From an uncultured virus (IMG/VR IMGVR_UViG_3300021400_000104) (taxonomy: Duplodnaviria > Heunggongvirae > Uroviricota > Caudoviricetes), in the IMG/VR virus record IMGVR_UViG_3300021400_000104: a stretch of DNA of 64,000 nt; one strand, given 5' to 3'. Positions 1-64,000 of this stretch are shown piece by piece (position 1 is the first letter of the stretch; each line of letters begins with the position of its first letter). The translations under genes were made by a program, and so were the position numbers. The notes below the pieces were generated by a model. It worked only from the letters and a program-made list of their open reading frames with translations, did not search any database and had not been told where the DNA came from.

Positions 1-1463
1 TTTACCACGATGGCGATTCCGCCGCTCCCTGTCGCTGTGCCGTTTTTTTCTACGACCGCGCCGTTCCCGGTATCATACGCAGACTTTCCAGGCGAGTATA
101 GATACCACCGCAGATCATACGTCGTACTGCTGCCGGCCGACGGGCATCCTGTAAGACGATAGGACCCGTTCGGAATCTTATCGGCCTCTTGATATGGCAT
201 GATCACGAATGTCGCCGACGACGTGCCATTATTCGTCCCGTTCGCAGTGACAGTCTGGTCGTCGTTCACCGTAAAGGTCACGCCGTTGATCGTTCGACTT
301 GTTCCCGTGATCTTTAGCAGATTCTTTGCACCTGCGTCGATAAGCCGTGCCACCGGAGCCTGTACCGCCTTATTCTGTACGGGATTTGTACTGGTACTGC
401 TCAGAGCATTATCCACATCCGCTGTGTTGAGCTTCGCTGCGAGCGCAGTATCCACCTGTGCCTTTGTATAGGTCGTGCTCTGCGGAGCAGCGGCATTGGC
501 TGTTCTCGCTAGGGCATTTATATCTACTCCAGTCTCTGCATTATTAGTATATATTTTTCCATTCCAATCTATTGCAAAAGCATTTGAACGATTATTTATG
601 TTATTACCATTTCCTATAATAAAAGAATAAGTATTATTTAAATCTTCTATGTTATATTTTCCTTGTACATGCTAGTTTTCACTAGATGCAATTGTCCAAA
701 GGCCTTCTGCATGGCTTCCACTACCATTAGCTCGACTCCCAGCCCCCTCTGCATGAGAAGAAGGTCCAGTCGCAACAGCTGTATTCCCTTCTGCATGTGA
801 ATAATCTCCTAAAGCTCTCGTGTTCTATCCTTCAGCATGAGAATATTCTCCTGTGGCTATGCTTTGATAAGTTCCGTTATAACGATTAAATACTTCAGCT
901 CCAGTGCCAGCAGTAACAGTTTCACTATCTATTGTATATTCCTTCCCTGTAACAATTCGTCCCGCAGAATCTATAATTCCATATCCATCAATTGTAGTTG
1001 GATTTGTCCCAGCAGTTACATGTCCTGTAGAATTTACAGTAACAGATTTATAAGTTCCAGAGCTAACTCCTGAAGAAGCATGAGAAATTGTGCGTGTTCC
1101 GCTTGTTGTTATTGCCGTACTATTATCTATATTAATTGGACTAGTTGTATTAATTTTTATAGAAGTTACAGTTCCACTTGGCTCATCGCCAGATGGAATT
1201 AAAACCCAAGAACTCCCATCTGATACAAAAGTATCTCCAATTTTTGCGCTCTAACTTGCATAAGTTCCTGCTTTAATTACTTTATAAACATAACCTGTAT
1301 TAGAAGAAGACGCTGTTGGCAAAGAAGTTATAGTGCCGCCAGTTCCAAGAGATCCTTTGAAGACCATTGGCTTTGGTAGATTCTCTATCGCCTAACGTGC
1401 AGTAGCATCTTTTATATTTAAAGAAGTTCCATCTGGGATTTTTATCTTTGAAATATCTGCCAT
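1..1463 (-). CDS. Tail fibre / receptor-binding protein (runs off the left edge; TAG read-through)
   Basis: ATG at 1463 (MADISKIKIPDG...), open to position 1 with TAG at 1392, 1251, 825 and 672. Contains SHAEG repeats and an IGNG...RSNAF motif typical of phage fibre/adhesin beta-rolls. Confidence 0.75.
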
Positions 1464-1534
1464 AATATCACCCCATATTTTTTACAATATGTGGCGAAAG
1501 CATAGAGCTTCCGCCACTATTAAAAGATATTTTA

Positions 1535-3502
1535 TTAATTCCCCTTAGTAACCTGAACGTCAGTTCCATCTGTAAGCACAGTAACAGTATCTTTACTATT
1601 CCATTCTGTATTAGCTCCACTAGCAGTAGCCTTGATATTAGTCTTAGATGGAGTAACTGTGATAGTAGATTCTGTACCAACAACTGTATCAGTAGTAGGA
1701 GCAGCATATCCAGTAACAGCAGTAACAGCATCTTTACTATTCCAAGTTGTATTAGCACCACTTGCAGTTGCTTTAACATTTGTAGTAGTTGCATTCACCT
1801 CTGTAACAACGCCAACCTTACCAGTTGATGCACTATCGGCCAATGTTGCAGTAATTGTTGGCTATGTAACTGTAAATGTAGCTCCATCTCCAATAACTGT
1901 ATCTGTTGTTGGAGATGCATACCCAGTAACAGCAGAAACAGTTTTCTAATCCTTCCATGCTACATTAGCCCCACTAGCACTACCACCAATATACTTAGTT
2001 GTACCACTAGCATCTGTGGCTACACTAATAACGCCTGTGCCAGCCGTAGCTCCTGTCGCAAGAGCAATAGTTGGCTATGTAATTGTAAATGTAGATGCAG
2101 CACCAATAACAGAATCTGTTGTTGGATCGCCTAGACCTGTAAGAGCGGTTGTGGAGGTACCATTTGTCGCTGACGTAACAACAGTTGCTCCATGCGTGTC
2201 TGTTGCCGCCACCGCACCTGTTGCAACTTGAGTAGCAGACGCAGCAGCAACTGGAACAGTAACATCAGTTGTCGCACTTACAGAGTATGTGGTTTGAGTG
2301 TCCATTGTGACCGCACCAATAATAAGCGTTTCATCACTTACACTCACTCCTTTTAGCCACTCTGTATTTAAAGTACTTGCAGTACCAGTACCCTTTGATG
2401 TTGTTTGAGAGGCACGAGTTACTTTTGATGCAGTTGTACTTCCACTAACACCAGTAACTGTAGTAGTAGCTAATTTTTTTGTAGTTGTACTAATGCTCTT
2501 CAAAAAAGTGTCACTTGATGGAGAAGAGTATCCTGTAACAACAGTTTTTTCATCTTTAGATTTCCAAACCGTATTCGCGCCACTTGCTGTCGCCTTTACA
2601 TTTGTTTTATTAGCGCTCACACCAGTAAGCACGCCAACTTTTCCTGTTGCAGTTGAATCTGTTAATGACATTGAAACAGTTGGCTAAGTTACATTAAATG
2701 TAGCATCTTTACCAACAGCATTACCTGTCGTTGGAGCACCTAGCCCTGTAATTACAGTAACAGTATCTTTTGAATCCCAATCTACGTTTCCATTAGATGC
2801 GGTTGCACCTAAATATTTTGTTGTACCACTTGCATCAGTAGCAAGACTAATGACCCCTGTTCCAGCAGTAGCATCTGTCTCAAGTGATACAGTTGGTTGA
2901 GTAATCTTGAATGTAGAATTTGCACCGATTGCGGATTTCGTAGATGGTGTACCTAACCCAGTAATTACAGTTACGTCATCTCCACTTACAGATGCACTTG
3001 TAATATCAGATACTACACTAACAGATCCTGCCGATGCAGTGGCTTCAGTAGATAAAGCTACAGTAGGCTATGTTATTGTAAAAGTTGAATTTGTACCAAT
3101 TACAGTGTCAGTGTTCTTATTCAAAGCAACACCAGTTACAACATCTGACAAGTCTAATTTTGTATCTCCGAGTTTCTCCCAAAAATATACTGCAGGATCT
3201 CCGCCCTAAGATACGGTTACATATTCATCATAAATATCTAAAGTTTCCCCTCCAGGAGTGCTTGAAGATTTTACAAGATAAAATGCCCCTATTGTATCTG
3301 CTGTAGCTACAAGAGTACCAGTATATATGGTGTCATTATATGTTACTTTTACCCCACTTGGAATATCAGCAGCTACAGGAGCCGAAGTGCCATCCCAAGC
3401 AATAATAAAGCTAACACCGCCGGAAATCATCTATCTAGCGACAGAGTCTTTTATATTATAGGTATTACCACTTGGTAATGTGATTTTTGAAATATCTGCC
3501 AT
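1535..3502 (-). CDS. Thr/Ala/Val-rich repetitive structural (fibre-like) protein, 655 aa
   Basis: ATG at 3502 with a GAGGTGA RBS (MADISKITLPSG...). Joins track ORFs 3206-3430, 2075-2671 and 1535-1843 in one frame; TAA at 1535. Internal repeats 'TF(T/N/K)(I/V)TQPT' and 'ATASGANTxWxSKD'. Confidence 0.8.
1560..3110 (-). repeat. Degenerate internal coding repeats (STFTITQPTV... and ASGANTxWxSKDxVT units)
   Basis: Five 'T-Q-P-T' units (Gln codons at 3068, 2897, 2684, 2075, 1862) and several 'WxSKD' units. Some copies are similar at nucleotide level, e.g. gtaacagyatctttactattcca near 1581 and 1722. Confidence 0.8.
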
Positions 3503-3519
3503 TTATTTCACCTCAATAA

Positions 3520-3912
3520 TTATTTATAAAATATAAGATTTTCCTTATTTACATTTGAAAGTTCACAACTAACCTTATTATTCCATAATATTCTTTCTTC
3601 TTCGGTTATATGAATAACTTGATTTCTAATATGATCGTAATAAACTTTATCAGTAAAAGGTAAATCTATTAAATATGCTTTTCCGTCTCCCAATTTAAAA
3701 CCTGGAATTGTAAGATTTTCATCAGTCATATAGTCTGTATATACATATAATGTATTTTTCTCCGAAATTAGAGATGTCTGATTATTCCAGTGTTCTGTTG
3801 TGTCAAATAATACAGGTAAATATTTGCTTGACATATACACTTTTAATTTACTAAAAAAGTATGCAAGTCCTTCTTTGTCAAGCCATTCATAATTTTCAGT
3901 ATTAATAATCAT
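3520..3912 (-). CDS. Tail-fibre-associated protein (KLGDG motif)
   Basis: Track ORF; ATG at 3912 after GGGGGTG. Motifs LDKEGLAYF, GFKLGDGK..LIDLPF and HITEEERILWNNK are common in phage fibre proteins. Confidence 0.6.
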   Translation of the reverse strand: MIINTENYEWLDKEGLAYFFSKLKVYMSSKYLPVLFDTTEHWNNQTSLISEKNTLYVYTDYMTDENLTIPGFKLGDGKAYLIDLPFTDKVYYDHIRNQVIHITEEERILWNNKVSCELSNVNKENLIFYK

Positions 3913-3930
3913 CACCCCCAATAATACGAC

Positions 3931-4437
3931 TTAATTAAATAAATCATCTATATAAGATGTTGGAATCGGTCTGGCTATTGAAATAAGATTTCCCTTTTCT
4001 ATATCTGCTGAAAAATTTTCCTAAATAGTAGGATATTCTGTACTTGGCTAAAAATCTTTTGTTGCTTGATATAATTGTCCAGTTTGTAAATAAATAAGCT
4101 ATCCTGAATTATAATTTTCATCAGCACTATACTTACGGACTTCCTCATTTTGAGATAAAGAGTATAAATACTCCCAAGTTTCTCCCTCATCATAGGATAC
4201 TTCAATTATATTATTTTGCTACCTAAGAAGTGGAGTTATTCCATTGTCTCCATTATAAACAGTAAATACGTTATAAGTTCTATCTGAGTATAAAATTTTA
4301 TAAGTATCTTTTGCTCCAGGTATCCCTGCTTTATCACCTTTATCACTAGATAAAAAAGTAACAGATATAATTTCTCGTCCACTTCCGCCCCCTCCGCCCC
4401 CTGAGCCAGACTTAGCAAAAGGATTAAATTGCCCCAT
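3931..4437 (-). CDS. Hypothetical structural protein, 168 aa (TAG read-through)
   Basis: ATG at 4437 with a GAGGTGA RBS; four TAG; TAA at 3931; Gly-rich linker. Confidence 0.65.
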
Positions 4438-4449
4438 TATTTCACCTCA

Positions 4450-4734
4450 TTAATAAATAATATAAAAATCTAAATTACAATTATTATCAAAAGTAAGAGA
4501 GTTAATTGCCATGTAATGACTTCCATCATAAGGAGTAATAAAATATCCATTACTTGGCACTTTATTTGGAACTTTATTTAATTTAAAAGTAGTTCCTGCC
4601 GCAGCCTCAAAGCCGATAAAATCAACAGAAAAACGAGTATTAAAATATCCATCTTCTTCATTTAAAATTTTATAAATTTTATCTAATACATTTTCTCCTG
4701 CTTCGGCATTTACAGTAACACATCTATATGCCAT
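4450..4734 (-). CDS. Hypothetical protein
   Basis: Track ORF of 94 aa with a GGAGGGG RBS. Confidence 0.7.
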   Translation of the reverse strand: MAYRCVTVNAEAGENVLDKIYKILNEEDGYFNTRFSVDFIGFEAAAGTTFKLNKVPNKVPSNGYFITPYDGSHYMAINSLTFDNNCNLDFYIIY

Positions 4735-4755
4735 TAAATCTCCCCTCCTATTTTG

Positions 4756-4968
4756 TTAAATATTTTTTAATTTTAATTTTAATTCTTTAATTTCTTCCTC
4801 TAATGCTTTAATCTTAAGGTGCAAAGAATCAATTTGTTCTCTTGCAAACTTATCTTTCAAATTATAACAAGTTTTTGGGCCTAAATTCCAATAGAAAGTT
4901 TGTACTGTGTCAGAATCATTTATGATGCTATTTATATCTTGCTCTTTTAAATTATTATTTTTATTCAT
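4756..4968 (-). CDS. Small coiled-coil protein
   Basis: Track ORF of 70 aa; YNLKDKFAREQI motif followed by heptads. Confidence 0.6.
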   Translation of the reverse strand: MNKNNNLKEQDINSIINDSDTVQTFYWNLGPKTCYNLKDKFAREQIDSLHLKIKALEEEIKELKLKLKNI

Positions 4969-5218
4969 TTAATTTCTCCTTTCCAATTTCATTAAAAAAT
5001 TCTTTAACTTTATCCATATCTTCTATATCATCTATAATAACAGAAATAGTATCATCAAATCTCATATTTGCAGACATAATACCGATTAAAGATTTTCCAT
5101 TTACTATTCTATCTCCATGAATAATTCTTATAGATGATGGTATTTGTTTTAAATTCCAATTTAATTGTGCCGCAGTTCTTGCGACTATATCTCTATCAAG
5201 TCTGTATGTAAGTGTCAT
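4961..5218 (-). CDS. HPr/Crh-family phosphocarrier-like protein (His15 equivalent is Val; Ser46 equivalent kept)
   Basis: Gapless match to HPr: IVARTAAQL vs IHARPATVL, and VNGKSLIGIMS vs VNLKSIMGVMS, with the same 31-residue spacing; 85 aa. Confidence 0.75.
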   Translation of the reverse strand: MTLTYRLDRDIVARTAAQLNWNLKQIPSSIRIIHGDRIVNGKSLIGIMSANMRFDDTISVIIDDIEDMDKVKEFFNEIGKEKLNE

Positions 5219-5236
5219 TATTTCATCTCCTTTAAT

Positions 5237-5265
5237 ATTTTAACACTCTGCAACGAAAAAGTCAA
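5237..5265 (-). promoter_or_regulatory. Sigma-A-type promoter (leftward, upstream of the HPr-like gene)
   Basis: Minus strand TTGACT-N17-TAAAAT with extended TG. Confidence 0.65.
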
Positions 5266-5291
5266 TTATTTTTAACAATATTAAAAAGAAA

Positions 5292-5320
5292 TTGACTTTT
5301 AAATTATTTTGTGATATTCT
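5292..5320 (+). promoter_or_regulatory. Sigma-A-type promoter
   Basis: TTGACT-N17-TATTCT with extended TG. Confidence 0.65.
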
Positions 5321-5348
5321 TAAAATAAGAAAAGTGAGGTGATTTGTA

Positions 5349-6254
5349 ATGAATTACAATATTGAATTGTACAATGCAAATTTAAGTTATAAGCCAATTT
5401 ATATGATGTCCTCAAAATTTTTAACGGAAGACTATGTAAATTGGATTATTAACAAAACAATGAATTCTTTTATTAAGAAATATGAAAATGCTTCTGATAA
5501 ACTTTTTATTTTAGACTATAAAGATGATCTTATTAGTGTTATCTGTTACAGAATGTTGAAAAATTTACAAAGCGTGTCTCCATTTAAATTTAATATAGCA
5601 ATTATGGGAAAGATTCATAAAACTAAACAATTTCTTCAAAAAGAAAAAAGAATTTATAAATGGAAACTTAAAAAATATTTAAAATCAAATTCTTGTGTTA
5701 TTATACAGGGATTTAACCCTCTATATAATAAAGTATTAAATACAAATATAGTCTTCAATGATTTCGATTGTCCAATTTGGAGACCTGTAGAAAACTATAC
5801 CCCTTTTGTTTTTGAAACTGCACAAGTTTTTTATCATATTGATTATATTCCACATGATATTATATTTGGACCTGATAATTATGAAGAAATGATGTCTTTT
5901 GATAAATGGTGCCGCGGCATAGAAAATTTTTACTATCCTTGTTTTGAGGATTATGAGAAAATCTATCAAATTGCTATGGTAAAATTAACAAATAATTTAG
6001 ACAAAGATATGAAACTTCTTAATGAAGTTGAAAATTTTGACGGAATTATTTTTTATTATTATGATGGAGAAATGCCTGCATTACTAAAAAGTGAATATAA
6101 TCTATTTTTAAAAAATTCCTGCAATATGCCAGGTTATAACAATATTAATAGTAGAATGGGATTAGATATTAGTGAAGATTATAAAGTACGTTATAACTTT
6201 TTTGGGGACTGGACAGATAGTCAAATTGAATATTACAAGGAGAATGAGAAATGA
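5349..6254 (+). CDS. Hypothetical protein, possibly degenerate PP-loop (TtcA/TilS-like) fold
   Basis: TAG-free track ORF of 301 aa. Weak resemblance only (LKNLQSVSPFKFNI; IWRPV); no SGGxDS motif. Confidence 0.55.
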   Translation: MNYNIELYNANLSYKPIYMMSSKFLTEDYVNWIINKTMNSFIKKYENASDKLFILDYKDDLISVICYRMLKNLQSVSPFKFNIAIMGKIHKTKQFLQKEKRIYKWKLKKYLKSNSCVIIQGFNPLYNKVLNTNIVFNDFDCPIWRPVENYTPFVFETAQVFYHIDYIPHDIIFGPDNYEEMMSFDKWCRGIENFYYPCFEDYEKIYQIAMVKLTNNLDKDMKLLNEVENFDGIIFYYYDGEMPALLKSEYNLFLKNSCNMPGYNNINSRMGLDISEDYKVRYNFFGDWTDSQIEYYKENEK

Positions 6255-6766
6255 AAATTTTTATTGTAAATGGTCAAGGTGGCGCAGGTAAGTCAACATT
6301 TGAATATATTATTCAAAAATATGCTTGGGAGGAAGATTTTAAAGATATTACGATTACTTCAATAATTGATCCAATAAAAGCAATCGCAAAAGAAATAGGA
6401 TGGAATGGAGGAAAAACAAATAAAGATAGAGCTTTCCTTCATGATTTAAAGGTATTACTACATAATTATAATAATTGCGATACAAAATATATTATAAATA
6501 AAATTAATAATGCCGAAACACTTAAGCGCGCAGCAATTTTTATTGACATGAGAGAGAAAGAAGATATTGCAGATTTTAAAGATTTGTTCCCAGAAATAAA
6601 AACCGTTCTTATTAAACGGGGAGAATTTTTCTCTTATGGGAATGAAGCAGATGATAATGTCTCGGATATTAATTATGATATTGTAATTGAAAATAATGGG
6701 ACATTAGAGGACTTTGAAAAGAAAGCGATTGATTTTTATAATAAGGAGATTTGTAATGGTATTTAA
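6251..6766 (+). CDS. P-loop nucleotide (dNMP-like) kinase
   Basis: N-terminal Walker A GQGGAGKS; IDMRE; C-terminal DIVIENNGT. Confidence 0.75.
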   Translation: MKIFIVNGQGGAGKSTFEYIIQKYAWEEDFKDITITSIIDPIKAIAKEIGWNGGKTNKDRAFLHDLKVLLHNYNNCDTKYIINKINNAETLKRAAIFIDMREKEDIADFKDLFPEIKTVLIKRGEFFSYGNEADDNVSDINYDIVIENNGTLEDFEKKAIDFYNKEICNGI

Positions 6767-7253
6767 GTATTATACTGATGGTGCTTGCACATTAAAAAAT
6801 GAAAATGGTGTGTATTCTAAAGGTCCTGGTGGATGGGCATACATCAGAATTCAAGATGGAAAAATTACAACATAGTCTAGCGGCGGCTCTAAGAAAACAA
6901 CAAATAATGAGTAGGAACTTACCGCTATTATGGAAGCATTAATTGATGCAGAGAAAGCGACCATTCCAGGTGACGAAATTGAAATCTATTCTGACTCTGC
7001 TTATTCAATAAATATTTATACTCAATGGATAAAAAACTGGGAGAAAAATGGTTGGACTCGCGGAAAGAAACATGAGCCAATTGAAAATTTATTTGTTATT
7101 AGAGATACTTATGACCTTATAAAGAGACTTGAAGAACAATTTATAAAAGTTACTTTTATTAAAGTAAAAGGCCACTCAACAGATAAATTTAATCAGTATG
7201 TCGATACGCTAGCAGTCGAAATGAAAATAAAAATGAGTCAAGCAAATGCTTGA
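6756..7253 (+). CDS. rnhA: Ribonuclease HI (TAG read-through)
   Basis: YTDGAC, GPGGWA, TTNNE[Q]EL, YSDSAY, KVKGH and N..VD.LA motifs; two TAG. Confidence 0.9.
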
Positions 7254-7278
7254 CTTTTCTTTTTATTTATGGTATACT
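7250..7278 (+). promoter_or_regulatory. Sigma-A-type promoter
   Basis: TTGACT-N17-TATACT with extended TG. Confidence 0.75.
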
Positions 7279-7308
7279 ATTTATAGAAAATAAAATGGAG
7301 GTGCTGTA

Positions 7309-8439
7309 ATGTACGGTTATATTGATGGAATTGATTTCCATAATTTGGAAGCTGAGAAATATTGGTCTTTCCCTAAAACATATAAGGGAAATAAGCATGA
7401 AGAGACAAGAAATTTCATTTTATCTGGAGAATATTTAGGCGCAGAAAAAATGGATGGTCACTATGCTCGACTTATTAAAGATGAAGATGGTAATATTATT
7501 CTTCAGGGGCGTTCTAAATCTGTAAGCGGAGAATACCTTGATAAGCACGAATGGATGCCACAACTTAATGATTTCTTTGATTGGCTACCAAATGGAACTT
7601 GTCTTCTTGGAGAACTCTATTTCCCTAATCAGAGAGGCTCTCGTAAGGTGACTACAATTCTTGGTTGTTTGAAAGATAAGGCAATTGAGAGACAAAATGC
7701 CGGGGAAAAATTATGCTATTATATCTTTGATATTTGGGCTTGGACGGGCAACTCTCTTTTAAATACAGACGCAAAACACCGTTTTGGTCTAGTTATGGAT
7801 ATTGGCGTAGATGAAAAGACTATGTGTAAAAATGCTTATGTTAATTTTGCAAACTATTTAAGTGGAGAAAACCTTTGGGAAAGACTTTGGGGAATTTTAA
7901 ATGCTGGCGGGGAAGGGATTGTAATCACAAGAGCGAGCTCTAAGCCTGAACCTGGCAAGAGAACGGCAAGAAAAACTCTCAAAGTTAAAATGGAAATTGA
8001 ACAAACAATTGATGCTTTTCTTGATGGTAATTATAAGCGTCCAACTAGACTTTATACTGGGAAGGAAATTATGGTCTGGCCATATTGGGAAAATCTCAAA
8101 ACTGGAGAAAAATCTGATAAAAATATGTATAAAGAATATGATGCCGGATTACCATGGGAACCCGTAACAAAATCATATTATAATGGTTGGGCGAGTGCAG
8201 TTTCTTTTTCCGTTTACAAAGATAATAAGCTAGTGCATATTGGATGGATTTCTGGAATTACTGACGACTTGAAAAAGGAAATTATCTCTAATCCAGAAAA
8301 ATGGAAGAATAAGGTTGCAGAATTGACGGCAATGGAAATTGAACATATTGACGGGAATTTTAGTCTTAGACATGGGAGAATTGTAAAGTGGAGAGAAGAC
8401 AAAAATGCCACTGATTGTACTTTTGACCAGATTAATTAA
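7309..8439 (+). CDS. ATP-dependent DNA ligase
   Basis: Motif I EKMDG, GEL, YIFDI, EGIV, LKVK; C-terminal SLRH...REDK; TAG-free. Confidence 0.85.
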   Translation: MYGYIDGIDFHNLEAEKYWSFPKTYKGNKHEETRNFILSGEYLGAEKMDGHYARLIKDEDGNIILQGRSKSVSGEYLDKHEWMPQLNDFFDWLPNGTCLLGELYFPNQRGSRKVTTILGCLKDKAIERQNAGEKLCYYIFDIWAWTGNSLLNTDAKHRFGLVMDIGVDEKTMCKNAYVNFANYLSGENLWERLWGILNAGGEGIVITRASSKPEPGKRTARKTLKVKMEIEQTIDAFLDGNYKRPTRLYTGKEIMVWPYWENLKTGEKSDKNMYKEYDAGLPWEPVTKSYYNGWASAVSFSVYKDNKLVHIGWISGITDDLKKEIISNPEKWKNKVAELTAMEIEHIDGNFSLRHGRIVKWREDKNATDCTFDQIN

Positions 8440-8451
8440 GGAGGAGAGACA

Positions 8452-9081
8452 ATGGGTAGTAAAACTTTCATGACAATTGGCGCAGAAAATCATACGAATG
8501 AAACCCGACAAGCTGAAGATTTTTATTCAAGTGATCCTCGCGCGGCCTCTCATATTTTTTCTAAAATGCCTGAATTTTTATCAGCAGACAAAATTATTGA
8601 GCCTTGTGCTGGGAATGGCATATTAGCAGATTAGATAAAAGAGATAACCGGTAAGAATGTAGATATGTATGATTTAATTAAACGAAGAGATGATATTAAC
8701 ATTGCCAATTATTTTGACTTAGATATTAAAAATAAATATGATTTAATTATAACAAATCCTCCATATAAAAAAGGGACAAAAGCTGAACCTGGTCTTGTTG
8801 AAATGATTTTAAAAATGTTAGACGATATTAGACCTAATGGATATGTTGCATTACTTTTAAAAACTCTTCATTTAGAGTCTCAGGATAGGTATAATAGAAT
8901 TTTCTCGAGTAAGCCACCAGAAAAAATTTTCGTTTATGCGCCGAGGATTACTTGCTATAAAAATGGAGATATGAATATTTCTCAAGGGGCAATAAGTTAT
9001 TCCTGGTTTGTTTGGCATAAACAAGAAAATGGAGAATACTTAAATAAATCGGTTCAATTGGGATGGATTGAAAAACTCTGA
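8452..9081 (+). CDS. DNA amino-methyltransferase (N6A/N4C), TAG read-through
   Basis: Motif I EPCAGNG and motif IV NPPY are joined in frame across TAG 8632-8634. Confidence 0.85.
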
Positions 9082-9126
9082 TTAATCTGTTGAAGAAAGA
9101 ATCTTCATATTTCACTTTATTAAGAG

Positions 9127-9157
9127 AGGGAAGACTTAGAGTCTTCCCTATTTTTAT
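9127..9157 (+). terminator. Intrinsic terminator-like hairpin
   Basis: AGGGAAGACT-tag-AGTCTTCCCT followed by ATTTTT. Confidence 0.6.
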
Positions 9158-9173
9158 TAAAGAGGTGAGTTTC

Positions 9174-10010
9174 ATGAAAGAATGTTTTTTAACTCCAATT
9201 AATATTCCCGCGCCGCCACCTCATACTCAGATTCATCCAAGGTGTTTTACCTGTAAAAAATTTCCCGTATGCAATTTAAGGGAAGATTACCTTAAAACTG
9301 CATTGTTAATGCAAAGAGTTTTAGGGGATCCTTAGGAAGATAGAGAACTTGGATAGTTTGATTATAGATGTGGATATTTACCTGGATTTAAAGGGTATAA
9401 TTTTCATAAGCCGGATGATATTTTTCCAGAAGAAATCAAAACTACTGATAATGAAACTGGAAAATTTCTTGATGCTAAATGGAGAAATTTAAATATTGTA
9501 TAGTTCATCTATATTATTGAGAAATATTATGTTCGATTTGATGCTTTCTGGAATTATGAAGAAGAAATTTTTGAAATTAGAAATGGGCATGAAGTATATT
9601 ATGGTACTCCATATATATTAGAAACAGATTCAATAGTTACTATTACTTCTCAATTAGGGGTATGGAGAAATGAAATGGAAGAAAAAGAAAAGGAGAACGA
9701 AAATTATGATGTAATAAATACGACTTATTTTTCTGCTAATTTAAATTGTGACTTTTATGAATACGAGAAGGGATTAACAGAAGAAGAAGGAATTAGACGT
9801 ATGATTGCTCATTATCCGAAAGGAATTCCTTGTAAAGATGGAAGCTATTATCATTTAGCTACATTCCATATCGAACCATATAAAGTGCCGATGTACCACC
9901 CAGAAAATGGTAAAGTTGCCTTTGCCCCAATACCGTATCCCGTTTTTGTTCCATCTCCTTGTCCACCACGTCACGCTCACCCAAAACGTAGAGAAGATTA
10001 TGGAGATTAA
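9174..10010 (+). CDS. Hypothetical protein, 278 aa, with Cys and Pro-rich termini (TAG read-through)
   Basis: ATG at 9174 after GAGGTGA; joins track ORFs 9090-9335 and 9675-10010 across three TAG. Confidence 0.75.
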
Positions 10011-10416
10011 AACATCAAAAGGGGAACAAAAACTTATTAATTTATTCCGACGTGGAGGAATACAATTTATTAGAGAAGTAAGTTTTAGTGATTTAACTGG
10101 GAAGAAAAAAACATATCTTAGATATGATTTTGGATTATTCAAAAATAATAAATTAGTTTGTTTAGTAGAATTTGATGGTAAATAGCATTACGAATACGTC
10201 CCTTATTTTCATAAAAACTATTCAGGTTTTTTAAAATAGCAAGAAAGAGATAGGCAAAAAAATAGGTATTGTTTAATGCACCAGATTCCACTTATTCGTA
10301 TTCCATATTGGGATTTAGAAGAATTAACTTTAGAAAAAGTCTTAACAAATTCAGCATATAGAGTTCAAACAAAATATCATAATGATAATCTCATAAGAAG
10401 CGGGGTGAAAAAATGA
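10000..10416 (+). CDS. Vsr/DUF559-like PD-(D/E)XK endonuclease
   Basis: SKGE, LRYDF, VEFDGK[Q]H, RDRQKNRYC and LIRIPYW motifs; its TGA overlaps the next ATG. Confidence 0.8.
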
Positions 10417-10802
10417 CATTCGCAACTTTATGGACAATTTTTAAAGGAATTGGAAGTGGAGTCGGAATTATTATTACTCTTGTTACTTTCTGGGGATTAA
10501 TTTCAAAAAAACCCAAAGCCGCACTTCACAATATGATCCTTAATGGATGCAAAGCTGCAAACTCTCAAATCGAAGATGACATGAGAGAAGTATTAAGTAG
10601 ACTTAATAAGAATGATTAGGCTACAGTTGTATCTTTAAGACATTCTATTACTAACATTTATGAAAATTATAAATAGGATAAAAAATTTCCAATTCATGTA
10701 AAGGAAGATTTAATGAGCCTTCTTGATTAGTACGACTCCTTTGGAGGAAATTCGTATGTACATACAATTATAGAAGAAATGAAAACATGGGATGTTGAAT
10801 GA
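10413..10802 (+). CDS. Membrane-anchored phage protein (possibly holin-associated)
   Basis: N-terminal hydrophobic helix; C-terminal Y..FGGNS motif; three TAG. Confidence 0.6.
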
Positions 10803-10807
10803 TAATT

Positions 10808-10837
10808 AGGCCGGCATTATGCCGGCCTTCTTATTTT
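10808..10837 (+). terminator. Intrinsic terminator
   Basis: AGGCCGGCAT-T-ATGCCGGCCT followed by TCTTATTTT. Confidence 0.7.
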
Positions 10838-10926
10838 ATATTAATCAGATGATTTTATTAAAATCATCTGATTTTTATAGAGTGATTTTATTTATTTTTC
10901 ACATAAAATTACCAGCAGTCAAAATC

Positions 10927-10955
10927 TTGACTTTCCTAAATTTTTGTGGTATACT
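10927..10955 (+). promoter_or_regulatory. Sigma-A-type promoter of the nrdH-nrdD region
   Basis: TTGACT-N17-TATACT with extended TG. Confidence 0.75.
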
Positions 10956-10977
10956 TAAAATAGTAAAATAAAAAGGA

Positions 10978-11205
10978 GTGATTAAGATGAATAAGCCAGT
11001 ATTATATTCAACAGGTTGTCCAAAATGTAAAGTATTAGCAAAAAAGTTAGAAATGGCAAATATCGTTTATGAAATTAAGGATGATTTAGATTCTATTACA
11101 ACTCTTTGTGATTTTTTAGGAGCTACATCTTTGCCAATTTTAGAAGTCAATGGTACATACTTAAATTTTGGGGAAGCAATTAAATGGGTAGGTGAACAAA
11201 ATTAA
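10978..11205 (+). CDS. Glutaredoxin/NrdH-like redoxin
   Basis: YSTGCPKC and a cis-Pro SLP motif; directly upstream of nrdD. Start could be ATG 10987. Confidence 0.85.
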   Translation: MIKMNKPVLYSTGCPKCKVLAKKLEMANIVYEIKDDLDSITTLCDFLGATSLPILEVNGTYLNFGEAIKWVGEQN

Positions 11206-13142
11206 TGTAGATAAATGTAAAATTTGGAAAAAATTTTTAGACTCAACTAAATAGAATGTTAAATGATTATGGAACAGAATTAGCTACATTAAATGGTTTG
11301 GGCGATGAATAGCTCTCTTATGGAGATTTTATTGATAATTTTATTGACGAAAGCGTTGTTGCAGATGCAAGTATTGATTCTAATGCAAATGTACGTCGCA
11401 AGGACGTTGTAACTCTTCTCACTGAAATGCCTAAGCCACATAGAAAATTAATGGCTTTTAATAAAATTTATTATGAATTTTAGAAGGCTTATGGTTTTAA
11501 AGCTGCAAATGATTGGTTAAAACGCGAATGGGTAGGTGAATTATATCTACATGATGCAGATACTTCAACTTTTAAGTCATATTGTTTTGCCTATGATTTA
11601 AAAGACTTAGCAGAAAAAGGACTTTACTTCCTTGGGGATAACTTCAATCCAAAGCCTCCTAAGCATTTGACAACTTTTATTGACTTTGTGAAAGAATTTA
11701 TTAATTTTGCTAGTAATCGTACTTCAGGTGCAGTCGGATTACCTAATCTAATTCCTTATATGTATTATTTCTGGAAGCAGGACGTAGAAAATAATTATTT
11801 AGGAATTCAAGATGGAGAGTCTTATGCAAGACAAAATATTTAGCGCTTTATCTATGCGGTTAACCAACCTTGCGTAAGAGACGGATAGCAATCTGCTTTT
11901 ACTAACACTTCTGTTTTTGATAGAGAGTATTTAATGGCATTATTTGGTGGAGCAGAATTCCCAAATGGAGAATTTATGGTCGATCATATTGAAGGAATTA
12001 TGGATTTCCAGAAGCTATATATGGAAGTAATGGCAAATGTAAGAAAAGAAAATATGTTTACTTTTCCTGTTTCTACAATTTCTATGATTAGAAAAGATGG
12101 AAAATTTGTTGATGAAGAGTTCTCTAATTGGGCGATTGCTCATAATATGTAGTGGTCTGATTCTAATCTTTTCATTGATGATAATGTTTCAAGTCTCTCT
12201 AATTGTTGCCGCCTCAAGAGTGATATTAAGGACCTTGGCTATTTTAATTCTGTAGGCGGTACTGCACTTAAGGTCGGTTCTATTAAGGTTAATACAGTAA
12301 ACTTTGCTCGTCTTGCTCTTGATACTAATAGCACAGAAGAGTTCTTTGCTGAACTTGGAGAAAGAACTTTGTGCGCGATTAGAGCACTTCATGTCGTTCG
12401 TCATATTATTAGAAGAAATGTAGAAAAAGGACTCCTTCCAAACTTTTCTTATGGCCTAATTGATTTCAAGTCTTGTTATAATACAATTGGCTTTATTGGA
12501 ATTTATGAAGCTCTTAAAAAGTTTGGTTTCACTTATCAGGATAAACTCGGTAATACCTATTATACTAAAGAAGGAGAAGACTTTGGTGAGCGTATCTTTA
12601 AGGTAATGAGAGAAGTAGCAGATAACTTCATTAAGGAAAATGAATGTGATTATATGATTAACACAGAATAGATTCCGGGTGAAAATGCTGCGGCAAAGCT
12701 CATGAGAAAAGATAAATTCTTCTATCCCGAAGCGAATATTTATGATTTACCGCTTTATGGTAATCAGTTTATGCCGCTTGGCGTTAAAGCAACTCTTTAG
12801 GAAAGAGTTCGTGTGCAGGCTCTGTTTGATAGCTTCTGTAATGGCGGCTCTATTCTTCATGCTAATATTGATGCTCCTTTCAAGAATTTTGAAACAGCAA
12901 AGAAAATGGTTGAATATATTGCCGACCAGGGCGTAACTTATTTTGCTTTCAATACAAAGATTTAGGCTTGCGAAGACAATCATGCTTTCTATGGTACGAC
13001 ATGCCCGATCTGTGGGAAGCCTATCGCGACTGAATATACAAGAATCGTTGGATTCCTTACTCCGATTAAAAGTTGGACAAAGGAAAGAAAAGCAGAGTAT
13101 AAAATGAGAAAATGGGAGAAAGTTAATAATGAATAGAATTGA
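11205..13142 (+). CDS. nrdD: Anaerobic (class III) ribonucleoside-triphosphate reductase, no ATP-cone
   Basis: LYLHD, YCFAY, QSAFTN, FTFPV, SNCCRL, E[Q]IPGE, C-terminal Zn site and the glycyl-radical loop RIVGF. 11 in-frame TAG by manual count, including codon 2. Confidence 0.93.
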
Positions 13143-13683
13143 TAGAGAAAATGAATATGGAATCAAGGAAGTCCCTGATGTTTTTATCTGTGATGAAAAT
13201 GGAGAAATCTTATATTATTCGAGAACATTAAAAAGAGTTGACTTTACTCCATTGTCTCCATTGTATGGGAAAGAGAAATGGCAATGCTCTATTATGGGAG
13301 CATTAGGAAACCTTGAAGATTGGTATCATATTCCATACGATGAAAGAATAAAGACTTTTTATTTTAGAACTTTTAAAAGGAATAGAGATACTGGAAAAGA
13401 TGAACCATTGTGTTTTGCAATTTCTCCTTTAGAGATTCTTATCCAACCATTTTCTCTTGTCGCGGATGGCGATCCATTTACTTTTCCAATCACTTTTTAT
13501 TTTCGTTCTCATAATCTTATTTGGATAGATAGTGAAAATTGTCCTAATTATGAAATTTCTTTCGAGGAATAGGAACTTCAATCTTATGCTAAAATTACTT
13601 TTTTAAAGCCAAAGAAAACTTTTTCAGAAATTAAAGTTAATAATTGCAAAGAGAGATTAAGAGAAATAAGAGGTAATAAATAA
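13129..13683 (+). CDS. Hypothetical protein
   Basis: Track ORF extended through TAG 13570 to TAA 13681-13683. Confidence 0.65.
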
Positions 13684-13712
13684 TTCTATTATCATCCGAT
13701 GATATTAAAAGA

Positions 13713-13901
13713 ATGAAAGAAATAAATAAAAAGTTACAAGGCAAGAGACTTGTAGGTGGACCAGTAGATGATATTGGTCCACTTGATATTACAATAGACA
13801 ACGCACTTTGTGATTATATAGAGCACAATGCTGAAGAAATATTAATAATTGTGCTTTCATTATTAAAAAGGAGAGAAGAAGATGATGATATACCCGTGTG
13901 A
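13713..13901 (+). CDS. Hypothetical protein
   Basis: Short track ORF in operon orientation. Confidence 0.4.
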   Translation: MKEINKKLQGKRLVGGPVDDIGPLDITIDNALCDYIEHNAEEILIIVLSLLKRREEDDDIPV

Positions 13902-14349
13902 TTATTAGGAATTTATGAATATTGTTTTTTCTTTTTACTATAATCCTATTCCAATATGGACTTAGGTTTTTGTAACTAAAAAGGAAGCTATGGAAAAATT
14001 AAGTAGTATAATTGCCGATTTAACCCGTTTGAAACCTGAAGTGTCTTCTTGCGATAATTCTCATTGCTTTAGAAGTCCTACTGGTGGACTTTTTGAAATT
14101 TATTGTAAAGACAGATACCAATTTTGTTGCGGCAAAAGGGCACATAATGTAATTGCTGATAGTGAGTACCCTTTAATAGATTTTTATGAAGTATTTATGC
14201 CAATGAGTAATTTAGGCTTTGGTTGTACTTACAGTATAAATTCTTATGATATTATTTAGCATTGGGATGAAGCTCATAAAAAAGGGAAAGAAGATATTGA
14301 TTACTGGAAAAAAGTGAGGGAAGAAGATGCTAATAAAGAACTTAATTGA
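13882..14349 (+). CDS. Hypothetical protein (TAG read-through)
   Basis: ATG at 13882 after AAGGAG; in frame with track ORF 13990-14259; TGA at 14347-14349. Confidence 0.6.
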
Positions 14350-14800
14350 CGAAGATTTTGTTAATTATAAAAAGCCTTCAATGTTTATTGGGATGCCTCA
14401 TTGTTCCTTTAAGTGCGATAAGGAATGTGGGCGGAATGTTTGTCAAAACTCTGAACTGACTTTGGCGCCTACGATTGAAATTGATGATGAAGAAATAATT
14501 CAAAGATATATTACTAATCCAATTACTGAAGCGATTGTCTTTGGCGGCTTAGAGCCTTTTGATGATTTTAATGACTTATTTGCTTTTATTGCTGATTTTC
14601 GTGATTGTAGTAAAGATGATATTATAATATATACAGGATATTATCCAGAAGAGGTTCCTTCATATTTAGATTTATTATCAGCTAATTATAAAAATATTAT
14701 AATTAAATTTGGACGTTTTATTCCAAACAAGCCTCATCGGTTTGATGAATTGCTTGGAGTTGAATTAAGTAGTAATAATTAGTGGAGTGAAAAATTATGA
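14327..14800 (+). CDS. nrdG: Anaerobic RNR activating radical-SAM protein
   Basis: CSFKCDKEC-type Cys cluster, GGLEPF, IYTGY, KFGRF and C-terminal SSNN[Q]; its TGA overlaps the next ATG. Confidence 0.88.
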
Positions 14801-15468
14801 TTAATAAAGATAAAATATATATTGTTTATGAACATATTTCCCCTTCTAATAAAAAATATATAGGAATTACTTGTCAAACTCCTGAATAGAGATGGCGAAA
14901 TGGAAATGGGTATAAATAGAGTACTGCTTTTTATAATGCAATTCAAAAATATGGTTGGGAAAATTTTTAGCATAATATTTTATTTGAAAATTTAACAGCA
15001 GAAGAAGCAATAGAAAAAGAGAAAGAACTCATTTAGAAATATAAGACTTTTGATAAAAATTATGGATATAATATCTTATCAGGAGGAGAATTAGGATCAT
15101 CTAAAATTAACTCAAATGATATTTATTCTTTATGGGACAAAGGGTTAACTGTAGCTGAAATTTCTAAAGAATTAAATTTTAATAGGAATACAATAGCTAA
15201 TTATATAAAGAAACACTATAATTTATCTCCACAAGAATTATTTAAAATTGGCAATGAACGATATAAAGAAAAAATTAGTAGAGAAAAAGAAAAAGTAATT
15301 TTATCTTTATGGCAAAATGAAGATTTGACTCAATAGGATATTCATAATATTACAGGATATAATATAAAAACAATAAGAAATATTTTAGAAAAAAATGGAA
15401 TAAATGAAAAAATACGCCGTTCCCGTTCTGCCACCATTAATAATAAAAAAATAATCAGTATGCAATGA
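14797..15468 (+). CDS. GIY-YIG homing endonuclease with C-terminal HTH repeats
   Basis: IVY-H...KKYIGIT, RWRNGNGY, AIQKYGWENF, E..LI and GYNILSGG motifs. Absent from the track because of TAG. Confidence 0.85.
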
Positions 15469-15486
15469 GATTGGAGGATATATTAA

Positions 15487-16446
15487 ATGACAGATTTAAT
15501 CATATTAGGTAATGGAATGGCAGGTATGACTGCTGCGCTTTATGCAAAACGTGCAAATCTTGACTTTAAAATCGTTGGTAAAGATGAATATGACTTTGGT
15601 CAAATTGGAAATGCTGTTCTTGTAGAAAACTATCCTTGCGCCAATAGTCAAACTGGTTTTGATTTGGCTATGAGTCTTCATAATCAACTTGAAGCTAATG
15701 ATATTAAAGTTGAAGAGCACGAAGTTATTTCTGTTGAGAAGGCTACTGGTCTTTTACCTTTGCCTTTTATTGTTGAATATGCAGATGGTACTGTGGATGA
15801 AGCAAAAAGTATTATTTATGCTCTTGGCGCGACCCCTTATAAACTAAAATGCGAAATAGAAACTGGAGTACCTATTCATTACTGCGCGGTTTGTGATGGA
15901 CCACTTTATAAAGATAAAACTGTTGCTATTATTGGCGGTGGCGATGTAGCATTTACCCAAGCAGAATATCTTTCTAAGATTTGTAAACAAGTATCTATTG
16001 TTATGTGTGATAGAAATGTAACCGCCGCGCCATCTACTTTTGAAAGAGTGTCTAAAATTAAAAATATAAGAATTATTTATGATTTTGTTATTAATGAAAT
16101 CGCAACAAATAAATTTTATATTGTTGATAATAATAATGAAGGACATAGGTTCATTATATCTCGTCAAGTTCCTGATGATGGAAAAGCCAGATTATTAGGT
16201 ATAAGTGCAGATGGAATTTTTGTTGCAATTGGAATGAAGCCTAATATTGCTCCTCTTGATATTTTCTTGGACTGTTGGGATGAAAAAGGACATATAATTA
16301 CGGATAATGAATGTGGAACAAAATATCCTGGCCTATTTGCTGCTGGAGATATAAGATAGAAACAAGTTAGACAGGCGATAACAGCTGCTGCTGATGGAGC
16401 AATTGCTGTTCAAGGAGTTATTAATTACTTAAAAAGTCAAGATTAA
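15487..16446 (+). CDS. trxB: Thioredoxin reductase
   Basis: GNGMAG, CAVCDG, GGGDVA and GDIR[Q]KQVRQAITAAADG motifs; single TAG at 16357. Confidence 0.92.
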
Positions 16447-16450
16447 ATTC

Positions 16451-16479
16451 TTGACTTTTTTTCCATTTTATGATATAAT
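16451..16479 (+). promoter_or_regulatory. Sigma-A-type promoter
   Basis: TTGACT-N17-TATAAT with extended TG. Confidence 0.8.
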
Positions 16480-16501
16480 AAATAAAAGTGAGGTGAAAAT
16501 A

Positions 16502-18364
16502 ATGGAGAATAATTATGGTATTGAAAATATTGAGCATCTTGAAACAAGAGAGGCAATGCGTACTCGTATTCAAATGTATCTTGGTTCAGATGATACCGAG
16601 GGAATTTATCAAGCTCTTAAAGAAATTATAAATAACTCAACCGATGAGGCTCTTGCTGGTTATGGAGATAAAATTTGTATTCTTCTTGATGAAGAAAGCA
16701 ATACTGTAACAATAAGAGATTTTGGTCGAGGAGTCCCTTTTGGAATAAAAGATGGTAGAAATATTCTCGTGGCAATTTATACTGAAAGTCATACTGGCGG
16801 TAAGTTCGATAAGAATGCTTATAAGAATAGTTCTGGTCTTAATGGTATCGGAGGTACTGCAGTTTGTATGTCTTCTTATAAATTTCTTGTTAAATCTGAG
16901 CGCGATGGAAAAGCGGCAATGGCAGCTTTTGAGCAAGGGATTCTTAAAGATTACAAAGAAGTTGAGTATACCGGAATAACAACTGGCACTACAATAACTT
17001 TCCGTCCAGATGAGGAAGTCTTTATTAATGCAACTGAAGGCTTTTCTTATGATAGAATTTGTGAAGAAATTAAAAATATTTCTTACTTGAATAAAAGAAT
17101 TCATTTTATTGTCGAAACCACTTCTGGGAAAAAGCAAGAATATTATTCTGAAAATGGTATTGCAGATTTTATTACAGATAATGTAAAAGACCCACTAATG
17201 AATGCCCCAATTATTGTAACAAAGAAAGATGACGTAGACGAAATTGAAATTGCTTTCATGTGGACTGGTGGAAGTGAAAGGTCTTACGTTTTTGTAAATG
17301 GACTTTATTGCCCAGAAGGCGGTGTTCCGATTACAGGAGCTAAAACGGCAATTACAACAAGTATGAAACGTTTAAGCGGTCAAGATTTTGACCCCGACCT
17401 TATTAGAAAAGGTCTCGTTTATGCTATTAATTGTAGAGTTGCAAATCCATCTTTTGCAAATCAAACTAAGAGCAAGATTAACAATCCAAATTTGAGGACA
17501 TTAGTCTCTGCTGCTTTTAAGGAAGGACTTGAAGACTTCTCTCATACTCCAGACTTTGCAGCAATTGTAGAAATGATGAAGCGTTTTCAAAAAGCTGAAA
17601 AAGCAGCAGACAAGGCTCGTCAGGATGCTCTTAATCGTCAGAAGAAAATGAGTGAATTAAGAAGTAAAAAGATTGCCTTTATTGATAAGTTATCCGATGC
17701 AGAAATTCTCGGAGAAGATTCCATCTTGTGCGTTGTAGAGGGAGATTCTGCAGGTAATGCTGCCGCGGCAGGTAGAGATGCAAAGAAATATGGTATCGTT
17801 AGACTTCGTGGTAAGATGATTAATGGACTTAAGGAAGATGATGATAAAAAGTTCTACGAGAATAATGAAATTGAACTTCTTCTCTATGCGCTCGGTATCG
17901 ATCCAGATAGACCTGATCCTAAGAAATTAAGATATGGTAAAATTGCAATTTGTGTCGATGCGGATGATGATGGACACCATATTGCACTACTCATTCTCGC
18001 AAATCTTCATAGAATTTGTCCATGGTTCTTAAAAGAAAATAGAGTTTTCTGGCTACGTTCTCCTTTGTTTATTGAGCAGGATAAGAATGGTAATCCTTTA
18101 AGCTGTTATTATTCTGATGACGAATTTGACAAGGTAAGAGGAACTTTAAAGGGATATATTAAGCGTGTAAAAGGACTCGGACAGCTTAATGAGCGCGACC
18201 TTAAGGCAACTATGTTCTCAACAACTGGTAATCAGAGAATGGATCAGATTATCTATTCTGAAGAGGGCATCGAGCAGCTTTGTCAGTTAATGGGTGTTGA
18301 TATAAAACCAAGAAAAGATTTTGTATTTTCTCAGATTGACTTTTCAAAATTTGGAGCTACTTAA
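16502..18364 (+). CDS. gyrB: Type IIA topoisomerase B subunit (GyrB/ParE-like)
   Basis: EIINNSTDE, DFGRGVP, HTGGKF, GLNGIG, EGDSA, LRGK, DADDDG and KGLG motifs. Likely start ATG 16502 after GAGGTGA; TAG-free. Confidence 0.92.
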   Translation: MENNYGIENIEHLETREAMRTRIQMYLGSDDTEGIYQALKEIINNSTDEALAGYGDKICILLDEESNTVTIRDFGRGVPFGIKDGRNILVAIYTESHTGGKFDKNAYKNSSGLNGIGGTAVCMSSYKFLVKSERDGKAAMAAFEQGILKDYKEVEYTGITTGTTITFRPDEEVFINATEGFSYDRICEEIKNISYLNKRIHFIVETTSGKKQEYYSENGIADFITDNVKDPLMNAPIIVTKKDDVDEIEIAFMWTGGSERSYVFVNGLYCPEGGVPITGAKTAITTSMKRLSGQDFDPDLIRKGLVYAINCRVANPSFANQTKSKINNPNLRTLVSAAFKEGLEDFSHTPDFAAIVEMMKRFQKAEKAADKARQDALNRQKKMSELRSKKIAFIDKLSDAEILGEDSILCVVEGDSAGNAAAAGRDAKKYGIVRLRGKMINGLKEDDDKKFYENNEIELLLYALGIDPDRPDPKKLRYGKIAICVDADDDGHHIALLILANLHRICPWFLKENRVFWLRSPLFIEQDKNGNPLSCYYSDDEFDKVRGTLKGYIKRVKGLGQLNERDLKATMFSTTGNQRMDQIIYSEEGIEQLCQLMGVDIKPRKDFVFSQIDFSKFGAT

Positions 18365-18393
18365 TTGACTTTTTAAATAAAAAATGATATACT
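18365..18393 (+). promoter_or_regulatory. Sigma-A-type promoter
   Basis: TTGACT-N17-TATACT with extended TG. Confidence 0.75.
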
Positions 18394-18420
18394 AATTATA
18401 GATTAAAAGAGGTGAGAAAT

Positions 18421-20790
18421 ATGAATATTGACCTTTTGAGTGTCGTAAATGAAAGTTTCGGTATTTATGCCGGAATGACAATTGAAGATAGAGCTATTGT
18501 TGATGCGCGGGACTGTATGAAGCCTGCCGCGCGTCAATGTATGTATGCTCAGATTCTCGAAAAGATTACTTATAAAAAGCCATTTAAGAAATCTCATAAG
18601 TCAGTCGCGGCGGCAATGGATCATTTCTATGTTCATGGTGATCAGGCCTGCTATGACCTTTTAGTAAGAATGGCACAGCCATTTAGCTTAAGGTATCTAC
18701 TTGAGGACTTTGACGGACAGTGCGGTCATGTTACCAATGGTAAAGCGTCTGCAGCCCGTTATACAGAAATGAGAGTAGGAGAACTTGGGTGTCTGCTTTT
18801 CGAAGGCGTTGACAAACATTGTATTGATGAATGGTATGATAACTATGATGATACAGAGCAGTTTCCCGGAGTAACTCCATCGCTTGGTTTTTATAATATT
18901 TGTAACGGTACGACCGGTATTGCGACTGGTCTTGCAAGTTCTATTCCTCAGTTTAACTTAACTGAAGTTAATGAAGCTATGATTAAACTACTTTGGAATA
19001 GAGATGCTGACTATGACGAAATCTATTGTCCGCCAGATTTTTGTACTGGAGGAACAATTCTTAATGCGTCTGTAGTTAAGGAACTTTTAAAGGTTGGTCG
19101 CGGCGGGTCTATTAGACTTCGTAGTACAGCAACCTATGACGAAAAGGATAATTCAGTTATCTTTACAGAAATCCCATATGGTGTTCATGTAGGGAAAATC
19201 ATGGAACAAATTGAAAGCCTAATAAATAGCGGAGAGCTATTGGGTATTGCAAGAGTTCTTGACCAATCAACAGCGAAATCTCAATTGAAGATTGAGCTTG
19301 AAAAGAATACAAATCCTTCTCGTCTAATTAAACAATTATTTAAGCTGACTTCTTTGGAAGAAAGTTTTACAATTAATATGGTAATGCTTGAAAATGGGCG
19401 CTTCCCTCGTGTTTATGGCTGGAGAGATGCCCTCTTAGCTCATATTGACCATGAGATTAATTGTAAGAAAAAAATGTATCAATGGGATTTGGATAAGATT
19501 GCCGCGAGAGTTAATATCATTGACGGTCTTCTTATTGCAATTGCTAATATTGATGATGTTGTTGAAATTATTAAGACAGCAGATAATAAAGCGGATGCAA
19601 AAGAGAAGTTGACTTCAAGGTATGGTTTTAATGAAGAGCAGTCTGATGCAATCTTAAAAATGCCTTTGAGCAGGTTAATCGGATTAGAGATTCAATCTTT
19701 AAAAGATGAAAAAGAAAAAATTCTTGGTGAAGCGGAACAGATTAAAAAGATTCTTAATGATAATTCTCTTCTTTATAAAGAAATTGAAGAAGGAATGCGA
19801 AAAGTCATAAAGAAGTTTGGAGATGAAAGAAGAACTCGTTTAATAGATTTGGATTTTAAAGGAGAAGCAGAGGATGCTGAGCCTATTGAGAAAAAGGAAC
19901 TTCTTATCTATTATACAAATCTTGGTAATATTTATACTCAAGAATCAACAACTTTAGTAAAAACAAAGCGTGGTGGCAAGGGAACTAAGATTAAACTCGC
20001 CGATAATGAAGCTATTATAAAAACTATTAGTGATAATAACTTTAGTTCTTTACTTATCTTTTCTAATAAAGGACAAATGTATCATCTTTCAATTGATGAT
20101 TTATCTGTTAATGCAAAGGTGAATGTAGCTCAGCTATTTGATTTTGAACGTGGAGAAAAGATTACCACTATTACCTCAATTAATCGAAGAACAGAAGTCA
20201 AATACTTTATTTTTATTACAAAAAATGGTATAATAAAGAAAACAATGGCAGAAGAATATGACCACAAGCGAGGTAAATCACTTAAGGCTATTAACCTTAA
20301 AGACGGCGATGAAGTTGTGAACGTTCTCTTTATGAATGATGAAAAAGTTGGTATATTGACTTACGATGGAAATTATGTTATAATTAATACTGATGATATA
20401 AGAGCAATTGGTCGTGCTGCGGCAGGCCAAAAAGCGATTAAATTGTCTGATAATAATTATGTAATTGATGCTAGAGTTATTAAACCAACCGACAAATATA
20501 TGATCACACTATCTGAACGAGGTCTAATCAAAAAAACAACGCTTGAAGAATTTCCTGTTTGCAATCGTGGCATTAAGGGGAAATTAATTTCAGGAACTCG
20601 TGATGGAGATAGAATAGTGAAATATTTGACTTTAGATGCAGATTGTGATATAATTATTATAGTAAAGCGAAAGAGCATTAAAATTTCAACATCAGAATTA
20701 AGAGTACTTTCTCGTTTTGCAACAGGAGTAAAAGCTATTGATATAGCTGAAACAGATACTGCATCTGATTTAATCAGGAGTTGTGATTAA
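18421..20790 (+). CDS. gyrA: Type IIA topoisomerase A subunit (GyrA-like, with beta-pinwheel CTD)
   Basis: DCMKPAAR, HGD, catalytic AARYTE, GIATG, TEIPY and GyrA-box-like KRGGKG; ATG at 18421 after GAGGTGA; TAG-free. Confidence 0.92.
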   Translation: MNIDLLSVVNESFGIYAGMTIEDRAIVDARDCMKPAARQCMYAQILEKITYKKPFKKSHKSVAAAMDHFYVHGDQACYDLLVRMAQPFSLRYLLEDFDGQCGHVTNGKASAARYTEMRVGELGCLLFEGVDKHCIDEWYDNYDDTEQFPGVTPSLGFYNICNGTTGIATGLASSIPQFNLTEVNEAMIKLLWNRDADYDEIYCPPDFCTGGTILNASVVKELLKVGRGGSIRLRSTATYDEKDNSVIFTEIPYGVHVGKIMEQIESLINSGELLGIARVLDQSTAKSQLKIELEKNTNPSRLIKQLFKLTSLEESFTINMVMLENGRFPRVYGWRDALLAHIDHEINCKKKMYQWDLDKIAARVNIIDGLLIAIANIDDVVEIIKTADNKADAKEKLTSRYGFNEEQSDAILKMPLSRLIGLEIQSLKDEKEKILGEAEQIKKILNDNSLLYKEIEEGMRKVIKKFGDERRTRLIDLDFKGEAEDAEPIEKKELLIYYTNLGNIYTQESTTLVKTKRGGKGTKIKLADNEAIIKTISDNNFSSLLIFSNKGQMYHLSIDDLSVNAKVNVAQLFDFERGEKITTITSINRRTEVKYFIFITKNGIIKKTMAEEYDHKRGKSLKAINLKDGDEVVNVLFMNDEKVGILTYDGNYVIINTDDIRAIGRAAAGQKAIKLSDNNYVIDARVIKPTDKYMITLSERGLIKKTTLEEFPVCNRGIKGKLISGTRDGDRIVKYLTLDADCDIIIIVKRKSIKISTSELRVLSRFATGVKAIDIAETDTASDLIRSCD

Positions 20791-21191
20791 TGGTTCAAGA
20801 TGAAAAAAATTAGTTAATTAAGGATAATAAAGATGCCGCAATCGCGGCTCTTAATTCAGTCCTTGATAATATATATGAGCTAAATGAAAAATTTTTTGAT
20901 GAAAATGGTTAGCTTATTCCAGATTTAACATATGATGAAAAGGCAAAAGATTTTATTATTGAAATTAGGAAAGATGCTCCTAAATATGAAAAACTTAGAC
21001 GAAAAATGATTGATGGTGACTTTAATTTGTCTCTCGCTGAAACAGCGAGAATAGGTTTAGCTTTTATGTATATGCATCTTACTATTGAAAAATAGATAAA
21101 TCTATTAACTCAAGTAAATCAGAAATCAAAAGATATTATGTCAAAGTTAATAAATTCAGATAATGAAACAATTGACTTTTCTCAAGAATAA
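20790..21191 (+). CDS. Hypothetical protein (TAG read-through)
   Basis: ATG overlaps the gyrA TAA; open to TAA 21189-21191 if TAG is sense. Confidence 0.65.
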
Positions 21192-21200
21192 TGATATAAT
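21172..21200 (+). promoter_or_regulatory. Sigma-A-type promoter
   Basis: TTGACT-N17-TATAAT with extended TG. Confidence 0.8.
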
Positions 21201-21292
21201 AAATATGTAAAATAAATAGCACAATGCGGAAACCCCGCCTGCTATTTTATTATATAATTTTAATTTTACTAATATTTAAGGAGTGATTTTTA

Positions 21293-21586
21293 ATGGCAAA
21301 GACTAAGATGACTGAGGGTTCAAGAAAGGTATTTGAGTATTTGAAGGCAGCAGGTGCTGGAGTAAAGTTTACTACTAAGTAGGTGTAGGAGGCTCTTGGA
21401 TTTGACAAGGCAGGTTCTGTAACTGGTTCTGTAACTGGACTTTGCAAGAAGGGCTATGCTGAGCGCTTTACCGAGACTGAGGAGTATGTAACTGAGAAGG
21501 GTGAGACTAAGACCAGAGAGGTTAAGTATTTTGCTCTTACTGAGGCCGGTGCTAATTTTGATCCTGACGCTGAGGTAGAGGAGTAA
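21293..21586 (+). CDS. Small winged-helix-like DNA-binding protein
   Basis: MAKTKMTEGSRKVFEYLK...EALG...SVTGSVTGLCKKG...YFALTEAG fits a wHTH pattern; AAGGAG RBS; two TAG. Confidence 0.65.
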
Positions 21587-21601
21587 TTTAATTCCACAGT
21601 A

Positions 21602-21625
21602 ATAGGGGCAGGTAACTGCCCCTAT
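21602..21625 (+). terminator. Stem-loop (terminator or stabiliser)
   Basis: ATAGGGGCAG-gtaa-CTGCCCCTAT; weak U-tract. Confidence 0.5.
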
Positions 21626-21671
21626 AATTAAAATTAACTATTGATTTTCTTAATAAAGGAGTGTTTAATTA

Positions 21672-22562
21672 ATGTATGATGTAAATAAGTTGAGTACAAA
21701 TGAAATTTATGTAAGTGGTTTGTTAAAGGAACTTGAGATTGTTGAAGGTTAGACTACTGATGGAAGAGAATATGTCCGTGGGACTGCATCTGTATAGGTA
21801 GATTAGGAAATTGATGGGAAGATGGTAGAGAATATTATTCCTGTAAAGATGTTTGCTATGAAGTATAAGAATGATAAGTCTCCAAATCCAAATTATACAA
21901 GAATCCTTGGATATAAGGATTAGTTTACCTCTGCTGCCGCAGCGGAAGATGAAAGTAAGGCTTCTCGAGTAACTATTAGCGGCGCATAGGTTGAAGAGAA
22001 TGCATGGTATGATTCTAGAACTGATATTGTTCGTTCAGGTTTTCAGCTTAGCGGTAATTTTATTAATAAGCAAAAGGATTCTGACCGTGAAAAGGCAACT
22101 TTTAATTTATCAGGTGTTGTTGGAAAGATTCGTCCTGAAATTAACAGAGACGGAGAAGAGACTGGAAGAACTATTGTTGATTTTATTGTCATTACCTGGG
22201 GCGGCAAGGCCAATAAGATTGAGCTTATTGCGAAGGGTAGCGCGGCAGAGTTCATTTCCACTAATTGGAATCAGCAAGATACGGTTAATGTTACAGGCCG
22301 TATTAATATGACTCATAAGACTGAAGAGATTGAAATTGAGCAGGGATTCGGTGAGCCACTTGTTCAGACAAGAACTATCTCTTGCAGAGAACTTATTATC
22401 ACTGGTGGTTCCCCTAGTGGCCTCGAAGAGGCACTTTCTTATGATGCCGATTCTATTAAGCAAGCTCTTGCTGTAAGAGCAGCAAATCATGAAGCTCTAA
22501 AGAATAAGCCTTCTAATACTAAGTCTTCTAATAAGAATAAGCCCGTAGACTTTGGATTTTAA
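21672..22562 (+). CDS. Putative OB-fold single-stranded DNA-binding protein
   Basis: 296 aa with TAG read-through; beta-rich, C-terminal ...DFGF tail; lies just before the Sak4-like ATPase. Confidence 0.6.
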
Positions 22563-22606
22563 TCCAAAGTCTACTACTTAAATTCTTAGAATGGAGGGGT
22601 ATAATA

Positions 22607-23584
22607 ATGGCCATTGATTTACTTTCACTTGAGCCACAATAGATAAGTAAAAATCTTCGTGGTAAATATATAATGCTTTATGGACTACCTGGCGTTGGAA
22701 AGACAAGCCTTGCGGCCCAATTTGATAAAGTGCTTATTGCAGGATTTGAAATGGGTACCAATGCGTTAAATAATGTTTACGTTTAGCCAATTAAAACCTG
22801 GCAAGATTGGAAGCAAATGGTTAATTAGCTGTGTAGAAAGGACGAATTGAAGGAAAAGTTCCATGCAATTGCCATTGACACAGCAGATGAGGCTTGGTCG
22901 CTTTGTTCAAAATTTATTTGTAATTAGAATGGGGTAGATGAGCTTAGAGACCTCCCTTGGGGACAAGGTTATGATCTTGCAAAGAAAGAGTACGCTTAGA
23001 CTTTTAGAGATTTGGCATATAATGGATATGGATTAATTTTTACAAGTCATTCAACTGAAAAGACATATAAGGATGAAAAAGGGGAAGAATATACTATGAT
23101 TGTCCCAGCTCTTCCTGCTAGACCTTTTGATATTATCAATAAAATGGTAGATATTATTGCTTATATTCGTGAAATTTCTATTCCAGTTGGCGAAAATATT
23201 GAGCGGAAAAGATTTATGTTCTTAAGAGATGAAGTAGGAGATAGATTCTTAGCCAAGTCTCGTTATCAATATATTACACCAAGAATTTCACTTGACTATA
23301 ACTAGTTAGTAGATGCAATCTATAATGCAATTGATGAGGAAGTTTCTCATACTGGCGGTGTTGCGACTGAAGAAGTTAATCCTTATACACAGAAAGCTGA
23401 TTTTGATGAATTAATGGAAGAAGCAAAAGTATTATGGGGATAGCTTGTTCAAAAAGACTTACATAAAAAGGCAGCAGAAATTCTTGAACAGGAATTTGGT
23501 AAGCCAATTAAGTTTAGTGAAATATTGCCTGAATAGGTTGATATTCTAAGTAAAGTTCTCTATGAAATTAGATCTATGCTTTGA
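22607..23584 (+). CDS. AAA_24 / Sak4-like recombination ATPase
   Basis: Walker A GLPGVGKT, IAIDT, WGQGY, FTSH and VDIIAY motifs; multiple TAG. Confidence 0.8.
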
Positions 23585-23590
23585 CTATTA

Positions 23591-23618
23591 ATAAGGGAGG
23601 GCAACCTCCCTTATTTTT
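23591..23618 (+). terminator. Intrinsic terminator
   Basis: ATAAGGGAGG-gcaa-CCTCCCTTAT-TTTT. Confidence 0.7.
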
Positions 23619-23632
23619 GTAGGAGGATATAA

Positions 23633-24883
23633 ATGTTAAAAATTGTAGATACAAATATTCTTTTAGACTTCCCGCAAATACTTGATGAAGAAAAAGATAT
23701 AATAATTTTGGTAGAAGTTTTAAGAGAACTCGATGGATTGAAACTAAGTCAAAATTTTGAAACTTCTTTTAAGGCTCGTCGTGCGGCGGTAACAATTTCA
23801 CATCATTTAACAGATATAATTTTTAAGGATTGTTATGAAGAATTAAAAATAAGTGTTGATGATAAGTTACTTCTTTGCGCAGAAGATTGTTTTGGAGAGT
23901 TAATTACAAATGATGTTTATCTTAAAATAAAAGCACATATTAAAGGAATTAAAACTCGCGGTTATGGAAATTCTGAAAGTTATTCTGGAGTAAGAACTTT
24001 TTATTTATAGACAGATGAAAATCGCTATCATAAAGATTTAGATTTTATGATGAACCAACATTAGCTCCCAGATTCAAATATATTATTATATGAAAATGAA
24101 TTTGTTATTGTTAAAGATTTGAGTACACCAATTAAAGATAAATATGGAGAAAAAGACTATGAAACTTTAGCAACCTTTATTTATTCTAATGGCATGTTGA
24201 AAAATTTTTTTAATGGGCGCATTGAAAATAAATGGTTTAAAAAACCAATTATTCCTCGCAATCCGGAGCAGTCTTGCTTGTTTGAGGCGCTATCAGATAA
24301 AAATAAGACAATTATTTATGCTGGCGGCGGTTTTGGAACTGGAAAAAGTTATATATTGAATAATTTTGCCATATAGGAACTTGAAAAAGGAAGAATTAAA
24401 AAAATCGTTTATGTTCCTAATAATTCATATACAGAAAATACAATTGAGTTGGGGTCACTTCCAGGAGAACTATTGGATAAAACAATTGGACAAATTGGAC
24501 CTCTATTAGATTTAGTAGGTATAGATTAGGTTCAAGACTGGATGAGAACGGAATAGCTTGAAATCGTCCCTATGAGTTTTATTAGAGGAAGAAGTTTTTA
24601 GGACTCTATTATCATTGTAAATGAAGCATAGAATTTAACTGAAGATCATGTTAAACTTCTAATTGCACGCTGTGGAGAGGGATCAAGAATTTTCTTTGAT
24701 GGCGATTTTAAGTAGGCAGACAGTGCCATTTTTAGAAATAAAAATGGATTAAAGTTATTGCTCAATTTAAGAAAATCACCTATTTATTCTAAGATATTTG
24801 CTACTGTTAAATTAGTAACAATAGAAAGAAGTTTGACTGCACAAGCGTCGTCTTACCTAGATGATTTAACTGGCGGTATTTAA
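23633..24883 (+). CDS. phoH: PIN-domain PhoH-family protein (PhoH2-like)
   Basis: PIN motifs VDTNILL, ELDGLK, DD, ITND; PhoH motifs GGFGTGKS, LGSLPG, IRGRSF, NEA[Q]N, GDFK[Q]AD, NGL and RS. Confidence 0.9.
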
Positions 24884-24886
24884 TTA

Positions 24887-24916
24887 GGGCGGCACAGAAA
24901 TGTGCCGCCTATTTTA
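24887..24916 (+). terminator. Intrinsic terminator
   Basis: GGCGGCACA-gaaa-TGTGCCGCC followed by TATTTT. Confidence 0.7.
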
Positions 24917-24945
24917 TTGACTTTTTAAATCAGATATGCTATAAT
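24917..24945 (+). promoter_or_regulatory. Sigma-A-type promoter of the replication genes
   Basis: TTGACT-N17-TATAAT with extended TG. Confidence 0.8.
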
Positions 24946-24975
24946 AAATATAGGATTAAAGAAAAGGGTGATTAA

Positions 24976-25695
24976 ATGGCAAAAAAGTTAGATGAAAATA
25001 TAATTTAGCAAATTCCACTCTTATATAAAGAGCTTGGAGTAAAAAAGAAAGTTGCCGATACATTAGGTATTTCTGTATCTACAGTAACAAAATATTTGAC
25101 AATATATGAAGCCGCACCAGAAACAATTTATTAGAAAGAAAAGAAATGTCGAACAAAAATAACTGAAGAAATTATAAAACAAATCAATCAAAAATATTCT
25201 GAGTGTAAAAATATGAATTAGGTAGCAAGAGAATTAGATATTTCTCCATCTACAGTAAAAAATCATTTAACTGAAGAAAATCTCTATTTAATGAAAACTT
25301 AGAATAACGATAGAGATGCTCTTTGGTATTTTATTTATAGATTATTTGGTCAATTTTCAGACGATAAACCAGTTAGTGATTGGAATATTACTCAAATGTA
25401 GAAATTTAAAAAATAGGGTATGCCATATAAAGGACAATTATTAACACTAAAATATTTTTATGAAATAAAAAGAAATAATATAGAAAAGGCACATGGCTCA
25501 ATTGGAATTATTCCTTTTATCTATAAAGAAGCAGAACAATATTATATAAAACAAGCCAAAAAAGCTGATGAAATTAGCGAAGCTATTCAAAAACAATTAG
25601 AACAAGATAGAATTGAAATTAAATATAATCCGTCAGATTATATTGGACAAAAGAAAAAGAAAAAGATGATTGATATTAATAAGTTAGGAGAGTGA
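24976..25695 (+). CDS. Protein with two HTH motifs, upstream of the helicase
   Basis: VADTLGISVSTVTKYL and VARELDISPSTVKNHL; in frame with track ORF 25420-25695 across TAGs. Confidence 0.7.
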
Positions 25696-25700
25696 TACTC

Positions 25701-27392
25701 ATGGTTTCTGTTGATAGAAAAACCATTATTCAAGTTCTTGGAGGAATAATGGCAAAGCCAGAACTTCTGAGTGATATAGACAAATATTAGTTAGAGCCTT
25801 CAGACTTCTCTTAGTCACTCGATAAATTTATTTTTTCTGCAATTTATAATTTATATGTGGGTGGTGCAGAAAAAATTCATGCCATGGATGTCGATACTTA
25901 TTTAATGGAAAATGAAATTGCAAAAAATCTTATTGAAAAAGAAAACGGAGTTCAATTTTTATTAGATTGTGAAACACAAAGTGAACCAAATAATTTTCCT
26001 TATTATTATAGAAAATTTAAAAAATTAAATTTAATTCGTGAGCTTCAAAAAAAAGGATATAATATTGAAAAGATATATTCTGAAGATCCAATGGACGAAG
26101 GGCATTTTCAAATTAATGAAAAATTTGAAAAATTAAATACTGTAGATATTATTAACTCAATAAAAGGAGAAATTGCAGACTTAGAAAATCATTATGTTAT
26201 TAACACTTATGTAAAAGAAAGTCTTGCATATGATGGAATAAGAGAGTTAGTTGGGACATTAAAAACAAAACCTGAAGTTGGAGTAAGACTTCAAGGAGAT
26301 ATTTTTAATACTATTACTAGAGGGGGAAGAAAGGGGAAACTTTATTTAAGAAGTGCTGGCTCAGGAGTTGGTAAAACAAGAACGATGGTTGGAGATGCTT
26401 GTAATATAGCATATCCAATTAGATATGAGCCTAAATATGGAAAATGGATTTCAACCGGAAAACCTGAAAAAGTTTTATATATCATGACAGAGCAAGAGCC
26501 AGCAGAAATTCAAACTATGATTCTTGCTTATTTAACTGGATATAATGAAGAGTTATTTTTATACGGATCTTTTAAAGATGAACATATGCCACGCATTGCT
26601 AAAGCGCTTGATATTATGGAACAATATAAAGATAATTTTTTAACATCTCAAGTTCCTGACCCGTGCGCGTCAGTAATAAAAAATTTATTTAGAAAATATA
26701 ATCTTCAAAAAGGAGTTGAAAATTTTTTTTATGATTATATTTTCTCGTCTCCAGCGATGTTAAATGAATATAGAGATTTAGGGTTAAGAGAAGATGTTTG
26801 TTTAAGATTATTCACCACAGCTTTAAAAAATATTACGGTAGAATTAGATGTATTTACATTAACTGCAACCCAAATTAGTAATGATGATGGAGATGGATTT
26901 AAAGATTTTAAGAATATTCGTGGGTCTAAAGCAATTGTTGATTTGTGCGATTTCGCTTGTATTATGTCTCGTCCGTCTATCGAAGAGTTAAAAATTGTTA
27001 GGGGTTTTCCTAAATTATATGGTTTCTCTCCAGATTGCGTAACAGATATATTTAAAAATAGACGTGGACGATGGACTATGATTAGAATTTGGTCTAAAAT
27101 GGATTTGGGAGTTTGTCGTAGGTATGATTTATTTGTAACAACTCCAGACCTAAAAGCGATTAAAGATTTTTAGATTATAGATTTTGTTCAAGAAAAAGAT
27201 TAGGAGCTAATTGATTTAGAGCTTTATTATAATGAAGGAGAAGTAACTGATTTAATGGAACAACAGTTAATAGAAAATTTTTCTCCTAATATTGCTCCAG
27301 AATCTTTATTGGATGAAGTAAGTAAGGCTTTTGGTGACGCGCGTGAAAGAAAGGAGCAATTGAAGAATGTAGCTTTTGATGATTTACTATGA
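25701..27392 (+). CDS. dnaB: Replicative DnaB-like (SF4) helicase
   Basis: AGSGVGKT, MTE, FYDY, TATQ, RGSKAI and KNRRG motifs; its TGA overlaps the primase ATG after TAG read-through. Confidence 0.88.
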
Positions 27393-28450
27393 TTAATCTA
27401 AAAGATATTGAAAATAGTTTAACTTCTGAAAGAGTAATTGAGTTAGTTACTCAATTAGGAAGTGACGAATACATAGAAAGAGAAGATTATATCCAATTTA
27501 AAACTATTTGTCATAATGAAGATCCTGCTAATGCCAGTTTAAAATTATATTATTATAAAAAAAATAAAAAATTTCATTGTTATACAGATTGCGGAGATAA
27601 TTTTAATATCTTTGAGTTATTTAAAAGAAGATATGAGCTGCTTAATATTCCATATAATTTTTATAAAGATATTGTTTTAGTAATTGCAGGAGATTATTAG
27701 CCGGAAGAAAAAGAAGGATTTTATCAACCCTATAAATCAGATTATGATAAATATAACCAGAAAGAAACTAATATTTCAATCCCACATTTAAATCCATCTC
27801 TATTAAATGCTTTTTCTTATTATCCAACTACTGAATGGTTAAAAGATGGAATTAGTGAAGAGGCAATGAGGCGATTTGGGATAAAATATTCAATTAGCTA
27901 GAATAAAATAATTATTCCTCATTATGATGAAAATGGATTTTTAATTGGAATACGCGGCCGAGCACTTAATGATGAAGATATAGAAATTGGTAAATATATG
28001 CCCGTTTCTATTGAAGGGAAAATATATGCTCATCCATTAGGATATAATCTTTATGGATTAAGTTTTATTAAAAATAATATTCGTAGAAGTAAAATGGCTA
28101 TTGTGGCTGAGTCAGAAAAATCAGTGCTTCAATATGATACAATGTTTGGACATGATAAAAATATTTGCGTCGCAGCATGTGGAAGCAGCCTCCATTCATA
28201 TCAAATGGAATTACTATTAAAACTTGGAGTTGAAAAAGTTCTTATTGCATTTGATAAAGAAGGCGAAAATTACATTGAACGAGAAAAATATTATAAGAAA
28301 ATAAATCAAATATGTGGGCGATATAGCTTAAGATGTCAAATGGGTTATATTTTTGACCACAAAAATTTGTTAAATTTAAAAGATTCGCCAACGGATAGAG
28401 GGAAAGAAACATTTTTGAAATTATACAAGGAGGCTGTTTGGGTAAGATGA
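27389..28450 (+). CDS. dnaG: DNA primase (Zn-finger plus TOPRIM)
   Basis: ICHN...CYTDC Zn-binding region, IIIPH, GIRGR, LYG, AESEKS, FDKE and KDSP motifs; two TAG. Confidence 0.85.
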
Positions 28451-30198
28451 AGTACATTAGAAAGACAAGTCACGAGATAACAAGTGACTTTTTAATTGAA
28501 TTATTAAAAGATAGAAAGATTTTACCGGAAGATTAGGAGAGGCTATAGAATTTCTATCATCCAAATTTTAACTGTTTGATTAATCCACTTAAATTAGATA
28601 ACATGGAAAAGGCATATTTCTTGCTAATGAAACATTTACAGTAGGGATCTAGAATTTATCTTTGCATTGACTCTGATGTTGATGGCTATACATCTTCTGC
28701 ACTATTTTATAATTATCTTAATGACTATTTAAAAAAGGACTTTAATTTTACAATTGATTATCATATTCCAGAAGGAAAAGAGCATGGACTCCAAACTCTT
28801 ATGGATATTTTTACACCGAAGAAAAGATGGGATTTAATTGTCCTCCCTGATAGTTCTAGTAACGATTATGAAGAGCACATGATTCTTACTAAAATGGGGT
28901 ATGATATTTTAGTTCTAGATCATCACGAAGCAGATCGTTACAGTGAAAATGCAGTAGTAGTAAACAATTAGTTATCAAAAAATTATGAAAATAAAGCTCT
29001 TAGTGGAGTAGGCGTTGTTTATAAATTTTTTAGCTACATGGATTAGTGCCGCGGCACTGATTATGCAAAAGAATATATTGATCTTGTTGCACTTGGAGAA
29101 ATTAGTGATATGATGAATATGGAGACCTTAGAAAATAGATATTTTTGTTAGTATGGTTTAGAAAATATTACTAATAAGTTTTTTTCAGAATTAATTGAAA
29201 AGCAGTCTTTTTCTCTTGGGACTGGGCCACTAACTTAGATTGGAGTTGCTTTTTATATTACTCCTTTAATTAATTCCCTTATTCGAGTAGGTTCAGAATT
29301 GGAAAAAGAAAGATTATTTCAGGCTTTTATAACCCCGGATATTAAAGTTCCTTCGACAAAGCGAGGAGAAAAAGGATTAGAAGAAACTATTTGTACTTAG
29401 TCAGTTAGAAATTGCGTAAATGCGAAAGCTAGACAAAATAGGGAAAAAGATAAAGCAATTGATTTGTTAGACATTCAAATTATAAATAATGATTTGAACG
29501 AAAACAAAATTCTTATTCTCAATGCTGATGATATGGATATTCCTTATACACTAACTGGATTATGCGCAATGGGAGTTTCTGCTAATTATAAGAAACCGGT
29601 CATGCTAGGTAGGATAAGTAAGGACGGCTATTTACGTGGTTCTATTAGAGGGCGCGGCGAGTCAGAGTTAAAAGACTTTAGAAAGTTCTTGCTTGAAAGT
29701 GGGTTAATGGAATTCGTAGAAGGACATGGTAATGCCGCGGGCTTTGGTATTAAAGAAAGTAATATTGATAAGCTAATTGAATACTCTAATGAAAAGTTAG
29801 CAAATGTAAACTTTAATGAGGGTTTCTATGAGGCAGATTTCGTTGTTAAGGGTAATTGCTCTTACTTAAAGGACCTTATTGAAGATATGGATAGAGGAGC
29901 TAAACTTTGGGGGCAAGGTAATGAAGAGGCAATGATTGTTGTTGAGGATATTACTTTGCAACCTGGTGGTTATTCAATTATTGGAAAGAATAGTGATACT
30001 ATTCGTTTTGAATTTAATGGGATTACTTATGTTAAGTTTAAAGCAGCAGAACTGATTGAAGAACTCAAACAAAAGACTGGAAAATTATCCATTGTCGCGG
30101 CAGGCAAGGGGAAAATAAATGAATGGGGCGGATATAGGAAACCTCAGATTCTTGTTGATGAAATCGAAATTAAGGAATTGAATGACTATGATTTTTAA
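28447..30198 (+). CDS. recJ: RecJ-like DHH single-stranded DNA exonuclease
   Basis: DSDVDG, EHG, PDS, LDHH, LSGVGV, LGEISD, GSIRG and GHGNAAG motifs. Confidence 0.88.
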
Positions 30199-30218
30199 TA
30201 ACTGAAAGGAGTAAACAA

Positions 30219-30437
30219 ATGGACAGTCTGGATAAATGGTTTGAGGATACAGATAAAGCAATATCAGAATCTAAATATTTTTCTCGTGGAGTATTTTGGG
30301 AAATGGCATCGAAAGTTTTTTCTGGAAAATGTACTCCAGAGGAAGGGGCAAAAATAATTGAAGAAGATATGAGAAAAAATATCTTTAATAATATCGAAAA
30401 AGAAATAATGAATAAAATTAAGAAAGGAGAGATTTAA
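30219..30437 (+). CDS. Hypothetical protein
   Basis: Track ORF with an AAGGAG RBS. Confidence 0.6.
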   Translation: MDSLDKWFEDTDKAISESKYFSRGVFWEMASKVFSGKCTPEEGAKIIEEDMRKNIFNNIEKEIMNKIKKGEI

Positions 30438-30438
30438 A

Positions 30439-30639
30439 ATGGGAGAACTTTGCAAAAGAACTGAAGAGTGGAGAGTTAACGATGAACAGGAGGCAAAGTC
30501 GCTCATTGAAAAAGCTAAGGCAGATGAAAATGTCGAAGGATATGAGCTGAAGTCCTATAAGATGGTAAAGAAGGATAAGAAGAGCAAGGGTGAAGTGATT
30601 GAAGAATGGGTCGTTGTAACTCTTGTTAAACAATGGTGA
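30439..30639 (+). CDS. Hypothetical protein
   Basis: Track ORF with an AAGGAG RBS. Confidence 0.65.
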   Translation: MGELCKRTEEWRVNDEQEAKSLIEKAKADENVEGYELKSYKMVKKDKKSKGEVIEEWVVVTLVKQW

Positions 30640-30644
30640 ATCTA

Positions 30645-31385
30645 ATGGTGTATCAAGGTGGAAAATTTAAATAGTCTAAAGAAATTGCTCCAATTATAAA
30701 TCTTTGTATACAAGAGAACAATATAGAAGATTATTATGAGCCATTCGTAGGAGGAGCAAACATTTTAGATAAAATAATTTGTAAAAATTTATATGCTAAT
30801 GATATTGACGAAGATTTAATTTCTTTTTACAATTACATTAAAAATGGAGGAAAACCTGTTCTAACTGTATCAAAGGAAGAGTATCTTGATGCAAAAAATC
30901 ATCCAGAAAAGTATGAAAAATATTATTTAGGAAATATTAAATATATGTCTTCTTTTGGTGGGAAACCTTGGGGAGGATACGGCGGAATTGATAAACGTTC
31001 AGGAAAAAATCATTATTAGAGCAGTTTAACTAATTTTAACAAACAAATCCCTCAATTAAAAAGAACAAATTTTAGCACAGGAGATTATTCACAAATAAAT
31101 TATAAAAATAAATCTTTTATTTGTTGTGACCCTCCATATAGAAACACTACTGGATATAAAGGAATTTTATTTGATTATGAACGATTTGATAATTGGTTCA
31201 GAGAAATAAGTAAAAATCATTTTGTTATTTTATGCGAATATTCTGCCCCTAATGATTTTATTTGTTTTAAGGAAATAGGTGTTAAAAAAACTCTGGCCGC
31301 AATTGATAATAAAACAAAAGCCAAAGATTGCTTATGGTATACAGATGGTTTATTTAAAAACTGGTATGAAAGTCAATACCTATAA
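30645..31385 (+). CDS. Dam-like (D12 class) DNA adenine methyltransferase
   Basis: YQGGK, EPFVGG, ND and DPPY motifs; two TAG. Absent from the track. Confidence 0.88.
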
Positions 31386-31390
31386 AGGTA

Positions 31391-31419
31391 TTGACTTTTT
31401 ATATAGAATATGATATAAT
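31391..31419 (+). promoter_or_regulatory. Sigma-A-type promoter whose -35 lies inside a 13-bp-arm inverted repeat
   Basis: TTGACT-N17-TATAAT; the inverted repeat spans 31369-31398. Confidence 0.75.
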
Positions 31420-31503
31420 ATATATAGTAAAGAAAGAAGGAAAATATTATAAAACAATTTGTTATATATTACTTATTAATAGAGTCGAAAGGAGGTCGGT
31501 ATA

Positions 31504-32355
31504 ATGACTTATTGCGAAATTAATAATTATTATAAACAAATTTATGGGAAAGATTTTCCTCGTGCCACATTAACAAAATGGATAAAAGAAGGAAAAATTA
31601 AAGCAGAAAAAGGTAATAATGGTCGATATAATTATGATTTCGATAGTTTTGCTTTAATTATAAATAGTGATGAATATAAAAAAACTATAAAAGCTAAAAA
31701 AGAAAATCCTCTTGATTATATAAATACGACTAAAAATGAATTATTAATTACAGGAATTGTGCCACCAGAAGAAAAGAAAGAGGATTATAAAGGCACTTTA
31801 ATGTATTGCAAATGTTTAAGATGTGGGCGAGAAAACATTCAAATTCGGTTTTCATATCTAACTCCTAATGGCAATTATCATCAAGAAACTTGTGGTTGTG
31901 GTAGAAAAGAAAGGGCATTTTTAGCAAGCTCTCGCCCAGATTTGACTTCTGAACATCTTAAAATATTTGCTTAGGATTTTGAAAAGTTTTTATTGGTTCA
32001 TAAAATATTAAGTAAAAATACTGACAAATACTATTCTAATTGTCCTATTGAAGAATATGTTAATGCTTTAAAAACAATTTATTTTGATAAACAATTTAAT
32101 GCAATTTATAATTTTTGGTTAAAGCAAGACAGAAATAATACTTATTATGATTGGGCGAAGCCAAGCCTTGATCATAAAATTCCTAAATCTAGAGGCGGTA
32201 CAAATCATATTGATAATTTATAGGTGTTAACTGTTTTTGAAAATCTTTCTAAAAGAGATATGACATTTGATGAATGGAAAGCTTTTAAAAGCTTAACTCA
32301 TACTTCATCTGATTATTATATAGAAAACATTTTAAAGGAGGAAGAAAATGAGTAA
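31504..32355 (+). CDS. HNH endonuclease with N-terminal HTH and Cys-rich region
   Basis: TLTKWIKEGKI, CKCLRCG...TCGC and SLDHKIPKSRGGTNHIDNL[Q]VL...N..K motifs. Confidence 0.85.
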
Positions 32356-35300
32356 TTTGAATAGTATTCCACGCTTTGATACCCATAGCCATAGTGAATA
32401 TTCAAATATAAGGCTTATTGATAGTATTTGTAAGATTCCGGATATGATTAAAACAGCGGCAAAATTAGGAATGCACGGGCTTGCATTAACGGATCATGAA
32501 TGTTTGAGTGGACATTTAAAGTGGTTACAGACAGAAAAGAAGTTAAAGGCTAACGGTGAGATTCCAGAGTATTTCAAATGTGCATGTGGAAATGAGATTT
32601 ATCTAGTTGAAGATAGAGGAAATATTGAAAGATATTGGCACTATATCTTAATTGCAAAAAATGCTAATGGGCATAAAGCATTAAGAGAGCTAAGTTCAAC
32701 AGCTTGGTATCATAGTTTTACAGCTCGTGGTATGACAAGAGTTCCAACTCAAATGTCAGAACTTAAAGCGATTATTAAAAAATATCCAAATTCATTAATT
32801 GCAACAACAGCTTGTATTGGTGGGTTCCTAGGGGGAAGAGTCTTAAAGTTAATTGAAGCTGAAGGCCAGAATGATGCAGATGCGGCTTATCAATGCAAGT
32901 GTGATATTGATGAATTTATTCGTTGGAATATTGAATTATTTGGAGATGACTTCTATATTGAGGTTGCAGCAGGTCAATCAAAAGATCAGATTAAATTTAA
33001 TAAAAGAGTTGGAATGATTGCAAAAGCATATAATAGAAAGATTGTAATTGGTTCCGATGCGCATTATCTAACTGCAAAAGAGCGCCCAATTCATAAAGCA
33101 TATTTAAATTCAAAAGAAGGCGATAGAGAAGTTGATGAATTTTATTTTGATGCTCATATGATGGATAATGATGAGGCGTATGAAAATCTTAAAGTTGCTT
33201 TTACAGAAGAAGAATTTAAAAAAATGTGCGCGGCCTCAATGGAAATTTATGATAAAATTGAATCTTATTCTTTAGAAAGAAATTCAATTATTCCAGAAGT
33301 TAAAGTTAAACACTATCCTCCGGTTATTATGATAAATTTAAATAATTGTGGGTATAAAGTATTATATGAGCTATTTAGAAGCGATAATATTCAAGAAAGG
33401 TATTGGGTAAATGAATGTTGGAACGCACTTGATTCAAAAGGACTATTAAACTTTAACGGAACATTAGAAGAAAGAGATAAAAGCTGGGAATATGTTAAAA
33501 GACTTGAAATCGAAGCCGATATAATTAAGACAATTGGTGATAAACTCGGAGATTGTCTATTTAAATATTTTAATACTTTTCAACATTTTATTAATCTATT
33601 CTGGGAGTGCGGCTCAATTGTTGGTCCTGGGCGTGGCTCTTCTGTGTGTTTCTTGTCAAACTATCTATTAGGTATCACTTAGCTTGATCCGTTGGTTTGG
33701 GAGCTTCCTTATTGGAGATTTTTAAACAAAGAGCGTGTAGAGCTACCAGATATTGATATAGATCTCTCTCCATCTAAAAGAAAGAAAATTTTTGAAGCGA
33801 TTCGTAAAGAGCGCGGCGAGCTAAATGTAATTCAGGTTTGCACTTTTGGGACAGAGGGCACACGTTCTGCAATCGCGGCAGCAGGTCGTGGATACCGTTC
33901 AGCAAAATATCCAAATGGTTTGGAGATTGAAACAACACAATATCTTAGCGGATTAATTCCGCAAGAACGTGGATTCTTATGGAGCATTAGTGATGTCGTA
34001 AATGGTAATGCAGAAAAAGGCAGGGCGCCGATTCGAGCTTTCATTGACGAAATTAATAAGTATCCTGGTCTTCTGGAAATTATTGAATCAATTGAAGGAT
34101 TGGTAAATAAAAGAGGCCAGCACGCATCTGGTGTTATCCTTTATAATAGTAGTCCCACTGATACTGGAGCAATTATGAGAAGCCCAAATGGAGACTTAAC
34201 AACACAGTTCTCCCTTCATGATGCTGAGGCGATGGGAGATGTTAAGTATGATTTTCTTGTAACTGAAATCTGTGATAAAATTACAACTTGTATTGAGCTA
34301 ATGCAAAAGGATGAAATTGTTCCAAAGGAAAAGAAATTAAGAGAAATCTATGACAGTTATCTTCACCCATCTAAGATTAATCTCAATGATCAGAGATTAT
34401 GGGAAGCCCTTGGTAAAGGCGAAGTTCTTGATGTTTTTCAATTTAGTACTGGCGTAGGATTAGCAACTGCAAAAATGGTAAAACCAAAGAACCCGGCAGA
34501 GCTTACTTCCGCAAATGCACTTATGAGACTGATGGGAGAAAAAGGTAAGGAGCGCCCTCTTGATAGATATTGTAGATTAAAGTCAAATATGAATTATTGG
34601 TATCAAGAAGTGAGGAATAGAGGATTGAGCGAGGAAGAAATTAAAATCCTTGAGCCATATTATCTTCCAAACTATGGCGTTCCGGCATCTTAGGAAGACT
34701 TGATGATGGTTTGTATGGATGAAAAATTAGCTCACTTCTCTTTGAAAGAAGCAAATGCAGCGAGAAAAACAGTTGCGAAGAAGCATATGGAAGAAATTCC
34801 TATCTTAAAAGAAAAGTTTGTATCTCAATGCCCGAATAGAAATCTTGGAGAGTATGTTTGGGAAACAACAATGGGACCTCAAATGGGTTATGCATTCGCA
34901 AAACCTCATGCTCTTGCTTATTCATTTGTAGGTATTTAGACTCTATATCTTGCGACAAATTACCCTGCAATTTATTGGAATTGCGCGTGCTTAATTGTTA
35001 ATGCCGGTGGCGCTGATCTTCTTGATGCAGATGATGTAAATGATGATGAAGACGTTAAGGTTAAAAATAAGAGCGTTAACTATGGTAAAATTAGCGCAGC
35101 GATAGGTGAGTCCAAGACAAAAGGTATTACGGTACTTCCTCCAGATATTAACCTTTCCGACTTAATTTTTAAGCCAGATATTGACAGAAATGCAATCATC
35201 TATGGTATGAAAGGTATTAACAGAATTGGTACTCAACTTGTTTATGACATTTTTAAAAATAGACCTTATGATTCAATTGAAACATTTTTGGAGAAGGTTA

Positions 35301-36298
35301 AAGTAAATAAGCTCCAAATGATTGCTTTGATAAAGGCAGGAGCTTTTGATGAACTTTATAATGGCGATAGAAAAAAAGTTATGGAATTATATCTTGAAAA
35401 CGTATCAGATAAGAAAAAGAGAATTACTTTACAGAATATGTAGATGCTTATTGCAAAAGATATGATTCCGTCGGAGCTTCAATTTGAGTGTAAATTGTTC
35501 AATTTTAATAAGTATCTTAAGAATTTTAAAGATGGAATCTATTATGACTTAGATACAATTGCAATGCGCTTTTACTTAGAAAATTATGATGATACTAAAC
35601 TTGAAGAAGTTAAGGTTGAGGGAAATGAACAATTTGCAAAAATTAAGCAAAATTTATGGGATAATATTTATAAGAAGGGCATGGATTCAGTCCGTACTTG
35701 GATGAAGGAAAATCAAGAAAAAATCCTAAATGATTTGAACGAGAAATTGCTAAAAGAAATTTGGGATAAATATGCAGAAGGAAATTTATCTAAATGGGAA
35801 ATGGATAGTCTTGGTTTTTATTATCATGATCATGAGCTGCAAAATTTGAGAAATGATATTTATGGAGTTAGCGATGCTATGAAACTCCCTGAAGAACCAG
35901 AAGTTGAACGGTCTTTTACAACAAAAGATGGAACTGAAATTGTTATGTTTAAGATTACTCGAATTGCAGGAACTGTAATTGATAAAGATAAGAACAAAAG
36001 TTCTATCATTCTTTTAACTCCTTCTGGTGTTATTACTGTTAAGGTATGGAAAAATCAATTTGCAGCTTGGGATAAACAAATTTCTGAACGCGGCACTGAT
36101 GGTACAAAGCACGTTATTGAAAAAAGTTGGTTCTAGAGAGGAACAAAATTAATTATAACTGGAATAAGGCGTGGAGATAATTTCATTCCAAAAAAATATA
36201 AAAGTACAGAATGGCCGCTATTTGAAAAAATTGATGAAATAGACGAAAAAGGTTGGATATTATCTTCTGCTACAGAAAGAGCTGAGGTCGATGAATAA
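32348..36298 (+). CDS. dnaE: DNA polymerase III alpha subunit (family C), 1316 aa
   Basis: PHP motifs HSHSEYS/LTDH, GPGRGS, PDIDID, HASGV, KYDFL, S[Q]E, YAFAKPHA and PPDIN. Five track ORFs are joined by five TAG. Confidence 0.95.
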
Positions 36299-37242
36299 TG
36301 GCAGTTATTGGACTTTATGATATAGATATGTGGCATAGGGGTCGTTCAGGCCCCAATCTTGAGCTAATGAAAACTTATAATTATTACAATAATAAAGGGC
36401 ATAAAGTTATAATGATGAGACCAGAAGAAGATGAAGGTAGATATAATAAAATTATTTATTTTAAAGAAAACCCAAGAATATAGTTACCAAAAAAATTAAT
36501 TGTTAATGGAGATAAAAAAGAAATTTATGGATTTGGATTTTATAATAAATTTTTTCCATTAAATCAAAAAATTATAAGCTGTCCTCCAGATTTTTCTCCA
36601 TATGATTTATGGTCATATAAACTATATACTTTTGGCATGTCATATAATAATTTTAAAAATTGTTCTTTAGTTAGATTTGAAAATGAAGACTTTTGTAAAT
36701 ATAATAAAAATGTCTTACCTTTAATATTTGTTGATTATAATTTTTTAGATTTACCTGATGCAGATAAGTGTTTATAGAAATATAAAAATCATCGTTTTTA
36801 TTTTTATCATACTTTATGGGCAAAAGACGAAGCGACTTATTATAAATTTGAACCATATCTATCACTTATTAATGATTATATCATAATTGATTTTAGGTAT
36901 AGTGAAAATTTCTTTTTTGACAATTTTAAAAATGAAAAAATTGTTTTTAAATTTGGAAAAAGAGAAAATGAGACTATATTAAATTATTAGCTAAGAAATA
37001 TTAAAATGGGACTAATTTATAAGAACAATAATATTCGTTTCAAACTTCCATTTCATCCAATTATTTACAATGACCTCGATGAAAAAATTATTAATTGGAT
37101 GAAGAGCAAAACAAATGAATCTTTTGAAAAAATGTATGGAAGTAAAAATATAATAAATTTACCCTCAGAAATGAGATTATTATTAAAACAAAATCCATTA
37201 ACTATAGATACTTCTTAGATTGACTTTTATAAAAATTTATGA
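36298..37242 (+). CDS. Hypothetical protein with a radical-SAM-family-like N-terminus but no CxxxCxxC
   Basis: IGLYDID...PNLELMK...KGHKV; open to TGA 37240-37242 with TAG read-through. Confidence 0.65.
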
Positions 37243-37248
37243 TATAAT
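37220..37248 (+). promoter_or_regulatory. Sigma-A-type promoter
   Basis: TTGACT-N17-TATAAT with extended TG. Confidence 0.78.
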
Positions 37249-37272
37249 ACATATAGTAAAGGAGGGATAGTA

Positions 37273-37449
37273 ATGACTGATAAAGAAAGATATTCTTAGG
37301 TTTGCTTTGAATTAAAGCAAAAGCAAGCAGAACTTGAATCAATTAAACTTGATTTATTTGTATTGAATCCACATATTAAAGATTTAGTAGTAGAGATTGA
37401 AAAACTCACTGTAGAGAAAAATGAGCTGGAGGATAGAATAAATGACTGA
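37273..37449 (+). CDS. Small coiled-coil protein
   Basis: GGAGG RBS, one TAG, heptad pattern. Confidence 0.6.
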
Positions 37450-38182
37450 AGCACAATAGATTGCATTTATGAAAGATGATGGCACGATTAAGTCAAAAGA
37501 TGAATTTTTAAAAGATGTCGAAAAAATTTATGATAATATAAAAGAAAATCTTTCTGAAACCGAATAGGAATAGTCAACAGTTAATCTTTTGACAGATCCA
37601 GAAAACTAGATTGATCCTGAAGCTGTCCTACAAACTTATGATTTTATGGACAGATCGGTTTTTATTACAGATGAAATTGAAATGTCTCATGCAAATAGTG
37701 TCTTTGAAATAATTAAATTTTGGAATAATGCAGATGAAATGGATGAAATTCCAGTAGAAAAACGAAAGCCAATTAATGTATTTATTAATACACCTGGTGG
37801 AGATTTAGACGCAGTATTTAGTATTATTGGAACAATAAAAGTTTCAAAAACCCCTGTCCATACATATACAATTGGAACTGGGTATAGCGGAGGTTTCTTT
37901 ATAGGAATTTCAGGACATAAAAGATATGGATTCCCATATAGCTCATATATGTTTCATGAGGGATCTATGGCAGATGGTGGAGACGCTCACAAATTCCTAC
38001 AAAGAGTAGAATTTTATAAGGCACAACTAAGAAGATTAAAGAATATTGTAATTGATAATACAAATATTACTTCAGATCAATATGAAGAATTTAAGAATAA
38101 TGACTGGTTTATGGATCCAAATGATGCTCTTAAATATGGAGTAATTGATGAAATAGTAGAGAGTTTTGAAGGGAAGGAGTGA
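37442..38182 (+). CDS. clpP: ClpP-like serine protease with N-terminal extension
   Basis: INTPGG, GYSGG (Ser), MFHE (His), DWFM (Asp) and GVIDEI motifs; four TAG, all in the N-terminal extension. Confidence 0.85.
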
Positions 38183-38187
38183 TATAA

Positions 38188-38988
38188 ATGAAGAGTAATA
38201 CAAAGAAACACATTGAAAATTTTATGAATTTTTCTAATGGTGGTGACACTTTTAATTAGATTATGATGGTATTAGATTTGCCTGATGATTAGTTTGATAA
38301 AGTTTATCCTGATTTTAAGAAATAGCTAATAGGTGCTTTTCAAGACTTAAATGTTCAGAGAGAAGTGATTAATACAGTTAGATTAAATAAGACTTCTCCA
38401 AAAGAGCGTGAAGAGGTCATTCAAGCATTTCAAGAAGTTATTAATGAAATAAATTAGGATGACACTTTATCAGATAATAAGAAGGATATGTTAAATACAT
38501 TAATTAATACTTCTATTAATATTACTTTTGATATTGCGGATAATCCAAGAGAAAGAATTAATGTTAATATTCAAAAGATTAGTCCTGACGCAATTCTCCC
38601 AAAGTATGCTCATCCTTCTGATGCCGGCGCAGATATTTTTGCAGTAGAGGAAACTATCATTCCTCCAAATTCTACCGTGCTAATTAAAACTGGATTAAAA
38701 GTTGCAATCCCATGCGGATATGAAATTCAAATTAGACCTCGTTCAGGACTCAGTCTAAAGACTCCTTTAAGAGTTGCAAATGCACCAGGTACTATTGATA
38801 GCAATTATCGTGGAGAAATTTGTGTTATTATGACAAACATGGGAAATAATGCTTTGACAATTAATAAAGGAGATCGAATTGCTCAAATGGTAATTTCTCC
38901 ATCTCCAATGATTGTATGGAATGAAACAGATAATCTTGATGAAACTGATCGAGGAGACGGCGGTTTTGGTTCGACAGGTAAGAGCTGA
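38188..38988 (+). CDS. dut: Trimeric dUTPase with ~120-aa N-terminal domain
   Basis: AGAD, RPRSG, GTIDSNYRG, RIAQ and RGDGGFGSTG motifs; ATG at 38188 after AAGGAG; four TAG, all in the extension. Confidence 0.9.
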
Positions 38989-38993
38989 TTCTT

Positions 38994-39719
38994 ATGGGAA
39001 ATAGACTTAAAATTGAAGATGTAAAATAGAATATAGAAAGTCAAGGTTGGCATTTAATTTCAGAAGAATATATTAATTTAAAAACTGACCTTCAGGTAAA
39101 ATGTCCTGAAGGTCATGATTGCTTTGTATCTTATGATAAATGGAGAAAAGGAACTTTTGAATGTCCTATATGCAAATAGAACCAATATTATAAAACAGAT
39201 AATATTGCCACAAAGAAAAAAGGATATAGAATATTGGCTTTTGATCAAGCTAGTATAACTTCTGGATGGGCAGTTTTTGATGGAGAAACATTGATTAAAT
39301 ATGGAAAGTGGACTTCTGAAGGAACTCATAGTACGGAACGTATCGCAAAAACAAAATATTGGATTGCTGGAATGATTCAAAAATGGTAGCCTGATTAGGT
39401 TATTTTAGAAGATATATAGCTTTAGAAATTTAATGACGCCGCGGAAGGAGTTACAACATATAAAAAATTAGCTCATTTACAAGGAGTATTAAAAAATTAT
39501 TTATATGAATAGCAAATAGCATACACTGTTGTTCCACCGGCGACTTGGCGTGCATATTCAGAAATTAAGGGGAAAACAAGACAAGATAAAAAGAAAAATG
39601 CCCAACTTAAAGTCAAGCGTTTCTATGATGTTAGTGTTACTCAAGATGAAGCAGATGCAATTCTAATTGGTCGTTGGGCAATGCACTAGCACAAGTCTTC
39701 AGAAATTATTGAATTTTAA
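38994..39719 (+). CDS. ruvC: RuvC-like Holliday junction resolvase with N-terminal zinc ribbon
   Basis: CPEGH...CPIC, then ILAFDQAS..SGWAV, VILED, LQGV, PATWR and DEADA; eight TAG. Confidence 0.8.
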
Positions 39720-39752
39720 AAGGGCGAGAAAATATTTCTCGCCCTTTTATTT
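39718..39752. terminator. Bidirectional terminator between convergent arms
   Basis: AAAAGGGCGAGAAA-ata-TTTCTCGCCCTTTT. Confidence 0.8.
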
Positions 39753-40109
39753 AACTTTATAAATACACCAGATATATCTCTTAGAAGGATTAAAAGTGTC
39801 ATAACAAATTCCATCTATTACACAAGTAATATGCCCACTCATTGTCACAAGATACCGTCCAGGCAACTCGAGATTTAAAAAATCTTGTAAAGTATCTATT
39901 TTTTCATTCTGACACCAACGTGGATAAAGTTCTGAAAGATATTCATTAATAAATTCAACCTCAGAAAAAGTAATTGCTTCTTCCTATGCAAATTTAGATA
40001 ATTCTTCAAAAGTTTCATCCCAACTTTTCTCTGTTGCAAGAGAAATTGCTCTAACTGTGCAGTCATTTACATGACGCCCGAGCGGATTTGCATTATAATA
40101 TTTATACAT
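39747..40109 (-). CDS. Small putative Cys-His peptidase-like protein
   Basis: MYKYYNANPLGRHVNDCTVRAI...GHITCVIDG..YDTF; one TAG. Confidence 0.65.
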
Positions 40110-40588
40110 TAAATTTTTTTAATCTTATCAATATGTTTTCTAACAATTTCTTTCTCCTAAGATGTTTCTGCCATATCCATCAAAGATTCAATGAAATTAA
40201 CGATTGCCCCCATTGTCATTTCAATTCCTTCAACCATTCTTTCATTAGATCCGCCGTCACGATAGCGAGAACGACCTGCACTATAATCATCAAGCCCATC
40301 TCTCATGCGATTAAAATATCTATCCCATCTCGTATCCATCGGGTAGTGTCCATAATCATCAGTATAACGTCCTCTACTATCACGGCTCCTTGCATTATAA
40401 TCATCATAGCGATAATCTCCACGACGGTCATACATTTCGTCCTCACCTCCATTTTCTTTTTCATAAATTTCAAGTATATCTTTATAAATATCAACAAGTT
40501 TGTTTGTTGTTTCAAGATTAGAAGCTGTCAACCCTTTCTCTGCAATACTATCCAGCTCTTTTTTTACTTTCTTTTGAAGTTCTTTCAT
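40109..40588 (-). CDS. Hypothetical protein with Arg/Asp/Tyr-rich low-complexity centre
   Basis: Track ORF extended through TAG to TAA 40109, which overlaps the next ATG. Confidence 0.75.
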
Positions 40589-41004
40589 TATCCGTTCTCT
40601 CCTCCTGTTATAGTAGCCTCTTCAATTGGCAAAGATGGTGCTGCAGCATTACGATTACAACAATTACAATTGATATTTCCAAGCAACTTAAAAACACCTT
40701 CTCCTATATTTGTATATACTCTAGTGGCGTATCTTGTTCTAGGAGAAATTGAACATGCTTGAACATTTGTACAATTATTATTTACTAACGGATAAGTTGG
40801 AGTAGCTACTCCTCCAATTGTAATTGCAACGTCTGCGGCAATTGTTGTTTCTACAGGAATATCCTATGCAATCACTATACAATATTTTTCCCCGTTCTCA
40901 TAAGCTCCTGCCGGCAAATCAATTAAAAGAGTTCCGTCTGAAAAAGTAACGCTTTGAGAAATAATAAAATGATTACATAAGCTCCCAACGCATTTGCAAG
41001 CCAT
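40588..41004 (-). CDS. Cys-rich beta-type hypothetical protein
   Basis: MACKCVGSLC...KYCIVIA[Q]DIP...NCNCCNR; stop and start are coupled to the neighbouring gene. Confidence 0.75.
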
Positions 41005-41018
41005 TAAGCATCACTTCC

Positions 41019-41978
41019 TTAGAAGTTGCCGCAACCGCAAGCATTTACACCATTATAATTCAAAGACTGATATGGGGAGTTAACTAACCAAGCAGGTCTT
41101 GCAATTGGCTAAAGCTGATTAATAATCGCATCGGTCTAAGCTGCCTAAGAAATTTGGAACTTAGCGCTCTGAAGTTCACTACGAAGTTCCTCCATCTTAC
41201 TCTGATTCCAATAATCAATGAGCCTATCTCCAACATGGTCAATTGCTGCCATAGTCTAGCTCTGATTCTATGCTAAAGTATAACGAATATCGTCTTGCCC
41301 CTTCTCAATATCGCAAGCATTGGTAGCAATTGCAGTAGCAAGATTATTAAAACCAGTTTGATTATTGAAGTTAGACTGCATAATAGATTCGCGAGTTTCA
41401 CAGCAACAATTAGCCATATTATAATTTGTATTTGCAATGGCAGACTAAATTCCGTTAAATCCGTTGCAAAGAGCGCTCTAAATAGTATTTGTTCCATTAT
41501 TAACATTAGTATTAATACTATTAATGCCATTATTAAAAGTGGCAGTTAATCCATTAAAACCTTGACAGCTCTAAAGCGCGGCCTAGCCAAAACCTGTCTA
41601 CATTGCTGTACCTAAGTTTGTGGTAGCAAGATTATTCTGATAAAAACCATTTGTTACAGCCTCATGTGTTGCTCTAATTCCATTATCAAGAGAATTAAAA
41701 TTAAAAGCATCTGTAATTCCCTGTGTTGTTGCTGGTGAGCAACATGGAGAATAGCCACCGAAACCTCCAAAACCTGATGTCGCTGCTGGTACAACAACGG
41801 TATTTGTTCCACCGCCATTATTACCGCCATTATTCCAACCACCGCCCATCATTGCGCCGAAGAATAGAATTAAAATGATAACCCACCAAGCACCCTATCC
41901 TCCAAATAATCCATTGTTGCCGTCATTACTTCTTTGTAACGCAAGAGCGTCAGCTACAGTAAGTCCTTTTTCTTCCAT
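41019..41978 (-). CDS. Gly/Asn-rich membrane-anchored protein with CCC motif, 319 aa
   Basis: GGAGG RBS; GAWWVIILILFF transmembrane segment; NCCCETR; C-terminal coiled coil and ACGCG; many TAG. Confidence 0.8.
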
Positions 41979-42011
41979 TAATAATACCTCCAAAATAATT
42001 ATATTTTATGC

Positions 42012-42245
42012 TTATCTCAACATTTGCATAAAGGAGTTAAATTCTGAATTAAAGTCGAGTCCTTTTTGTGCAAAAATTGAGGAAGCAAGATTAACTAAAT
42101 CATTTGTATTGCCGCCTTGAGCAAATTGAATCATCTATTTAACTCTTGGATCTGTAATTTGATTATTTTTTAACATAGATAATACAAACTGCTATGGGTC
42201 GCGGCCTTTAACAAGCTATACTAGCTAAGACATATTCTACATCAT
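42012..42245 (-). CDS. Small Gln/Met-rich hypothetical protein
   Basis: MM[Q]NMS[Q]LV[Q]LVKGRDP[Q]Q...; its ATG overlaps the upstream TGA. Confidence 0.65.
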
Positions 42246-42652
42246 AATGCCCAATCCTCCCCTTTCTTTTCAGATTTCTTAAAACGTGCCTCGATTGCGG
42301 AAATTTTTTCGATACATGTATTAAGCTGTTCTTGTAATGTTTCAATTGTAGGAGCCGTATTTTTTTCTTCCTACTATTGCTATTCGTTTGTAAAAGGAAT
42401 AATTTTATATGGATAAAACAAAGGGTTCCCATTTTGCATAGTTTTAATATACATCACATTTTCTGGCAAACAAAGAGCTATTGATACGCCGGCACCACAA
42501 GGAACATTAGCAACTTCTAAAGTTGAATTAATGTTATAAACATTCCCTTGCGGTTGTGGAAAAAGCGGCTATATTTGCTATTGCTACTATCCATTGAGTT
42601 GCATATTCTACTAACCTGTAAGAGATTGCTATGGCTAAAAACTAAATGCCAT
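42242..42652 (-). CDS. Gln-rich hypothetical protein with C-terminal coiled coil
   Basis: GGAGGTGA RBS; Gln-rich tract of mixed TAG and CAA codons. Confidence 0.7.
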
Positions 42653-42804
42653 TTCATATCACCTCCGCATCATTCTTACACTTAAAAGTGGGTTTCGACT
42701 TAATTACTTTGTATGGAAAATCTAAAGAAGAATAAAAATTCTACCTTTTAAACAAAAATATCTTTATATTTTTGTATAATTTTTATAAAAGTTGGTGATT
42801 TTAA

Positions 42805-43182
42805 ATGATGATAAAAAGAAAGAATATTGATAAAATAAATCAATTGTTTAACAGGCTATCAAATGAAAGATTCGATATAAAACTGCAATATAAATTAATA
42901 AAAATTAAAAAAGCTATATAGGAAGAAGCAGACATATATTAGGAGTAGCTTTTTAAAAATTGTAGTCCTTTTTTTGAGTTGGACGAAAATGGATAGCCAA
43001 TTGTAAATTCAGATGGAGGATTTAAAATACAAGAACAATATATTGTAAAATGTAATAATATATTAAAAGACTTAAATAAACTCGATGTTTAGATACCCGA
43101 TATTTATTTCTCTATTGATGAATTAGAGCCATTAAATTTAACATTCGGTGAATTAGAAATTCTAATGCCATTTATACAGTAA
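42805..43182 (+). CDS. Hypothetical phage protein (DUF1617-like)
   Basis: Lone plus-strand gene with TG-TATAAT upstream (~42772-42780); DENG[Q]P motif; five TAG. Confidence 0.6.
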
Positions 43183-43186
43183 AAAG

Positions 43187-43218
43187 AAAAGAGCGGAGAT
43201 ATTACTCCGCTCTTTTTT
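43187..43218. terminator. Bidirectional terminator
   Basis: AAAAGAGCGGAG-atatta-CTCCGCTCTTTTTT between convergent genes. Confidence 0.75.
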
Positions 43219-44506
43219 ATTGCAATACTTTCGAATTAAAATATGTCATGTCGCCATTCTACTATCTATAATATAAAAGATTACCTGCTCCTCCAGAATC
43301 TCCTTCATCTTGTTTAGTTTTTGTATTATAATTTACATAGAATGCATGAGGATAATAGCTCATTGGGCTTAAATTATAAATAGGAATTTGCTAATATGCA
43401 TAAATAATTCTTTTCTTTATTTCTTCATCACTACTCAATTCTGATCCATATAATTCTGGATATTTTAAATTTTTATAGACAAGCTAAGCTAATGTTAAGT
43501 CTAAGTTTGTTTTTGCCAACCATTTTGACTTATTTGCAAACTAATTTGGATGTAAATTTTCAAACCATTCCTTCATTGTATTTCCAGTATGTTTTTCTCC
43601 AATCATTTTTGCTCGCAATAATTTTGAATAGGCTACATTACTAAAACCATCAAAATTAAGTTCCATAGAGCAAATTGCAGTAGCATATCTAACTCCACGA
43701 CACTAAATATTGTTAATTAAATCATTCTCTGTTTCAGGATATTTTCCAATCCAATTATCAGAAAGAATTTTGCTTGCATAGCAATTTACAGCATCCTAAT
43801 TCATATTTTGAACATATTTAATTTGACTTACATCTACAGAGATATTACTATTACTACTTGCCTCCTTCCATGTTGCAAGACTAACAATAACCTCCCAACA
43901 TCTCCCAGGTTTCCATTCATCTTTTGCCCATCTTTTTAATCCATCTTTTTGTTCTTGAGTTAAATTTAAATTATCAATATCACTTATTCTGACATCTTTT
44001 AAAAAGGTTTGAGGTCCAATTAGTGCCCCACTTAAATTAGTAGAAAAATCAAGATGCAGGTGTGCTCCTGCAGAACCAACTGCAGGATCACCAACATATC
44101 CAATAATATCTCCCTATTTAACATGATCTCCAATTTTAAACTAAAAATTCCCAATATGATAATAACGAATAATTAATTTCCCCCCAATAGAGCCATCTCC
44201 GCCAATATATCCTTGACTATCCATATGGTATCCATCTTCATCGCCCTATACTAAAATTTGCATAGATCTATACGAACTAGTATTATCTTTTCCTGCTCTT
44301 ATAACAATACCATCAGTCATTGCTCTAACAGGAGTTCCTTCTTTACAATTCAAATCTAATTTTCCAGTTCCATGTCCAGTGCTACCATTATAAGGACCAT
44401 ATGTATGTGCTCCATGAAAAGAACGTGAATAATATTGTGTTGCTATTCTGTCATCAGTTGTCTAATCATAATATTCTTTTGGTAATGGGTACAAAAAATT
44501 TGGCAT
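43217..44506 (-). CDS. M23 family peptidoglycan endopeptidase domain protein, 429 aa
   Basis: HGTGKLD, GTPVRAMTDG, YYH, GDHVK[Q]GDIIGYVG and GAHLH motifs; multiple TAG. Absent from the track. Confidence 0.8.
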
Positions 44507-44524
44507 TTTATTCACCTCTTTTGA

Positions 44525-47500
44525 TTAAGTTGGATCTTCAATATAATAGCCAGCCACAGCAGCAGTATCAGCACCAGAGCTACCACCAGAACTAGAGCTT
44601 CCACTCCAATTCTAAATTGCATTTACGAAGTCCATTAATGAAAAAGTTGTATACTAATAAGTTCCATTATCATTGTAAGCTAAAAAGAAAGAAGACCAAT
44701 CACACCAAATCTATCCATTTCTAGACATAACTATACTTGGATTATTAATTCTAACTTCATCTGGCATGTACTGTAATCCAGAAATATCTAATTTTTTACC
44801 ATAAAAATCTGTTACTGTGCCGCCAAGGTATAAAACACCATTTTTAAGTACAGATAAAATATTATTATACTTTACTTCTGATTTAGAATGATTAATTGTA
44901 GAAATCATAAAGGTACGTTCAGCTCCAGATAATATTGCCTCCTACGCCTACATATTCTATTCAGCAGGAGCATCCTTAGAAATAGTCTAATCAGAAATAT
45001 TTGTACGATCTTCAAACAAACTGCCTATATCTAATGACCGTTTATTATTAATAAATATACCAACTTCTGAACTACTAAAGTTTTCTTCGGAATTTACCGC
45101 CATATCATCAGTGGCTTCCTTATTCTCCCAATAAGTAACTTGCCCATTAATTGTTATTGGATAAAAAGATTTTATTTTATAATTATTAGTATTGCTGTCA
45201 TAATACTCAAACTCCTAAAGTGATGGATTTTGAGTTGTACGGTATGTCTCTTCAGTATCTATACTATCAAATATATAAGAAATAGATGAAATAATTATTT
45301 TACCTATATCATTAGTATCATATATCTTATCATCAACTTCTCCTTCTGATAGCACATAGGTATCATTTTCGTCTAAATAAGTGATTTCCGCATTTGAATC
45401 ATCAATAGAATTTTCATCATAGTTAGAAATAATTTGTGGCAAGCTATTAGCTAAAAAGTCTCCCTAAAGCCAAGAAATTAAGTCAGATACGTCGAAATTC
45501 TAATTATTTAATTGTAACTAATTAGTAGAAGTAAAATAAGCTGAAATAATATGCCATATTCTAAATTCAACTTGCCCCGTTATTTCAGTCAAGTTATTTA
45601 AGCCACTCAATAATTCATAAATATATAATTCAGGGAAATTATAGATGTAATTAATATTATCAGGATCTTCATCATTAATCTCTTCTTTTATAGAATAATA
45701 ATTATCCCCTGCAGGATTAAAAATATAACTAAAAGTACGAAGCTAATCAGTTTCTGGAGTGCTACCATGACTTAATCCTTTATTATTACTAATTATTCCG
45801 ATATGCGGCGAAGAGGTCTAGTAAGAATCAATTATTTCTTTCATCTTATTTGACTTAATTGTAAATCTCTATGCATCAATTAATTCTTCAACATTTTTTT
45901 CAGAGAAATTCCATTTGTTTGACATCTGATAAATACTTTTAGTTATTTCTGTATCAAAAGTTTCAATATTACTATCCAAAACTTTATTTGTTACAAACAT
46001 TTCTCCAGTTAAAGATAATCTTGCAGTATAATTAGCAGATGCGTCTTCTTTATACTCAGATTCTGTTTCCGTCTTAAAAATTGCCTGCCCCTAATTATTG
46101 TATAAATAAAAACCGATATTCTAATCAGTTAAAGGCAATTCTTTTGTATAGTCTCCAGTCTAATTATATCCATCATTATTAGATTTATATTCATAGCCTG
46201 CTCTTAAACGAATATTATTATTTTCGACTAAAGATAGCCCATATCTATTAAATCTGGTAAAATCGACTAATCCGCTAGTGCTAGTTGCAGGATTTCTATA
46301 AGAATTAATACCATCCTTATCCCATAAGAAATAAATATAATTGCCATTCATAATCTAAATTTTTGAAGTATCTAATGAACCAAATTTAGCATAATCCATA
46401 TTAATTCCTTTTGGTCCTAGGCCGACATCCCATGTTTCTCCTGCGTCTGTAGAGAATTCAATACCCTATCCAGTTATTCTATATTGGCTCGCCGCGTTAT
46501 TAATATCGTTACCTTCAGTTCCATTTTCATCTATAATAATATTATCTTTTGCTGTATCAAGTAAAGTTAAATCTCCAATATCAAGAGTATCTTGTAGACT
46601 CTCTGTTGTTATATACTACTATGCAGTAAAATTAGATGCTCGTTTATAAACATTTTCATTAAAAGTCAATGATTGTACCGAAGCAGTAATTGATTCAAAC
46701 AAATCTGAAAAATCTGAAGTATAATTAATAATCCCAATAGAATTATTTGATGGCTAATCTAAGTCATAAGTAATTTCATTAATAAGGACCTTCTGTCTAT
46801 TAGGTAAGCCGGTAATAGGATTTATTCCAAAGAAATCTATATCCTCTACAAAAGTTGTATCAGCAAGCTCAAATACATAATCTTCATCAAATGCACTTAA
46901 ATCAATAACGCTAAAAGAATACGTTATCTTTGGTTTACAAGAATCTTTAAGTACCTATACTCCCGCCCAATAGTATTCATTATCTGTTAAATAATTGCTA
47001 TCACTAAAAGTCCCTTCTTTTATAAATGGCTCATATTTCTAATAAAACTGTTTTGATAAATCATTGATTTTGTTCAAAATTTTTGCACGTTCAGTTTTCC
47101 AATATTTAACTTCATTATATAGACTTCTATATTTTCCAAGATTACCATTTATCTCATATAAGAATTGATCAACAATTTTTTCTTTAAAATCTACCCAGCT
47201 ATTAAATGGCGGTACATATTCAGGAACATCCGGAAAACCTTCAATTACAAGTCTCCAAAATAGTTCGCCCTTACAATATTTGTTATAAAAATTATTGTAT
47301 ACATTCTTATATGGAGCATCTTTTTCAATTGCCTCTCCATATTTAATAACATCAAAACTATAAAGATTTTCTTTCTAATCAATTTTTTTAGTTATAATTG
47401 GCATTGAAAAATAATCTTGAGAATAAAATAACTATTCAATTAATCCCCACAAAATAGAAGCCTATTCTCTGTATTTAATTACATAATTTTTATAGGTATC

Positions 47501-50278
47501 AGAAGTTGTATAAGAAGAAGTTGTAACATTGTTCCTATTAATTTTAACGCTCTTAAACTAATACATTGTCTAAGCGATTTTTTTCTTTTCCTCTAAAGCT
47601 GTGGTTACTCCAGTAATAGATACCTCATTCTACGCCTATAATTCAGTAAGAGTTTCTCCAGTTAAAGTTATAATCAAATTAGAATATTTATCATATAAAG
47701 TATTTAATGCTCCAATTCTTGGTAAGAAAGAAAAGTCTTCTTTCTTAATACCATATAAATCTCTCTATACCATTTCAGCATCCATACTTCCATTATTTGT
47801 ATAATAAGAAAAATCCAATATATAAGAGGTTTTTCCAATATTATCAGGAGCGGTTTGAATGGAATTTAGTCCATTTTTCGCATATGACGAATCAATATTT
47901 TCAACATATAGCTTTGTAGTAATTGCCCCAGAATCTAGTGTTCTGCTTGAAGAAGATAAATTCTTTTCATATCTGAACCCTATTTTCTATTCTTTCCCCT
48001 TTTCAGTCATATAGAAAATTCTTTTTATCATTTTTCCATTTTTATCTAATAGAACCTTTCCATTATCTTCATGCTCAATATAAAAATATGGATATATCTA
48101 AAATATTTTCCCAGTCTCTTGTACTAAATTAAATCTATTTGATTTAGACTGCTATAAAGTTCTAATTCTTCTTGGATGTTTTTCAGTAGAAAAACGATAC
48201 GGACAATATCCAAGTTTCTAATACATACATTCTTTTTTACATGTATTTGAATTATCGCCGTAAGAGCAATCACACCACTAGTTCTATGAGCTGCTTTGTT
48301 CAGGATGATAATATTTACATTGCAATAAATCAATTTTTGCGGTAATAATACTTATATCATCATCAGTATAAATAGTGTCATCATATCCACCATTACTTGT
48401 ATCTAAATAATCTTCAACTTTGAAAGAATCTTTATAAAGGTATTCTCCCGTAAAAATGGTAAAATTATCCTCATATTTTGGAGCTTTTATTGCTTCAACA
48501 AAGTAAAGCTATTCTCCATATGTCTCTCCCAATGTGACATCAGTTTCCAATAATATATCACATTCATGTGCTAAAGCTACATAAATAGGCTATGTATACC
48601 TTTCGCTATTCCATCCTGATGGAAGATACTTTTTATTAGTATTCTATTTTGTTATATCAATATTCCTACCTGTATATTTATAAGTAAAATAATTATCATC
48701 AAAACTCATAATTCTTGAAGTCTCAGATGAATCTTCTGGATTTCTCTCTTGCGGGCGCACAGTGGTATAATTTTCCTAAATAAAATCATGTCCTCTAGTA
48801 TATGCCTCAAATAGCTCTAAACTATATAGATTCAAAACTTCTTTTTCTTGACTCAATAGTAATTTTACGTCAAAATTTATATTATTTAAATTTCTTAATG
48901 GTTTCTTTGCCGCTTCGATAAAGGTAGTGAAATTTATTGAAGAATTTTCTACATATGATTCCCCATTCCACTCTTTATATACAAAATTAACTAAAGACTT
49001 ATCTTTAGCTGTAAAATATTTAGTTAATTCGTCATCATTTTCTGAATACCTATTTCCTGTATCTTTATCATAAATTTCTAAAATAATAGATGGAAAAATT
49101 CTTGAATCAGACTCTTCTGAACGACTTTTACTTTTTTTAATTAGCTAATCTAAAGCAGAACAAAGAACTACTAAATCACAATCTATACTTTTATCTTTTA
49201 TACTAGGATATAAAAGATTTTCATTCTTTTCGCCAAGAATATTTTTATTCAAAATAGTTAGATTATTTTTATCCACTGAATTTCCCAATACTCTTTCATT
49301 ATTATTAAAACCGATAAAATTTATTTTCCAATTAGCGAAATTAGAAATATAGTTAGAAGATAAATTCATTGCTCCTTTTGTGTAATCAAGAGTAATAGTT
49401 CTTTCAGCAATTTCATTAGAAATTTCTTTACCAGGATTACTTGATGAAGAAGGTGAAGACGAAGAAGAAGAATCATCCTCATTAGACTAATTAATTTTTA
49501 TTAAATTACATGGAGCATCGGAACTTCCACTCACTGTATCCATTTGATATAAATAGGTATATCCATCTGGCAAATAAGGGCTTCCAAGAATAATCTGATA
49601 TTGTAAAGTCTCTCCTTCTATTGTGCAAACATACTGCTGGCCGCCAATAGCAGCTTTTATACTTCCATTATAATTCTTATAATATCCAGATCCTAAAAAT
49701 AAACCTTCTCTGTCATATTTAATTTCAGTTACAGTAAAAGTTGTTCGATCTATTCCCTGCCCTCGAATTATTCTTTTTGCGCGATGAGGATAACTAATAT
49801 CATCACTTGATAATATATAAACATACTATTGATTATCAGAATCTTTAAGTAAAAATAATCCGTAAAGGATAACTTCTTTCTGTTTATAAATATTATAATA
49901 TGTAGTTTCACTCATCTGTCGAACTGCTCTAATTAATGCTCTTGCAGCATCATTTTTTGAAGTAATATTTGCAATATGATTTACATATAAATCTACTGCC
50001 GGCGTTTCATCTTCTTTTCTATGAATTAAAATTAATTCGTCCTTTGAATAATTCTTTTGCAGTTTTCCATTTTTTACACAAAATATAATTCCCTATTCTG
50101 ATTGTAATGTTGTTCCTGTGAATGTTTCTTTTGGATTATTAGTATATTTTATTGTATACTGACCAACAGTTCCAGAATAACTATATTTTACATCAATGAC
50201 CCTATAATTACTTTTACTAGAAGAGATATTGCTAATCTAGCTATTCTAATAAATTATATCACTTAAATAATTACTCAT
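44525..50278 (-). CDS. Large minor tail / baseplate protein (~1917 aa)
   Basis: ATG at 50278 with a GGAGGTGA RBS; track fragments 49145, 46160, 45215 and 44711 share this frame; SNRFNL...GFRYEKNL and FWDKDGI motifs. Continuity was spot-checked, not read codon by codon. Confidence 0.7.
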
Positions 50279-53200
50279 CACTGTCACCTCCATTAGAACT
50301 CTCTAAATTTAAATAAACTATACCCTATGCCTAATTATCAAAAAATAAAACATAAGGAATTGAATTTTCTTGATTGCCACTTTTTAAAAAAGTCTAACAA
50401 AAAGCTGGACTTTCAATAGAAGTGCTGCCAGTCCATGCCTAAGTATTATATTTCAAATATTCATCTTTCCATTCAAAAGATCCAGATGAAATTTTTTCTG
50501 AATTAGGATTAAAGAATCCTGTTTTTTCGTCATATTCAATAGCATCTAAAAATTCTTTAGTAAAATTACTTGAACTAACGGGAACTAATTTTATTTTTAT
50601 ATTATCATAATAATAGCTGTCTTTATATGAATTTATCATATATCCATAATCATTTCTTTCGGAATATGTATTTTGTGTAATGGTATCAAAGACAATCTCT
50701 AACGGACCGGATTCCATTTTAATCCCGATATACGGATTTTCTATTGTCTAATTAGCTTTAAATAATAAAAATGGCTCATCTAATATACCATCATCTGAAT
50801 TATTATCCCAATGCCATCCATCTCCATCTTTAATGTGTTTAATATATTTAGTAATACCAAGCCCATCTTTACAATCATCAATGCTCTCTCCTGATGGCAC
50901 ATACATAATTCCATTAATAGTAAACAAGTCCTTAAAAGTGATATAACTATTATCACTTTCTTTTATATCACCATTTTCATCTTGCGCGCCTTCTATTTCA
51001 TAATTACCATCAATATTAACCGAGCCTTGTCCTATAATAATCTTATTTAAGTCTGCATTTAATTTTTTCTCAAAAATTTTATCATATGTTATATAAGTAT
51101 CACACCAATCTCTAACCATACCATTTGTGAGTTGAACTCCATCAGAAGTTAAATAAGAATTGCCCTTTACAGCTGTAGATGGAAGGTTCTAATATAGAGC
51201 ATATTTTATAAAACGTATATCTGAATTTGTATAAATAGTAACATTATTATCATTAATTGAAGGCTTAATTGCAATGCTGTTAAATTTAGAATATTTTTCT
51301 TTTTTATTTTTATCATATGTTGGAATTATTCCAGTAATTTTATCCTTATTTTTTATTGCAATACTATCTTTTCCATCCGCTTCTACATTATTTTTATCCC
51401 AATATTTTATATTTTCTCCACCGAATAATATTGCATTTAATATCCCGTCTACTAATTTCAATTTATCATTTTTAGTTATGTCATTTTCTTTTGGCCAATT
51501 ATCAATTAAGAATTTGAAAAACTCATATTCTTCATTTAGCCCTAATGCTATGATTTTTTCACTATCATTATTCTAAAAATAATCTAAATATTGCTTATAA
51601 GTTAAAATTGTTTCTTTATACAGTTCCGCTTTTTGTTCAAAATTATCTTCAATGTGTTCTCCTTGTACGCCGCTCCTATAAGTAAAATATGCCCCAGTTT
51701 GCTTAATATTCCCTGTTCTCATTCTTAAAGCATAAACTTTATCTTTTTCAATTTTCTTTTCCTAACTAATTAGACCAAAATTTAATACATAATCTACCTA
51801 AGTAGTTCCCTAAAGAGAAAAATCTTCCGTATTCTAAAAACCAGGACTTTTAATTTCTAAGTAATAATCACTTACAGTCTCATCATCTATACTACCATCT
51901 ATATCATACTCATCAATAGTTACATTCACATTCTCATCTTTTGCTCTCTATAATGTAGATTGTGTTTCTATAGATAATAAGTCAACAGATGAACCTGTGC
52001 CGGCCAGCTTCTCGTGATTTCTATTTTGAGTTCGAGCTTCCCAACCATTAGTATCAGTAATCTCAATCCCATTCTCGACTAAATTTCTGGCAAGCGTCGG
52101 CACGATTAAACGAGTTTGTTCTTTTGAAGTAACTCTAAATTCTTCACCATCTTTTATTAAATTAATAATTTCTTCTTCTGAATATAATGATTCTTCATTA
52201 TTACCACCATTAAATTCACTTGATAAATTATTATATACTTTAACAAAAGTGTCTGCATTTTTATTATATTCTGTTCTATCAGCGATAGAAATTTTTCTAG
52301 CTTCTGTCACTTCAGTATCATTTATTTTTTCTAAATATCCATCACTATATACCGGCCACCATGTAAAATCATCTATAGTAGAAGAATAGGGATACACATT
52401 TATTGTGTAAGAAATTCCGTTTTCTTCATCTTGGCGCACATCATATTTAGGGTTTACAGGAGTTTCAGAAGAAGTAACTGCTGTCCAATAAATTATTCCA
52501 TTCTTAATATTAGATAGCTACTATTCCAATATAGCGTTCCATTCTTCGATGGGAATAACATAATGATAATTATTATTAATTAACACGCCTTCTTCATCAA
52601 TTTTTAACTCGTCTCCATCTTCAAAAAATAAAAGCTAAATCAAGTCTCTAGGATTTTTTGAATAAGGCTAAAGAGCATATGTTTTTTTCGAATCTGTTCT
52701 ATAACTACCATACAAAGCAGGCTCTTCGATAGCTTCATATGAGTTCTGATAAACGCTACCGGTAATTACGGATAAATCTGTAATAGGAACATAAATATAT
52801 TTTCCTTCTATTTTAACAAGATTATTAGAAGATAGTAATTCTTCTCCATTATCTTTATAATATTGATCCCAAAATAATCCATATTCTCTTGCTAAATCGT
52901 CTCCATATTCTAAAGGCCGTTTTTCATTTGTAAATATATTCAAAATAGAAGATAGCTTTGCTAGATATTTATTTTTTTCTTTTTCAGTCATATCCTTCCA
53001 AATTAGCTAGTCATTGTCAAGCCTCTCCTATAAGAATACGTTTGGAATTAATTTTCCATTTTCTTCATAGAAGAAAGCCTTATTATTAACACCTAACTTT
53101 ATAGGATAAGCAGAGATTGCCCCTCCAAATTGAGATAATGGAATCTTATAGAATTTCTATTCATTATATTCTACAAAATCTCCAATATTATTTTCAGGGC

Positions 53201-53687
53201 TATATTTCCAAATGCTATCTTCTAAGATTATCTCTGTAAAAGTACCAAGTTCTTCGACACTATTATTTAATTCATTATCAAATTGAATATCATATCCAAT
53301 TCGTGACAATTCGTCTATAAAGCAGTCTTCACAAGTATAATTATACATAATAGCTTTAAACTATTTCTATTCTGAAATACTCTTTACATAAAACTCAAAC
53401 CACATGTTAGAATATTTCAATTTTAATTTTGTTTCATTCTTTAACAAGTCGCTAAAATCGTTATGAACATATTTCCCTGCTTTCGAATCATAAAACTTAG
53501 AAGGGAGCTAAAAAGTTAAGGTATTAGTACCCTTAATTTCTCTTTTTAATTTAATATCTGTAGCTCTACCTAGAAATTCCATATCATGGGCGCCAATAAT
53601 GGCGCCCTTTTTTTCTTTCTTTATCCCATTACTATCTAAATATTCAGTCCAGATACTTAATTCATATTCTTTTTTCTGGATTGCCAT
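50271..53687 (-). CDS. Tal/baseplate-hub-like minor tail protein (~1138 aa)
   Basis: MAIQKKEYELSIW...GTNTLTF[Q]LP...ELSRIGY N-terminus; six track fragments share this frame; lies after Dit. Confidence 0.72.
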
Positions 53688-53700
53688 TTCCTTTCACCTC

Positions 53701-56247
53701 TTAATAGAATAATGGGACATACTTAATTTGTAATTTATTAAGTAAGTCTGCATAGCCCCAATACAATGGAGGGAAGTTTGCCCAGATATAATCACAAGCA
53801 TACCACCACCATTCATCAATATCACCAATGCAACTACAATTAGCATCAGTGGTATTAACTCTCCAATAATCAGCAAGCAATTTTAAGAAACCATATTCAT
53901 CAGCTTCTATTCTGTGCCGCCAAATTTCATGACCTAATCCAAGTAATGAACCTTTTCTCTTCATATTAACATTTTCTTCATTATAATAATCATCAAAATA
54001 TGCCTCAGCCATATTTCCATATACTGAAAAGCCCTTTTCGTTCTCATGCCAACGGCGGAACTATAAATAATCTTCAATCTAATATAATTCAAGACTATTA
54101 AAATATTCTCTTAATCCATTTTGCGTAGTGTCTTCAGGCATTTTCCTCCTATCATTATCTTCGTTCGGACTCTATACAACAGAATATTTTTCTAATACCT
54201 CTAAAGGCACATTCTATGACAGATATTCTATTGCCGCGGCACGATAAACTCCATTGAATTTCTTTCTAAAATCCTCATTAGGAGTTCCCCAATCAAATGG
54301 GCGACCATCAAGCCATCTCTTTCCACCCCATACGTCCTCATCAACAACAGGACTTATATCAATCATTGACCATCCAGGTGGTAATTTAAACCAGTGCCCG
54401 CGCACGATATTTTCATTAAATAACTGTTTCGTAGGTTTAAAGTTAAAAAAGTTATCATTAAACTAAGGATTATCTTCTAAAAATTCTCTTCCTTCTTTTG
54501 TACGCGAATCTCTCCACTTCGGGTCATTTATATTATACAACATTCTTTTCTCAGTGTCAAGAAAAAGAGGTTTAATAGTTGATCTATTGACATCATCATT
54601 ACAGTGACAATTATCACATCCACAACAACAATTAGGAATTTTATCAAAGTCTTTATTATTAATATCAAAATAATCAAATGTATAATATCCAGGATAACGA
54701 GTTAAGTTAAATAAAAACTATCCATATTTTAAGTTTAATTTTTCTCTTATATATTCTGGTGGACTATAAATATAGTCATGAATAAAATCTTCGTAAGTAT
54801 AGTTCTCATTAAAAATACCAAGTCCTGGATCAACATAATTCTTAATATATTCATCTGCATCTTTAAATCTGTCTAAAATAGTATCTTTTAAAGTATGCCA
54901 ATATAGTTCATATCTTTCATGGTCATTAATACAACCTGCATAAAGTTCTTCATATCTATTAGCATATTCTTTACCCTATTCAAAATTTATTACTTCCTGC
55001 ATCATTCCATCTTCAATTAAAGAACTCTACCAATAAAATAACCTAATAAAATAACCTAATTTTTCTTTTGGAATAGGCTCAACTATATATGTATGCTTTG
55101 GATGAGAAAAACTAAGATTTTCATAAGTAGGCTCATAATTATCAGTTCCAAGAATTGGTGCCGGCGCGCCTAAAATTGTAAAATAACGATTACCATATTT
55201 ATAATCTTCATTTTCTTTTTTACGATAAGTTTTTAATCCTGTAAAGTCTACTGCTTCAGGAATTGTTAATCTCTATACATTGTATCTACTAATTCTAAAA
55301 GTATAATTATCTGTATTTTTTCTAAATTGAGAACTTAAATTTCCGAGTCTTATTTCAAAATCTATCGGCAAATCTCCTGGATTATAGACTAAAACTCTAC
55401 TGCCAATTAATCCATTCTAACGATTAAGTCCTGTATCCATATTATAATAATTTACTTTACTATATTGAGGACAATAAATTAGCTCTCTATCATAGTCTAA
55501 AGTTGGAGTAGTTAATAGTTTTGCCGTGCCTTCCCATTCAGGAATATTGTCCCAATATCCTCTTACATCTATAATTTTTTTACGTCCATCTGGCGCATTG
55601 AAATATAGTTCGCCCCATTGAACCTAGTCAATTGCTGGATAACCACCCTTCCAAGGTGTACTCATATTTGGTTCAACATTATAATGATTTTTTATTAAAC
55701 CAGGTAACATTTTGGGTGCTTTTTTCTTTTTATACGGATTATCATTAATAGAACGAGTAATTATCTCTTTAGGCTATAAGCACTTATAGTAATCGGCCGC
55801 GCGCACAACATACTTATTAAAGCAATATGCATATGGGAAATAGCAAATAAAATTCAAAGTTCCTTCTCCCTTGTAAACTCTCTCTCCTGTGTCTCTATCT
55901 GTAAAACAGATAAATTTAAAATCAGGTTTATTGGAAAGTTTTGCTCTGTATGTCTTAAATGGCATCTCATCAAATACTAAATCTTGAGGCTTATCAGTAG
56001 AAAAAAGCTATTGAATTTCTCTAAAATTCTATTCACTTACTTTATCAAAAGCTACATCTATCTAAAAACTTCTATTTCTAAAAGTCTGTCCAAAATAATA
56101 TTCTCCATCTCCTCCAGGCACTTCAATAGTATAATCTGTAGGATCAGGCAACAGGTTTTTTTCGTACCTGTCGCCTGAACTTACAACTACTAAATGAAGG
56201 CGCTCAGAATGGATATTTCCAAAGCGGAAGCCAGTAAAATCTCTCAT
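53701..56247 (-). CDS. Distal tail (Dit)-like protein with large insertions, 848 aa
   Basis: FTGFRFGNIHS...EVPGGDGEYYFG...LVFDE.P.K.Y...F.CY.PYA and NPGD motifs; directly after the tape measure gene. Confidence 0.8.
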
Positions 56248-56263
56248 TCTGCCTTTAACCTCC

Positions 56264-59200
56264 TTATCTCCTTAAAATTACGGATGAGCCTTGAGGTCTA
56301 GCTGCATCAACAATTTCTTGTTTCATACGCTCAATTGCATTATCCATATCTACTTCACTGGAGATACTCTCTATATTAATGTTGACTTCGACATTAGTAT
56401 CTCCAACAATCTAAGAAAAACCAGTAGAAGTTAAATTAGAGTTAAGTAATGGGATAGAGGAAAGAAGTTGCGCCGCATTACCGATACGTTCTGTATCCTT
56501 TGCGGATAAAAAGGCTTCTGGTTTAACCGGAGAACCGTCTACCCAAGCGGGGCCGGTATAATTAACAAGTCCACCTTTTGCATATTTAAGAAATTCTGAT
56601 GGAATCCATTCGTAATACCCTTGTTGTCCTATTGCTAGCTCTTCTCCATTTTTCTTCCGTTGATTTATAATATTTTTATTTTGCCTTGCCCATTCTTCTA
56701 CAATAGTATTATATGCGGTAATAGGTGGATTATCGTCAGAAGGATTATAAATATTAGCGCTACGCATCGCGTTCATTAATAGAGTTTTATCCTTACTATT
56801 GTAAAGATTTTTCACTATAAAATCATAAAGCCCGTGATTTCCGAACTAATCATTAATTCCGTTTCCATTTGCGATATATGTAATACCCTATTTATATAAT
56901 GAACTGTCCTTATTAATAAAACGTTCTTTTTGATTTGAAAAACCGTCATGTAATTTTGCTGCGCCACTTTTCCCTGGAACTTCTGCCTGATATTCCCAAA
57001 GTCCAGTCGCCGAATTTTTAACAATTTGCCCCTTGCCCTTGTTGGAAACCATACTATTTTGAGCTCGAGTGAGTGAAGCAGATACTTTATAAGAAGACAA
57101 GCCACTTTTACTCCCTGTTTCATTATATGCTCCAATTCCAATACTATTTCCAGTACTTGTATTATCTCTAATTTCTTTCAATAAATCATTCTACTCTCTG
57201 ATAGCAGTTTCCAAACTGATCTTGGCGTTTTCTAAATTATCCTTAGCAGAAGTTATAGCCTAATCTACTTTATCAATTCCCTCATTAACGAATCTCTCAG
57301 CTTCATTAATTTCTGCTTCAGAAGTTGTCAATAAAGTCTAATTAATCAATTCATTATTACCATTAAGTGCCTCTGCCATCTAACTTCCGTCATAATTATG
57401 ATAAAGTTCAATAGAATCATAATAATCTTCCCAATCTCTTATCTGCTATTCAAGTTTAGCATCTGACATTTCTGTAACTTCTTTATTATTAGCAATCATC
57501 CAAGCAGTAACATCATCAGGACTTGTCCAGCTACTTATAATCTAAGTTGCCTCTCTTATAATAGCCTATTCGTCAAGACTTTGCTCCTATAACTCAATTT
57601 CTCTTTCTCTCTATTCTTTCTATAAATCATACATCTATTTCAAATTATCTAATATATCATCAACAGTATCATCAAGAAGCGACTATCTATCAGATTCAAT
57701 TTCTTCATTTAATTTATTTAACTCAAGTCTATTTACTCCACTTGTATCTCTTGCAAGTAATGCTGCTTGGCTCTCTTTCTTAGCTAAGTCTTCCCATTTA
57801 TTCTACTAATCTCTTAATTTTCTCTATCTATCTATTGCATCTTGAAGAGCATCTAAATATTCACTATCTGCATCTGTCATAGCTTCATTTTTCTCTTTAT
57901 TGGCGTCTATCTCTTCTTGGTATTTATCTTTCAAAACTTTAATAACTTCATCTTCAACTTTTACATATCCATCAACAATTTTCCTTTCAAATTCTTTTAA
58001 TTCTTCGCGACGTTTCTCCATAGCTTCGTCAATTTCACGAACTTTCTTATTACCCTTATTAATTTCATCTATTACATTTTCAATCATATCTCTAACGTCA
58101 TCAGGAAGATTTGCAGCATTAAGTTTATCAAAGTCAACTGCTAATATGCCAGTTAATGGATTCTAATAATAATATTGACTTATATCTGTTGAAATATTAC
58201 TGTTATATTTCTTATTTAATTCCTAAATTTTTGATGCAATGCCAGTGTCTAATTGTCTCTAATAATTAGCAATAGACTATTCATAAACTTTTCTTTCGGC
58301 TTGCTATACAGAAGATTCCTATTCAAGTAAACTGCGATAATCTTCTAAAGAACCTTGCATATCATCAGTAGTTAAATTATCAATTTTGTCTTTTGTTTTA
58401 TCTATTTGATGCTAAATTTCTTCGAGCATATTATTATAATTATACATAGTATCTAACTTATTCTTCTTATTATCAGTACCATATAGAGTTTCATTTAATT
58501 TTTCTTGTGCTTCAATAACTTTTTTCTATGCTTCTTCGACCTTCTTAGTAGCATCTGCAATTTTTTTACTACTATCTTCAACAGTCTTTGTACCTTTCTT
58601 TATTGCCTCGTCCTCAATTCGAGCCAATCCTTTTATATATGCACCTTCATTAGCAAATTTAGATTTCCAAAAATTATCATCAGCTAATTTTTTCTAACCC
58701 TCTTTAATTGCTTCATTATATTGTTTAAGTGTCTCTTTAACTTTCTCTCTATATTCCGGGCTTTCATTTATTTTATTTGCCATAGTATTAAACATTTTTT
58801 GAATGTTATTAGCATCATACTCTGTTCCACTCAATTCAGTTCTGAAAATTCTCGCTGCCGCGGCTGCATCATAAGTGCGCTTTGTGACATCTCCCATGCC
58901 ATCTGCCTAATCAATAATAGTCTAATATGTATTTCTTTCCTAAATAAGCTGTTCAATACCTGCTTCATATTCCTATTTAGCTTTAGCAATCAATTCATCT
59001 TTTCCTGATATAAGTCCCTATGTATCTTCATACAATTTATCATATAGGAACTAAATATCTCCATCTGAATTAGTGGAGAAATAATCAGAAGCATTTAATC
59101 TTAATTTATCAATTTGTTCTGTAATTTTCCCTTTGCTTAAAGGGTCAATAAATCCATTTTCAACCTATTCAGAAATATAGGAGCTAACATTATTAAATGC

Positions 59201-62200
59201 CTCATAATATCCACTTATTGTTGTTTCAATACTATTTTCAATATTTTCTAATGCGCCACTTGATCTAATTGTCAAATCAATTGCATTATACTTTTCTGCA
59301 CTATTAAAGAAATTACTCCACAACTAATCAATAGTATCCTAATCAAAAGAGTCTCCCATTGCTGTTTGCATAATACTAATAAACTATTCACGCATAGTAT
59401 CAAGATTTGTTAAATCAATATTTTCCCAATCAAACGCCTATAGCGCGGCAGTAGTCATAGTTTCATCTAATCCAGCAGCTTCAGCACTATCTACTAGAGA
59501 TCTTATAAATTGTCCTGCTAAATCTTCGTCTTCTAATTTCTTCTCAGCTTTATTAAATACTTCAGAGATTTGTGTCAATGTATTTGTAGACCAATTTTCA
59601 TTAACTCTCCCAAGAATATCTTTTACTTCTTCTTGTAAGTCAATTAACTATTTAGAATATTCTCCTGTTATTTGATTTTTAATTTCTTCAACTACTTCTT
59701 CATTCAATCCAAGAGAATCAATAAAATTGTTAATAGCGTCAATTTCAGCTTGAGTTGCTCCATCAGAAAGTTGTCCTAAAAGATTAGTTAATTCTTGATA
59801 ATCTGTTTTTCCTAAATTTTTTAGTGCTACTTGAGTCTCTTCTGTAAGTTTTTCCAATTTCGTAGCATTTGCAATTATAGTTAAAATTTCCGCCTATCCT
59901 GCTGAATCTCCTGCACGCTTTAGCCATTCAGCGTCAGCAGCATCATCATAAATTTTTTCCCAAGCCTTAATAATGTCATCAACTATTAATTTACCATCTT
60001 CTCCTAAACCAGCGGCAATTAGCTGATCAGCAAGTTCTCCAGTAATTTCGTTATCTTTTCTTTCTCTTAGTTTAGCAAGACTAGAAAAGCTATTTTCAGA
60101 TACGCCAAAGCGAGCACCGCCAAGCTAATTAGTTAAAGAATTAATATTTTTATTCTATTGGCCTAATGTGAAGAGACCAGCTATTGGACTTAACATTCCA
60201 GGAATATTAGCATATTCAGTCCAATAACTACCATTTTCAGCATTTACTGTTTTAAATCTCTCATCATTAATATTTTCAGCATTTTTTGCATTAATTGCTC
60301 CTACGGCAGTCCAAAGAGCGTTTTCTCCTTCGGTTAATTCTTCTCCTCTATTAGCAGCATATTCCTAAGCAATAATCTATCCTGTCTATTTATAACCATT
60401 TTCAATATTTGCAGAAATCTAGTCAGCAGCATCCGATAATATTTTGCTTAAATTACTATTTGTGTCTAATAAGGCTTCATATGTTTTGTTTTGTATTTCT
60501 AAAGAATTTTCCCAAATCTACTGTCCATCATCATAAGGAATTTCCAAAATTTCAGCAAGCTATCTTAAATCTGTATCATCAAAATTTGGAATATAGTTCG
60601 TAGGTAAATTTTCTCCAATAGACTTACCTTCTTCAGAATAATTTTTAATTAAATCTTCTACTAAACTTGCCTACAATCCTGTATTAGAAGAAACCTAACT
60701 AATAATATCTTTTTCGTTAGCTTTTGTATTAAGAGATACTGCTGACATATTCGCTGCATTAGCAACTTTTCTATCTATTTCAACTTGTCTTTCTTGCTAT
60801 TTAATAATACTATCCCATAAACCTTCCTAAATTCTTAATTCTCCAGTTATCTCATTATAATAAGAAACAATTTCTGGGAAAGAACTTTTTATTTCATTGA
60901 CTAATGAGTTATATTCCTGCTATTCTTCCTCTGTTTTAACTACTTTTCTTGATAATTCTTCATAACGTTCTTTTAATTCTTTAGTATGCTCGGCAGTCTT
61001 CTTGCTATCTTCCGCAACCTTTTTAGTTTCACTTGCATAGCTTTTAGCCTCTTTGGCGCTTTCCTTGATTGCATTAGTATTATCTTGCCAAGCCTCTTCC
61101 GTAGTTTTAATATTTTTAATTTCCTAAATTGTTAATCCAATTACAATACCTAATACAGCTGCAATTCCCGCGATTGCCAAGGAAATTCCTGCTGTTGCTG
61201 CCGCGGCAGCAAGCCCTACAGTAGCAACTCCAGCTAAAAATTGGGGGATAATTACCGCAGCTGCAGAAATCATTGTATTTTGAAGAGTAATTTTTATTAC
61301 ATCGAAAGGATTATTTGATGCTATAGCGGTTGTAATAGATGAAGTAAGTGCAGTAACAAAAGCGACACCGGCCGCTTGTCCTATCTGAGCGTACTAGGCC
61401 TAAGTATTAGCTTTTATTTTATCACTTAAAACCTTCTACTCTTCATTAGTTAATCCTTCTTGATTAAGTTTTCCACCAGAATATTCAAATACTCCCTTAG
61501 CAATTATGCCTGAAGCGCCAGTAGAAGTAAAAATTTTCCCTAAGCTAGCTTGCAATCCTGGTATACTCTACTATGTTGCTGTAATTAAATTACTAAAAAC
61601 TCCCTATCCCGCGAGAACTCCTGACGTCTAAAGCAATTTAAGCGTTGTAGCAAGTGCCGCACCAATTCCTAAAATTTTAGTAGGCCCAATTTCATTCATT
61701 TTATCTACAACTTTTGTTAACCATTCAATAACTCTCTTAAATACATCACTATCAATCAAAGAAGTCCTAAACTGTTCCCAAGAATTTTTTAACTAATTAA
61801 CTTTATATTCTACAGTATCTTGATATTTAGCAAACTATTGCTCTGATCTACCAGCAGAATCTTGAGCGACAGAAACTAGTTCCATAGTTCTATCATAGTC
61901 CTCCATCATAGCAATAAAACGTGACTATTGACGAGAACCCGCAGCAATGGTAGCAATATACCTCTGTGTATTTCTATCTAAAGATTTCCATTTAGAACTT
62001 AATTCAAGGAATACTTCATCCAGATTTCTGAACTATCCGTTTGCATCTTTAATACTAATTCCAACACTTTTTAACGCTTTATCAACTTTATTAAATTCCA
62101 AATCATCAAATTCAGACTAATCTGTTCCAGCAACATTCTCTTTTAATTCAGTAAAACGTGCGATAATAGTTTTCATCGCAGTACCAATATTTTCAGGAGC

Positions 62201-63919
62201 TTCCTAAGTAGTCTCAATCATATTAGTAAGGAAAGCTGCAGTTGATTCAAAACTCATACCTGCTGAACTTGCAATAGATGCAGTCTTACTCATCGCATAG
62301 GCAATACCATTTACATCTGCCGCAGCATTAGCAGCAAGTTCTGAATATACGTCGGTAACATGAGCGCCCTAGTCCATTTCCAAATGGAAACCACGAAGGG
62401 CAGCTGTCATCTGCTAGGTTGCAGTCTCAAAATCTGCTCCTGCCAAAGTTGCAAGTTTCATAGTATCTTCAGTAAGTTTTAACGCTTCATTTGTATCAAG
62501 ACCTTGCTGATAGAATAATGCAGATGCCTTAATCGCAGATTCTGTTGACTGCCCTAATCTGTTAGCAATATCTGTATACTAGCTATAAGTATCCCACAAC
62601 CCAGCAACAGTTTTGTCTGTTACCATTGCAATTGATGCAAAAGCCTTATCAAGAGATTGTACATCAGAGAAAGTCTATCTGATGATATTTCTTAATTGAT
62701 AATAAGCATTTCCTAAAGAAAAAATATAAGCAATTCTGCTTTTTAACTAATTTAATGTATTATTAAACTTCTACTAATTATTTGCTGCCTATTGGGTATC
62801 TTGAATTGTTTTTCTTAAAGTTTGTAAGTATCCTTGAGTCTATCCTTTCATACCTTCAATAGCATTATTATTATTTCTATATATTGTTTCTAATTCTTTT
62901 GTCTAATTCGAAGTTCTTTCTTCTGCTTGCTTAATATTTTTATGCGCCTGTTCATTTTTTTTAATTTCTTCACTATTTCGGTTTAATGAATCATTAAAAC
63001 TATCCATATCTTGAATGTTTTTTTCTGTCTATTTCTAATTATTTACAAGTTCTTTATCGAGATTTTTTAATACATTCTGTACTGGAGCAACATTTTCCTA
63101 AAATCTTCTAATTCCTTCAGCAATTTTATTCTCAATTGTTGCAGTATTTGTTGCTGTTATATTATGCTCAGTTAAAAACTGGGTAAAATCTTTTGTTGCT
63201 TTTTTTGCATTAGTAGTAGATGAGACAATTTTGACAAAAGCCTCTTTTATCTAATCTAATTGCTATAAATTTATATTTTCTCCTGTTGTAATGTCTTTAA
63301 AATTATTTGTTCTAAATCCAACTTTTGAAACAGAAGATAACTAATTATTTAAATTATTAGTAGCATTTTGTTTTTCTTTTTCTAATTCCTGTCTTTTCTA
63401 TTTTTGTATATCTAACTATTCCTAATATACTTCTTTAACTCTCTTCTAAATTTCTTCTAAACTTTTACCTTCTTTTACTGCTTCGATAATTTCCTTTTTT
63501 AGCGCGGCAGCCTAACTTCCTTTTATAGAGCTTGTATCTACTTTAAAAGTATTTGAAAACTATTTAGCTAAATCAACAGCTTCTTTTTTTAATTTATCGA
63601 CCTCTTGTTCAGCTTCTTTTATCTATCTTTTGAAATTGTCTGCATTTATATTGTCAAGTGAATTCCCAATTTTAATAATATTCGTTTCTAATTTATTAAC
63701 ATTATTTTCAAAAGTTTTTAATTCTTTCGGAGAAGAAAAACCCTTTTCTGCCTAAGCCTTTAATGTAGCTCCTAATTCTTCAACTTTTTTAATTTCTTTA
63801 TCTAAATTTCCTAAGAGTTCAATATTTCCTCCTTTAGAAACAGAATCTCTTACCTATTTTATTGCAGATAATATTTGCGATATATCAAATACGCCTCTGT
63901 ATTCAATTTTTTCAGTCAT
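56264..63919 (-). CDS. Tail tape measure protein (~2551 aa, TP901-like core)
   Basis: ATG at 63919 with a GAGGTGA RBS; LDKAFASIAMVT, IGTAMKTIIARF and IAAGSRQ[Q]SRFIAMM motifs; hydrophobic Ala/Gly region, long coiled coils and C-terminal YAKGGLVNYTGPAWVDG. Very TAG-rich; continuity inferred from in-frame fragments. Confidence 0.88.
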
Positions 63920-63934
63920 TTAACTCACCTCTTA

Positions 63935-64000
63935 TTAATCAAAATTTGATAAATTAAAACTGATTCCTTTAAAAATTATTCTAGCTTTTAAGTCTTTAAT
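63935..64000 (-). CDS. 3' end of an upstream tail gene (partial)
   Basis: ...IKDLKARIIFKGISFNLSNFD followed by TAA TAA. Confidence 0.4.
   Translation of the reverse strand: MKDLKARIIFKGISFNLSNFD

Follow-up and report, generated by a model that had tools for sequence, protein, structure and literature searches.

The window analysed here, the whole 64,000-nucleotide stretch of DNA, almost certainly derives from a large uncultured siphovirus-type phage in which UAG encodes Gln and gene ends are marked by UAA and UGA alone, most likely by means of its own tRNA(CUA), which would be encoded outside the window, probably be charged by the host, and outcompete release factor 1 (RF1). The phage represents a distinct new lineage of the already well-documented TAG=Gln (code 15) phages.

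In-frame TAG codons in the window

When TAG is read as Gln, the window contains 46 genes, of which 40 (87%) carry at least one in-frame TAG and none carries an in-frame TAA or TGA. The Gln-type codons (CAA, CAG, and TAG) of these genes comprise 341 TAG, 336 CAA, and 110 CAG. Of the 45 genes whose end lies inside the window, 28 terminate in TAA, 17 in TGA, and none in TAG, as the preliminary description had proposed; TAA is the preferred stop and the GC content is 31.8%. Under code 11, stop-to-stop open reading frames (ORFs) of at least 100 aa cover 52.6% of the window; reading TAG as sense brings this to 96.5%, so that the anticipated rise in coding density was obtained. The cover is 59.9% if TGA is read instead and 91.5% if TAA is read instead, the latter being made up of 233 short ORFs (mean, 161 aa) that overlap one another, as their summed length is about twice the length covered. 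Under code 11, most genes are split into pieces; with TAG read, Pfam domains run unbroken across TAG codons, e.g. in NrdD (residues 86–636 of 645 aa) and also in DnaE.

All eight in-frame TAGs singled out by the preliminary description are present in the peptide contexts that it gave (asterisk, TAG): 24629 (NEA*N) and 24713 (GDFK*AD) in the PhoH gene, 34691 (S*E) and 34937 (I*TLYL) in the DnaE gene, 32221 (NL*V) in the HNH gene, 10183 (EFDGK*H) in a gene labelled DUF559, 14780 (SSNN*) in the NrdG gene, and 12669 (E*IPGE) in the NrdD gene. The five coupled stop/start junctions were likewise found, namely ATGA at 10413, 14797, and 27389, TAATG at 36298, and minus-strand TAATG at 40109. The last ten codons of genes contain 4 TAGs versus 7.6 expected; with no enrichment at this place, a second role of TAG as a leaky terminator close to gene ends was rejected. 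The recoding had been called genome-wide; it extends across the 64-kb window, which does not demonstrate it for the whole genome.

Assignment of TAG to glutamine

The reading of TAG as Gln is supported by three comparisons at the codon or residue level. Among 669 codons of 12 related IMG/VR loci aligned to TAGs of the window, 242 are CAA or CAG and 54 are TAG; the most frequent residues after Gln are Lys (60 codons), Glu (54), and Asn (52). In a column-profile analysis of these relatives, the log-likelihood was −1423 for Gln, −1962 for Lys (the runner-up, 539 behind), and −2061 for Glu, and TAG columns resemble CAA/CAG columns in the mix of residues that they hold. In the reverse direction, TAGs of the relatives fall on 47 of 1220 Gln positions of the window (3.9%) and on at most 0.4% of the positions of every other residue, i.e. 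they are ten times commoner on Gln than on any other residue. Finally, of 61 TAG columns aligned with SPbeta and Enterococcus VRE9_3, two cultured phages with the standard code, 16 are occupied by Gln in these phages (background, 3.5%), both DnaE sites given above among them; the log-likelihoods were −158.5 for Gln and −178.0 for Lys. A preference of homologues for Gln at TAG columns, on which the earlier assignment depended, is thus seen both in the relatives and in cultured phages. Ten TAG sites were aligned with the NrdD of Thermotoga, which carries Gln at two of them, one being the E*IPGE site. A search for NrdD homologues yielded at least 120 full-length matches with 67–97% identity (118 of them at ≥73%) on contigs of up to 184 kb, but these were kept out of the Gln analysis because their translations may already place Q at TAG by convention.

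TAG ends none of 131 orthologous genes in the relatives. The possibility that TAG was derived mainly from CAG was rejected, since the CAA:CAG ratio of the relatives is the same at window TAGs (147:95) as at window CAAs (290:176).

Gene organization

The minus-strand genes at the start of the window encode a tail-fibre-like protein (3..1463; 4 TAGs), which runs past the window start and matches only PHROG families without known function, a Thr/Ala-rich repetitive fibre-like protein (1535..3502; 7 TAGs) that shares the N-terminal MADISKI motif with the former, and two small proteins without assigned function (3520–3921, no TAG; 3931–4437, 4 TAGs). The plus-strand block begins with two TAG-free genes (5349..6766) for a 301-aa hypothetical protein and a 171-aa dNMP-kinase-like protein (phrog_139, E = 1e-8). 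These are followed on the same strand by genes for RNase H (6687..7253; 3 TAGs; PF00075, E = 1.9e-27), an ATP-dependent DNA ligase (7309..8439; no TAG; PF01068), and, at 8452..10802, a methyltransferase, a hypothetical protein, a nuclease-like protein, and a small membrane protein (1, 3, 3, and 3 TAGs, respectively). The DUF559 label previously given to the gene at 9805–10416 was not upheld, as only a sub-threshold match to DUF2726 was obtained (E = 6.7e-4; 19.8 bits versus a cut-off of 24.7). Next on the plus strand are the anaerobic ribonucleotide reductase NrdD (11205..13142; 11 TAGs; PF13597, E = 1e-91), two hypothetical proteins (13129..14349; 1 and 3 TAGs), an NrdG-like activase (14327..14800; 1 TAG, six codons ahead of the TGA stop), a GIY-YIG homing-endonuclease-like protein (14797..15468; 5 TAGs), and a thioredoxin-reductase-like flavoprotein (15487..16446; 1 TAG; PF07992).

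The B (16451..18364) and A (18412..20790) subunits of a gyrase/topoisomerase IV, both on the plus strand, are encoded without TAG among 16 and 19 Gln-type codons (P = 1.1e-4 and 2.1e-5, respectively). They are followed, still on the plus strand, by a hypothetical protein and a YorF-like protein (phrog_2367) at 20790..22562 (3 and 5 TAGs), a Sak4-like AAA_24 ATPase (22607..23584; 8 TAGs), a PIN-PhoH ATPase (23633..24883; 8 TAGs), a helix-turn-helix protein (24976..25695; 6 TAGs), a DnaB-like helicase (25692..27392; 4 TAGs), a YorJ-like DNA primase (27389..28450; 2 TAGs; phrog_47, E = 1.6e-42), a RecJ-like exonuclease (28438..30198; 8 TAGs), and a Dam-type methyltransferase and an HNH endonuclease (30633..32355; 2 TAGs each). 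The YorL-like, DnaE-type DNA polymerase III alpha (32348..36298, plus strand) is depleted in TAG (5 of 34 Gln-type codons; P = 3.8e-4), and at 36298..39719 of this strand are genes for a hypothetical protein, a ClpP-like protease, a dUTPase, and a RuvC-like resolvase (4, 4, 4, and 8 TAGs, respectively).

The other genes of the window are on the minus strand, apart from a small hypothetical gene on the plus strand (42805..43182; 5 TAGs). Five small late-block genes (39747..42652; 1, 1, 1, 11, and 11 TAGs) include that for a 136-aa Gln-rich protein (42242–42652) with 8 TAGs per 100 codons. The remainder encode an M23 peptidase (tail lysin or endolysin; 43217..44515; 11 TAGs), two large proteins of the tail or baseplate (1922 and 1138 aa; 44525..53687; 48 and 22 TAGs), a Dit-like distal tail protein with a Sipho_tail domain (53701..56247; 15 TAGs), and a tape measure protein of 2551 aa (56264..63919), in which 92 of 168 Gln-type codons are TAG. 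No terminase gene was found within the 64-kb window.

Graded recoding and TAG-free genes

TAG accounts for 221 of 412 Gln-type codons (∼54%) in the tail/late block versus 106 of 342 (∼31%) in the replication/nucleotide-metabolism block (Fisher P = 5e-10). The same direction was seen in relatives G001 and G003, and the replication blocks of these relatives are TAG-poor (8–10%). In the three genomes compared (the window and two sequenced relatives), TAG makes up 15, 26, and 43% of Gln-type codons, the window being the most recoded; here, recoding extends into the genes for the polymerase, helicase, primase, RecJ, and NrdD. The gradient agrees with a published model whereby genes expressed before the suppressor has accumulated keep to the standard code and those expressed afterwards rely on the switch.

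Six genes lack TAG. Only for the two gyrase subunit genes is this absence clear by test. For the other four (the ligase gene, the pair that opens the plus-strand block, and a 133-aa gene), it is suggestive at most, none being individually significant given the 46 genes tested. The GyrA orthologues of four relatives contain 1, 0, 1, and 0 TAGs, and a TAG-free gyrase throughout the lineage was therefore rejected. Because the GyrA counts of G001 and G003 match their TAG-poor replication blocks, a special avoidance of TAG by gyrase is shown in the window only.

Suppressor tRNA, release factor, and synthetase

No tRNA was detected in the 64-kb window by ARAGORN or Rfam, in agreement with the earlier statement that it holds no suppressor tRNA gene. 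The phage's own suppressor is therefore inferred from relatives with 69–79% identity in DnaE: ARAGORN found tRNAs with a CUA anticodon, which it labels ‘Pyl’ by default, in all four large related contigs (five genes in total). All five have 3–4-nt variable regions and no additional arm in the ARAGORN folds and are 53–68% identical to one another. A U1:A72 first pair is present in all five and in all 5 tRNA-Gln of these relatives, versus 11 of 85 other tRNAs. As tRNA-Gln is the closest tRNA of the same genome in only one of five cases, the Gln identity of these tRNA(CUA) rests on U1:A72 and the codon alignments.

Neither a release factor (PF00472) nor a Glu/Gln-tRNA synthetase (PF00749) was detected in the four large relatives. 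HDV-like ‘theta’ ribozymes have been described beside tRNAs (PMC10879173), but none was found next to the tRNAs of the relatives, where only tRNA and tmRNA reached the Rfam threshold. The tape measure gene with its 92 TAGs would need nearly 100% suppression per codon, which would be demanding for a plain suppressor tRNA.

Relatives and host

A public metagenome contig of 134,765 bp is identical to positions 18–10120 of the window (10.1 kb compared), and complete relatives are 164–180 kb. In IMG/VR, no exact match to 50 bases of the window was found. The best cultured DnaE matches are those of SPbeta-group Bacillus phages and Enterococcus EF1/VRE9 phages (38–39% identity over 99% of the length), which share with the window the order Sak4-like ATPase, DnaB helicase, YorJ-like primase, RecJ-like exonuclease, and DnaE. 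Unlike the window phage, they use the standard code, and their structural genes show no detectable similarity to those of the window. A megablast search with positions 20000–44999 gave no match in 50,697 phage records. Membership in Spbetavirus was rejected: the replication module is syntenic, but DnaE is only 38.7% identical, and neither a megablast match nor tail-gene similarity was found. The tie to SPbeta-like phages is distant and confined to the module level. The Dit protein matches only Paenibacillus phages, across 17% of its length. The earlier suggestion of a Firmicute host agrees, at the level of homology, with the best cultured matches, which are Enterococcus, Bacillus, and Paenibacillus phages. 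Close relatives of DnaE were absent from 185,579 species genomes, so that no prophage or binned copy names the host.

Discussion

Code 15 phages of gut microbiomes have been described in crAss-like, Lak, and ‘gemstone’ clades (Borges et al., bioRxiv 10.1101/2021.08.26.457843; Peters et al., PMC9523058). In-frame TAGs, the gain in ORF cover, Gln columns, and the lack of TAG terminators all place the window among such phages, with which it also shares a tRNA(CUA) carried by relatives in the lineage, a low GC content, TAA as the preferred stop, heavier recoding of late structural genes than of replication genes, and a differing extent of recoding between close relatives. It differs in that its replication module is also recoded (31% of Gln-type codons), whereas the published crAss-like and Agate maps depict replication genes in the standard code. 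TAG occurs in 87% of the window genes versus published clade means of 26–71%, a part-genome value set against whole-genome means. Phage phAss-1 (Phassvirus, OQ749652; Babkin et al. 2023, PMC10607447) is described as a siphovirus of 136 kb whose tape measure gene is very long; it has TAG=Gln, TAG in 28% of its ORFs, and a large tRNA set that includes tRNA-Sup(CUA), and lacks a synthetase of its own. When the proteins in the first 100 kb of this 136-kb record were compared, homologues of DnaE, RecJ, the Sak4-like ATPase, primase, gyrase A and B, ligase, ClpP, dUTPase, and resolvase were shared, at just 23–38% identity. The Dit protein of the window had no match in phAss-1. With these identities over the first 100 kb and no megablast match, membership in the proposed genus Phassvirus (∼80% or more nucleotide identity plus synteny) was rejected.

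A host that itself reads UAG as Gln or lacks RF1, to whose code the phage is merely matched, would make a phage-driven switch unnecessary and would explain why TAG occurs in 40 of 46 genes, polymerase, helicase, and primase included, a proportion near the ∼90% that the Borges preprint (bioRxiv 10.1101/2021.08.26.457843) gives for code-25 phages on code-25 hosts; the relatives' lack of a detected release factor or synthetase gene also suits it. It is nevertheless very improbable, given that all four large relatives have their own tRNA(CUA) and that the TAG-free gyrase genes and the TAG-poor replication blocks of relatives (8–10%) point to a phase of standard-code translation. TAG is not known to encode Gln in any bacterium. 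According to the published survey, the hosts of such phages use the standard code.

Even less probable is a reading of TAG as Glu, Lys, Leu, Tyr, or pyrrolysine: Lys, Glu, and Asn do come next at TAG columns and ARAGORN calls the CUA tRNAs ‘Pyl’, but the latter is a default label, Gln exceeds Lys and Glu in the profiles of the relatives and Lys in those of the cultured phages, and TAG columns have the residue spread of CAA/CAG columns. Damage to dead genes, through prophage decay or sequencing or assembly errors, could likewise break most genes into pieces under code 11, yet it is the least credible explanation of all, since the frames are interrupted by TAG alone, independent related contigs have the same pattern with 54 TAGs at the same codon, and the public contig agrees with the window at 10,103 of 10,103 bases.

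Under the favoured reading, a UAG=Gln switch driven by the phage, the genome would most likely encode an amber-suppressor tRNA(CUA) in a tRNA array outside the window, like the arrays of its relatives. A host enzyme would probably charge this tRNA with Gln, and the charged tRNA may then outcompete RF1. Genes expressed before the suppressor builds up would keep the standard code, with the switch being needed for later ones. According to the Borges preprint (bioRxiv 10.1101/2021.08.26.457843), suppressor tRNA(CUA) is found in 40% of genomes with TAG recoding and is thus common, not universal. More speculatively, and with considerable doubt, TAG may here have moved from a marker of late genes to the joint commonest Gln codon, spreading into the polymerase, helicase, primase, RecJ, and NrdD genes; if the small TAG-free set is real, the switch might be complete before replication instead of serving as a lysis timer, and the three genomes might record a stepwise takeover of the code.

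TAG=Gln recoding in phages is already well published, and current understanding is not overturned. Table 11 gene callers shatter this phage into fragments, and table 15 is needed for its annotation. The window adds to the known recoded phages a distinct lineage that is large and gyrase-bearing and whose cultured relatives infect Firmicutes. The series from 15 to 43% TAG, formed by the window and two sequenced relatives, could serve to study stop-codon capture, could show which genes resist it (here the gyrase genes), and could be used to probe how suppressor tRNAs are charged in hosts that may lack glutaminyl-tRNA synthetase.

TAG as a sense codon

Under the bacterial code (code 11), 52.6% of the window, which has a G+C content of 31.8%, is covered by stop-to-stop open reading frames (ORFs) with a length of 100 aa or more. 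Reading TAG as a sense codon increases the cover to 96.5%, as anticipated in the preliminary description, which had proposed that TAG encodes Gln (genetic code 15) throughout the window, and the mean ORF length from 169 to 290 aa, the longest ORF being 2552 aa. When TGA was read as sense instead, the ORF cover was 59.9%. Reading TAA as sense gave a cover of 91.5% from 233 short ORFs, the summed length of which is about twice the covered length; such ORFs are expected by chance in AT-rich DNA.

With TAG translated as Gln, 46 tightly packed genes were identified, which contain 341 TAG, 336 CAA, and 110 CAG codons in frame, and 40 of these genes carry one TAG or more. Of the 45 genes that end inside the window, 28 terminate in TAA and 17 in TGA, in line with the earlier statement on gene ends. 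Pfam domains run unbroken across TAG codons in NrdD (E 1e-91), DnaE, PhoH, RecJ, DnaB, ClpP, dUTPase, the tape measure protein, and Dit. The eight in-frame TAG sites and the five ATGA or TAATG junctions previously cited were all found in their places. The gene described as ‘DUF559’ contains the TAG in question, but the family assignment was not retained, as the gene gave only a sub-threshold match to DUF2726. The TAG-to-Gln observation is confirmed in the window.

Amino acid assigned to TAG

Twenty-three window genes were compared by tblastn with 12 related IMG/VR loci, the DnaE proteins of which are 69–84% identical to that of the window, using codons and not database translations. Among the 669 codons aligned to window TAGs, 242 were CAA or CAG and 54 were TAG, with Lys (60), Glu (54), and Asn (52) being the next most common residues; 22 more window TAGs lay opposite gaps. 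A substitution profile was taken from these alignments for every amino acid, and the profile of the TAG columns scored −1423 against that of Gln, −1962 against that of Lys, and −2061 against that of Glu. In the reverse direction, TAGs of the relatives were found at 47 of the 1220 window Gln positions (3.9%) and at no more than 0.4% of the positions of every other residue. Three fragments (L003, L004, and L012) lack in-frame TAGs throughout their aligned genes and carry Gln codons at 10/24, 26/59, and 4/4 of the window TAG sites, respectively. These three cannot be labelled standard-code phages, because, across all 12 loci, the 131 ends of orthologous genes include none with TAG.

A recoding-free test was provided by the replication modules of two cultured standard-code phages (Bacillus phage SPbeta and Enterococcus phage VRE9_3), against which the window proteins were aligned with X at each TAG. 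Gln occupies 16 of the 61 aligned TAG columns (background Gln, 3.5%), two additional columns lie opposite gaps, and the best fit was again Gln (−158.5 vs −178.0 for Lys). Both phages have Gln at the DnaE sites S*E and I*TLYL (asterisk, TAG), and Thermotoga maritima NrdD has Gln at the E*IPGE site; Gln is found at 2 of the 10 TAG sites aligned in this NrdD. The interpretation of TAG as Gln is borne out by both sets of homologues and is supported at the level of sequence comparison.

Gradient of recoding

TAG accounts for 43% of the Gln-type codons (CAA, CAG, and TAG) of the window, with a share of 54% in the late block (39747–63919) vs 31% in the replication block (5349–39719; Fisher P = 5e-10). 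At the level of single genes (binomial P values, uncorrected, over 46 genes), TAG use is above average in the tape measure gene (92/168, P = 0.002) and the gene for a 1922-aa tail protein (48/82, P = 0.004), and DnaE is depleted of TAG (5/34, P = 4e-4). The genes for gyrase B and A (16451–20790) are the only long genes of the window that lack TAG (0/35 Gln-type codons; GyrB, 0/16, P = 1e-4; GyrA, 0/19, P = 2e-5), and they have retained CAG at 18/35 compared with 92/411 elsewhere in the window (P = 4e-4). Among the other TAG-free genes, the ligase gene (0/6, P = 0.033) and the first plus-strand gene (0/7, P = 0.019) lose significance after correction for 46 tests, and the remaining two contain just two Gln-type codons each (P = 0.32). 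The most TAG-dense gene, located at 42242–42652 on the minus strand, contains 11 TAGs (8 per 100 codons) and encodes a 136-aa protein with 15% glutamine and Q runs, for which no family match was found.

In two large related phage contigs compared as whole records, TAG represents 26% (G001; late 36%, replication 9.5%) and 15% (G003; late 17.5%, replication 8%) of the Gln-type codons, in the same direction as in the window and at lower levels. By automatic calls with the same caller, 48 and 46% of the genes of G001 and G003, respectively, contain TAG vs 76% in the window. The window phage is more heavily recoded than these two relatives. The picture outlined in the Borges preprint (bioRxiv 10.1101/2021.08.26.457843) is one of standard-code early genes, recoded late genes, and close relatives that differ in code use. 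The window agrees with this outline in that late genes are more recoded and relatives differ, but its recoding extends well into the replication genes.

The GyrA orthologues of the four large relatives (G001–G004) contain 1, 0, 1, and 0 TAGs. Because low numbers in G001 and G003 are predicted from their TAG-poor replication blocks, special avoidance in gyrase genes is shown in the window only. Three causes can be put forward for these TAG-free and CAG-rich genes: they may be expressed early, synthesis that depends on suppression may be selected against, or the genes may have been exchanged recently with a relative in which recoding is less advanced.

tRNAs and the decoding of TAG

ARAGORN detected no tRNA in the window, and no Rfam family of any kind was matched there. 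The four large relatives possess tRNA arrays (26, 49, 14, and 9 Rfam matches and 26, 49, 12, and 8 ARAGORN genes, respectively), and all four carry a tRNA with the anticodon CUA, G002 having two (five genes in total). UAG is probably read by a suppressor tRNA(CUA) of the kind carried by these relatives. The five tRNA(CUA) are 53–68% identical to one another, and the nearest tRNA within the same genome is tRNA-Gln for just one of them. The first pair is U1:A72 in 5/5 tRNA(CUA), 5/5 tRNA-Gln, and 11/85 other tRNAs of the four relatives. This pair is a recognition element for GlnRS and for the GatCAB amidotransferase, which is the Firmicutes’ route to Gln-tRNA. The release factor domain (PF00472) and the Glu/Gln-tRNA synthetase domain (PF00749) were searched for in the four relatives and gave no match, in contrast to control genomes, where matches were obtained. 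A reliance of recoded phages on host synthetases is proposed in the Borges preprint (bioRxiv 10.1101/2021.08.26.457843).

Full-length tmRNA genes (Rfam RF00023) are located close to tRNA genes in G003 (1518–1885 of its piece L047, minus strand; 82.7 bits) and G004 (329–696 of its piece L050, plus strand; 92.3 bits), and may be of interest as phage-borne ribosome-rescue RNAs in a stop-codon-recoding lineage. Both contigs also contain a tRNA-Leu(UAA)-like gene with a 47-nt insertion in the anticodon loop (G003, L048 1285–1415, minus strand; G004, L049 3929–4059, plus strand). The insertion is conserved between the two contigs and is too short to be a group I intron.

Distinctive loci

The gene order of the window follows that of G001 and G003, except for a block at 11205–16446 that encodes NrdD, two unknown proteins, NrdG, a GIY-YIG endonuclease, and a thioredoxin-reductase-like flavoprotein. 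This block has no counterpart in the two contigs apart from one GIY-YIG match in G003 that is weak and non-syntenic (33% over 48%), and it is fully recoded despite this absence, with 11 TAGs in NrdD. At least 120 full-length relatives of NrdD were found on other phage-sized contigs, and 118 of the matches listed are 73–97% identical.

Two adjacent fibre-like genes (3–3502, minus strand) share the N-terminal motif MADISKI..P.G....IKD..AR. Their G+C content (41–43% vs 32% for the window) suggests a swapped or compositionally distinct module, predicted to be receptor-binding. Two plus-strand ORFs, 9090–10010 and 9805–10416, overlap by 206 bases in different frames, and both frames have matches in one and the same overlapping region of G001. 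The overlap may be genuine, or the true start of the second gene may lie farther downstream. The DnaE match spans 4.4–5.1 kb in L003, L004, L007, and L010 vs 3.9 kb in the window, which suggests that the gene holds an insertion in these relatives, for example an intron, intein, or homing endonuclease. The DnaE start of the window is instead adjoined by an HNH gene (31504–32355).

Relatives and host

Among 50,697 GenBank phage records, the best matches of DnaE were in Enterococcus phages (39%) and the SPbeta group (38–39%), and all 1421 matching records were below 60% identity. These phages have the gene order Sak4-like ATPase, DnaB helicase, primase, RecJ-like exonuclease, and DnaE in common with the window. 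The tail genes are far from those of all cultured phages, and Dit matched only Paenibacillus phages, across 17% of its length. Megablast of positions 20000–44999 yielded no matches, and no close DnaE relative was found in 185,579 species genomes. Over the first 100 kb of phAss-1, a recoded phage already published, a replication core that includes gyrase is shared with the window at only 23–38% identity. On the basis of homology, a Firmicute host may reasonably be inferred.

Positions 18–10120 of the window are matched without any difference by the end of a public metagenome contig (134,765 bp); if the two are collinear, about 70 kb of the phage would lie past the other end of the window. Terminase genes are absent from the window. 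Related contigs measure 122–180 kb, two of them with terminal repeats.

TAG-to-Gln recoding in phages is already established: the Borges preprint (bioRxiv 10.1101/2021.08.26.457843) presents a survey of 473 recoded genomes, metaproteomics validation is described for crAss-like phages (PMC9523058), a 136-kb siphovirus group with suppressor tRNAs and this recoding has been described (PMC10607447), and a ‘Caudoviricetes code 15 clade’ is an entry in the NCBI taxonomy. The window phage belongs to this known recoded kind as a new and distinct lineage, of modest novelty.

Follow-up and report, generated by a model that had tools for sequence, protein, structure and literature searches.

The closest known analogue of the pattern described here is the HIP class of cyanobacterial words, which comprises HIP1 (GCGATCGC) and the alternatives GCsGC, GGCGCC and rCCGGy. 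HIPs have been reported to occur at 1000-2000 per Mb (Elhai 2015, PMC4390886), the alternative words include GCsGC in Cyanothece PCC 7822 and rCCGGy/GCCGGC (PMC4390886), and an origin by biased repair has been proposed for them (PMC4390886). HIPs and the phage words presented below have in common that they are GC-rich and mostly palindromic, that they lie in coding DNA in all frames and both orientations, and that word identity varies between related genomes, GCSGC and GCCGGC being found in both.

The DNA analysed here, a stretch of 64,000 nucleotides referred to as the window, is part of a large tailed phage in which TAG is read as Gln (code 15). Phages with this kind of stop-codon recoding are already known (Borges et al., preprint 10.1101/2021.08.26.457843), and the window fits among them, as the use of TAG as a sense codon restores coding density and both structural and replication genes are present. 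Under table 11, open reading frames of at least 100 aa amount to 13,273 aa, a figure that rises to 26,269 aa under TAG=Q; 55 ORFs account for 96% of the window's length, and 344 of the 801 Gln codons are TAG. PHROG matches identify the tape measure, Dit and replication genes. Among the products of the phage are Sak4, RecJ, RuvC and a topoisomerase II of its own, and the window carries two methyltransferases (NPPY, DPPY), both belonging to the adenine/amino class.

The repeated word CGCGGC/GCCGCG and its palindromes

A sequence-only reading of the window had drawn attention to 29 loci of GCCGCG/CGCGGC, where a naive model would expect one or two matches, and had taken them for a selected cis-signal. 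A search of both strands recovers exactly those loci in the form of 35 matches, the two figures differing because six of the loci are the 8-bp palindrome GCCGCGGC, each of which is counted twice (Table 1). The window has a GC content of 31.8%, and shuffles that preserve dinucleotides yield a mean of 1.96 matches (sd 1.35, maximum 6), none of the 100 replicates reaching 35. The excess also survives the codon-shuffled null that had been proposed as a check: shuffling synonymous codons within genes, with TAG as Gln, gives 4.77±2.23 matches (maximum 11), and 35 was reached in 0 of 1000 shuffles. CGCGGC ranks first among the hexamers of the window whether these are scored against an order-2 Markov model or the codon null. 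The excess of this repeated word is real.

All 35 matches fall inside ORFs and are read in four ways, as GCC-GCG (Ala-Ala, 12), xxC-GCG-GCx (Ala-Ala, 13), CGC-GGC (Arg-Gly, 7) and xGC-CGC-Gxx (3), in agreement with the earlier description of sites lying within genes in different frames. The GC-ending codons involved had been described as rare, and the counts bear this out, with GCG and GCC supplying 153 and 105 of 1182 Ala codons, CGC 45 of 714 Arg codons and GGC 185 of 1267 Gly codons.

The palindrome TGCCGCGGCA is indeed present in the five copies that had been reported, against 0.00 expected. Its extension to 14 bp, claimed at two places, is confirmed by the flanking letters at 29045 (AGTGCCGCGGCACT), whereas at 61197 the palindrome really runs to 18 bp. 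The 10-bp palindrome is no separate entity. Extension of the palindromic cores is non-cooperative, each flank varying independently of the other: GCCGCGGC is flanked by T...A on both sides 5 times in the window, where multiplying the one-sided preferences gives 5.0, and the same test in the loci of 12 relatives gives 7 of 24 versus 6.5 expected.

Table 1. Positions of the GCCGCG/CGCGGC loci and of the wider feature in the window, with their reading context.
Feature	Position	Context
GCCGCGGC palindrome	5911..5918	ORF 5349-6254(+); TGC CGC GGC (Cys-Arg-Gly)
CGCGGC	8541..8546	NPPY methyltransferase ORF 8452-9081(+); CGC GCG GCC
GCCGCG	16024..16029	thioredoxin-reductase-like ORF 15487-16446(+); GCC GCG (Ala-Ala)
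GCCGCGGC palindrome	17762..17769	topoisomerase II large subunit ORF 16502-18364(+); GCC GCG GCA (Ala-Ala-Ala)
GCCGCG	18526..18531	topoisomerase II ORF 18421-20790(+); GCC GCG
CGCGGC	18606..18611	topoisomerase II ORF 18421-20790(+); GTC GCG GCG
CGCGGC	19099..19104	topoisomerase II ORF 18421-20790(+); CGC GGC (Arg-Gly)
GCCGCG	19501..19506	topoisomerase II ORF 18421-20790(+); GCC GCG
CGCGGC	20843..20848	ORF 20790-21191(+); ATC GCG GCT
CGCGGC	22241..22246	ORF 21672-22562(+); AGC GCG GCA
CGCGGC	27953..27958	DnaG-type primase ORF 27389-28450(+); CGC GGC
GCCGCGGC palindrome (14 bp, 29045-29058)	29048..29055	RecJ-like ORF 28447-30198(+); TGC CGC GGC
CGCGGC	29653..29658	RecJ-like ORF 28447-30198(+); CGC GGC
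GCCGCG	29734..29739	RecJ-like ORF 28447-30198(+); GCC GCG
CGCGGC	30096..30101	RecJ-like ORF 28447-30198(+); GTC GCG GCA
CGCGGC	33229..33234	DnaE-type polymerase ORF 32348-36298(+); TGC GCG GCC
CGCGGC	33812..33817	DnaE-type polymerase ORF 32348-36298(+); CGC GGC
CGCGGC	33874..33879	DnaE-type polymerase ORF 32348-36298(+); ATC GCG GCA
CGCGGC	36089..36094	DnaE-type polymerase ORF 32348-36298(+); CGC GGC
GCCGCG	39438..39443	RuvC-like ORF 38994-39719(+); GCC GCG
GCCGCG/CGCGGC site	41577..41582	ORF 41019-41978(-); coding strand GCC GCG
GCCGCG/CGCGGC site	42200..42205	ORF 42012-42245(-); GGC CGC GAC
GCCGCG/CGCGGC site	46491..46496	1922-aa ORF 44525-50293(-); AAC GCG GCG
GCCGCGGC palindrome	54233..54240	Dit-like tail ORF 53701-56247(-); GCC GCG GCA
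GCCGCG/CGCGGC site	55796..55801	Dit-like tail ORF 53701-56247(-); CGC GCG GCC
GCCGCGGC palindrome	58857..58864	tape-measure ORF 56264-63919(-); GCC GCG GCA
GCCGCG/CGCGGC site	59444..59449	tape-measure ORF 56264-63919(-); GCC GCG
GCCGCGGC palindrome (18 bp, 61195-61212)	61200..61207	tape-measure ORF 56264-63919(-); GCC GCG GCA
GCCGCG/CGCGGC site	63503..63508	tape-measure ORF 56264-63919(-); GCC GCG
Wider feature: 84 GCSGC (~1300 per Mb) + 118 GC-only runs of at least 6 nt	1..64000	throughout window

GC-only islands across the clade

The bias behind these counts acts at the level of double-stranded DNA, and it is position-free, clade-wide and phage-specific. GC-only hexamers number 224 in the window versus 93 under the codon null, many words being raised together; words with GGG/CCC runs, unlike the other GC-only words, show no enrichment. 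The excess of GC-only runs rises roughly multiplicatively with their length (23 vs 6.4 expected at L=8; 3 vs 0.5 at L=11), and GCSGC exceeds expectation in every frame (f0, 48 vs 26.6; f1, 26 vs 6.9; f2, 6 vs 1.6). Third codon positions are G or C in 52% of GC_GC contexts against a baseline of 22% (z=10), the effect being weak where G/C flanks are one-sided. When the G/C-vs-A/T pattern of third positions is held (S/W-fixed null), the expectation for CGCGGC in the window rises from 4.8 to 20.7, with 34 seen, so that this pattern accounts for about 60% of the count, and GCSGC is expected 73 times and seen 80 times. What is left over is a 1.6-fold excess of CGCGGC in the window (z=4.4) and, in the relative G006, 109 copies of GCCGGC versus 63 (z=10). 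Adjacent third positions with a G/C dinucleotide between them are associated with a Mantel-Haenszel OR of 1.5-1.7, compared with 0.95-1.3 for others, which hints at a mild cooperativity in run length. No effect of residue conservation on the islands was found.

Enrichment on the coding strand is reverse-complement symmetric (r=0.97, n=16, in G006; r=0.76, n=14, in the window), GCGGC and GCCGC both being raised. Given the excess over the codon null, its occurrence in several frames and this strand symmetry, the pattern is a property of the DNA and not of proteins or translation. The same symmetry speaks against the Chi-like signal put forward by the sequence-only reading, as strand polarity is missing. 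In the window the sites are spaced somewhat more evenly than chance would give (CV 0.88 vs 1.13, P=0.012); the larger G006 sample, along which no consistent switch of orientation was detected, is not even (CV 1.21 vs 1.11). The strand and spacing analysis that had been suggested thus gave neither polarity nor consistently regular spacing. When the features of primase sites (T7-type pentamers) were checked, no single word and no polarity were found, and the spacing showed the mild evenness just described in the window, not in G006.

GC-only hexamers are in excess 2–7.5× in the loci of all 18 relatives, with a top word that varies by lineage, and the loci carrying the trait are deeply divergent (46% aa identity in topoisomerase II). 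In 5 of the 18 (L001, L004, L010, L011 and L013) CGCGGC leads the GC-only hexamers, and it is enriched 9 times in the G011 phage contig. It is absent from L014 and L033, and in G006 it stands at or below expectation (6 vs 22 under the S/W-fixed null); this genome purges CGCG (13 vs 100), favours GCCGGC instead, and carries 251 GCSGC in 180 kb (~1400 per Mb). Individual positions are not conserved. A comparison of 129 aligned SS_SS 4-fold sites between the window and G006 gives an OR of 0.74 (p=0.46), 1 of 25 CGCGGC sites of the window coincides with a GC-only hexamer in G006, and at Ala-Ala dipeptides conserved with relatives the sharing of sites has an OR of 1.2-1.5 (p=1). Synonymous sites are near saturation, with 4-fold identities of 0.39-0.46 vs 0.37-0.40. 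Absence of synonymous conservation in related phages is what the sequence-only reading had itself named as speaking against a selected cis-signal, and since positional conservation is absent, that proposal holds in part: the DNA-level, frame-independent and strand-symmetric excess stands, and the discrete site is not supported, neither its positions nor its word being conserved.

As known from phage restriction-site avoidance, these genomes also strongly purge short palindromes, in sets that vary by lineage. G006 purges GATC (10 vs 368), CTAG (68 vs 305), GGCC (22 vs 149) and CCWGG (6 vs 90), and the window GATC (74 vs 165), CTAG (71 vs 142), AAGCTT (2 vs 21.6) and GATATC (0 vs 13). Lineage-specific purging is visible in the third positions of G006, where G or C takes 92% of CC_GG, 94% of CG_CG and 3% of GG_CC contexts, and it determines which GC-only words can build up.

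Neither T4 nor phage K shows the GC-only bias. Bacterial contigs co-binned with two relatives (G011 and G012), assigned by metagenomic binning only, were taken as putative hosts; their GC content is 24-30%, below the 30-34% of the phages. The G011 bacterial contigs (115 kb) contain no CGCGGC and 5 GCSGC (4.2 expected), and those of G012 contain 4 GCSGC (6.9 expected). Against 224 GC-only hexamers per 62 kb of the window, the bacterial sequence of G011 has 2 in 115 kb, a difference replicated in G012. As the bias is missing in T4, in phage K and in the co-binned bacteria of both bins, it follows the DNA metabolism of the phage itself.

Possible origins of the bias

CGCGGC/GCCGCG is the commonest outcome, in the lineage of the window, of a clade-wide bias, and not a discrete recognition site. 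As to its origin, we tentatively favour a substitution bias that depends on neighbouring bases and stems from the phage's replication or repair, its products being filtered as each lineage purges its own set of restriction sites. Synonymous third positions between G/C-rich dinucleotides (chiefly GC_GC, as in Ala-Ala, and NGC-GGC) take G or C 2-3 times more often than other third positions, giving rise to GC-only, CpG-containing islands of 5-13 nt every ~0.3-0.8 kb at ~32% GC. The winning words are set by local dipeptides, by the avoidance of GGG/CCC runs and by the lineage-specific purging of restriction-type sites, such that CGCGGC and GCCGCGGC accumulate in the window lineage, which tolerates CGCG, and GCCGGC in G006, which purges CGCG and GGCC. 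The underlying cause may be that A:T to G:C changes are favoured, or G:C to A:T changes disfavoured, in G/C-flanked contexts, in the course of recombination-dependent replication by the phage's own DnaE-type replicase, probably outside host mismatch repair, and the islands would be nearly neutral by-products, not signals. Context effects on site mutation rates have been reported to reach 75-fold and 403-fold (PMC10085751), and a 3-4-fold effect is therefore ordinary in size. Weak per-site selection for GC-only islands (Nes about 1) would give an equal pattern, and the GC content of the phages above that of their putative hosts, together with the rare codons of the islands, could indicate a cost paid for function. 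We know of no polymerase or repair activity that gives W-to-S changes specifically in GC_GC contexts, which counts against a substitution bias. The S/W-fixed residual, the coupling of third positions and the evenness of spacing in the window are points against such a bias.

It is possible, though not probable, that GC-only islands are selected for their density, and not their position, as a DNA-level functional element, its short words forming highly stable duplexes and being nearly missing from the host chromosome. They might serve as a self mark for a DNA-transaction protein, in nuclease attenuation, or as nucleation or registration points for strand annealing of the Sak4 type, and this proposal finds support in the recombination and topoisomerase genes of the phage, in the retention of the trait in 18 of 18 loci over deep divergence despite saturated synonymous sites, in the contrast in hexamer density with the putative host contigs, in the use of rare codons, in a strand symmetry that a double-strand reader would require, in the mild coupling of third positions, in the somewhat even spacing of the window and in the failure of site avoidance as an explanation. 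On the other hand, the lineages share no conserved word, a reader protein was not found and the spacing in G006 is uneven; permitted sites are occupied independently in different lineages and a simple per-site context rule reproduces the pattern, both of which are equally expected under neutral bias. More doubtful is the proposal that the islands, as a family of highly stable all-G/C words with CpG, form a sequence-based self mark, ~100 times denser than in a 25% GC host and without base modification, by which phage DNA would be distinguished from that of the host; its reader could be a candidate phage function in nuclease attenuation, annealing nucleation, topoisomerase action or packaging. 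Such a mark would be the phage counterpart of Chi or uptake sequences, differing from them in being degenerate, palindrome-tolerant and position-free. A very low probability remains for CGCGGC or TGCCGCGGCA as the discrete site of a genome-organising protein, a Chi-like signal, a primase or packaging. Although the hexamer ranks at the top in the window and five of the 18 relatives' loci, rises 9 times in the G011 phage contig and keeps its 1.6-fold preference over the S/W-fixed null, its positions are unconserved, polarity is lacking, palindrome extension is non-cooperative, and it is not enriched in G006 and missing in L014 and L033 even though primase and polymerase are conserved; moreover, a word found 0 times in 115 kb of the putative host cannot be that host's Chi. 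Barely credible is a translational cause, in which clusters of rare G/C-ending codons would promote pausing or accuracy at Gly/Ala/Arg/Pro-rich motifs: islands are built of rare codons and neighbouring third positions show a weak general correlation (OR 1.2-1.3), but the coding-strand enrichment is reverse-complement symmetric (r=0.97), flanking nucleotides matter where residue conservation does not, and all frames are enriched, even where the word spans three codons.

Site avoidance itself could raise GC-only words as an arithmetic by-product, since W-to-S escape from A/T-centred restriction-type sites (GCWGC, CCWGG, CGWCG and others), shunned along with the Shine-Dalgarno-like GGAGG, makes a GC-only pentamer. 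GCWGC is below expectation in the window (70 vs 94), in relatives (55 vs 95) and in G006 (116 vs 207), the CC_GG and CG_CG contexts of G006 are 92-94% S, and the shift from GG_GG to GGC is seen in T4 too. Constrained nulls in which words depleted below z -4 were forced to their observed counts (4-5 samples for the window, 9 for G006) bring back about half of the GCSGC excess (54.8 of 80 in the window; 66 of 91 in G006). However, the same nulls yield 8.0±2.6 CGCGGC vs 34 and 114 GC-only hexamers vs 224 in the window, and 4.0 GCCGGC vs 34, 113 GC-only hexamers vs 259 and 152 CGGC vs 252 in G006; in frames 1 and 2 GCWGC is undepleted (17 vs 15.9 in relatives), yet GCSGC is enriched 5-6 times, and the lineage of the window tolerates CCWGG. 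With most of the excess left over, this unlikely account is largely refuted. It is also quite improbable that a HIP-type process operates, in which a host or phage m5C methyltransferase would act on a GCSGC-like word and methyl-directed or T:G repair would ratchet near-misses. The GCSGC densities of the window and G006 are within the HIP range, GCWGC, the central transition neighbour, is depleted, and C5 methyltransferase genes were found on one G011 bacterial contig and on the phage contig of a distant relative (G012:C1). Against this, PF00145 (C5 methyltransferase) was found in none of the records of 10 closer relatives (3 of them with a completeness of at least 97%), Vsr in 0 of 5 searched and the PF01555 methyltransferase in 0 of 4, and the window's own two enzymes are adenine/amino methyltransferases. 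GTSGC and GCSGT, the outer transition neighbours, show no depletion, the excess belongs to many words instead of a single palindrome, and a host-wide ratchet should enrich the host contigs, so that their lack of GCSGC enrichment counts against it.

Significance and relation to known systems

If the bias is mutational, as in the favoured model of neighbour-dependent substitution, these genomes offer a clean natural read-out of the error or repair spectrum of a phage DnaE-type replisome outside host mismatch repair, and a warning that striking phage motifs can come from a context rule acting together with the purging of restriction sites. If it is selected, the islands would amount to a DNA signal of a new kind, dispersed and degenerate, that sets an unmodified AT-rich phage genome apart from its host, with a bearing on replication, recombination or self-recognition in large virulent phages that infect Bacillota of the gut and rumen. 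Either way, GC-only hexamers at >2× the codon null at ~30% GC are a signature that separates contigs of the recoded clade from co-binned bacteria.

Unlike HIPs, the phage words are carried by a phage whose putative hosts are without them, and a cognate cytosine methyltransferase was not found in the 10 closer relatives searched. While HIP1 is one palindrome with observed/expected ratios of tens to hundreds, the phage excess is spread over a GC-only word family at 2-13 times; over the codon null, GCSGC reaches 2.3-4 times and the top hexamers 7-13 times, below the HIP1 values. The phage words do not share the HIP trait of one dominant word with end-concentrated one-off variants, and most of their excess, unlike that of HIPs, reduces to a simple third-position context rule. 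Restriction-site avoidance is a depletion, whereas the present finding is an enrichment of which a minority is attributable to avoidance. Our literature search returned no report of a bias building GC-only runs in an AT-rich phage and missing from its putative host, T4 and phage K. Like Chi and KOPS, these are short GC-rich words, over-represented in AT-rich genomes, for which density counts over exact position; however, Chi is a single strand-polar word that is over-represented in the host chromosome too, whereas the phage words have no polarity and no single form, and the putative host contigs are not enriched for them. The pattern likewise resembles neighbour-dependent mutation and context-dependent codon bias, in which third positions are driven by their flanks, independently of position and at equilibrium across saturated lineages.

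A surplus of GC-only words and its context rule

The hexamer CGCGGC/GCCGCG is present in the window as 35 strand matches, exactly the 29 loci listed by the sequence-only reading, while dinucleotide shuffles of this DNA (31.8% GC) give an expectation of 1.96 and a maximum of 6. When synonymous codons are shuffled within genes, using crude gene calls (the longest stop-to-stop open reading frames (ORFs), with TAG read as Gln), 4.77±2.23 matches are expected, with a maximum of 11, and none of 1000 shuffles reaches 35. Every match lies inside an ORF, in four codon registers, and the codon pairs GCC-GCG (12 vs 1.3 expected), GCG-GCA (18 vs 6.2) and CGC-GGC (7 vs 0.5) are in excess. It follows from the codon shuffles and the codon pairs that the surplus is real and is explained by neither protein sequence nor codon usage. 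The palindrome TGCCGCGGCA occurs five times at the positions claimed for it, against none expected; judging from the flanks, the extension to 14 bp holds at 29045, while the copy placed at 61197 measures 18 bp (61195-61212). Reading the 10-bp palindrome as an extended dyad is not supported, as its T...A flanks are only as common as one-sided preferences predict, with no cooperativity.

CGCGGC is not alone in its excess. CpG-containing GC-only hexamers are mostly 3-5x over the codon null in the window, GC-only hexamers as a whole (S6) number 224 vs 93±13, and those with GGG/CCC runs show no enrichment over the same null. The surplus of GC-only runs begins at 6 nt and rises with length (23 vs 6.4 at 8 nt), and the pentamer class GCSGC (S, G or C; W, A or T) is enriched in all three frames. 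At 4-fold third positions, the choice of G or C depends on both flanks, reaching 52% in the context GC_GC vs a 22% baseline (z=10), and a G/C flank on one side has a weak effect only. If the S/W pattern of third positions is fixed and C and G are permuted, the CGCGGC expectation rises from 4.8 to 20.7 (34 seen) and that of GCSGC is 73 vs 80 seen; what remains is due to purged words and GGG/CCC runs being avoided. GCSGC was dropped as a strict core motif, since this null accounts for it and since CGGC/GCCG words and GCCGGC are on top in G006, a complete relative of 180 kb. Overall CpG enrichment was ruled out by total CpG ratios of 1.02 and 0.95; CpG is shifted into G/C contexts (SCGS 1.3-1.4x, WCGW 0.78-0.88).

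On the coding strand, the log observed/expected ratio of a GC-only pentamer follows that of its reverse complement (r=0.97 in G006, n=16; 0.76 in the window, n=14). This symmetry means that the bias belongs to double-stranded DNA and not to mRNA or translation, and its DNA-level nature is supported. Translational accuracy at conserved residues was also ruled out, residue conservation being without effect.

A stop-recoded tailed phage

Under table 11, long ORFs are missing over large stretches of the window, and ORFs of at least 100 aa comprise 13,273 aa vs 26,269 aa with TAG as sense (longest, 2551 aa). Read with TAG as Gln, the window is 96% coding, in 55 ORFs, and 344 of the 801 Gln codons are TAG, a usage that runs window-wide, replication genes included; the genes lacking in-frame TAG are marked in the table. 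Stop-codon-recoded phages of the gut have already been described (preprint 10.1101/2021.08.26.457843). PHROG and Pfam scans identify the window as part of a large tailed phage, and the tape measure, Dit, DnaE-type polymerase and topoisomerase II ruled out a crAss-like identity, which had been the initial guess from the giant ORFs. No tRNAs were found in the window, and a blastn search of INPHARED phages with 7.9 kb of it gave no match.

Predicted features of the window
Feature	Coordinates	Strand	Basis or remark
Tape-measure protein, 2551 aa, very long	56264-63919	-	PHROG/Pfam
Dit-like protein; M23-type lysin			PHROG/Pfam
DnaE-type polymerase	32348-36298		PHROG/Pfam
DnaB; DnaG-type primase			PHROG/Pfam
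RecJ, Sak4, RuvC			PHROG/Pfam
Topoisomerase II, two subunits	16502-20790		PHROG/Pfam; no in-frame TAG
NrdD, RNase H, dUTPase			PHROG/Pfam
Ligase	7309-8439		PHROG/Pfam; no in-frame TAG
Amino-type DNA methyltransferase, NPPY	8452-9081		PHROG/Pfam
Amino-type DNA methyltransferase, D12/Dam-like	30633-31385		PHROG/Pfam
GIY-YIG endonuclease	14797-15468		PHROG/Pfam
HNH endonuclease			PHROG/Pfam
HPr-like phosphocarrier protein	4961-5218	-	PF00381, E=4e-9
HTH protein	24976-25695		DNA-binding
Small ORFs	3520-5218		no in-frame TAG
ORF	5349-6254		no in-frame TAG
Strand switch	39720-41020
ORF	40133-40762	+	no family match
1922-aa ORF	44525-50293	-	no family match
Tail-module ORFs	50271-53687, 53701-56247

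The 1922-aa ORF, the tape-measure ORF and the two tail-module ORFs form a large tail module. At the strand switch, a rightward replication module meets a leftward structural one, and the sign of the GC skew flips at ~40 kb; this region may hold origin or regulatory sequences. The ORF within it has an Ile/Phe/Cys-rich, low-complexity translation and is probably not a genuine gene. The closest atlas clusters of the HPr-like protein are from Bacillota, plus one viral cluster (score 0.88), a weak lead that may point to a Bacillota host.

Relatives, controls and putative hosts

A topoisomerase II search of IMG/VR returned eight relatives, all with GCSGC enriched 4-5x and often with GCCGCC or CGCCGC as leading hexamer, and a polymerase search added further relatives, complete genomes among them. 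In G006 the leading words are GCCGGC (109 vs 14.6) and CGGC/GCCG (838 vs 449), and CGCG is purged (13 vs 100). All 18 relatives' loci, as distant as 46% amino-acid identity, carry a surplus of S6 (2.0-7.5x) and of GCSGC (1.8-5.5x), and CGCGGC is the leading GC-only hexamer in five of them. Homology to the topoisomerase II large subunit extends over ~2.7 kb vs 1.85 kb in three loci (L002, L003, L008), each with an ORF resembling the window's GIY-YIG endonuclease directly downstream of a truncated topoisomerase ORF, and polymerase matches span ~5.0 kb vs 3.9 kb in three others (L011, L012, L015); these longer spans and the neighbouring ORF suggest that essential genes of some relatives bear homing-endonuclease, intron or intein insertions. 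In G006 at ~155500-174900 (L028-L029), among tiny ORFs and non-coding DNA, a 12-bp palindrome of G and C only, GCGCCCGGGCGC, is present with slightly altered forms in ~25 copies, ~0.45-1.7 kb apart. The window lacks this palindrome, which resembles a regulatory repeat of the small-gene region, either promoter/operator or terminator.

Synonymous sites of window and relatives are near saturation (4-fold identity 0.39-0.46 vs 0.37-0.40 expected). Where an Ala-Ala dipeptide is conserved, the presence of GCSGC in the window is no guide to its presence in the relative (OR 1.2-1.5, p=1). Across 28 orthologue pairs with G006, the 129 alignable 4-fold sites that share the same SS_SS context give an OR of 0.74 (p=0.46); of 25 CGCGGC sites in the window, only one falls on a GC-only hexamer of G006. 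Synonymous conservation in relatives was therefore not found, an outcome that the sequence-only reading itself had named as speaking against a positional signal. Its proposal of a discrete cis-signal (a binding site, Chi-like, primase or packaging site) is not supported, given that positions are unconserved, many GC-only words are enriched and the top word varies among relatives. Sites in the window are spaced a little more evenly than if occupied at random (P=0.012), those of the larger G006 sample are not, and regular spacing is thus inconsistent between the two.

A generic trait of AT-rich phages was ruled out with 50 kb each of T4 and Staphylococcus phage K, where no GC-only clustering is seen (S6 ratios 0.76 and 0.64; GCSGC, 0.88 in T4 and 0 vs 0.8 expected in phage K). 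A scan of species-representative genomes located relatives on ~165-kb contigs of two metagenomic bins, titled uncultured Erysipelotrichaceae bacterium and uncultured Clostridia bacterium. Of the 11 GCCGCGGC sites in the first bin, 10 are on the phage contig, which is enriched in S6 (2.7x), GCSGC (4.0x) and CGCGGC (9.1x), vs 2 S6 (7.0 expected) and 5 GCSGC (4.2 expected) on the bacterial contigs (24-27% GC, standard code). In the second, the S6 and GCSGC ratios are 2.2 and 2.9 on the phage contig vs 0.74 and 0.58 on the bacterial ones. The bias is confined to the phage in both bins, whose bacteria are putative hosts by binning, which is no proof of host; this speaks against a host Chi, and likewise against any host-wide process driven by mutation or by a methylase.

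Among closer relatives, C5 methyltransferase (PF00145) was found in none of ten records (completeness 97% or higher in three), Vsr in none of five, and PF01555, TGT/DpdA and ThyA-like genes in none of four each. These records, which include fragments, thus gave no phage gene for cytosine methylation, for Vsr or for modification of the 7-deazaguanine or hydroxymethylase type, and such an explanation seems improbable, with this phage itself covered over the window. The distant relative in the second bin (topoisomerase II identity 46%) encodes a C5 cytosine methyltransferase (G012:C1:26883-27935, minus strand; PF00145, E=8.7e-39), as does one bacterial contig of the first bin; the relative's phage contig has 0 CTAG vs 93 and 3 GATC vs 100.

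Site avoidance, the origin of the bias and known analogues

Restriction-type site purging is strong and lineage-specific. In G006 it affects GATC (10 vs 368), CTAG (68 vs 305), GGCC (22 vs 149) and CCWGG (CCAGG, 6 vs 90), and within the first 60 kb also TCGA (44 vs 104), CGACG (0 vs 22) and CTCAAG (0 vs 23); its third positions are S in 92% of CC_GG, 94% of CG_CG and 3% of GG_CC contexts, an extreme synonymous purging. The window purges GATC (74 vs 165), CTAG (71 vs 142), AAGCTT (2 vs 21.6), GATATC (0 vs 13) and AGATCT (4 vs 23.7); it keeps half its GATC sites and carries the Dam-like methyltransferase. ACTA/TAGT, with AACTA, ACTAC and CTAC, is depleted (window, 466 vs 590; G006, 1217 vs 1488) by more than CTAG avoidance explains.

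Since every escape from W to S leaves a GC-only pentamer behind, a by-product of avoidance was tested with synonymous shuffles in which every word depleted at z <= -4 was kept at or below its observed count (4-5 samples for the window, nine for G006).

Observed GC-only words against the avoidance-constrained null
Sequence	Depleted words constrained	Word	Constrained null	Observed
Window	26	CGCGGC	8.0±2.6	34
Window	26	GCSGC	54.8	80
Window	26	S6	114	224
G006, first 60 kb	73	GCCGGC	4.0	34
G006, first 60 kb	73	GCSGC	66	91
G006, first 60 kb	73	S6	113	259

Avoidance accounts for about half of the GCSGC surplus and little else, and the positive bias is genuine; avoidance of GCWGC as primary cause is ruled out by these nulls and by the frame analysis. 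The rule at work is that G/C is favoured at G/C-flanked synonymous sites, clade-wide, phage-specific, strand-symmetric and position-free, filtered by lineage-specific purging, and CGCGGC is its commonest product in the window lineage.

As to its origin, we tentatively favour, at somewhat under an even chance, a neighbour-dependent substitution bias arising from the phage's own replication or repair, by which G/C-flanked synonymous sites would gain G/C. This preference is based on the simple per-site rule, which reproduces the pattern, and on context effects on mutation far larger than this bias, which are on record (PMC10085751). The main rival, which seems less likely to us, is that GC-only islands are weakly selected for their density, as DNA words that are stable or mark the phage as self. 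It would fit the cost of using rare codons, the retention of the GC-only trait across deep divergence and the ~100-fold difference from the putative host.

The literature on this motif and on iterated palindromes in phages, mostly at abstract level, yielded no earlier description. Compared with Chi, the phage words fail on polarity and on presence in the host. The highly iterated palindromes (HIP) of cyanobacteria, which have GCsGC and rCCGGy as alternative forms, are described in every reading frame, at densities of 1000-2000 per Mb, with function unknown and a methyl-directed repair ratchet proposed (PMC4390886). The phage words match them in density, frames and GC-richness, but differ in having no cognate methyltransferase among the ten closer relatives searched and no single dominant word, and in being absent from the putative hosts. 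Of the known systems compared, the HIP class is the closest counterpart, and the excess of CGCGGC itself is confirmed.

Follow-up and report, generated by a model that had tools for sequence, protein, structure and literature searches.

Avoidance of the reassigned TAG codon in the predicted gyrB and gyrA genes of a TAG-to-glutamine recoded siphophage

Introduction

Borges et al. (bioRxiv 10.1101/2021.08.26.457843) have published a model in which partially recoded stop codons act as a translational gate in gut phages. Dual coding in separate blocks is described for crAss-like phages by Yutin et al. (Nat Commun 2021, PMC7886860) and in the Mgcod preprint (10.1101/2022.06.29.495998), and the Phassvirus group is a further set of TAG-recoded gut phages (PMC10607447). 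Here we analysed a 64,000-nucleotide stretch of DNA from an uncultured virus (IMG/VR IMGVR_UViG_3300021400_000104), referred to below as the window. An earlier note on its sequence had proposed that TAG-free genes lying next to TAG-rich ones form a timing switch based on the genetic code; as far as the text of Borges et al. describes it, this is the model already published there, and the window would be one more case of it.

Results

Phage type and genetic code of the window

The window comes from a siphophage in which TAG is recoded to glutamine. It belongs to a gut siphophage of low-GC Firmicutes with a genome of about 135-180 kb, and the phage's own contig (L090, 134,765 bp) is 100% identical to it. 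ORFs of at least 100 aa take up 37% of the window under the standard code and 94% when TAG is read as Gln, against 44% when TGA is read as Trp and 76% when TAA is read through. Genes that are broken in the standard code are whole once TAG is read through, a partial recoding of the code 15 type (TAG-to-Gln). When the TAG codons of the window were aligned with the codons of relatives, 321 of 892 cells (36%) held CAA, CAG or TAG, and in the same alignment CAA and CAG faced Gln at rates of 41% and 40%; in the remaining TAG cells the relatives have mainly E, K and N. Compared with a strain that is 90-99% similar (run X5), position 8881 shows a CAG to TAG difference, and among the 40 listed of the 281 differences none lies in gyrB or gyrA. 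No tRNA gene was found within the 64-kb window, hence no suppressor tRNA there. Among six whole relatives, tRNA(CTA) was present in three (G001, G004 and G007) and was not found in G002, G006 and G003.

The gyrase pair and its glutamine codons

The two genes at the centre of the analysis are the following.

16502..18364, + strand: gyrB, 620 aa; 16 Gln codons (7 CAA, 9 CAG, 0 TAG); stop TAA
18421..20790, + strand: gyrA, 789 aa; 19 Gln codons (10 CAA, 9 CAG, 0 TAG); stop TAA

Their domain make-up and PDB relatives identify the predicted products as a bacterial-type DNA gyrase, a type IIA topoisomerase. The gyrB translation carries the Pfam domains HATPase_c, DNA_gyraseB, Toprim and DNA_gyraseB_C with gyrase B as its best PDB matches (2.8e-75), and that of gyrA combines DNA_topoisoIV (9e-95) with three DNA_gyraseA_C repeats, its best PDB matches being gyrase A and spanning residues 4-787. 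It also contains KRGGKG, which is probably the GyrA box.

The earlier count of 35 Gln codons in the pair, none of them TAG, was reproduced exactly. Within the replication arm (+ strand), gyrB and gyrA thus have 0/35 TAG against 106/306 in the other genes (P=3.4e-7; Fisher 1.2e-6), and TAG/(TAG+CAG) is 0/18 against 0.74 in the rest of the arm (P=4e-11). Only gyrA (Bonferroni 0.016) and gyrB (0.058) stood out as single-gene outliers within the arm. Out-of-frame TAG occurs at 7.5 per kb in gyrB, 9.7 in gyrA and 11.2 elsewhere; since this density is normal in both genes, only in-frame TAG is avoided. The avoidance of TAG in the pair is codon-specific, significant and conserved, and there is good support for purifying selection acting against it in both genes.

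TAG use in the other genes

The genes compared with the gyrase pair are listed by position.

4961..5218, - strand: HPr-like ORF; 0 TAG among 2 Gln
5349..6766, + strand: 301-aa ORF (0/7) and dNMP-kinase-like ORF (0/2); TAG counts not significant
7309..8439, + strand: ATP-dependent DNA ligase; 0 TAG among 6 Gln; TAG-free in all six whole relatives
10978..11205, + strand: thioredoxin-like ORF (redoxin); 0 TAG among 1 Gln, uninformative
11205..13142, + strand: nrdD, which lies in the arm of the gyrase pair and serves as contrast; 11 TAG among 22 Gln, with TAG at codons 2 and 12
20790..21191, + strand: 133-aa ORF whose start overlaps the gyrA stop (TAATG); codon 8 is TAG; 3 TAG among 7 Gln
32348..36298, + strand: DNA polymerase III alpha; 5 TAG among 34 Gln (low); 0 TAG in the orthologs of five relatives
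38994..39719, + strand: RuvC-like resolvase; 8 TAG among 18 Gln; TAG-rich in 4/4 clearly recoded relatives
39747..63919, - strand: late arm (M23 peptidase, tail proteins, tape measure); 221 TAG among 406 Gln in 10 genes

A uniform TAG fraction across genes, the check suggested in the earlier note, was rejected (chi2 104.8, df 48, p=4e-6, 50 genes), and the replication arm without gyrB and gyrA shows only marginal heterogeneity (p=0.03-0.04). TAG makes up 54% of Gln codons in the late arm (221/406) and 35% in the replication genes (69/197), with 0/35 in the gyrase pair and 0/6 in the ligase; the order of late above replication genes is the same in the five relatives that bear in-frame TAG. The description of the late genes as full of TAG was borne out (tape measure 92/168; tail proteins 15/25, 22/40 and 48/82; M23 peptidase 11/22), and the RuvC-like count of 8/18 agrees with the one given before.

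The note had also placed the ligase, the 301-aa ORF, the kinase, the HPr-like gene and the redoxin among the TAG-free islands. All five are indeed TAG-free here, but in single-gene tests neither the ligase (p=0.10) nor the 301-aa ORF (p=0.07) stands out, and the four other than the ligase have too few Gln codons to be told from chance. In addition, the TAG-freeness of two of them is not kept among relatives: the ortholog of the 301-aa ORF in G001 has 9 TAG among 18 Gln, and the HPr-like orthologs in three recoded relatives have one TAG each.

Within replication-arm genes, TAG is biased towards the 5' side (0.418 vs 0.521, MWU p=0.007), and relatives show the same post hoc bias (0.415 vs 0.513, p=0.006), which is not significant in L112 alone; no such bias was found in the late arm. 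Early genes in which TAG would serve as the true stop, with a back-up stop close behind, are rare, at 1-4 per recoded genome.

Promoters and RNA-library contigs

Both gyrase genes are preceded by a promoter of the extended -10 sigma-A type.

16451..16479, + strand: promoter before gyrB, TTGACT-17-TATAAT with TG; a hairpin at 16431-16460 includes the -35 in its 3' arm
18365..18393, + strand: promoter before gyrA

The window holds 13 promoters of this type (TTGACTttt-N-TGnTATAAT) against 0.94 in shuffled sequence, and none was found on the coding strand of the late arm. The earlier statement that each TAG-free gene lies just downstream of such a promoter holds for the HPr-like gene, the 301-aa ORF, the ligase, the redoxin, gyrB and gyrA; it does not hold for the kinase, which is the second gene of an operon. 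The correlation was already called partial, and correctly so, as TAG-bearing genes follow the promoters at 21172, 24917, 31391 and 37220. Promoter presence was therefore rejected as a discriminator of TAG-free genes. Since strong sigma-A promoters precede TAG-free and TAG-bearing genes alike, nothing in transcription marks gyrB and gyrA as earlier.

RNA-library contigs X1-X3, from two studies and 100% identical to the window, cover parts of the ligase, nrdD, gyrB and 21331-23473; they carry no information on timing, strand or ranking, and no meaning attaches to the parts left uncovered. One of these contigs skips 13127-13682; Rfam gave no match in the window at the gathering threshold, and hence no recognisable intron or ribozyme for the skip.

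A gradient of recoding among relatives

Among 46 related loci, a set with much redundancy, not one has an in-frame TAG in its match to gyrA or gyrB. The few TAGs in the gyrase ORFs of G001, L112 and G006 are either close to the stop (4 and 3 codons before it) or precede the aligned part. L112 is a second heavy recoder, with 1/34 TAG in its gyrase pair against 47/131 (Fisher 4e-5), the lone TAG being 3 codons before the stop.

We compared the window with the six whole relatives. TAG accounts for 35% of Gln codons in the replication genes of the window and for 4, 6, 2, 1, 1 and 0% in those of the relatives; the corresponding values are 44% against 29, 64, 36, 56, 8 and 0% for RuvC, and 54% against 35, 51, 24, 17, 7 and 1% for late genes. 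The ligase has no TAG in any of the seven. Recoding forms a series: it is absent at one end, next takes in late genes and RuvC, and at the other end, in this phage, reaches most replication genes, but it never includes gyrase and ligase. This family-wide order fits a code-based partition of early and late genes. Because the gyrase pair of lightly recoded relatives is no TAG-poorer than the rest of their replication arm, the gyrase-specific signal comes from the two heavy recoders. The terminal regions of the relatives are promoter-dense and have many small ORFs, which a simple ORF caller handles poorly.

Discussion

A translational gate as the proposed reason for TAG-free gyrase genes

We infer expression timing as the selective reason for TAG avoidance, and estimate a probability of roughly 55% that gyrB and gyrA are kept TAG-free so that unmodified host machinery can translate them, the code itself acting as a translational gate. 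TAG would have spread in a fixed order of genes. The RuvC resolvase and the genes for virion and lysis would have taken it up first, followed by most genes of replication and nucleotide metabolism, as in the window phage and L112, with gyrB, gyrA and the DNA ligase unrecoded throughout. GyrB and GyrA could then be made before phage amber suppression or independently of it, and TAG-bearing genes, even co-transcribed ones, would give full-length products only after suppression works. Two features have a gate-like look: the ORF overlapping the gyrA stop has TAG as its codon 8, and TAG has the post hoc 5' bias in replication-arm genes. DnaB, primase, Pol III alpha and NrdD are all TAG-bearing here, so suppression must work before replication, and it is not obvious that gyrase would be needed even earlier than these suppression-dependent genes.

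A more specific version would make gyrase and ligase obligate pre-switch genes, with the phage enzymes sealing and negatively supercoiling the injected, terminally redundant genome before efficient transcription of the suppressor tRNA and of the remaining programme becomes possible. We regard it as improbable. If it were true, the code change would be gated by DNA topology, and TAG would be barred from gyrase and ligase however far recoding spreads.

Alternative explanations

GyrA and GyrB are subunits of an A2B2 enzyme that cleaves DNA. TAG might accordingly be barred from gyrase and ligase regardless of timing, if incomplete suppression yielded truncated chains that are dominant-negative or damage DNA. 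The avoidance is confined to gyrase and ligase even where other replication genes bear TAG, Pol III alpha is likewise TAG-poor (5/34 here, 0 in five relatives), and where gyrA ORFs do tolerate TAG, it is 3-4 codons short of the stop, a place where truncation does no harm. However, the tape measure has 92 TAGs and a 1922-aa tail protein 48, and such very long essential proteins full of TAG call for efficient suppression. TAG near the start is also accepted by DnaB, primase and RecJ, likewise multimeric DNA enzymes, and toxic truncation leaves the wholly TAG-free replication arms of lightly recoded relatives unexplained. We consider this explanation rather unlikely.

The earlier note had named recent acquisition from standard-code donors as an alternative, in which gyrB-gyrA and the other TAG-free genes came from a standard-code bacterium or relative and are too young to have gained TAG. 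Standard-code or TAG-free relatives do exist (G003; the L003 and L091 loci), there is some mosaicism (G006, L092 and L112), and L091 is relatively nearer to the window in the gyrase pair than in neighbouring genes (path 0.43 vs 0.80; for G001, 0.47 vs 0.60). For the gyrase pair, nevertheless, recent acquisition is refuted by synteny, codon usage, trees and TAG-freeness across relatives. The block from gyrB-gyrA to RecJ is syntenic in relatives, the trees of the pair and of five neighbouring genes, the phylogenetic check that the note had asked for, both place the window with G001 and L091, and a leave-one-out codon score (synonymous, Gln excluded) gives z=-0.77 for gyrB and z=-1.18 for gyrA, in the range of nrdD, recJ and Pol III. 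The nearest known gyrase pair is only 74% identical over 1404 columns, with an end branch of 0.16 for the window, whereas nrdD is 80-82% identical to its relatives and yet has 11 TAG against their 0-2. Apart from the phage's own contig, the viral, metagenome and genome collections gave no gyrA above 74% identity. No close bacterial gyrA was found, the scan of genome contigs returning only three phage-sized contigs at 48-66%, and GenBank phages reach 34% gyrA identity at most. The same avoidance also recurs in L112 and in all 46 loci. As an account of the TAG-free genes together, acquisition is very improbable, and as judged from these comparisons gyrB and gyrA are vertically inherited old core genes. 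At conserved Gln sites of the gyrase, CAA and CAG are mixed between relatives. The true codon-usage outliers of the window lie elsewhere, at 3-1463 and 21293-21586.

Chance or mutational lag, with no TAG having arisen yet, agrees with the small TAG-free genes (0/1 to 0/7) and is not rejected for the HPr-like gene, the redoxin, the kinase and the 301-aa ORF, but for gyrB and gyrA it is rejected and scarcely credible, given P=3e-7 within their own arm despite 18 CAG codons and the repetition of the pattern in L112 and throughout the relatives.

Comparison with known systems

Phassvirus is unrelated to the window by gyrA (best GenBank phage match at most 34%). As described in PMC10607447, it resembles the window phage in size (~135 kb), predicted Clostridia host, TAG read as Gln, suppressor tRNA(CTA) and the presence of TAG in virion and some DNA-processing genes; neither gyrase nor ligase is mentioned there. 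CrAss-like phages, in the published descriptions, combine in one genome replication genes free of TAG with a recoded late portion, like the lightly recoded G002, G004 and G001, but they are another phage group with another host phylum, and unlike their blocks the window has no clean boundary, TAG-free and TAG-bearing genes being interleaved within operons.

The phages of Borges et al., as their text presents them, share with the window the reading of TAG as an amino acid, heavily recoded structural and lysis genes, and some genes that stay compatible with the standard code. The likeness extends to relatives with tRNA(CTA), to standard-code relatives and to a gradual spread of in-frame stops. 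The difference is that most replication genes are recoded here (35% of Gln codons), and the compatible residue is reduced to gyrase and ligase. In the text of that preprint (10.1101/2021.08.26.457843) the word 'gyrase' is absent, and the main texts covered by the literature search gave no statement on a gyrase free of the recoded codon. The gyrase and ligase result in this phage family leaves the published model unchanged. What the family adds to it is a natural series from the standard code to heavy recoding, which gives the order in which genes accept TAG and the genes that never do. From this gene order one can predict, in a testable way, the proteins that are needed before, or without, suppression, and gyrase and ligase would be useful markers in the annotation of mixed-code phages.

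Layout and genetic code

The window belongs to a tailed phage in which TAG is a sense codon. In the standard code, open reading frames (ORFs) of at least 100 aa take up 37% of its length; the share is 94% when TAG is read as glutamine, compared with 44% for TGA as tryptophan and 76% with TAA read through. No tRNA genes were found within the 64 kb. The genes are arranged as follows.

1-5218, - strand: left arm, with tail-fibre-like genes and an HPr-like gene
5349-39719, + strand: replication and nucleotide-metabolism arm, from a 301-aa ORF to a RuvC-like resolvase
Its first genes in order, + strand: 301-aa ORF, dNMP-kinase-like gene, RNase H, ATP-dependent DNA ligase, methyltransferase, thioredoxin-like ORF
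Its next genes, + strand: NrdD, NrdG, GIY-YIG, TrxR-like gene, gyrB (16502-18364), gyrA (18421-20790), AAA_24, PhoH, HTH protein
Its last genes, + strand: DnaB, primase, RecJ, Dam, HNH, Pol III alpha, ClpP, dUTPase, RuvC-like resolvase
39747-63919, - strand: late arm, with M23 peptidase, large tail proteins and a 2551-aa tape measure

Judging from alignment to orthologs, TAG acts as a glutamine codon: 321 of 892 aligned TAG cells (36%) stand opposite CAA, CAG or TAG, the comparison codons CAA and CAG stand opposite glutamine codons in 41% and 40% of cases, and the other TAG cells are opposite E, K and N for the most part. The CAG/TAG switch can be seen live at position 8881 in the methyltransferase gene, which is CAG in the window and TAG in a related strain (sequencing run X5, 90-99% identity).

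Several genes stand out in composition. TAG is densest in a 136-aa glutamine-rich late protein (42242-42652; 11/21, or 81 TAG per 1000 codons). Two tail-fibre-like genes within 3-3502 share the N-terminus MADISKI; the one at 3-1463 has a GC content of 0.43 and atypical codon usage (z=-3.2), features that suggest an exchanged receptor-binding module, yet it has TAG at 4/12. The most atypical codon usage in the window (z=-3.5) belongs to a 97-aa ORF at 21293-21586 (GC 0.45, TAG at 2/2 Gln), which is overlapped by a long antisense ORF (21250-21597) and lies in a stretch present in RNA-library contigs.

TAG avoidance in the gyrase genes

Across 50 genes of the window, TAG accounts for 348 of 802 glutamine codons, and homogeneity of this fraction is rejected (p=4e-6). 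The earlier note had read TAG-free islands beside TAG-rich genes as a possible code-based timing switch, and a recount bore out its figures: gyrB and gyrA hold no TAG among 35 glutamine codons (0/16 and 0/19), the other genes named TAG-free have none (ligase 0/6, 301-aa ORF 0/7, kinase 0/2, HPr 0/2, redoxin 0/1), RuvC has 8/18, and late genes are rich in it (tape measure 92/168, M23 11/22, tail proteins 15/25, 22/40 and 48/82).

Within the replication arm only, gyrB and gyrA taken together (gyrAB) have 0/35, compared with 106/306 for the remaining 30 genes (P=3.4e-7; Fisher 1.2e-6), and heterogeneity of the arm without them is marginal (p=0.03-0.04). TAG seems to take the place of CAG; the ratio TAG/(TAG+CAG) is 0.74 in other genes, and gyrAB have 18 CAG and 0 TAG (P=4e-11). 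Out-of-frame TAG trinucleotides occur at ordinary density (gyrB 7.5 and gyrA 9.7, vs 11.2 per kb), so only in-frame TAG is avoided. Chance is excluded as the cause.

For the small TAG-free genes, chance is a possible explanation. Tested singly, they gave no significance; the 301-aa ORF, kinase and ligase jointly have 0/15 (P=0.0017), a grouping picked after the data had been seen. Among orthologs, TAG-freeness of the 301-aa ORF and HPr is not conserved, the former having 9/18 TAG in the relative G001 and the latter carrying a TAG in three recoded relatives.

Origin of gyrAB

Recent import from a standard-code donor, the alternative in the earlier note, is contradicted by synteny, matching trees, ordinary codon usage and the lack of a close bacterial gyrase in the searched collections. 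GyrA searches returned 17 loci from viral collections, 24 from metagenomes and 3 from the genome collection, and the block gyrB-gyrA-ORF-ORF-AAA_24-PhoH-HTH-DnaB-primase-RecJ is syntenic in the loci found. The nearest gyrAB is 74% identical across 1404 aligned columns. The 3 genome-collection matches are phage-sized contigs (163-180 kb, 48-66% identity) binned with Clostridia, Erysipelotrichaceae and Eubacterium MAGs, and GenBank phages match GyrA at no more than 34%. Quick IQ-TREE trees of gyrB+gyrA and of AAA_24+DnaB+primase+RecJ+PhoH both place the window with G001 and locus L091 (SH-aLRT 99 for both clades). Synonymous codon usage outside glutamine is ordinary (gyrB z=-0.77, gyrA z=-1.18), like that of nrdD, recJ and Pol III.

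Compared with its orthologs in locus L003 and relative G007, the window's nrdD shows 80-82% identity and has 11 TAG vs 0 and 2, so TAG built up next door and, at equal or greater divergence, not in gyrAB. Conserved gyrAB glutamine sites show mixed CAA/CAG between relatives, indicating that these codons have turned over.

Order of recoding among relatives

Six complete or near-complete relatives were compared with the window. Genes for tRNA(CTA) were found in G001, G004 and G007, and none in G002, G006 or G003.

TAG share of glutamine codons (order: window, G001, G007, G002, G004, G006, G003)
Overall: 43, 26, 26, 18, 14.5, 8, 4% (G003 is effectively standard code, its 4% coming from a TAG-blind ORF caller)
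Late-arm genes: 54, 35, 51, 24, 17, 7, 1%
RuvC: 44, 29, 64, 36, 56, 8, 0%
Replication and nucleotide-metabolism genes: 35, 4, 6, 2, 1, 1, 0%
gyrAB, TAG/Gln: 0/35, 1/30, 0/28, 0/32, 0/29, 1/25, 0/28
Ligase: 0 TAG in the window and all six relatives

Family-wide, late genes and the resolvase are recoded first, replication genes later, and gyrase and ligase never. Both gyrA TAGs counted here fall outside the gene's conserved body, at codon 786/790 in G001 and at codon 18, ahead of the aligned part, in G006. In a second heavy recoder, locus L112, gyrB has 0/17 and the gyrA exons 1/17, vs 47/131 (36%) in neighbours (Fisher 4e-5), and the single TAG is three codons ahead of the stop. This gyrA is split after ~167 codons by a 1.2-kb insert (8785-10015) bearing a GIY-YIG homing-endonuclease-like ORF with 6/11 TAG, the flanking exons having no internal TAG. 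Searched by tblastn with GyrB and GyrA of the window, 46 related loci gave matches that were all free of in-frame TAG; many of the 46 are redundant, being copies of the same phages.

These comparisons indicate selection against in-frame TAG in gyrB and gyrA, and probably in the ligase gene likewise, even where the rest of the replication arm has been recoded.

G003 and loci L003 and L091, whose gyrases are 66-77% identical to the window's, have no in-frame TAG in the genes examined; standard-code and recoded phages thus coexist in one family.

Proposed translation gating and possible truncation harm

The mechanism in the earlier note is the published model of Borges et al. (bioRxiv 10.1101/2021.08.26.457843), in which TAG serves as a translation gate pending suppression. 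If TAG blocks translation until phage suppression works, the family-wide order fits what this model predicts. As a modest extra sign of gating, replication-arm TAG lies nearer the 5' end than CAA/CAG (0.418 vs 0.521, MWU p=0.007; homology-supported parts, post hoc), as it does in four relatives (0.415 vs 0.513, p=0.006); L112 shows the same direction non-significantly, and no 5' bias was found in the late arm. Because DnaB, primase, Pol III and NrdD carry TAG, suppression must act before replication in the window's phage, and gyrase, we infer, would be required still earlier. The RNA evidence comes from two studies' bulk RNA libraries, as assembled contigs in which the region is partly present at 100% identity, and gives no gene ranking.

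Truncated topoisomerase or ligase chains may instead be harmful, which would exclude TAG regardless of timing, and this explanation fits the gyrase-specific part equally well.

In the main texts of the literature searched, we found no statement that gyrase is spared from recoding. The useful addition here is a graded series of relatives from which the sequence of gene recoding can be read.

Promoters and gene junctions

The window has 13 copies of a sharply defined extended -10 promoter, TTGACTttt-N-TGnTATAAT, vs 0.94 in shuffles, each followed by a Shine-Dalgarno sequence and ATG. Such promoters precede HPr, the 301-aa ORF, the ligase, the redoxin with nrdD, gyrB and gyrA; as the earlier note said, the correlation is only partial, since those at 21172, 24917, 31391 and 37220 equally precede TAG-bearing genes. 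None was found on the late-arm coding strand. Promoter presence therefore splits the replication arm from the late arm and fails to split TAG-free from TAG-bearing genes.

The stop of gyrA and the start codon of the following ORF overlap as TAATG, and codon 8 of that ORF is TAG. Towards its 3' end, gyrA contains two promoter-like sites with the full consensus (20356-20384 and 20626-20654), G001 also has one ~170 nt ahead of its gyrA stop, and such sites may drive the downstream TAG-bearing ORF separately. At 11205-11240, nrdD starts ATG TAG, with TAG at codons 2 and 12 and an N-terminus homologous to relatives; read in the standard code, the gene would stop right after its start. In an RNA-library contig (run X1), 5 letters different from the window's are all that separates 13126 from 13683, and so the contig is without the 184-aa ORF 13129-13683 that abuts the nrdD end. 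The gap matches no Rfam intron model; presence/absence variation or a mobile insert accounts for it.

In several strong promoters (16431-16460, 7235-7256, 5230-5330) the -35 hexamer (CTTGACT) doubles as the 3' arm in an inverted repeat or hairpin (AGTCAAG...CTTGACT), and the divergent promoters 5265(-) and 5292(+) share one such repeat. These hairpins or repeats may be terminator-promoter units or an operator.

In relatives with direct terminal repeats, the same promoter type forms dense clusters (about one per 0.5-1 kb) near the genome ends: G001 155-180 kb; G007 170-186 kb; G004 0-16 and 172-180 kb; G002 4-19 kb. These clusters, in a region outside the window, resemble the host-takeover regions of large Firmicute phages.
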